This document shows, one piece after another, positions 1-27,814 of a DNA stretch of 27,814 nt; within the stretch, counting starts at the first letter, position 1; each line of letters starts with the position of its first letter. A program made the translations under genes and the position numbers. Source of the stretch: Candidatus Bathyarchaeia archaeon (lineage in GTDB: Archaea; Thermoproteota; Bathyarchaeia; Bathyarchaeales; Bathycorpusculaceae); assembly GCA_049512935.1 (NCBI GenBank), contig JBEKWR010000026.1:1-27814 (forward strand), written 5' to 3'. The notes under the pieces are model-generated. The model had not been told where the DNA came from. It did no database searches and saw only the letters and a program-made list of their open reading frames with translations.

Positions 1-1611
1 GACGTGTGCTCCGAAGGTTCCCTGCGTGAGAACTATGTAGTGATTAAGGTTGATCATGCCTGCAGTTGCTCCAAAGATTCCGCCGCTTCCGCCGATGGCC
101 CATGCTGAGTCACCTGAACTCCATTGTGGACTGACTGATATGTTCCAGTCGTAGGCAGGCGTTACGTCAGGTAGGGCTGATGCTGACGGTAGTTGTGCCC
201 ACGCGGTTCCAGTCCAACTCCATGCCTTTCCGCTTGCTGGTGCGGTGGTTGGCATTGCCGGTGTCAATGGAATGTTGGCGATTTCTGATCCGCTGTACCA
301 GTAGCTTGTTCCTGTGCCTAAGTATTGGCCGAAGACTTTAGTTGAGTTCCACTCTTGCAGGTAGTACACTGGAGGACCTATGTCAACGCCGTATGCATTT
401 TTTGGCGCTAGGTCAACGAGGCTTATGATTAGGTATTGTCCGCCTGGTCCCATGACTGCGTCGCCGCTTGGAATGTTGGTGACGTTCATGCTTGTTAGGA
501 CTCCTGTCATTGGGTCGTATCCTGCCCACGCTGGGGTTCCGCCGAAGCTTCCGAAGCCTGGAATGTAGAATCCGCCGATTGAGTATTGCGCGATCAGTAA
601 TCCGTCAGGTAGGATGCCTGCTTGGTTTGGCTGGTCCATTGTTGGTAGGTAGCCGAAGGATGGTACTAGGGTGATGCCTGCGAAGGGTCCGCTGGATGGT
701 GTTGGGTTGATGCTCCAGAGTTGTTGTCCTGTTTCCATGTTCCATGCGACGTAGTTTCCGCCTGTGCCTGCTTCACCGAAGGGCAGTTGGAAGAAGAGTA
801 TGCCGTTCATGATGATTGGGTCGCCGAATCTGATGTTGTATGAGCCTCCTTGGTAGTATCCTTCGCCTGGAATGTTAGTGTCGTTTCCGCCGACTATTCC
901 TCCGAACTGGATTGGCTGTGTCCACATCATGTGTGCCGTTGTTGGTGCTGCGCCGTCAGGTTGAATTGCGCCTGAGTGGCCGCCGAACGTCACGATGTAC
1001 GGTGCCTCCAGATAGTTGGATGCGACCGTGTACCAGTTCCAGTTAGTTCCGAATATTGGGTATGTCCAGTATGCGGTTGGAAGAGCAGGTGTTGGGACGC
1101 CGGTTGAAACTTGTGTTTGCCCTACTGTCACGTTTATCGGGCCGTAGCTTGCTGCGGTGAAAACGTCGCCTGTGTAAGCTGTGCTTGCGCCAGGTGTGCT
1201 TGCTGTCCAAACGTAGGTTTGCGCTGGGTAGTTAAATTCGAACGAGTAGGTGCCTGTTTCTGCGGCGGTTATCGTGTAGGCTTGGAAGCCTGTGGGGTCG
1301 GCGATGTATGCGAATGTCTGTGTTGTGACTTTTCCGTCTGGGGCTGTGATGGTGAGCTGGTAGTTTTCTCGTCTGATCGTGTTGGCGGAGCCTGGGACTT
1401 CAGTTGCGCCTGGCACAGCGTGGTCAACCCACATGTAAATGTTGATGGCTTGGCCGACGCCGACAGGGTTAGGCGTTGCGCTCATGAAAGCGTAGGATGT
1501 GATGGTCCATGGTGGTGAATGTGCGCTTGCTGTAAATAGTGTTCCACTCATCGATACTGTCAAGATTATAGCAATCAAAATAGCTAGGGTTTTCCCTTTA
1601 GATTTTTGCGT
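1..1611 (-). CDS. PQQ-like beta-propeller surface glycoprotein, paralog 1 (5' part; 3' end runs off the window)
   Basis: Not in the ORF track. Hand translation gives (M)QKSKGKTLAILIAIILTVSMSGTLFTASAHSPPWTI...RRENYQLTITAPDGK...GGNYVAWNMETGQQLWSIN...TQGTFGAHV, clearly homologous to the other two copies. ACG at 1611-1609 follows SD AAGGAG (1626-1621); an in-frame TAG lies upstream. Confidence 0.88.
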
Positions 1612-1620
1612 ATGTCTATT

Positions 1621-1692
1621 CTCCTTAGTTTTTTGAACAAAAGCACTTAGCTATTGTTCAAGATTTCATTATCGTCTCTTACTGCTTATAAA
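1621..1692 (-). promoter_or_regulatory. TATA box (TTTATAA), leader hairpin (1634-1660) and SD of paralog 1
   Basis: On the minus strand: TTTATAAG at 1692-1685, then ~25 nt later TGAACAATAGC-taagt-GCTTTTGTTCA, then AAGGAG. Confidence 0.7.
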
Positions 1693-2134
1693 TCTATTTA
1701 CAAATCAAGGCATATGATATAGAAGAACTAGCGCAATTGTCAGCATAAGCAAGCGTGCAGCTTATCCTTTTTTTTCTTTTGGAACCGTTTTGAAAAAAGA
1801 TTTTTTTCTGTTATTTTGGCAGATTTGGACCTGTATTCTGACTTGTTTTCGGTGAAGGTTGGACCTTCGGAGCTTAAATTGTTAAAGTGACTTAAATCTA
1901 AGTGGCGCTATTAAACAAGCCTTTTTTAGGCATGGCTGATGAAGAGCTAAGGTTCTTGTAGGAAAACCGCCAGGTAGACCTGAGCAACTTTCAGGTGTGC
2001 ACCCATGAAGGTCTTGAGAAACGTTTAGTAACAGCAAGGGTTTGCGCAGGTTTTGCAAAAGGGTTTTTTTGATAAGATATTGTTGTCCAAAATTGTTACC
2101 GGTGGACAATAACTTGATTTGTTTTCTATGCGAA

Positions 2135-2184
2135 AATCTTAAAAAATAAAAAAGAAAGGAAGATTTGTTTTGTGTTGCCTTTTT
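2135..2184 (-). terminator. T-rich archaeal terminator of paralog 2
   Basis: TCTTCCTTTCTTTTTTATTTTTT on the minus strand just after the stop; near-identical to the 3' region of paralog 3. Confidence 0.6.
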
Positions 2185-4845
2185 TTATGGTCGTTTTCTG
2201 AGGATTAGTACCGTTGCTACTGCTAGTGCGATGATCATCACTATGATTGCTGCTGCGATGTACATTGTCAGTTCTGATGTGTTGACGAGGTTTCCGAGTG
2301 GCGTGGCTGTGGGTGCTTGTGTTGGTGCTGCTGCTTGTGCTACGAACGAAGTTGAATCTGACGAGCCCCAGTACGCTGCTGAGCCTGCAAATGATGCGAC
2401 GACGGTGTAATTGCCTGGTATGTCTGGTGCCCACGAGAGCGTGTACATGCCCATGCTGTTGGTTGTTGCGACGCCTATGACGCGGTTGTTTCCGTTAGAG
2501 TCTGTTACGCTGACGGTGACTGGTACGCCTGTGAAGGTGGTTGGTTCTGGCTGCTGCATGTAAACATACTCCATCCACGGGGTCATGCACGATACTGCTG
2601 CGCATGGAACGCCGTGTGGGAAGTCTGCTGCTTGTTCAGCTTGCTTTGTGCCTGCGGATATGTCCATGACTGTGCCGCGTATCACTATGGGTGCGCCCAC
2701 GGTGGTAGTTGTGTCTGGCGCCGTAACGGTTGTTGCGCTTGGTCCTTGACCATAAGCGTCGATTTGCTGGTCGTAGGTGTTGTCGACGACTGCGATGCCG
2801 CTTGCGATGGCGATGTTGCCTCCGTACATCAGGTTGCCGTAGTCTGGTGATGACCAGATGAGCAAGCCTGTGGTTGCGTTGATGGCGCGTAGCGCGTACT
2901 CTGGATAGAGCGGGCTGTTAGGTGAGTGTTCACTGCTGATGGTGTAAACTACTCCGCCCATTATGGTTGCGATGATCTGTGGTGTGTAACCGTAAGGCAG
3001 GAAGTTCGCTTGGGTGCTGTTGTCAGGTGCGCTGCCGCATCCGAAAGTCCACAGCAAGTTTCCTGTCTTTGTGTCAAAGCAGTATAGCATGCCGTCGTAG
3101 CTAGCCCAGTACATATGGCCGTATGCAACGTTTTCCTGTGAGCTGCCGTCACCCATGTAGTTCCAGCCGCTGTAAGATGTCTGCGGAACGGTTACTGGAC
3201 CCCAGACCTGTGAGCCTGTGCTTAAGCTAAAGCCTAGGTGATCCATTGCTTCTTGGTCCCACATGATGACTATGCCTGTGCTTGGATCCCATGAGCTGAT
3301 GATTCGGCTGTTGTTGCCTGATGCCTGCGGATAAGTCTGCCACCAGTTAATGGTTCCAGCTGGAACTCCGTTAGCGTTGGGTGTAAGGTTGATTTCGGTC
3401 ATGTTTGCGTTGTATGTCTGCGGTGACACTGCCATGGAGTTAGCGTGGCCTCCGAAGGTTCCCTGCACCAACAAGACATATTTGTCTAGTTGTAGGATTG
3501 GTGCGCTTCCGCCTCCAGCGATTGCCCATCCACTGTCGCCTGAACTCCATTGTGGACTAACTGATACGTTCCAGTCGTATGCTGTTGGTAGGCTTGCGTT
3601 TTCTGTGCCTGTGTACCATCCGCTGGTTCCTGTGCCTGAGTAGACGCCGAAGACTTTACTGCTGTTCCATTCCTGCAGGTAGTACTTGGGTGCACTTGAG
3701 GTTCCGTAGTTGGTGAGGATGATCTTCAGGTATTCGCCCATCGGCCCGGCTAAGTTGTCTCCGCCTGGAACGTTAGTGACGTTCATGGGCGTTAAGACGC
3801 CGTCCATTGGGTCGTAGAACCGCCAGACTGTGCCTTGGTTCGTAACTGATGTTGTCGCGACCAGTGCGCCGTCAGGTAGGATTCCGTGCTGGTTTGGCTG
3901 ATCCATTGAGGGCAAGTATCCGAATGATGGCACTAGTGAGACGCCTGTTGCTGATGCGTTTATGCTCCAGAGTTGTTGTCCTGTTTCCATGTTCCATGCG
4001 ACGTAGTTTCCGCCTGTGCCTGATTCACCGAAGGGCAACTGGAAGTAGAGTACGCCGTTCATGACGATTTGGTTGCTGAATCTGATGTTGTATGAGCCGC
4101 CTTGGTAGTATCCTTCGCCTGCGATGTAGGTTTCGTTGCCGCCTACTATGCCTCCCCACTGGAAGGGCTCAGTCCACAACATGTGCGATGTCATTGGCAC
4201 TGCGCCGTCAGGGTACGCGGGGATGTTGCCCGTGTGGCCGCCGAAGGCTGGAGTGTAGGGTCCCGAGAGCCAGTTAGAAGCGACCGTGTACCAGTTCCAG
4301 TTCAATCCGTTGATTGGATAGGTCCAGTACGCGCTTGGCAGTGATGGCTGTGGCTGTCCTGCTACTGCTGTCTGCTGTACGGTTACGTTGACTGGTGCTG
4401 CTGTTGATGCTTCAAATATGTCGTTCTGGTAAGCGCCGCTCCAAGTGTAGATTTGCTGTGGATAGTAGAAGACGAAATTGTAGGTGCCAGTTTCAGTTGG
4501 GGTGAAGAAGTATGATTGGATGCCTGTTGGGTCCCAAACATCAGCCCAAGTTTGTGTTGTGACTTTTCCGTCTGGGGCTGTGATGGTGAGCTGGTAGTTT
4601 TCGCGTCGAACGCTGTTTGCCGCTCCTGGAACTTCAGTTGCGCTGACCACCGGGTGGTCTACCCACATGTAAATTTGCATGGGTTGGCCGACACCAACTG
4701 GGTTAGGTGCGCAGGTTAAGTATGCGTAGTCGATGATGTTCCACACCGGGGAGTGCGCCTCCACGGTGAAGAGTGTTGCGCTCATTGATATTGCTAGAAT
4801 TAAAGCGATCATAATGGCTAGTATTTTTCCTTTAGATTTTTGCGT
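2185..4845 (-). CDS. PQQ-like beta-propeller surface glycoprotein, paralog 2 (~886 aa from the proposed ACG start)
   Basis: Signal peptide, PQQ-type blade motifs (LYCFDTKTGNLLWTF, LRAINATTGLLIWS), Ig-like C-terminal region, Pro/Thr linker, C-terminal TM plus RKRP, many N-x-S/T sequons. The ORF track starts it at GTG 4908. Confidence 0.9.
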   Translation of the reverse strand, partial: TQKSKGKILAIMIALILAISMSATLFTVEAHSPVWNIIDYAYLTCAPNPVGVGQPMQIYMWVDHPVVSATEVPGAANSVRRENYQLTITAPDGKVTTQTWADVWDPTGIQSYFFTPTETGTYNFVFYYPQQIYTWSGAYQNDIFEASTAAPVNVTVQQTAVAGQPQPSLPSAYWTYPINGLNWNWYTVASNWLSGPYTPAFGGHTGNIPAYPDGAVPMTSHMLWTEPFQWGGIVGGNETYIAGEGYYQGGSYNIRFSNQIVMNGVLYFQLPFGESGTGGNYVAWNMETGQQLWSINASATGVSLVPSFGYLPSMDQPNQHGILPDGALVATTSVTNQGTVWRFYDPMDGVLTPMNVTNVPGGDNLAGPMGEYLKIILTNYGTSSAPKYYLQEWNSSKVFGVYSGTGTSGWYTGTENASLPTAYDWNVSVSPQWSSGDSGWAIAGGGSAPILQLDKYVLLVQGTFGGHANSMAVSPQTYNANMTEINLTPNANGVPAGTINWWQTYPQASGNNSRIISSWDPSTGIVIMWDQEAMDHLGFSLSTGSQVWGPVTVPQTSYSGWNYMGDGSSQENVAYGHMYWASYDGMLYCFDTKTGNLLWTFGCGSAPDNSTQANFLPYGYTPQIIATIMGGVVYTISSEHSPNSPLYPEYALRAINATTGLLIWSSPDYGNLMYGGNIAIASGIAVVDNTYDQQIDAYGQGPSATTVTAPDTTTTVGAPIVIRGTVMDISAGTKQAEQAADFPHGVPCAAVSCMTPWMEYVYMQQPEPTTFTGVPVTVSVTDSNGNNRVIGVATTNSMGMYTLSWAPDIPGNYTVVASFAGSAAYWGSSDSTSFVAQAAAPTQAPTATPLGNLVNTSELTMYIAAAIIVMIIALAVATVLILRKRP

Positions 4846-4855
4846 ATTTTTTCTT

Positions 4856-4933
4856 CTCCTTTTAAGTTTTTTTTTGAACAAAAAGCGTGTTAGCTCTTGT
4901 TCAGCCACTCACTACGGCTGTTTTGTTTATAAG
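4856..4933 (-). promoter_or_regulatory. TATA box, leader hairpin (4875-4903) and SD of paralog 2
   Basis: CTTATAAA at 4933-4926; TGAACAAGAGC-taacac-GCTTTTTGTTCA; AAGGAG at 4861-4856. Confidence 0.7.
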
Positions 4934-5139
4934 ACTATCTCTAGTTTAAGGCAATTATATGGAAAGAACTAGTACAATCATTGAAGCATTTTGCAATTGT
5001 CGAAACAAGGTCGTCAAGAAAAAGCGTTTTGTCCAAAAAGGCAGCGGGGGAAGCGAGAATGAAATTTCCGTGTTGCATTTCGAAATGTTTATGCTTAAGC
5101 TGCATCCATTCTGAACCAAGCGTGGGGAAACGTGGATCC

Positions 5140-6078
5140 ATGGACTCTGATGTCTGCAGCGCCTGCCTAAGCAGAGAAGCCTTCTTTCACAGGCAGTACT
5201 CAGGGGAAACTCTGTGCAGACGATGCTTTGCTCGCTCCGTTGAGGACAAGGTGAGATCGTGCATCACACGTTACCGCATGCTCAGCTTTAACGATCATTT
5301 AGCCGTCGCAGTTTCAGGCGGCAAAGATAGCCTAAGCCTACTGCGCGTCTTAACCAAGCTGAAACGGTTCCGCTCCCAGACCACGCTGACCGCCGTAACC
5401 GTTGACGAGGGCATAGCTGGCTACCGAGATGAAGCCCTTTGGGTCGCGGCGGAAAACTGTCGGAAACTCGAAGTTCCCCATCATGTGGTTTCTTTCAAGG
5501 ACCTTTACGGGTTCACGCTTGACGAGATCATGCAGAGGCTTCGGGGCAAAGGACGAACGGAGTTGACGGCATGCGCTTACTGCGGCGTGCTGCGGCGCAA
5601 AGCCATAAACATCGGAGCCAGGCAGGTCGGCGCAAACAAGGTTGCGACAGCGCACACTCTTGACGATGAGGCGCAAACGGTGCTGATGAACATTTTCCGC
5701 GGCGACGTGGCGAGGCTGGCGAAGCAGAAGCCCGTGACAAACGCGGTGCATCCGCTGCTGGTTCAGAAGATTAAGCCTTTCTGCGAGATCCCCGAGAGGG
5801 AAAGCGCGCTTTACGCTTACGTGAAGAAAATCAAGTTCCAAGATACTCCGTGCCCGTACGCTTCTGAAGCCCTACGCAACGACGTCCGCTGGATGCTTAA
5901 CCGCGTGGAGGCAAAGCATGCTGGAACTAAATTCACCGTTCTCAAAGCCATGGAGCGCTTGAGACCCGCGCTTGAGAAAACTGTGGCTGAGGAAGAGTTT
6001 AGGACTTGTGTTGACTGTGGGGAGCCGTCTGCGGGGGATTTGTGCAAAGCGTGCGAGATGCTGCGGCAGGTACGCTGA
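5140..6078 (+). CDS. TtuA/Ncs6 (TIGR00269-type) tRNA 2-thiolation protein
   Basis: N-terminal CxxC/CxxC zinc finger, PP-loop SGGKDS, CAYCGVLRR, TAHTLDDEAQT, CPY, C-terminal CxxC...CKAC. Likely start is ATG 5140 (MDSDVCSAC). Confidence 0.92.
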   Translation: MDSDVCSACLSREAFFHRQYSGETLCRRCFARSVEDKVRSCITRYRMLSFNDHLAVAVSGGKDSLSLLRVLTKLKRFRSQTTLTAVTVDEGIAGYRDEALWVAAENCRKLEVPHHVVSFKDLYGFTLDEIMQRLRGKGRTELTACAYCGVLRRKAINIGARQVGANKVATAHTLDDEAQTVLMNIFRGDVARLAKQKPVTNAVHPLLVQKIKPFCEIPERESALYAYVKKIKFQDTPCPYASEALRNDVRWMLNRVEAKHAGTKFTVLKAMERLRPALEKTVAEEEFRTCVDCGEPSAGDLCKACEMLRQVR

Positions 6079-6082
6079 GCTT

Positions 6083-6289
6083 TTACTGTGTGAAGCCTTG
6101 TTCGCTTTTCAGTTTTCGAAGGAGTTTCGAAGCTTCGAACGGGTTGCTTGCCGACGCCACCTTTTGCGCGCGTGACAGGTCCACGTGTGCGCCGCAGTAG
6201 GGGCAGATTTTGGTTTTCTGCGCCTTCGTGGTCAACATTAAACCCTGGCACTGCGTGCATTTGACGATTTGTGTTGGCTTCATTTGCAT
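6083..6289 (-). CDS. Small zinc-ribbon protein (DUF1922-like)
   Basis: MQMKPTQIVKCTQCQG...KTKICPYCG...; two CxxC pairs. The upstream extension in the ORF track is antisense to the next gene. Confidence 0.8.
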   Translation of the reverse strand: MQMKPTQIVKCTQCQGLMLTTKAQKTKICPYCGAHVDLSRAQKVASASNPFEASKLLRKLKSEQGFTQ

Positions 6290-6355
6290 GTTGCTTCCGA
6301 AAGGCTTTTCCCCGTTGTGGTTGATAAGGGTATGCAGGGAAGATTGGCGAGAGTC

Positions 6356-6718
6356 ATGAGCGTTGAACGCGAAGGGCCGAAGTCCAGAACCCACCTGACT
6401 GAACTGGCGGTTAAGTACTTCAAGAAGGAAGGCTACAAAGTTAACAAAGAAAACGCTACGCTGGACGGATACAGCGGTGCAACCCGCCATTTCGACCTGA
6501 TAGTGCAGAAAGGCCGCCAAGAGCAGGGCGTCTGGGTACGCGATTGGAACCGAACGGTCGGCGTGAACTTGATCATCGGGTTGGACACGGCGTCGGAAGA
6601 CGTTGGCTTGGGCAGCCCCATCATGATTGCGGACAAGTTCAGCGACCACGCGAAATCGTACAGCAACCGAAGAAAAATCACGTTGCTGACCAAGCAGAAA
6701 ATGGGCAGCTTCATGTAG
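6356..6718 (+). CDS. Mrr-type restriction-endonuclease-fold protein, degenerate active site
   Basis: YFKKEGYKV...GYSGATRHFDLIV...IMIADKFSDHAKSY...ITLL matches the Mrr_cat pattern; the ExK position reads WVR. Confidence 0.7.
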   Translation: MSVEREGPKSRTHLTELAVKYFKKEGYKVNKENATLDGYSGATRHFDLIVQKGRQEQGVWVRDWNRTVGVNLIIGLDTASEDVGLGSPIMIADKFSDHAKSYSNRRKITLLTKQKMGSFM

Positions 6719-7010
6719 ACGCCGATGCGGGCAGATTTTTTTCTTTTGCGGATTGTTTTTTGGAACCCATATTTGTGTTGGGTTTTTGATGTAAATACTA
6801 GGTACCCCTGTGGGGTAGTCTGTTTTTGGAAGCGCTTGAATCAGGTTGGTTTTTTGGTTCAGAGCTCAAATCTGGCTTAGGGAAATTTGTCTCCCGGGGC
6901 GGCAAGCAAAAAATTAGCCTGCAAAACAGGTATCACTCGGTTTATACCTGAAATCCAGCTCCTTTCAAACGACAACCCGCTCCAGTTGCCCTAAAGCGTA
7001 GCCACTAAAC

Positions 7011-7032
7011 TTGAGGTACTGGTCGGTTAAGC
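7011..7032. repeat. 22-bp direct repeat copy 1 (TTGAGGTACTGGTCGGTTAAGC)
   Basis: Identical to 7447-7468, the 3' end of the AK6 gene. Confidence 0.9.
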
Positions 7033-7190
7033 GTTTTTGACTTTCACACACGCCTTTATCCCTTTTTTGGTCTTTAATAGGTCAGAGCGAAATTGATGTT
7101 TTTCAACGGGCAATCGGCTGAAGGCTTCCTGCCAATTCTATGTGAAAAAATATAAGTTGATTAGACAAGTCATTATTTAGGGCGAAGTAA

Positions 7191-7403
7191 GTGGGTACCC
7201 AAGTTACGCTTGAAATGATTTATGATGAAGTCAAACAGGTGAATGAGCGGTTGAGCCTTATCGAGGATGCACTTGAGGAAGTTTTTGTGAAGGGTCTTCC
7301 TAAGGTAACAGTAAGCGAAGAGGAAAAAGACGAAATCAAACGTTCGATTGAAGAAATGAATAAAGGCAATTGCGTAACACTTGAGGAACTCAAAAGTTCC
7401 TAA
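7191..7403 (+). CDS. Small acidic antitoxin-like protein (archaeal RelB-like), no toxin adjacent
   Basis: C-terminus EEEKDEIKRSIEEMNKGNCVTLEELK resembles archaeal antitoxins that usually precede RelE; TATA-like AAAAAATATAAG near 7145. Confidence 0.65.
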   Translation: MGTQVTLEMIYDEVKQVNERLSLIEDALEEVFVKGLPKVTVSEEEKDEIKRSIEEMNKGNCVTLEELKSS

Positions 7404-7439
7404 AGAAAGAATATACAATATGAACTGACGATTTTTGTG

Positions 7440-8027
7440 TCAGACTTTGAGGTACTGGTCGGTTAAGCCTTCCCTCTCAAGCATGCCCAGCCAATCCACG
7501 ACGCCGACGAAGCAGGTTTTGCGTTTCTCCAAAACATCCAAAATGTCCCCGACGACCTGCTCGACTGACTTGCCCGTGACATCCATCTCGCAGACTCTGC
7601 CCGCATGCACCTCCACCGCCTCGCCCAAGACGACGTCGATGATTTCTGCCTGCAGGTTCTCCCAGAGCTTGCTTCCCGTGTAGCCGCATCGCTCCATGAA
7701 CTGCTTGAGCTCTCTGGGGTCTCTCCGCAGAACAAAAACTTGCGCGACATGCTCGGTTGGCGTGACGGCGCTGGCGTAGTGCCCGTCGATGATGATGTTG
7801 GCGTTTTCTGAGGCGTTTATGGTTTCGCCGAGTTTCTGCTGCATGGCTTCCTCGTCGATTATGAGGGTGTTTCTCTCTTTGTCTTCGCCCGTGGTCAAGT
7901 TGTTTTCTTTTGCGTAGTCGGTCAGGTTGATGTATTGGCTGTTAGGCAGCTTTGCAGCTAACGCTTTCGCCGTCGTTGTTTTGCCCACGCAGGGAGTCCC
8001 CGTTATGAGTATGACTCGTTTGTTCAT
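7440..8027 (-). CDS. AK6/Fap7-family adenylate kinase
   Basis: ILITGTPCVGKTT P-loop, IIDGH Walker B, VFVLR...KLWENLQAEI. Confidence 0.92.
   Translation of the reverse strand: MNKRVILITGTPCVGKTTTAKALAAKLPNSQYINLTDYAKENNLTTGEDKERNTLIIDEEAMQQKLGETINASENANIIIDGHYASAVTPTEHVAQVFVLRRDPRELKQFMERCGYTGSKLWENLQAEIIDVVLGEAVEVHAGRVCEMDVTGKSVEQVVGDILDVLEKRKTCFVGVVDWLGMLEREGLTDQYLKV
7447..7468. repeat. 22-bp direct repeat copy 2 (last codons of AK6)
   Basis: Identical to 7011-7032. Confidence 0.9.
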
Positions 8028-8112
8028 GCCTGATGTGTTGTTTGAGGAAAGTTTTATCCGTTCCGCTTGGCTAAGCGTTTGATTGTATGATGGCGAAAAA
8101 GGACGGGTTCGG

Positions 8113-8985
8113 ATGAGGGGTTTAACGTATTATTTGGTTGATGTTTTTGCCCAAGAAAGGTATGCGGGTAACCAGCTTGCCGTGGTCACTGGGGCGTTTT
8201 TTCTGCCTGACGAGCGGATGCAGGCGATTGCGAATGAGATGCATTTCTCCGAAACAACATTCATTCCCTCCAGCGAAAAAAGGAACGGCGGGTTCGACGT
8301 GCGGATTTTCACGCCTTCGATTGAGGTGCCGTTTGCGGGTCACCCCACGTTGGGCACGGCGTACGTAATCAAGCATTTCGTGCAGGAAGACGACGGCGGC
8401 GATACAGTGGTGCTCAACTTGAAGGCGGGGCAGATACCCGTGCGGTTCGAAAGACACGGAGCTGAAGAGGTGCTGTGGATGAAGCAGCTTCCTCCTACTT
8501 TCGGGAGAGCCTTCGCGGTCGAGGAGTTAGCAAATGTTCTGCAGCTTAACACGGCGGATTTCGACGACGCCTTCCCGATTCAGCTCGTGTCCACGGGCTT
8601 GCCTTTCATCATCGTGCTCCTAAAAACGTTAGATGCAGTCAAACGCGCGAAGGTCAATTTGGATCAACTTCTGAAGCTGCAGGTTGAAGCAGGAGTCTTG
8701 GTTTTCTGCCGAGAAACCGTCGAGCGCGGCAATGACTTGCACGTGCGGGTTTTCGTTCCCCTGTTCGGCACCGTAGAGGATCCAGCAACGGGTTCCGGGA
8801 ACGGCTGCCTCGCGGGTTACCTGTCCCGTTACCGCTACTTCGGCGCCGACAAGATTGACGCCAAGGTTGAACAGGGCTACGAAATCAGGCGACCCTCGCT
8901 GCTTTTGCTTAAGGCAGAAAACGCTGGGAGCAAAATTGAAGTTGGCGGCAAAGTGTTCTTGGTTGCTGAAGGTAAACTCGTCTAG
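8113..8985 (+). CDS. PhzF-family isomerase/epimerase
   Basis: VDVF...GNQLAV, FSETTF, RIFTP..EVPFAGHPTLG, EDPATGS, EQGYEI.RPS. Confidence 0.93.
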   Translation: MRGLTYYLVDVFAQERYAGNQLAVVTGAFFLPDERMQAIANEMHFSETTFIPSSEKRNGGFDVRIFTPSIEVPFAGHPTLGTAYVIKHFVQEDDGGDTVVLNLKAGQIPVRFERHGAEEVLWMKQLPPTFGRAFAVEELANVLQLNTADFDDAFPIQLVSTGLPFIIVLLKTLDAVKRAKVNLDQLLKLQVEAGVLVFCRETVERGNDLHVRVFVPLFGTVEDPATGSGNGCLAGYLSRYRYFGADKIDAKVEQGYEIRRPSLLLLKAENAGSKIEVGGKVFLVAEGKLV

Positions 8986-9094
8986 ACTCATTCACTTTCA
9001 CCTTAGCCACGTTGATTGTTCTGTTAACGTGTAGTTCATCAAGTGCATAACCTATAACCACCCTGACAGTCGAATGCTGAATGGTGACGATTGA

Positions 9095-9343
9095 ATGGGA
9101 AATGAAAGCGGTTCTCATCTGGGTAATTCCAAGCTGCAGAAACACGTAGAACAGAAAACATCTCAGCCCGAAGACGCGCAGCGTATGTTCCTCATTGATT
9201 ATCGGGCGGACGATGTGCCCGTGTCTTCGAGAGGACCTGAAGTTGGCGCCTCCCGTGGCTGGGCAAATCCGCTGGAAGCTCAAAGGTATCAGGCTGAAGT
9301 CGAGCGAAAACGCGCCAGCTGCCATAATCAGCTGTGCCACTAA
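9095..9343 (+). CDS. Small hypothetical protein, possibly frameshifted near the C-terminus
   Basis: 82-aa ORF with TATA-like CTATAA near 9052; FLIDYR...LEAQRYQAEVERKRA looks like a natural protein. Confidence 0.5.
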   Translation: MGNESGSHLGNSKLQKHVEQKTSQPEDAQRMFLIDYRADDVPVSSRGPEVGASRGWANPLEAQRYQAEVERKRASCHNQLCH

Positions 9344-9419
9344 CCGATTTCCTGCAATATACGCTGAAGTACCTCTTTTTGCTGGGAAATTCTTATTGCC
9401 TGCGAATGCGCATTGATGG

Positions 9420-9739
9420 TTGGGCTGGCGAGTTGGTGTGTGGCTTTCGGACCCAAAAAATGCTGGGTCTGAGGAAACTCCGCCCACGTGTAGAATTGCA
9501 GCCCTATGATGGGGCAACGCGAGAGCGTTGGCAACAGAGCAGAAACGAAACGTCCAGTTGGACAGGCGATGACGCGTTTGTGACGCTGAGTGCGCCAACC
9601 TGGAAACGGTGAAACGGCCGTCCTGCAAGTGGAAAGGGCAAACAGTCGCCGATGCGGAATCTACCCAAGGCGCGGGTAGCCCGATTAGCCGAATGCCACA
9701 ACAACAGAAGGCGGGTTACAACCAACACACCACGCCCAA
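9420..9739 (+). ncRNA. rnpB: Archaeal RNase P RNA
   Basis: GAGGAAACTCCGCC (9471-9484) pairs with AACAGAAGGCGGGTTA (9703-9718) to form P4. Also P1 TTGGGC..GTTGGT/ACCAAC..GCCCAA, P2 GTGGC/GCCAC, P3 GGACCCA/TGGGTCT, a GNRA hairpin AACGC-GAGA-GCGTT, TGAAACGGCCGTCC, and a K-turn-like CGATGA..CTGA in P12. Confidence 0.95.
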
Positions 9740-9883
9740 ATTTAATATAAGTAAATTGAGCACGCGCTAGCTATGCACGCGAGCAAACGGTTTTTAGATG
9801 CTAATTGTAGGTTTGTTAGACACAAGTCTTGCTACAGACGATTTCCGAAAAGATTATCAGCAACAAAGAAGAAAAAAACTTTA

Positions 9884-10348
9884 ATGATGTCAATGAGAAG
9901 ACTTGTTTGTCTATTGCTCATTCTATGCTTTTCCATCAGTGTTATTGGAGCTGTGCATGCAAATGCAGGAAGTTTCAACTTAGCTCCTGAAAATCAGACT
10001 GTTTGCAACATAGCCGCCTCTTCTGGAGACAGAGTTCAACTGACTTTCACAGCTGTCGGCGATGATTCTAACTCGTTGTTGTTCTGGATAGCCTTCCCAA
10101 ACGCGACGGTCACAAAGCCTGGAAATGTTGACCAATATTCTGCCAGTTTTAGGTCCAACGTGGGAGGAACATACGAACTATATTTCAACAATACTAGTTC
10201 AACAGAAACTATACTTGTTACCCTCAACTACGAAGTAGATCACTACATTCTCGGAATCCCCGAAATGATTTTCGCTCTAGCAGCCATAGCTGTTCTTTTG
10301 ATGGCCTTCGCCTCAGTTTACATCATAATGAGCAAGAACACTAGCTGA
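9884..10348 (+). CDS. Secreted GOLD/emp24-like domain protein with C-terminal TM
   Basis: Signal peptide; GDRVQLTFTAVG..LLFWIAFP..GGTYELYFNNTSS..VTLNYEV resembles a GOLD domain; TM helix and short tail. Confidence 0.65.
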   Translation: MMSMRRLVCLLLILCFSISVIGAVHANAGSFNLAPENQTVCNIAASSGDRVQLTFTAVGDDSNSLLFWIAFPNATVTKPGNVDQYSASFRSNVGGTYELYFNNTSSTETILVTLNYEVDHYILGIPEMIFALAAIAVLLMAFASVYIIMSKNTS

Positions 10349-10411
10349 AGCGCGCACTAATCCCCTTTCCCTATCTTAAGGAACACAGGGACTTATAGCT
10401 AACCAATAACT

Positions 10412-10430
10412 TTGGTAAGGCAAGCTTACC
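10412..10430. terminator. Hairpin between convergent genes
   Basis: TGGTAAG-gcaag-CTTACCA, perfect 7-bp stem. Confidence 0.4.
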
Positions 10431-10441
10431 ACCTTTCGCAC

Positions 10442-11041
10442 CTAAGGACCCTGTTTTTGCCCAAACAAACCAGCAAGTATTGCTGAAACTAAACAATCAA
10501 CCCCTATCAAGACAAGCGTTATTCCAGTAAAATACGTGTAAGTGAGATAAACGGTTAAGCTGCCTTCTGAGTGAATAGGAGTCATTTGAAAAAGAATAAT
10601 TATGATTGAGAAAACTCCAATTATTATTCCTATCAATGAAATAAACGCTCTTAAACCAGACTTATACTCAGTTGTTAGCGCTCCAATAGTGACCCGACCG
10701 ACTGCGTAACTTAGCAATCCAATACCAAACAAGAGATGAAGCCAACGCTCCCCTATCACCACCATTTGAAAATACAAAATCACAACTGCCATAGCTACGG
10801 TTAATACGCTTGTAACAACGTTAATTTTCTTAGGTAGACTCAGTGTCTCAAATGAGAAAACGCTGGCCAATCTAAAAATTCCCACGATAAGCATTGCCAC
10901 CGCCAAAAGTGTAACCCCATAAAACATGATTTCTGCGCCAATTCCAAGGTTAAAAAACTTAAAAGGGTACAAAGTAACGATGCCTATTATTAATGCCAAC
11001 AACCCAACAAGAAATTCCAGTACTATCATGGAATTTTTCAT
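10442..11041 (-). CDS. Six-TM membrane protein (HdeD/DUF308-like)
   Basis: Six hydrophobic helices with GLLALIIG and GIFRL motifs; AT-rich. Confidence 0.7.
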   Translation of the reverse strand: MKNSMIVLEFLVGLLALIIGIVTLYPFKFFNLGIGAEIMFYGVTLLAVAMLIVGIFRLASVFSFETLSLPKKINVVTSVLTVAMAVVILYFQMVVIGERWLHLLFGIGLLSYAVGRVTIGALTTEYKSGLRAFISLIGIIIGVFSIIIILFQMTPIHSEGSLTVYLTYTYFTGITLVLIGVDCLVSAILAGLFGQKQGP

Positions 11042-11250
11042 AGGTACACGTTAATATGATTTTGTTGTTTCTGCATAAAAGATTTGCTAAACTCAATTTA
11101 TTGTAATTAACCAAAGTTAATCTCTAATACAGACAAGAAGGAATTGTTGAGATAGTGACAGTGTAACTAGAACACAAAAGAGTAAGAAATTACTTAGCCC
11201 TAAGGCATGGTACAACCAGCACCAGCCCCAAAGCTCAGAGTACTTGGCAA

Positions 11251-11625
11251 TTAGACAATTCTTATGTTATCTTTGCCGACACTGGCAAGTTTCCGGTCTC
11301 TTGTCAGCAAAACTTCACCATAAGCCAAGGCAATGCCTGCGATAAGCACGTCGTTCTCATTTATCATCCTGCCAGTCTCTTGCAGTTCTTGAAAAAGATT
11401 TGCTGCCTCTTTGGCGGCTACTCTGTCAAAAGAGTAAACTGTCGCGCCAGAAAGAAATCGTTCTGCTGCTTGTTTCCTTATTCTAGCTTTGTGCCTAAGC
11501 AATTCATATTCGGTTATGGTTGTAGTCTTGACATCTTCTCTGGTTAAGATTTCTTTTATTAAGGCGATAATTTTCTGATCGCCTGATAAGTAATCTATTA
11601 TGACGCTTGTATCGAGAAGCGTCAT
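11251..11625 (-). CDS. vapC: VapC PIN-domain toxin
   Basis: LLDTSVIID, TEYELL, NDVLIAGIA, LLTRD: conserved acidic PIN residues. Confidence 0.93.
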   Translation of the reverse strand: MTLLDTSVIIDYLSGDQKIIALIKEILTREDVKTTTITEYELLRHKARIRKQAAERFLSGATVYSFDRVAAKEAANLFQELQETGRMINENDVLIAGIALAYGEVLLTRDRKLASVGKDNIRIV

Positions 11626-11849
11626 TCAAATTTCCTTCCGTAATTTGCTTCTCTTTCAGCTTCTATTTGTTTTTTCAGTTGCTCAAGCTCTTCTTTGTCG
11701 TCTTTTAGGATGCCCGCTAAGCTCATGATATCTACGCGTTTTTCTTTGGGGCAGAGGCTTTCTTTGATTACCTGTGAAAAGCTTTTCTTCCCTTTTCTTT
11801 CTAAGAGCAGTTCGTATACTTCGTTTGAAACTGAAATCTGTCTTGCCAC
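11622..11849 (-). CDS. vapB: VapB antitoxin
   Basis: RQISVSNEVYELL..K.KKSFSQVI archaeal VapB pattern; 4-nt overlap with vapC. Confidence 0.88.
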   Translation of the reverse strand: MARQISVSNEVYELLLERKGKKSFSQVIKESLCPKEKRVDIMSLAGILKDDKEELEQLKKQIEAEREANYGRKFE

Positions 11850-11861
11850 CGCTATTCACCG

Positions 11862-11893
11862 ATACATAATGTATACATACTTTCTGATATATC
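11862..11893 (-). promoter_or_regulatory. vapBC promoter with palindromic operator
   Basis: Overlapping palindromes ATACAT-A-ATGTAT and ATGTATACAT (11862-11878) lie just downstream of TATA-like GATATATC. Confidence 0.55.
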
Positions 11894-12006
11894 TGCCTAC
11901 GGTAGATGCATGATCAGGGTGGGAGAAGATATGCGTCCGCCAAGTTTTTTGTTCTGAGCCTTTTCGGGAAATGAACGTGACTTTGGTTTTACGGTGTTCC
12001 ACCTAT

Positions 12007-12441
12007 TCAGATTATAATTTGTTGCTCTTTCAGAAAACTCTTGACTTGTTCATGTATTTGGTCTCTGACTTCCCTGAATTTAACAAGTTTTTCCTCTTCC
12101 GTGCCTTCAAAATTTGTAGGGTCATCTATATTCCAGCTTAATCTTGCTGCTGCGCCGAGGATGGTTGGGCAGCCTTCTTCCTCATCTTTTTTGCAGACAG
12201 TTATTGCAACCGCGAAAAACTTGTCCCTCGTCAGCTGCCGCAGTTCTTTCGGCTGCTGGTTAGAGATGTCGTAGCCGATTTCCCGCATCACTTCTATGGC
12301 GTAGGGATGGATCGGTTTAGGGTCAAAGCCGGCGCTGTAAACGTCAAAGTAGTCTCCCGCGTATTTCTTGAGAAAAGCTTCCGCCATCTGGCTTCTAGTG
12401 CAGTTGCATGTACCCATGAAAATGATTTTAAGTTTGTTCAA
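12007..12441 (-). CDS. ArsC/LMW-PTP-family protein with non-canonical P-loop
   Basis: RSQMAEAF, VYSAG, IHPYAIEVMREIGYDIS, ITVC..GCP, DDP..FREVRDQI; the P-loop reads GTCNCTRS instead of CTGNSxRS. Confidence 0.88.
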   Translation of the reverse strand: MNKLKIIFMGTCNCTRSQMAEAFLKKYAGDYFDVYSAGFDPKPIHPYAIEVMREIGYDISNQQPKELRQLTRDKFFAVAITVCKKDEEEGCPTILGAAARLSWNIDDPTNFEGTEEEKLVKFREVRDQIHEQVKSFLKEQQIII

Positions 12442-12530
12442 ACCGGTGGCACCCTAGACATCTTATTTTCTGCGCCTTGTCCTTATAACACTTGTTTGAA
12501 GCCGCAACAAAGAGTCTAATCGAAAACGAA

Positions 12531-12833
12531 CTATTCAGTGAAATTGACGGTGTCAACTCTATAATGTTCAACGTCAGGTTGCCTTTCCAAAAAAGGCATA
12601 GCTTTGTCAACAGCTGAAGAGAACAGTTCATGGGAGCCTAAAAACGACTCGTCATCATCCCACATTGTAAGGATTGTGGCAACGTTGTCTTGGTCACATG
12701 AAAACAGCGAAACATAGCCTCGATAACCCTTTGCGCTTCGCACCAGTTTGTTTAATATAATGTCTAACTCTGAGAAGCCTTCTTCGCGTTTTCCAGCTTT
12801 AAAGTAGAACTTGGCAATTCTGGCGACAACCAT
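12531..12833 (-). CDS. Antibiotic biosynthesis monooxygenase (ABM) domain protein
   Basis: ARIAKFYFKAGKREE..KGYRGY..ILTMWDDDES..PDVEHYRV ferredoxin-like pattern. Confidence 0.75.
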   Translation of the reverse strand: MVVARIAKFYFKAGKREEGFSELDIILNKLVRSAKGYRGYVSLFSCDQDNVATILTMWDDDESFLGSHELFSSAVDKAMPFLERQPDVEHYRVDTVNFTE

Positions 12834-12936
12834 TTGAAAACACCCAAGTATCTACTGATTAGCAGCCCTCATATATGTTATACCCCCAAACTTGCTTCTA
12901 AAAACTTAAATAGCGTTACCGTTTGAATAGCTGCCC

Positions 12937-13213
12937 ATGCCGTATGAGCTTATTCCTTTTCCAATCTCTACCCCGCTCTTTTTTGCCTTGATAGCTGCTT
13001 CACTAGTTGGTTTTATGGAAACTTCGGAGGGCGGGAAAAGTTTACCGTTTTCTACTCTTTTTAGGCATCGCTTTTTTAGCAGTTGCCGTGGTCTCCACGC
13101 TTTACGTTTTCACTGCCCCTGCTGCTCCCGTCGGCGATGGACCTGGAAATCGACCGAAAATTATACATATGCGTTTTGTAAAGTGGTTAGTGACCTGTTT
13201 TGAAAAAAGATGA
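12937..13213 (+). pseudogene. Probable small two-TM protein split by a frameshift near 13009
   Basis: Frame A gives MPYELIPFPISTPLFFALIAASLV; the +1 frame continues VLWKLRRAGKVYRFLLFLGIAFLAVAVVSTLYVF. TATA-like CTTAAATA near 12905. Confidence 0.45.
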
Positions 13214-13664
13214 ATATGACACGCTTGAAGTCGTCCCGCATGTCGATTTACAAAAATATTTAGGCAAATGGTTTGAGATTGCGCATCTTCCTTTCCGATT
13301 TGAAGACGGCTGTTCTGATATTACGGCAACTTACGGCTTGTCTCAGGACGGCAGAATAAGCGTTCTCAACGAGTGCCGAAAGAATGGCAAAGTGAAACGG
13401 GCAAAGGGCAAGGCAAAAGTGGTTGATAAGAACACAGGAGCAAAGCTTAAAGTAACATTCTTCTGGCCATTCTACGGTGACTACTGGATCATAAGCTTGG
13501 GAAATGATTACGATTACGCCGTTGTAGGCACACCAAACCGCAAGTACCTTTGGATACTGAACAGAACCGCACAGATGGATGACAAGCTGTTTTCCCAATT
13601 AACAGAACTTGCAACGTCAAAAGGCTTCGACATTCAAAACCTCATCAGAACTAGCCATACCTGA
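13200..13664 (+). CDS. blc: Blc-type lipocalin without signal peptide
   Basis: VDLQKYLGKWFEIA, AKLKVTFFWPFYGDYWII, DYDYAVVG.P.RKYLWIL.R. Confidence 0.9.
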   Translation: MKKDEYDTLEVVPHVDLQKYLGKWFEIAHLPFRFEDGCSDITATYGLSQDGRISVLNECRKNGKVKRAKGKAKVVDKNTGAKLKVTFFWPFYGDYWIISLGNDYDYAVVGTPNRKYLWILNRTAQMDDKLFSQLTELATSKGFDIQNLIRTSHT

Positions 13665-14014
13665 AGAAAACCCTGTCCGTCCGCGGTTTCAACACCTTTC
13701 CAAATGGAGCAAACGGAAAGAAAGGGTCAGTGTTACGGGGTTGTCATTAGTTTTGAAGAGGAATCATTATGAGGTGCGGTTGTTATTTTCATTGTTTGCT
13801 TGGCGCGCAGTTTGGAGGTTGAACGGTTTTGACGACTAAGACTTTGGTTTGCGGCTGCGTTTATGAAGAGAACGAGTGGATGCTTGTCCGAATAAAAGAA
13901 TGTGAAAGGCACCATAAGGAGCGAACCAAAAAGGTGGAGTATAGGCCAAAAGCGGAATGCAACAGGACAGATACGCGAGGCGAATGAGCCGTCTAGGCTT
14001 TGCCAGCGGATAGA

Positions 14015-14061
14015 CTTTATAAGGAGTTCAACATTAGGCATGGTTGCAAAGCGATTTGCAA
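14015..14061 (+). promoter_or_regulatory. TATA box plus leader GNRA hairpin of the CxxC-x17-CxxC gene
   Basis: CTTTATAA at 14015-14022; TTGCAAA-GCGA-TTTGCAA at 14044-14061. Confidence 0.6.
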
Positions 14062-14090
14062 AGTAACGAAATAGGAAGTGAAAAAACAAA

Positions 14091-14234
14091 ATGTCATACG
14101 GTAGCAAAGAGATGCACAAGGCAACCTGCGCTGACTGCGGAAAAGAATGCGAAGTTCCTTTCAAGCCAGACGGAACCAGGCCAGTATATTGCCGTGAGTG
14201 CTATTCAAAACGCAGACCACCACGAAGATATTAA
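14091..14234 (+). CDS. CxxC-x17-CxxC zinc-ribbon microprotein (47 aa)
   Basis: MSYGSKEMHKATCADCGKECEVPFKPDGTRPVYCRECYSKRRPPRRY; hallmark VPFKP..RPVYC. Below the ORF-track cutoff. Confidence 0.93.
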   Translation: MSYGSKEMHKATCADCGKECEVPFKPDGTRPVYCRECYSKRRPPRRY

Positions 14235-14373
14235 GCTATTAAGCTAACATCTTAACTCGTTCAACAATTTTCTTTTTTCTTTATTTTAACGTTGCAATTT
14301 TTGGTGAAAAGCGAAAAGATGCGAAAAATGTTTTAACTTGTATGCTGTTCTTAACTTCTTATTGGGTGACTTC

Positions 14374-14502
14374 ATGCCAAGTGTAGCAAAACGTAAAGCA
14401 AAAAACACGCAGAATGAACAAAGAAAAAGAATGGAACGCGAGAAAGAAGCGAAGAAGAAACAGATGAGGCAGCAGCTTCCGGCTAAAGGCCAGAAACGTT
14501 AA
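14374..14502 (+). CDS. Basic microprotein A (42 aa)
   Basis: MPSVAKRKAKNTQNEQRKRMEREKEAKKKQMRQQLPAKGQKR; TTTTAA box near 14331, SD GGTGA, downstream hairpin plus T-tract near 14536-14560; similar to microprotein B. Confidence 0.75.
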   Translation: MPSVAKRKAKNTQNEQRKRMEREKEAKKKQMRQQLPAKGQKR

Positions 14503-14617
14503 ACCTAAAAACCAGTGTTCGGGTTGGCTGCGGCGCCTTGAAAGATTTCAGGCTTTTTCTCAGGTTAACTATTGAAAGTTTTTATTTAGTTGTCATAGTA
14601 GTAAATAGGGACCGTGT

Positions 14618-14863
14618 ATGAAATTAGCTGAAATCGCCATTTTGCTGAGGGAAATCGTTGACAGATGCCCAAATTTAGAGGGAAGCACCTTCACGTTGAT
14701 ACCCCAGAAAGCCGTGTACCCCCTGTTCAACGGATACCACATAAATATTAAGACAAACATTTCGAAGGAAAGCATAGGTTGCCTGCGGAAAATAGTGGAA
14801 GGGCACGACTTGGTGATGCAGATTAAGACTGATTCAGTGATAGTTTACGAAACCAGAGGTTAA
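14618..14863 (+). CDS. Hypothetical protein (81 aa)
   Basis: Globular alpha/beta-like composition; TATA-like TTTTTAT near 14580. Confidence 0.65.
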   Translation: MKLAEIAILLREIVDRCPNLEGSTFTLIPQKAVYPLFNGYHINIKTNISKESIGCLRKIVEGHDLVMQIKTDSVIVYETRG

Positions 14864-14973
14864 CGCCCGAACCGCATCAGTTACGCCCACGCATCAAAAA
14901 AGGAAAAAGACAGGCGGACCACAGCAACGTTTTTGAGCACCAAATCCCATGGGCTTGTAAGGTTGACTAATTT

Positions 14974-15102
14974 ATGTCCAGAAGAGAAAAGAAAGCTGAT
15001 GGTCTAGAGCAGCACAAGAAACTTCAACGCGAAAAAGACCTGAAGCGAAAACAACGAAAACAGGTAGCCCTTCCAGCAAAACACACAAAAGGCAAAAAAT
15101 AA
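14974..15102 (+). CDS. Basic microprotein B (42 aa)
   Basis: MSRREKKADGLEQHKKLQREKDLKRKQRKQVALPAKHTKGKK; followed by AAACGC..GCGTTT hairpin and T-tract. Confidence 0.75.
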   Translation: MSRREKKADGLEQHKKLQREKDLKRKQRKQVALPAKHTKGKK

Positions 15103-15162
15103 TTAAACGCGCTTACAGCGTTTTTCCCTTTTTTAAAATTAAATTTTTGCGCCCGTAAACGA

Positions 15163-15321
15163 TTACGCGTCAGTTTGTGCCTTCAATGCCCGCTGTTTTC
15201 TTAACAGGTTCTTTCTCATCACTTTATAGTTCGGTTTTGTAATAACGCGGTAAATTTTTCCATGCGTGTTCTTATAGGTTTTTGTTCCGCTTGATTTCAG
15301 TTTGGGTTTTCTTTCTTTCAT
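15163..15321 (-). CDS. Basic microprotein C (52 aa)
   Basis: MKERKPKLKSSGTKTYKNTHGKIYRVITKPNYKVMRKNLLRKQRALKAQTDA; strong SD AAGGAGG 10 nt upstream. Confidence 0.75.
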   Translation of the reverse strand: MKERKPKLKSSGTKTYKNTHGKIYRVITKPNYKVMRKNLLRKQRALKAQTDA

Positions 15322-15492
15322 TCGAAAATTGCCTCCTTCTAAAATTTCCGTTGCAACCTATTATCCAGTTAAGCCTATTTTAGGCTGCCTACTGAATGAA
15401 GGGAATCCCTGATATTTAGGTAATTTTGGGTACTCAACGTTTTAGAAAATGATAAATACTGAATGTTTTGATACGTAATTCGGGAATTAGCT

Positions 15493-15894
15493 GTGGCTAA
15501 ACTTAGGGTTAAGCCGTTGAAGGCAACTGTATCGGCAATAATAGGAGTTGTATTTTTGGTTCTCGCCGCTTGGCAATGGGGCACAGATTCCGTTGCATCT
15601 TTCGTCCTCGTTTTATGCAGCTTCTTTTCTTTCATGGCTATCCCCGCATTCATCTACCCGCTCAGCAAAGGCTCCGTTCAACAGCACTCTCCGAGCCCGA
15701 CACTGATAAGAAAGGAACCCAAAGACCCCTTGGAGCTGGAAAAAGAAATAGGGCACTTAAACGGGAAGTTTCAAGTTGTCGGTATGATAAATATTGCAAT
15801 CGGACTATTTCTGACGGTTTATGGGTTACGGCAGCCGCTTTTTTTCATAATAGGATTGTTCGATGTGGGATTAGGGTTTTACCTGTTTTTATAA
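15493..15894 (+). CDS. Small four-TM hypothetical membrane protein
   Basis: Two hydrophobic hairpins separated by a charged linker. Confidence 0.6.
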   Translation: MAKLRVKPLKATVSAIIGVVFLVLAAWQWGTDSVASFVLVLCSFFSFMAIPAFIYPLSKGSVQQHSPSPTLIRKEPKDPLELEKEIGHLNGKFQVVGMINIAIGLFLTVYGLRQPLFFIIGLFDVGLGFYLFL

Positions 15895-16014
15895 TTCGCA
15901 CCAAAACAGCACCCAAGCCAGACAACCCACCCATTGCTGCGGCATACCTTCTGGTTTTTTTCGAAAATTATTAAAGCGCTAACTTGCATAACGTAACATC
16001 TGGAGAACAAACAA

Positions 16015-16104
16015 ATGCCGAAAAAAGAAAAACCCTTAACTAAAAAAGAGCGAGACGCAAAAAGAAAAGCACGTAAAGAAAAGCCGAGTAAAACACAGAG
16101 CTAG
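16015..16104 (+). CDS. Basic microprotein D (29 aa)
   Basis: MPKKEKPLTKKERDAKRKARKEKPSKTQS; BRE/TATA GAAAATTATTAAA near 15963-15975, SD GGAG at 16002, downstream GGGAAAA..TTTTCCC hairpin. Confidence 0.65.
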   Translation: MPKKEKPLTKKERDAKRKARKEKPSKTQS

Positions 16105-16362
16105 AATCTGTGGCTGGAGAGTGGGAAAATCCTTTTTTCCCAATTTTCCCCTTCAGTTCTTGCATGAAATAAAAAATCGCTGCGTTTTTTTAAAATTCTT
16201 TTTGCTGCCAACCTGCAAGTTCCAAAACCGTAGGGTTAAGCTTCTTTTATCGTGACTGCTAAAAGTCAAGTTTTTCTTAAGACGGTTGTTTTTGGGGAAA
16301 GCATAATAAGAAATCGCGCCTCCATACTTAGCCTTAAGGAACGCAGACAAGGAAAATTTTGA

Positions 16363-17169
16363 ATGGAACAAAAGAAGGGTGTAAGCATAAAAGTTGCCTT
16401 AGGCGTCGCGGTTCTCTGCATCGTTTTAGTGGTTGCTGTGGTCGGCGTGTTTGAGAATGAAAAGTCAAGCCTTCAAAGCGAAGCGTCTTCTAAGAGCTTA
16501 ACCATCACCTCTTTGAACGCTGAAATCATTTCCTTGAACACTCTAATAGCTAATCTTACAGGGCAGATAACTTCAGAGAACGCTTCAATAACGAGCCTCC
16601 AGAACCAGCTTATCACTGACACCAACAAGTCTGCAACTCAACACGACTCAATACAGACGTTAATAACATCAGAAGAAGCCTCGGAAGCAAGAGATGAAGC
16701 GCAGGTATCCTCTTTGAACACGCAATTAACAAACTTGAAAAACGGGGTTTCAACGTTAATAGACAATTACGAGCCGTCACCGAGCAACCCTGCAAGCAAC
16801 TACAGCGGCACTGGCCAATTTAACATCGCCATCCCAGTGGGGCAAAGTCCGCTTTCAGGAGCGACCACGGCAACCGTCAGTTGCCCTGTTGCGCAAAGCG
16901 GAAACAGCGTGCAGTTGGCTTTGGAGCTCAAGTTTACAAGCGTCACGGGAAGTGTGCCGTTGAGCACCGGCGAATCCATGACTTTCAACTTTGCCGGCGC
17001 AACTTCTGGCTCACAAGTTAGCGCGACTGCTCAAGGTCTCTTCGGAAGCCTCATTTTCAATTTCAACCTTGACGGCACAATCACGCAGAACACGTTGACT
17101 TTCACGTTGAAGTCGGCTTCAAACTCTCAGGTCACCATCTCCACGCCTCAGCAGATAGCTCTCTCTTAG
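16363..17169 (+). CDS. Membrane-anchored coiled-coil protein with beta-rich C-terminal head
   Basis: N-terminal TM, heptad Ser/Thr-rich stalk, beta-strand-rich C-terminal domain. Confidence 0.8.
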   Translation: MEQKKGVSIKVALGVAVLCIVLVVAVVGVFENEKSSLQSEASSKSLTITSLNAEIISLNTLIANLTGQITSENASITSLQNQLITDTNKSATQHDSIQTLITSEEASEARDEAQVSSLNTQLTNLKNGVSTLIDNYEPSPSNPASNYSGTGQFNIAIPVGQSPLSGATTATVSCPVAQSGNSVQLALELKFTSVTGSVPLSTGESMTFNFAGATSGSQVSATAQGLFGSLIFNFNLDGTITQNTLTFTLKSASNSQVTISTPQQIALS

Positions 17170-17283
17170 GCGCATGCCGCTAGGCGGATGAGACAGTGCG
17201 CAAATGGGCGTTCTTAAGAAAAACATAAAAAGAAAACAGGCTTTACAGGAAAAGACGTGAAGGAAACAACAGGAAAAATTTTA

Positions 17284-18948
17284 ATGAGCGAAAAGAAGGT
17301 TGTTAGTCGAAAAATTGTTTTGGCAATGGTAGTTCTGTTTATCCTTTTATTAATAGTTCTGAGCGACGTTTTGCAAAGCCAGAATGCGACGGTTCAAAGT
17401 TTAGTGTCGTCTAAAAACTCCACTATCGATACTTTAAACTCTGAAATCAGTTCCCTAAAGGCTGAAAGCGCAACGCTTCAAGGTCAAGTTTCAACAGAGA
17501 ACGCTTCTATAACGAGTATTGACGATCAGCTTAAAACTGAAAAGAGTGAATCCGCTGTTCAGAGCGCCTCAGACCAGTCTTCGTTATCGGCAGCTGAAGC
17601 GGCAGAGTCGAAAGATGAGTCGCAGGTTATCTCTTTGACCTCTCAAGTGGCGGTCTTGCAAAACCAGATTTCCTCGTTAACCCAGAACTATTTTAGCATA
17701 GTTCAAATCTCGGACACTCAATACTTGAGTGAAGCGCTTCCAAGCCTGTATGATGGATTGACCAGCTGGATCGCAAGCAACAGTCAAGCGCTGAATCTCT
17801 CGATGGTTGTTCACACAGGGGACATAGTTAATGATGCTAATGTTTCAGCTGAATGGGTGAACGCCAATGCCGCCATGATGACTCTTTACAACGACGGCGT
17901 TCCTTACTGTTGGGACGCGGGAAACCATGATCAAATAGGCACCGATGGAGTGAGCGACGGAAACGTCAACGGCACGTACATTGGTGGAAACTACCCTGCC
18001 TTCAACGTTACAATTATGCGGCAGGAGCCTTACTGGGTCGGAGACATCTTCAGCGGCGCAAGCACGGCTGTTAAGTTTAGTTTCGGCAACTACCGTTTCA
18101 TGGTCGTCAACGTTGAGTACGACGCTAACCAGACTGTCCTGAACTGGATGGAAAGTCTGTTGGCGGCGAACCCGAACGTCAACGTGATCGTGGCAACGCA
18201 TAATTTTCTTAACGGGGCTGGAACTTACGGCACCCTTGCTGCTTACGATGTAACTTGGGCGACAAACTTTGAAAAGATACTGAACAACTACCCGAACGTG
18301 TTCATGACCCTAAACGGGCACGACTACGGGGAAGGAGGCACAGCAGACAACCTCAGAGTTGGGAACAGAGAAGAGGTTTTCTTCAACCGTCAAGAAGTGG
18401 ATAACCAGATGGGCGCCGCTACCGCGCGGATCTACACTTTTGACATGAGCAGCCCGTCAAGCTGCGTCGTAACCGTCTCTACGTACCAGACTTATAACAC
18501 GCCTCAGTACATAGATGACCCATCGGACGAGTTCAGCTTTTCAACGAGCCTTGCTGCCTACTCGCCTACCAACGCAAGCATCCCGATGGGCACCTCTTTT
18601 CGGGGAGCAAGCGGTTACAGCGTGAGTTTAGGAGCCGCTGCAACGCTGCAAAGTTTCAGCCAGTACGGCGACGCACTTACATTTAACGGCTTAACCATGA
18701 ACGGTGCGGTTTCAAACTTCACCGTGACTTCAGTGGGCGCCAACATCGTCATAAACAGCTTTAACGCTACGCAAATAGCCTATACGGTTAGCGGAGGCGG
18801 CGGCAGCCAAGCTTTCACTGTGAAAACAGCTCCCACATCCGTGGAAATTGACGGAGCCGTAGTTGCAAGCGGCGACGGCTGGAACTACTTGAATGGTGAG
18901 GTCACCGTTACAGGCGCTACCGCCTCAGTTACGATAAACCTAACCTAA
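17284..18948 (+). CDS. Membrane-anchored coiled-coil plus calcineurin-like metallophosphoesterase plus C-terminal beta domain
   Basis: ISDTQ, HTGDIV, AGNHD, ATH, LNGH motifs; N-terminal TM and stalk homologous to the upstream gene. Confidence 0.88.
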   Translation: MSEKKVVSRKIVLAMVVLFILLLIVLSDVLQSQNATVQSLVSSKNSTIDTLNSEISSLKAESATLQGQVSTENASITSIDDQLKTEKSESAVQSASDQSSLSAAEAAESKDESQVISLTSQVAVLQNQISSLTQNYFSIVQISDTQYLSEALPSLYDGLTSWIASNSQALNLSMVVHTGDIVNDANVSAEWVNANAAMMTLYNDGVPYCWDAGNHDQIGTDGVSDGNVNGTYIGGNYPAFNVTIMRQEPYWVGDIFSGASTAVKFSFGNYRFMVVNVEYDANQTVLNWMESLLAANPNVNVIVATHNFLNGAGTYGTLAAYDVTWATNFEKILNNYPNVFMTLNGHDYGEGGTADNLRVGNREEVFFNRQEVDNQMGAATARIYTFDMSSPSSCVVTVSTYQTYNTPQYIDDPSDEFSFSTSLAAYSPTNASIPMGTSFRGASGYSVSLGAAATLQSFSQYGDALTFNGLTMNGAVSNFTVTSVGANIVINSFNATQIAYTVSGGGGSQAFTVKTAPTSVEIDGAVVASGDGWNYLNGEVTVTGATASVTINLT

Positions 18949-19091
18949 AATTGAAGCAGAAACTCGCAGATCTGATAATTTCGATCGTTTTTCACGCAAT
19001 GGAAAAAACCGTGTGCAGTAAAGTCGGCAGACGCCAATTTTTTCAGGGGAAAATCCTTAAAACTTAAAAAGGGCATGAGCGCCTTAAGGTT

Positions 19092-21053
19092 ATGCCAAAA
19101 TCTATTCTTTCACGTTCGGCACTTACCAAAATCCAAACACTTATTCTTGTAACTATTTTACTGATCGCAGCGGCAGACGCTGTAGCCTACCTCTATGAAA
19201 ACAATTATTTTGGAGCAGAGCAGGGCGTTCAACAGGCTGCTTCACCGACCCCCACGCCAATTCCAACCGCGCCTGTGGCAACCGCGGCTCCTCCGCCTAC
19301 CGCCTTGCCGACTTCACTTAGAGTTTCCGACTTGTTTGTAAACCCGATCGAAGCATGGCCTAACCAGACCATCAGCGCAACCGTTAAAGTCACCAATGCT
19401 GGAAGCGGAAACGTCAGTTACGAGTTTCCTTTCTCGGTAAACGGCAAAATTGTGCAGGAAGTTCCAGTTCAGCTTGGCGCACAAGCCATTGAAAACGTGA
19501 CTGGAACGTTTAGCGAGAGCAGCCTTGGAAGTTACCAGTTAAATGCTGGCGGGCAAGCCATCACGTTCACTGTTGTCACGGCTGGCATGCACACTTTGAA
19601 CGTTATTTTGAATAAGATTGGTATCAGCTTCACTTTGGACGGAAAAACCGAATCTACACCGTACACGGCGCTTGTAACTGTTGGACCTCACTCGCTTACT
19701 GTTCCTGCTTCGGTTCAGCTTGAAAATGGCATGTGGGGTCTCTGTACGTTCACGTTTACAGGATGGGACGATGGAACCCTGAGCACAACCAGAACGGTGA
19801 ACGTGCAGGGCGAAATTTACGTGGCAGGCACTTTCATTAGAACTTCGCCCACTTCATGTCCTGAGCTGTACACGTGGAACGGCACAGGTTACAACTACGC
19901 CTCAGACGTTAACGACGGCACAGGCTGGCTTGGGTTCCTGGAGTACTTCAATCCGGACGGCTCAATGCTTTTCTCCTACAACTATCCCTACGATTATATA
20001 AAATTAGATTCAGCCCAGCTTCAGCCGCTCAACGGGTTCTACAACGTGAACGTAGAAGAGGATACTAACGAAATATTCTATTTAGACTCAGTGCAGCTGC
20101 TAGCCGTGGATCACCCGGCAAACGTGAATGTTTTCTCGACGAAAAGCACGTTCGTCTACGACCTTAGCGATCAAGGAACAATTTACACTGTCAGCGATAA
20201 TTTGGCGTCTCCTGTTTCCGCGGTTAACGGCACGGGGCAAAATGTTCTTCCGTTAATCTCCAAGGTTGACAACGACTTCACGACCGCAAACAGGTGGCAA
20301 TGGAACAACCTGACGCTTAACCTCGGCAACTTGGCAGGCGCAAAAAACATTGACCTTGTGGTCGCAGCCCGAATTAACTGGCCAAGCACCGCGGCTGGAG
20401 GCGAGAACTTCATGAGTTACGCCAACAAGCCAGGAGTTATGCCTTCGCCGCCGCCCTACATGCAGGTGATGGCTGCAAACGGAAGCTGGGTTAACGTTCC
20501 TGAAAACCGAGAGTTCCCCATTCCCGCCACGACGGACCAAACGTTTGTGGTCAACTTAACAGGCTTGTTCCCGACTAACAATTTCATGTTGCGCATCAAC
20601 TATTACCAGGACATAGAGTTCGACTACATTGGCATCGACACGTCGCCACAGCAGAACATCAACGTTTACCCGGTTTCGCCTTCGAGCGCTGACTTGACGC
20701 AGGCGTATGTTCCCAACTCAACCAGTTCAGGAGCCTTCACAAGATACGGCGATGTAACATCGCTGGTTCAGTCTGCTGATAACGAGTTCGTTATTGGGCG
20801 GCAAGGTGACGTGGTGTCAATCCAGTTCCCCGCGGCGAGTCTGCCTCCTGTTCCGCAAGGGTGGGTGAGAGACTACATACTGGTTGCAAACTGCTGGTTC
20901 AAAGGCCAAGGGTTGCCATACGTGCCGTTTACTGTGAACCCGCTTCCGTTCCAAGCGATGACAAGCTTCCCGTATCCGTCAAGCGAATCCTACCCCTACG
21001 ACGCTGCACACGAAGCTTACCTGCAAACCTACAACACAAGAATAATCAATTAA
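19092..21053 (+). CDS. Secreted protein: Pro/Thr linker, CARDB-like Ig domain, and a large C-terminal domain like that of bacterial ASPIC/UnbV-associated proteins
   Basis: VKVTNAG CARDB-like segment; SCPELYTWNG, EIFYLD..QLLAVDHP, TRYGDV, GWVRDY, PLPFQAM..FPYP..E.YP, YNTR. Confidence 0.75.
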   Translation: MPKSILSRSALTKIQTLILVTILLIAAADAVAYLYENNYFGAEQGVQQAASPTPTPIPTAPVATAAPPPTALPTSLRVSDLFVNPIEAWPNQTISATVKVTNAGSGNVSYEFPFSVNGKIVQEVPVQLGAQAIENVTGTFSESSLGSYQLNAGGQAITFTVVTAGMHTLNVILNKIGISFTLDGKTESTPYTALVTVGPHSLTVPASVQLENGMWGLCTFTFTGWDDGTLSTTRTVNVQGEIYVAGTFIRTSPTSCPELYTWNGTGYNYASDVNDGTGWLGFLEYFNPDGSMLFSYNYPYDYIKLDSAQLQPLNGFYNVNVEEDTNEIFYLDSVQLLAVDHPANVNVFSTKSTFVYDLSDQGTIYTVSDNLASPVSAVNGTGQNVLPLISKVDNDFTTANRWQWNNLTLNLGNLAGAKNIDLVVAARINWPSTAAGGENFMSYANKPGVMPSPPPYMQVMAANGSWVNVPENREFPIPATTDQTFVVNLTGLFPTNNFMLRINYYQDIEFDYIGIDTSPQQNINVYPVSPSSADLTQAYVPNSTSSGAFTRYGDVTSLVQSADNEFVIGRQGDVVSIQFPAASLPPVPQGWVRDYILVANCWFKGQGLPYVPFTVNPLPFQAMTSFPYPSSESYPYDAAHEAYLQTYNTRIIN

Positions 21054-21295
21054 CAACAGGTGAGTTGATCACTTAGAGACGACAGTCGGCTACTGAAAAT
21101 TACTGGCTGTGTCTATCTGGCTTAGGTGCGGAAGGAATCCAGCTTTGAAAGTTGAGTCACCGTTGCCTTTCTCCGCTTTTTTCTAGTCTGCCAGATGTCT
21201 GCTTGGATTAGGGGCGTTGAAAACTTGTAGAAACTCATGCAGCTATTGACCTATTCCAATGTTAATTCTTGCGTTAATCCTCATCTCGATAAGCC

Positions 21296-21374
21296 TTTTA
21301 AGCAATTTGGACGCAACAGGGGAGACTATGAACAATAAGCGTACGCGCTTTTGTTCAAAAAAACTTAAAAGGAG
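21296..21374 (+). promoter_or_regulatory. TATA box, leader hairpin (21329-21357) and SD of paralog 3
   Basis: TTTTAAG; TGAACAATAAGCG-tacg-CGCTTTTGTTCA; AAGGAG at 21369-21374. Confidence 0.7.
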
Positions 21375-21384
21375 AAGAAAAAAT

Positions 21385-24069
21385 ACGCAAAAACCTAAAG
21401 GAAAAATACTAGCCATTATGATCGCTTTAATTCTAGCAATATCAATGAGTGGAGCACTTATCACGGTCAGCGCACACACACCACCGTGGACTATAATATC
21501 CTACGCTTTCATGAGCGCAACTCCTAGCCCAGTCGGTGTCGGTCAAACCATCAACGTTTACATGTGGGTAGACCACCCGATGCTAGGCGCGACGATCGTC
21601 CCCGGCCAAGCAAACAGCGTCCGACGCCAAGGCTACCAGCTAACCATCACAGCCCCAGACGGAAAAGTCACAACACAAACCTGGGCCGATACTTGGGACC
21701 CAACAGGCTTCCAAGGATACCAAATGACCCCTACTGAAGTTGGCACCTACACGTTCGAATTTAACTATCCAGGGCAAACCTACACTTGGGGCGCAAGCAC
21801 ACCTGGCGCAAACACGGCTTACACAGGAGACGTTTTCACAGCAGCAAGCTACGGCCCGATAAATGTAACTGTAACACAAGCGCAACTTCCACTGAATCCG
21901 GTTCCCCCATTGCCAACAGCATACTGGACATACCCAATCAACGGAATCAACTGGAACTGGTACACCGTCGCTTCTAACTGGCTTGAAGGACCCTACACAC
22001 CTTCCTTCGGCAGCCACACTGGTGCCATGCCCGCGTATCCAGATGGTGCATCGCCATCTACCGCGCACATGATGTGGACAGAACCCATTCAGTGGGGTGG
22101 AACCGTCGGCGGAAACGAGAGCACTACTCCTGGTGAAGGATTCTATCAAGGCGGCTCATACAACATCAGATTCAGCAACCCAATCGTAATGTGCGGCTAT
22201 CTCTACTTCCAACTGCCCTACGGTGAAGCAGGCTCAGGCGGAAACTACGTCGCATGGAACATAATGACAGGACAACAAATCTGGAGCATAAACGCGTCAG
22301 CAACAGGCGTCTCACTCGTACCATCATTCGGCTACATACCATCAATGGACCAGCCAAACCAAGACGGAATGCTACCTAACGGCGCACTAGTCGCAACACA
22401 ATCAGTCACAGGTCTAGGCACAGTTTGGCGGTTCTACGATCCAGCGACAGGCATTCTCACACCTATGAACGTAACCAACGTTCCAGGCGGAGACAACATG
22501 GCAGGCCCAAGAGGCGAATACCTGAAGATCATCCTCACCAACTACGGAACTGCTTCAGCCCCCAACTACTACTTGCAAGAGTGGAACTCATCTAAAGTCT
22601 TCGGCGTCTACGCAGGCACAGGAACCAGCGGATGGTACACAGGCACAGAAAACGCAAGCTTACCAACAGCATACGACTGGAACATATCAGTACCTTTGAA
22701 GTGGAGTCCAGGCGACGTTGGATGGAGCATTGCCGGAGGCGGCAGCGAGCCAATGATTGTTTTGGATGACTATGCAACTTTCGTTCAAGGAAGCTTCGGA
22801 GGTCACGTCAACTCCATGGCAGTCCAACCGCAAACCTACATGGCAAACATGACACAAGTAAGCCTAAAGATGAGTGCAAATGAAATTCCATCCGGAACCG
22901 TAAACTGGTGGAACACGTATCCGCAAGCACCAGAAAACCTCAGCCGAGTAATCGCCGCATGGGATCCGCAATCAGGAGTCTTCATCTTCTGGGACCAAGA
23001 AGCTATGGATCAGTACGGCTACAGCCTTAGCACTGGAAACTACATATGGGGCCCAACTGTCGCTCCAACCACCAATAACAACGCTTGGCTATACACAGGC
23101 GACGGCGGATCACAAGAAAACGTTTACAACGGCAACCTCTACTGGACTGGCTACAACGGAGCCACCTACTGCATAAGCGACAAGACAGGCGCACTCCTAT
23201 GGAGCTTCGGTGACAGCACCAACCCGAACAACAGCACATATGACGCGTGGGTACCCTATGGAAACGTTCCCACGTTCATCGACACAATCATGAACGACCA
23301 AGTCTACCTGACCAGCAGCGAACACTCTCCAATGAACCCGCTATACCCAGGATACAAAATATTCGATGTCAACGCCACCACTGGACTGCTAATATGGTCT
23401 ATGCCTTGCTACGGTAACCTCATGTACGGAGGCAACATCGCCATCGCAAGCGGCTTCGCATTAGTCGACAACACATTTGACCAGCAAATTGACAGCTACG
23501 GCACAGGACCCAGCCAAACAACAGTCTCCGCGCCACAACTTGCAGGAACCGTGGGTGTACCCCTAGTAATAAGGGGAACAGTCATGGACATATCCGCAGG
23601 AACAACGCAACCTCAACAAGCAAAAGACTTTCCAAACGGAGTCCCATGCAGCTCACTTGCAAGCATGACCCCGTGGATGGAGTATGTTTACATGCAGCAG
23701 CCAGAACCAACCACCTTCAGAGGCGTACCAGTCACGGTCAGCGTAACAGACTCTAACGGAAACTGCAGAGTAATCGGCACAGCAACAACCAACTCCTACG
23801 GTATGTTCAGTTTATCGTGGGCACCTGACATTGCAGGCAACTTCACCGTCGTTGCATCATTCGCAGGTATTACAGGAGCATACTATGGATCTTCAGCATC
23901 AACAACCTTCTACGCCCAGTCAGCGGCACCAACACCAGCACCAACAGCCACACCATTAGCAAACCTGGTTAACACATCAGAGCTTACAATGTACATCGCA
24001 GTAGCAATCATAGTGATGGTCATAGCACTAGCAGTAGCTACAGTACTAATCCTCAGAAAACGACCATAA
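21385..24069 (+). CDS. PQQ-like beta-propeller surface glycoprotein, paralog 3 (~894 aa from the proposed ACG start)
   Basis: Collinear with paralog 2 over its full length; same signal peptide and C-terminal TM plus RKRP. Confidence 0.9.
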   Translation, partial: TQKPKGKILAIMIALILAISMSGALITVSAHTPPWTIISYAFMSATPSPVGVGQTINVYMWVDHPMLGATIVPGQANSVRRQGYQLTITAPDGKVTTQTWADTWDPTGFQGYQMTPTEVGTYTFEFNYPGQTYTWGASTPGANTAYTGDVFTAASYGPINVTVTQAQLPLNPVPPLPTAYWTYPINGINWNWYTVASNWLEGPYTPSFGSHTGAMPAYPDGASPSTAHMMWTEPIQWGGTVGGNESTTPGEGFYQGGSYNIRFSNPIVMCGYLYFQLPYGEAGSGGNYVAWNIMTGQQIWSINASATGVSLVPSFGYIPSMDQPNQDGMLPNGALVATQSVTGLGTVWRFYDPATGILTPMNVTNVPGGDNMAGPRGEYLKIILTNYGTASAPNYYLQEWNSSKVFGVYAGTGTSGWYTGTENASLPTAYDWNISVPLKWSPGDVGWSIAGGGSEPMIVLDDYATFVQGSFGGHVNSMAVQPQTYMANMTQVSLKMSANEIPSGTVNWWNTYPQAPENLSRVIAAWDPQSGVFIFWDQEAMDQYGYSLSTGNYIWGPTVAPTTNNNAWLYTGDGGSQENVYNGNLYWTGYNGATYCISDKTGALLWSFGDSTNPNNSTYDAWVPYGNVPTFIDTIMNDQVYLTSSEHSPMNPLYPGYKIFDVNATTGLLIWSMPCYGNLMYGGNIAIASGFALVDNTFDQQIDSYGTGPSQTTVSAPQLAGTVGVPLVIRGTVMDISAGTTQPQQAKDFPNGVPCSSLASMTPWMEYVYMQQPEPTTFRGVPVTVSVTDSNGNCRVIGTATTNSYGMFSLSWAPDIAGNFTVVASFAGITGAYYGSSASTTFYAQSAAPTPAPTATPLANLVNTSELTMYIAVAIIVMVIALAVATVLILRKRP

Positions 24070-24115
24070 AAAAAAGGCAACACAAAATCAATCTTCCTTT
24101 CTTTTTTATTTTTAA
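24070..24115 (+). terminator. T-rich terminator of paralog 3
   Basis: TCTTCCTTTCTTTTTTATTTTT. Confidence 0.6.
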
Positions 24116-24192
24116 AATCTCAAAGTAGAAAACAGAGAAGTCTATCGTTAACTAAATAGGGCGCGACATTACAATAGGGGAATAGGCGGAAA

Positions 24193-24762
24193 ATGTTCAA
24201 AGAAGAGATCTTGGAGAACGAAAGACGAAGTAAAATCTATTTTACCCTAAAGAAAAGCCCAGGCCTACACATTCGAGAACTCTCAAGAATAATGGGCATT
24301 CCCGTAGCCAGCCTCCAACATCACCTAATCTACATGGCGCAAAGAAGCGTAATCATCGAGGAAAAAACGGGACACTACACACGATACTACTGTACCCCTC
24401 TTGATGACGCGGACAAAAAGGTCCTTTCAGTTCTCAGACACAAGAGGCTAAGAGAAATCGTAATGATGATCATGCTAAACAAGAAAGCAAAGTACCGTTT
24501 CATTGTTCAATCATTAGAGCTACCGACTTCATCAGTTTCGCTCTATCTGAAATACCTATTTGACAACGGCATCGTTGAAAGAACCAAGATAGGCTACGAA
24601 AACATATACACCTTAAAAAATGAAGAGCGAATCGAAAAAGTTCTATCAGCGTATCAATCAAGCCTGCTCGATGCAATAGTTGATAAGTGGACAAGCACTT
24701 GGCTGGAAAACCGTTCAATTAAACAGAAGAAGAAAGCAAAAAAACCAGAAGAAGAACCTTAA
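24193..24762 (+). CDS. Tandem winged-HTH transcriptional regulator (COG3398-like)
   Basis: RRSKIY..LKKSPGLHIRELSR..SLQHHL..G.YTRYY, then a second HTH LELPTSSVSLYLKYL...GIV. Confidence 0.88.
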   Translation: MFKEEILENERRSKIYFTLKKSPGLHIRELSRIMGIPVASLQHHLIYMAQRSVIIEEKTGHYTRYYCTPLDDADKKVLSVLRHKRLREIVMMIMLNKKAKYRFIVQSLELPTSSVSLYLKYLFDNGIVERTKIGYENIYTLKNEERIEKVLSAYQSSLLDAIVDKWTSTWLENRSIKQKKKAKKPEEEP

Positions 24763-24933
24763 ACCCCAGCCTGCACGCAACTATGAGCCTCCTGTCAACT
24801 ACAACTATGCAGTCAAACTTCGCTTTAACCAAAACTTTTGAATCCCAGAAAAGTCACCAAAGCTTCCTTGACGAACGAGATTGACAACTTAGCTTTTTGT
24901 TCAAAGCGTCTCTCCGTCTTAAAGAGCAGCCTC

Positions 24934-25212
24934 TTAGTCTTTTAGCGTTCCAAGCAGCAGAAAAAGAACGGCTATGGCGTCAATTAGAAGATGTATATTT
25001 TCCGTGAAAGCCGTGTTGTACGCATTATTGTATAGTTCGGGTATGGAGATTATTCCGTGGACGAAGAACAGCCCGAAGCCAATCGTCAACAGTATGGTCT
25101 TTGGTGTTCGGAAATTCTTGAACGATAACAAAGCAATCACGAAGGTGATAGTTGTTACTGTGACAAACACTATGCGAACTATGGCTGCAAAGTCCAACAG
25201 CATAACCAACAC
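24934..25212 (-). CDS. Small three-TM archaeal membrane protein
   Basis: ALLSFKNFRTPKTILLTIGFGLFFV pattern of small membrane proteins often found next to archaeal wHTH regulators. Confidence 0.7.
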   Translation of the reverse strand: MLVMLLDFAAIVRIVFVTVTTITFVIALLSFKNFRTPKTILLTIGFGLFFVHGIISIPELYNNAYNTAFTENIHLLIDAIAVLFLLLGTLKD

Positions 25213-25321
25213 TTTGAATGATACAATCCGATAAATGGGTTAATAAGTTTTTATTAAGAAAACCGCAGATTCTCAGCCTTCATCTTTCTTCGTTACGGTT
25301 TAACAAGGAATAACCGTGAGC

Positions 25322-25663
25322 CTAAGAGTACTCACGGAAGGTGTGACCGCACTTTGTGCACCGCATAAACTGCGTGGACGCTTCGTCGCCGCCCCTAGTC
25401 TGCACTTGCCAAACGTAAACCGTCATGTTCCCGCATTTCTCGCATTCCACGCGAATCGTAGGCATGGTCTTGATTTTTTGCTCTTCCTCGCTTATAACGG
25501 TCATGAACGGTTGAGTCTTAGGCTGGAAAACCTTAACGACTTTTGCTTGGTCCCTGTTGTTTGCCGCTGTTTTGATGTAGCTGCATTTTGTGCAGACAAG
25601 CACTCCCGCGCCTTCGCTTTTTTTGGGTTCAAGCCTGCAACCGCATTCTGGACAAAACTCCAT
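25322..25663 (-). CDS. tfs: Transcription factor S (TFS)
   Basis: MEFCPECG..CTKC; CEKCGN..WQVQTRGGDEASTQFMRCTKCGHTFREY with an intact DE motif. Confidence 0.96.
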   Translation of the reverse strand: MEFCPECGCRLEPKKSEGAGVLVCTKCSYIKTAANNRDQAKVVKVFQPKTQPFMTVISEEEQKIKTMPTIRVECEKCGNMTVYVWQVQTRGGDEASTQFMRCTKCGHTFREYS

Positions 25664-25830
25664 AAATTAACGTTGCCCCACTCAATATTTCTCCATACCT
25701 AATCAGACGATGCGATATAAGGGTTGTTTATGTCAAGTACGCAAATTCTGGCAGACGACGCTGACTCGCCGATAAAATCATAGGAAAGAACGAATAGACT
25801 ATAATATTGCGTTTGTGTGTGCCAGAGTTG

Positions 25831-26487
25831 ATGCGTATGAAACGGGAAGATGCGCCTTTAAGCGAGTGGCAAACAGTTGATCACGCACTCGCGTATCTTG
25901 CACGGGCGGACAAGTTGCCTCATAGAACTGAAGGCGAAGCTGTGCTTCTTCAGCAGATCCCATCAACCGTTAAAAGAGTACTTGACCTGGGAACAGGCAA
26001 CGGCAGGTTACTTTCGCTGGTTAAACTCAGCAACCCAGACGTTGAAGGGGTGGCGCTGGACTTTTCCGAACCCATGCTTAACGAAGCCCGAAAACGATTT
26101 GCAGGAGACAGGCACGTAACCGTAGTAAAGCACGACTTTAGTCTGCCGCTTCCATCTGAGAAGATTGGCTGTTTCGACGCCGTGGTTTCCAGCTTAGCCA
26201 TTCACCATTTAACGCACCCGAGAAAGAAGCAGCTATACAAAGAAGTACTCAGCCTTCTAAATCCACGCGGGGTTTTCTGCAATCTGGAACACGTTTCTTC
26301 ACCGACGCAGAACCTGCACCTCAAGTTTTTGGCTGCAACAGGCTTGACTCCGCAAACCGAGGACCCGTCAAACAAGCTCTTAGACGTTGAAACCCAGCTG
26401 CAGTGGCTGCGGGAAATAGGCTTCGCCGACGTGGACTGCTACTGGAAATGGCTGGAAATTGCCCTTTTGATAGGCGTGAAACCCTAA
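25831..26487 (+). CDS. Class I SAM-dependent methyltransferase
   Basis: [37 protein letters not shown]. Confidence 0.9.
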
Positions 26488-26568
26488 ACGCCCAATCGCG
26501 TTTCGGCGCTAATTTACCAACAAGGATAATTAACCCGTTTCACAACCATTTCTCAGAGGTTTCATAGA

Positions 26569-27060
26569 ATGACGACTAGCAGTAGTGAACAGATTGATTG
26601 GGGCAACTGGGCCATTCGATTAGCTGCTTACATCATTGACGCAATAATAATTGCCATTCCGGCTGGTATAATTTACTTAATTCTTAGGATTTTCGTGGCT
26701 TTCACCGGCGCCGCCTTCTTCGCAGTTGGGCTTTTTATCGTGTTCGATTTTCTATGGGGAATAATTCAGGTGTTGTACTTCATTTTCCTGGACGTTTATT
26801 GGGGTGGAACAATAGGTAAAAAATTCTTGGGCTTACAGGTACAACAGGTAAATGGCGCAGCAGTGACCTTTGACAAGTCAGTCATACGCAACATAAGCAA
26901 AATCTTCTGGGTTTTCCTCATACTTGATTGGCTAATTGGGATATTAACGCCGGGTGACAAACGCCAAAAATACAGCGACCGCTTTGCAGGAACCATTGTT
27001 GTTCAGGTTCCAAGCATACCGAGCCCGCCACCACCGCAAACGCAGACTACACCACGCTAA
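26569..27060 (+). CDS. RDD family membrane protein
   Basis: RLAAYIIDAII..GGTIGKKFLGLQV..IRNI..QKYSDRFAGTIVV. Confidence 0.9.
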   Translation: MTTSSSEQIDWGNWAIRLAAYIIDAIIIAIPAGIIYLILRIFVAFTGAAFFAVGLFIVFDFLWGIIQVLYFIFLDVYWGGTIGKKFLGLQVQQVNGAAVTFDKSVIRNISKIFWVFLILDWLIGILTPGDKRQKYSDRFAGTIVVQVPSIPSPPPPQTQTTPR

Positions 27061-27087
27061 AAAACTTTTTCTTGCAACTGTTTCCAT

Positions 27088-27420
27088 TTACGAGGGGGCT
27101 AACTCTTCCAGCCACGCAGTAAACTGCTTTTCTTTCAAGCCCACTCCAAACGCGCCGTCGAGACGCCTGCTGACCTTGCCTTTCTCAAAGTATATGACGG
27201 TTGGAATGGCATCTATGCCGTACTCATCCCACAGCGGGTTGTCAAAATCGTCAAGCAGAACGTGAATGACAACTGCCGAGCTGAAGCCGCTGATTTTTTT
27301 GTTGAAGACGGGGACAAACGCATTGCAGTAGGGGCACCATGAAGCATAAAAAAACGCAAGAACCCTCTCGTTTTTTTTCAACTGCACGTTCAAGTCTTCT
27401 CCGTTGTCAACATCGGTCAT
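27088..27420 (-). CDS. Thioredoxin-family protein
   Basis: FYASWCPYC active site, IDAIPTVIYFEKG. Confidence 0.88.
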   Translation of the reverse strand: MTDVDNGEDLNVQLKKNERVLAFFYASWCPYCNAFVPVFNKKISGFSSAVVIHVLLDDFDNPLWDEYGIDAIPTVIYFEKGKVSRRLDGAFGVGLKEKQFTAWLEELAPS

Positions 27421-27539
27421 GTTTTCTCGACTCAAAAACGGTTTAGCGCAGTTCATAAACGTGCTGTTTCAACCTGCAAAAGGAACCCATAAAGCAAGCC
27501 TAAATAGCTGTAGACCTCAATTCAGATAGCGGAAAGAAA

Positions 27540-27814
27540 ATGACTCCGAAGACTTACCGACGTGGGTACCCAGTTGCCGTTTTAGTAGGGATAGAAGGTG
27601 ACCGTGCGGTTTTATGGCAAATCTTCAGCCAAGTTGCCAAGCACCAGCAAACGGTATCTTTAGACGGAAACAGAAGCGATCCTAAAGCGCTGTATAATTT
27701 TCACGAATCCGTCATGAACGCGTTGCGATCAACCTTGAAAGAGGGCGTGAGAAGCGTAATCATAGCATCCCCAGCAAAAACCGCCTACGCGCAAGAATTT
27801 TGCAGTCACCTCAG
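27540..27814 (+). CDS. Partial protein resembling the eRF1/pelota middle (RNase H-like) domain
   Basis: Hand translation MTPKTYRRGYPVAVLVGIEGDRAVLWQIFS...LYNFHESVMNALRSTLKEGVRSVIIASPAKTAYAQEF; open to the window end. Confidence 0.6.
   Translation, partial: MTPKTYRRGYPVAVLVGIEGDRAVLWQIFSQVAKHQQTVSLDGNRSDPKALYNFHESVMNALRSTLKEGVRSVIIASPAKTAYAQEFCSHL

Follow-up and report, generated by a model that had tools for sequence, protein, structure and literature searches.

The window, that is, the whole stretch of 27,814 nucleotides from an uncultured Bathyarchaeia archaeon of peat analysed here, carries three paralogous genes, P1, P2 and P3 (Table 1), whose products are probably secreted, C-terminally membrane-anchored beta-propeller surface proteins. 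P2 combines a putative signal peptide with a PQQ-like beta-propeller, an Ig-like domain and a membrane anchor at the C-terminus. With the gathering cut-off of Pfam PF13360 (PQQ_2) at 27.6 bits, P2 reaches 33.4 bits, P3 stays below the cut-off with 24.0 bits and the partial P1 is unmatched. P3 gave no match to the NCBIfam models. P2 resembles PQQ-like beta-propeller proteins in its PQQ_2 match and in weak Ig-like Big_3_5/MG2 matches close to the C-terminus. The reading frame of P1 runs off the contig end; the remainder of the gene is probably located on contig C32 (15186-16466). The surface-protein family to which the three genes belong is a lineage-specific expansion, single genomes of the genus containing up to 36 matches.

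Each of the paralogs exhibits the sequence AAGGAG, a spacer of 9-10 nt and then ACG CAA AAA. A previous sequence-only reading had described the 5' ends in this way, and this was borne out when P1, P2 and P3 were re-read. The ACG differs from ATG at one position. Downstream of ACG CAA AAA follow a Lys-rich stretch and the hydrophobic segment of a signal peptide, the N-terminal pattern of P1-P3 being T-Q-K-S/P-K-G-K-(T/I)-L-A-I-(L/M)-I-A. By eye, the putative signal peptide consists of QKSKGK, then ILAIMIALILAISMS, then VEA, VSA or ASA before H. P1 indeed contains no ATG, GTG or TTG ahead of the hydrophobic core, whereas the in-frame TAG, previously placed 11 codons upstream of the ACG, is actually 14 codons away. 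At codon 12 all three paralogs have a canonical codon (TTG in P1, ATG in P2 and P3), which had been named before solely as a possible refutation. In-frame canonical codons further upstream are found in P2 (the GTG at 4908 and a TTG) and in P3 (ATG at 21259 and at 21331).

Table 1. Positions of the P1, P2 and P3 genes and of features around their 5' ends in the window.
Feature	Position	Strand	Remark
P1 coding region from ACG	1..1611	-	537 codons, runs off contig end
P1 ACG in start column	1609..1611	-	sequence; aligned to ATG/TTG starts in relatives
P1 Shine-Dalgarno AAGGAG	1621..1626	-	9-nt spacer to ACG
P1 leader hairpin TTGAACAA..N..TTGTTCAA	1633..1661	-	upstream of Shine-Dalgarno; -11.5 kcal/mol, 29-mer
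P1 in-frame TAG upstream of ACG	1651..1653	-	sequence; 14 codons away
P1 first in-frame canonical codon TTG	1576..1578	-	sequence; codon 12, in hydrophobic core (rival start)
P2 coding region from ACG	2185..4845	-	886 aa + stop
P2 ACG in start column	4843..4845	-	sequence
P2 Shine-Dalgarno AAGGAG	4856..4861	-	10-nt spacer to ACG
P2 leader hairpin TGAACAAG..TTTGTTCA	4875..4903	-	sequence
P2 in-frame ATG	4810..4812	-	sequence; codon 12 (rival start)
P2 upstream GTG	4906..4908	-	sequence; taken by mechanical ORF calling, no Shine-Dalgarno
P3 coding region from ACG	21385..24069	+	894 aa + stop
P3 ACG in start column	21385..21387	+	sequence
P3 Shine-Dalgarno AAGGAG	21369..21374	+	10-nt spacer to ACG
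P3 leader hairpin TGAACAATAAGCG..CGCTTTTGTTCA	21329..21357	+	sequence
P3 in-frame ATG	21418..21420	+	sequence; codon 12 (rival start)
P3 upstream ATG	21259..21261	+	sequence; taken by mechanical ORF calling, no homolog in P1/P2

P2 and P3 are identical at 51 of 52 positions between -16 and +36, but at 87 of 125 positions between +76 and +200. Their 5' ends are homogenised, so that P1-P3 do not represent three independent observations. Independence is provided by P1, by the ortholog L042, which is encoded in a MAG of another species (G070), and by unrelated genes.

Alignment of the family's 5' ends, proposed earlier as a check, included 167 distinct sequences from genomes and metagenomes, of which 164 were resolved; two automatic assignments were corrected by hand. 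The column occupied by the ACG corresponds to an ATG or TTG preceded by a Shine-Dalgarno sequence in 156 of the 164 members. Near-cognate codons are present in the other eight (five ACG and one each of ATA, ATC and ATT). Any single mutation of ATG results in a near-cognate codon by definition. Orthologs with a conserved upstream Met, which the sequence-only reading had regarded as evidence against a start at ACG, do not occur among the relatives. For the singletons L066, L080, L096 and L037, a recent mutation or an error of assembly is conceivable, and two of them, L080 and L037, possess an additional in-frame ATG five codons upstream. The claim that the family as a whole starts at ACG applies to one small clade, but not to the other six N-termini examined in the same genome. 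Two of these begin with TTG CAA AAA, one with ATG CAA and one with ATG AAT, and the remaining two have their ATG five codons further upstream. In all six a Shine-Dalgarno sequence precedes the start, AAGGAG or AGGAG in five copies and TGGAG in the sixth.

In a FastTree phylogeny of 151 proteins without signal peptide, calculated with the partial P1 (537 aa) and giving local supports only, the ACG genes form an exclusive clade, ((P3,P2)100,(P1,L042)97)99. Among 120 genomes of the genus, L042 was the only further member of this clade. Despite differing flanks, it carries the Shine-Dalgarno-like sequence AAAGGAAA 9 nt ahead of its ACG. Pairwise comparison within the clade yielded dS values of 0.67-1.52 and dN/dS ratios of 0.18-0.33, and these are therefore working genes. 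The four members span a gene duplication and a speciation, supporting the earlier statement that the ACG is maintained across diverged copies. The comparison shows a single replacement of ATG by ACG, in the ancestor of the four-gene clade, with the ACG kept since. A rough post hoc estimate of the chance that all three bases survived neutrally is 0.0006-0.011. On this rough basis the conservation of the ACG seems to exceed neutral expectation, an argument weakened by the homogenisation of the P2 and P3 5' ends, which reduces the clade to about three lineages instead of four.

In ORFs of the whole genome, GGAG peaks 8-11 nt upstream of the first canonical start, and the distance of 9-10 nt between AAGGAG and ACG in P1-P3 matches this peak. 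Among the in-frame codons ahead of the first canonical start, ACG accounted for 10 of 421 at a Shine-Dalgarno spacing of 8-11 nt and for 5 of 956 at off-peak spacing (Fisher p = 0.004, without correction for having counted 58 codons). A cruder count over the first 40 codons of all ORFs revealed no excess of ACG among the Thr codons (ACG 17, ACC 19, ACA 15, ACT 10).

Going by reading frames and domain alignments, ACG is the only possible start for several unrelated conserved genes of the window genome and the genus. Read from ACG, residues 4-351 of HflX from the window genome correspond to positions 3-350 of TIGR03156, and residues 4-147 of MobB, which has a TGA two codons upstream, to positions 1-132 of TIGR00176. 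Residues 2-276 of an NfnA-like protein match positions 2-272 of NF004862, its residue 2 coinciding with residue 2 of PDB 5vj7_B. Two further genes begun at ACG encode PIN domains at residues 5-128 (PIN) and 10-122 (PIN_3). The first canonical codon of HflX, MobB, the NfnA-like protein, PIN and PIN_3 is located 57, 9, 74, 44 and 21 codons downstream, respectively, inside the domains.

The start column of hflX in 29 genomes of the genus contains ACG in 28 and ATT in one, but ATG in none. It is always situated behind a Shine-Dalgarno sequence containing GGAG, mostly GGAGG, and in five genomes an in-frame TAA or TGA immediately precedes the ACG. Elsewhere in the class, in another family, 4 of 30 hflX rows have a CTG start. 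The 27 mobB orthologs start with ATG (14), ACG (7), TTG (2), GTG (2) or TCG (1), one start being shifted, and the codons after the start are conserved (V-L-V-V-A-A-V-G). Candidate ATC, ATA and ATT starts also occur in the window genome and in the surface-protein family. Judged from these alignments, ACG initiation is recurrent in this genus and in several other Bathyarchaeia families and not peculiar to P1-P3. The idea of a translational dampener or control point, put forward for the three paralogs, would not be specific to these genes.

We regard it as probable that P1, P2 and P3 are initiated at the ACG itself, as a near-cognate start positioned by the Shine-Dalgarno sequence. The AAGGAG would pair with the 3' end of the 16S rRNA and thereby put the ACG, 9-10 nt downstream, into the P site. 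There it would be accepted by initiator Met-tRNA (anticodon CAU) despite mispairing of the middle base, comparable to near-cognate initiation in eukaryotes. The resulting product, M-Q-K-S-K-G-K..., would have an n-region of the kind usual for signal peptides in this family. In one review, aIF1, aIF1A and aIF2 are described as homologs of eukaryotic fidelity factors, and the only archaeal starts given there are AUG, GUG and UUG (PMC4705826). We found no description of ACG initiation in archaea in literature searches.

Alternatively, translation might begin at codon 12. In that case the ACG, together with the following 11 codons, would be left over from a start that has been lost and would no longer be translated; in a milder form, both starts might be used. 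The canonical codons at position 12 in P1-P3, and at positions 9 and 12 in L042, would agree with this. At codon 12, P2 and P3 have ATG instead of the TTG present in P1 and the outgroups, possibly a compensatory upgrade, and archaeal Met is unformylated, so that its free amino group adds some positive charge. Nevertheless, a start at codon 12 is unlikely. It lacks a Shine-Dalgarno sequence, which has been kept 33-45 nt upstream and is correctly spaced for the ACG, and between P1-P3 and L042 the ACG, the open frame, its length of 11 codons and its Lys-rich content are retained despite base changes nearby. At least two Lys/Arg residues are present ahead of the hydrophobic core in 152 of 156 canonical relatives (modal n-region length 7); P1-P3 have three Lys in seven residues if started at ACG, but no Lys or Arg if started at codon 12. 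Outgroups with normal ATG starts likewise carry these codons, TTG as codon 12 and ATG as codon 9, which marks them as ancestral residues and not as newly acquired starts; P1-P3 have lost the ATG of codon 9. Starts at the upstream canonical codons (the GTG of P2 and the ATG at 21259 or 21331 of P3), for which the open frames in P2 and P3 might speak, are very unlikely and would leave P1, with its TAG and without an upstream start, as a start-less pseudogene although it is under purifying selection. None of these codons has a Shine-Dalgarno sequence at working distance, the GGAG ahead of the ATG at 21331 being just 3 nt away, and the ATG at 21259 lies upstream of a TATA-like CCTTTTAAG box, assigned by eye. 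The common leader motif TTGTTCA would be read as GTT CAA in P1, TTG TTC in P2 and TGT TCA in P3, and a frame opened at the GTG of P2 would run through the leader hairpin in a register found in neither P1 nor P3. The differing registers noticed before are thus real, and the leader is therefore not conserved as coding. A homologous N-terminal extension is absent from all relatives compared.

The sequence derives from a metagenome-assembled genome, and the ACG could be a sequencing or assembly error, or P1-P3 decaying pseudogenes. The probability of this is practically negligible. The same C is present in all three paralogs, in the ortholog from another MAG and in further assemblies: the exact 350-nt 5' segment of P2 was found in two other metagenome contigs and that of P3 in one, and Logan contigs from three runs, one of which may be the source sample of the MAG, cover 1550-2209 without difference and also reach 4844 and 21386. 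No RNA run was among those listed for the locus. The 886- and 894-codon frames of P2 and P3 are intact, and the dN/dS ratios given above do not fit decay. C-to-U editing of the mRNA, which would turn the genomic ACG into AUG and make initiation itself canonical, is also quite unlikely. In plant organelles, C-to-U RNA editing creates AUG starts from ACG, and the Bathyarchaeia genes resemble such sites in having a genomic ACG at the start position and ATG in orthologs (mobB and the surface-protein family, but not hflX of the genus). The recurrent CTG start of hflX, too, would become a canonical UUG. However, we know of no mRNA C-to-U editing, editing machinery or edited mRNA transcripts in archaea, the distribution of hflX starts in the genus resembles selection for ACG itself, and C-to-U conversion cannot repair the candidate ATC, ATA and ATT starts. 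Extended to Bathyarchaeia and possibly other archaea, editing would make canonical starts at the RNA level (ACG to AUG, CUG to UUG), which is just as doubtful; the sites would be the ACG of the surface-protein clade, hflX, mobB, the NfnA-like and the PIN genes and the CTG of hflX in the other family. If true, this would be the first archaeal mRNA editing system and would offer a further, switchable level at which translation is controlled.

Initiation at the ACG itself would have counterparts in known systems. Eukaryotes and their viruses use ACG as a near-cognate start, e.g. for VP2 of AAV and C' of Sendai virus. Common to these and to the genes described here are a conserved start position, a codon one base off AUG and the presumed middle mismatch of the initiator Met-tRNA. 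In contrast, the codon would be positioned in Bathyarchaeia by a Shine-Dalgarno sequence and not by scanning and Kozak context, and it is apparently the sole start of ordinary full-length genes instead of giving rise to an alternative N-terminal extension. Bacteria possess rare non-canonical starts such as the AUU of infC, and CTG, ATT, ATC and ATA are included in NCBI table 11, from which ACG is to our knowledge absent. As in our genes, a conserved non-canonical start is combined there with a Shine-Dalgarno-led mRNA of the prokaryotic type. The AUU of infC serves regulation. Since surface proteins, HflX, MobB, the NfnA-like protein and the PIN proteins are not initiation factors, autoregulation of the infC type is not directly applicable to them. 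Genes of Bathyarchaeia starting at ACG would be mis-called by standard gene finders.

Each of the three surface-protein paralogs (P1, P2 and P3) carries an AAGGAG motif, a short spacer and an ACG with CAA AAA directly 3' of it, all placed before a putative signal peptide, and re-reading of the sequence bore out this arrangement, which had been proposed from the sequence alone. Read from the ACG, the N-termini follow the pattern T-Q-K-S/P-K-G-K-(T/I)-L-A-I-(L/M)-I-A-(I/L)-I-L..., i.e. a Lys-rich stretch, a hydrophobic core, VEA, VSA or ASA and then a His. The in-frame TAG of P1 is located at 1653-1651, 14 codons upstream of the ACG and not 11 as first reported; that no ATG, GTG or TTG occurs between this stop and the TTG at codon 12 (1578-1576) proved correct. 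Mechanical ORF calling picks an upstream GTG at 4908 for P2 and an ATG at 21259 for P3. The leader motif TTGTTCA is crossed as GTT CAA in P1, TTG TTC in P2 and TGT TCA in P3, so that the shared leader is not conserved as protein, as the sequence-only reading had argued. We rejected an upstream small ORF, since the +1 frame over the Shine-Dalgarno (SD) sequence is opened by a GTG in P1 alone and lacks a start codon in P2, as well as the ATA overlapping the ACG (A-ATA-CG), which is out of frame and whose frame is closed after 9 codons by a conserved TAG.

Start regions and leader hairpins of P1-P3, and further predicted ACG-started genes of the same genome (residues counted from the ACG)
Feature	Strand	Position or domain match	Further data	First canonical codon
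P1 start region	-	AAGGAG 1626-1621, ACG 1611-1609	spacer AATAGACAT	
P2 start region	-	AAGGAG 4861-4856, ACG 4845-4843	spacer AAGAAAAAAT	
P3 start region	+	AAGGAG 21369-21374, ACG 21385-21387	spacer AAGAAAAAAT, as in P2	
Leader hairpin	-, -, +	1633-1661 (-), 4875-4903 (-), 21329-21357 (+)	also at loci L044, L045, L106, L024, L062, L080, L175 and others	
hflX		residues 4-351 = TIGR03156 positions 3-350		codon 57
mobB		residues 4-147 = TIGR00176 positions 1-132	TGA two codons upstream	GTG at codon 9, in the P-loop
NfnA-like FAD/NAD subunit		residues 2-276 = NF004862 positions 2-272		codon 74
PIN gene		domain residues 5-128		codon 44
PIN_3 gene		domain residues 10-122		codon 21

For comparison with relatives we collected 167 distinct 5' ends of the family from a genome search, a species-representative genome collection and metagenome contigs, and had an automatic rule score as canonical any ATG, GTG or TTG in frame that has an SD-like core 3-13 nt before it. 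This rule assigned 156 ends as canonical (ATG 125, TTG 31) and flagged 11. On inspection, P3 had wrongly been called canonical through a chance ATG with a GGAG only 3 nt before it, the flagged locus L084 was a TTG behind GGTG, and three flagged rows (L139, L098 and the second gene of L066) were left out as mis-framed. The ACG aligns with the ATG or TTG start codons of the relatives: 156 of the 164 resolved ends are canonical and eight near-cognate, comprising ACG in P1, P2, P3, L042 and L066, ATA in L080, ATC in L096 and ATT in L037. L080 and L037 possess an additional in-frame ATG five codons upstream, within the SD. Other copies in the genome of the window start with TTG CAA AAA (contigs C37 and C25), ATG CAA ATT (C13) or ATG AAT (C1), and two copies on C5 have an ATG five codons further upstream; an SD precedes all six of these N-termini (AAGGAG or AGGAG, TGGAG in C1). 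A Thr at the start column combined with a conserved upstream Met was not found in any relative. For the singleton near-cognates of the family, recent mutation or error is a possible origin. By definition, any one-base change turns ATG into a near-cognate; weight attaches to persistence only, as in the ACG clade, hflX and mobB.

The main rival start is codon 12, a canonical in-frame codon downstream of the ACG, which is present in all three copies and has changed from TTG to ATG in P2 and P3, compatible with some downstream initiation. However, it has no SD-like sequence upstream, and the SD of P1-P3 is retained at working distance from the ACG; across the genome, GGAG is most frequent 8-11 nt ahead of first canonical starts (152 of 1,886 long ORFs, about 4 per offset elsewhere). 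A start at codon 12 would yield MIALIL... with no Lys or Arg ahead of the core, against two or more such residues in 152 of the 156 canonical relatives, whose modal n-region has 7 residues. The ACG start would give M/T-QKSKGK, which has 7 residues including 3 Lys. Moreover, the codon-12 TTG and the codon-9 ATG occur in the ATG-started outgroups L125 and L014, too, and are thus inherited Leu/Met codons; the codon-9 ATG has been lost in P1-P3. We consider initiation at codon 12 very improbable, and RNA editing of the ACG to an AUG about equally so. Translation of P1-P3 most probably initiates at the ACG. As far as the comparative data carry, this part of the sequence-only reading holds, but it applies to one clade, the relatives starting mostly with ATG or TTG.

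This clade was recovered by FastTree from 151 proteins of at least 500 aa after removal of the first 35 residues, P1 being partial. The ACG copies form one exclusive group, ((P3,P2)100,(P1,L042)97)99, the closest outgroups (L125, L043, L014 and L129) have an ATG or TTG start, and the tree requires 5 changes of the near-cognate label. When 120 genomes of the genus were searched with P1, only L042, a 4,250-bp contig of the MAG G070 from another species, turned up as a further member; the next-best matches (L202-L207) start with ATG or TTG. Nei-Gojobori dS is 0.67 for P2-P3, 0.72-0.77 for P1 versus P2/P3 and 1.10-1.52 for L042 versus the others, with dN/dS of 0.18-0.33 within the clade. These values from an exclusive four-gene clade agree with the claim that the ACG is maintained across diverged copies: its members are working genes in which the ACG has been kept through about one substitution per silent site. 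After the ACG, L042 reads AAA ATC GTA AAT AAT AAG compared to CAA AAA TCT AAA GGG AAA in P1-P3, and keeps the reading frame, a length of 11 codons and a Lys-rich composition despite the differing bases. By a crude post hoc estimate that disregards back-mutation, neutral evolution along a tree with 1.5-2.5 substitutions per site would leave three bases unchanged with an expectation of 0.011-0.0006.

The 5' ends of P2 and P3 (4794-4861 (-) and 21369-21436 (+)) are identical at 51 of 52 positions from -16 to +36, compared to 87 of 125 at +76 to +200 and the P2-P3 dS of the gene body. This similarity points to local gene conversion or to constraint that acts on the leader and first codons at the nucleotide level; with their 5' ends homogenised or constrained, P2 and P3 count as one lineage. 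Exact 5' segments were present in other metagenome contigs, in two for P2 and in one for P3. Logan contigs of three runs, one of which may be the source sample of the MAG, cover the P1 site with none differing there among the differences listed, although rare variants are possible in contigs as opposed to reads; they extend to the C of the P2 and P3 ACG sites. Logan unitigs break exactly at the P2/P3 5' repeat (4844 and 21386). A search of sequencing runs for this DNA returned no RNA run.

ACG starts are indicated in unrelated genes of this genome, too. In ORFs with at least 120 codons, we counted in-frame codons that follow the upstream stop, precede the first canonical start and have GGAG 8-11 nt before them. 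ACG accounted for 10 of 421 such pre-start codons at peak SD spacing versus 5 of 956 off-peak (Fisher p 0.004 for ACG alone, uncorrected for the 58 codons counted). Five of the ten matches are conserved proteins with a domain beginning before any canonical codon (table), and three look non-coding. The other two, DUF362 and Toprim, are ambiguous, a TTG preceding the domain start, and were not counted. The N-termini predicted from the ACG are (M or T)-KAVIVQR for HflX, (M/T)-YKIVTK for the NfnA-like protein, whose residue 2 corresponds to residue 2 of PDB 5vj7_B, and (M/T)-VLVVAAVGVSGSGK for MobB. The 16 pre-start matches of the control codons ACC, ACA and ACT were, by eye, 1-2 codons before a normal ATG or TTG, seemingly non-coding or beside another near-cognate candidate. 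Broader counts (all positions; the first 40 codons of all ORFs) did not set ACG apart from other Thr codons because of background swamping (first 40 codons: ACG 17, ACC 19, ACA 15, ACT 10), a clear excess being seen for ATG, TTG and GTG only. A special initiator tRNA was considered and dropped: ARAGORN returned an ordinary initiator-like tRNA (anticodon CAU) and none with a CGU anticodon, a result that says little since the set is incomplete (42 genes, MAG 93% complete).

Further sites behind GGAG were seen in genes seemingly without a canonical start (C9:72996 (-), C10:84475 (+), C3:39660 (+), C2:78352 (-), C8:45637 (+) and C27:16520 (+)), named from their N-termini by eye. Candidate CTG starts belong to a uS11-like ribosomal protein, a NusA-like KH protein and a flippase-like protein, a candidate ATC start to a PstC-like permease and a candidate ATA start to a response regulator. 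In a DnaG-like gene, 130 codons pass without an ATG, GTG or TTG.

The hflX start column of 29 genomes of the genus contains ACG in 28, ATT in one and ATG in none. All 29 have a GGAG-containing SD, mostly GGAGG, about 10 nt upstream, and in five (L220, L225, L231, L232, L235) an in-frame TAA or TGA directly precedes the ACG. At these loci (L217-L245) the upstream gene extends into hflX in the +1 frame and ends at a conserved TAG after 13-15 nt, placing the ACG within a 16-nt gene overlap and the SD inside the upstream coding region. This is an arrangement of translational coupling or termination-reinitiation, which might favour a weak start codon. Among 30 hflX rows across the class, ACG occurs in 11 from several families, CTG in 4, ATG in 2 and TTG in 2; the other 11 have no recognisable start in this column (CCG, CCA, CCC, ATC, ACT, AAA, GAA or CAG), most of them with an in-frame ATG or GTG a few codons upstream. 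The CTG rows (L285, L286, L288, L295) carry the codon behind GGTG and are from another Bathyarchaeia family.

For mobB, 27 orthologs remained after two paralog rows were dropped, with ATG in 14, ACG in 7, TTG in 2, GTG in 2, TCG in one and one start shifted by a codon; V-L-V-V-A-A-V-G follows the column in all 27. The TCG (L266, genome G015), two changes from ATG, is located behind GGAG where relatives have ATG or ACG. The ortholog comparison settles hflX and mobB as predicted ACG-started genes.

Comparison places the ACG at the start position behind a working SD, kept under selection, and as the only possible start of several conserved genes. Judged from these alignments, ACG recurs as a conserved start codon in this archaeal lineage. 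Pairing of SD and anti-SD would set the ACG in the P site, where initiator Met-tRNA would accept it despite a middle-position C-A mismatch; the first residue would be Met. Among known mechanisms, near-cognate initiation at ACG in eukaryotes and their viruses comes closest; among prokaryotes, the nearest analogues are the rare AUU, AUA, AUC and CUG starts, e.g. of infC. To our knowledge, ACG is in no prokaryotic start-codon table. Searches of the main texts of openly accessible papers gave no account of ACG starts for archaea or Bathyarchaeia. As in textbook accounts, the archaeal start codons are given as AUG, GUG and UUG in a 2014 review (PMC4705826). The ACG passage in PMC4574771 concerns bases preceding an AUG and was discarded as a precedent.

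A role as translational dampener, suggested by the sequence-only reading, is plausible for hflX or PIN toxins but odd for presumably abundant surface proteins. If ACG initiation is real, archaeal initiation fidelity would be looser or differently tuned across a whole lineage, in genes comprising hflX (in nearly every genome of the genus), mobB, the NfnA-like gene, toxin-antitoxin PIN genes and the surface-protein clade. This would offer a natural system for codon discrimination by aIF1, aIF2 and initiator tRNA. Gene callers restricted to ATG, GTG and TTG truncate P1 (from codon 12) and HflX (by 57 codons), over-extend P2 and P3 and miss other such genes, thereby distorting the annotation of uncultured archaea. 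The ACG start would restore a normal signal peptide in P1-P3, giving intact, expressed-looking surface proteins.

The window is contig C26 of a 49-contig genome (2.30 Mb, 47.7% G+C, 93% complete). From the ACG, P2 comprises 886 aa and P3 894 aa. Both have a probable signal peptide, a putative PQQ-like beta-propeller (PF13360, 33.4 bits for P2, above the cut-off, and 24.0 for P3, below it), weak matches to Ig-like domains and, at the C-terminus, a hydrophobic anchor that ends in LILRKRP; P3, the sole copy scanned, matched none of the NCBIfam models. All 24 genomes of the genus in the first sample contain the family, each with up to 36 matches, and it was not seen with the same query in 15 of 16 genomes from other families of the order. 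It is a putative lineage-specific surface repertoire. Most genomes of the genus have a dozen or more matches, often in tandem. Directly downstream of P3, a gene at 24193-24762 (+) encodes an HVO_0163-type/TrmB-like winged-helix regulator, a candidate regulator of the adjacent surface-protein genes.

About 45-65 nt upstream of the start, 20 of the 167 family 5' ends, from many genomes, show a hairpin with conserved arms TTGA(A/G)C...G(C/T)TCAA, a variable, partly co-varying interior and a predicted stability between -6 and -16 kcal/mol. This element, common to part of the family, may act as a stem-loop at the mRNA 5' end or as a palindromic operator.
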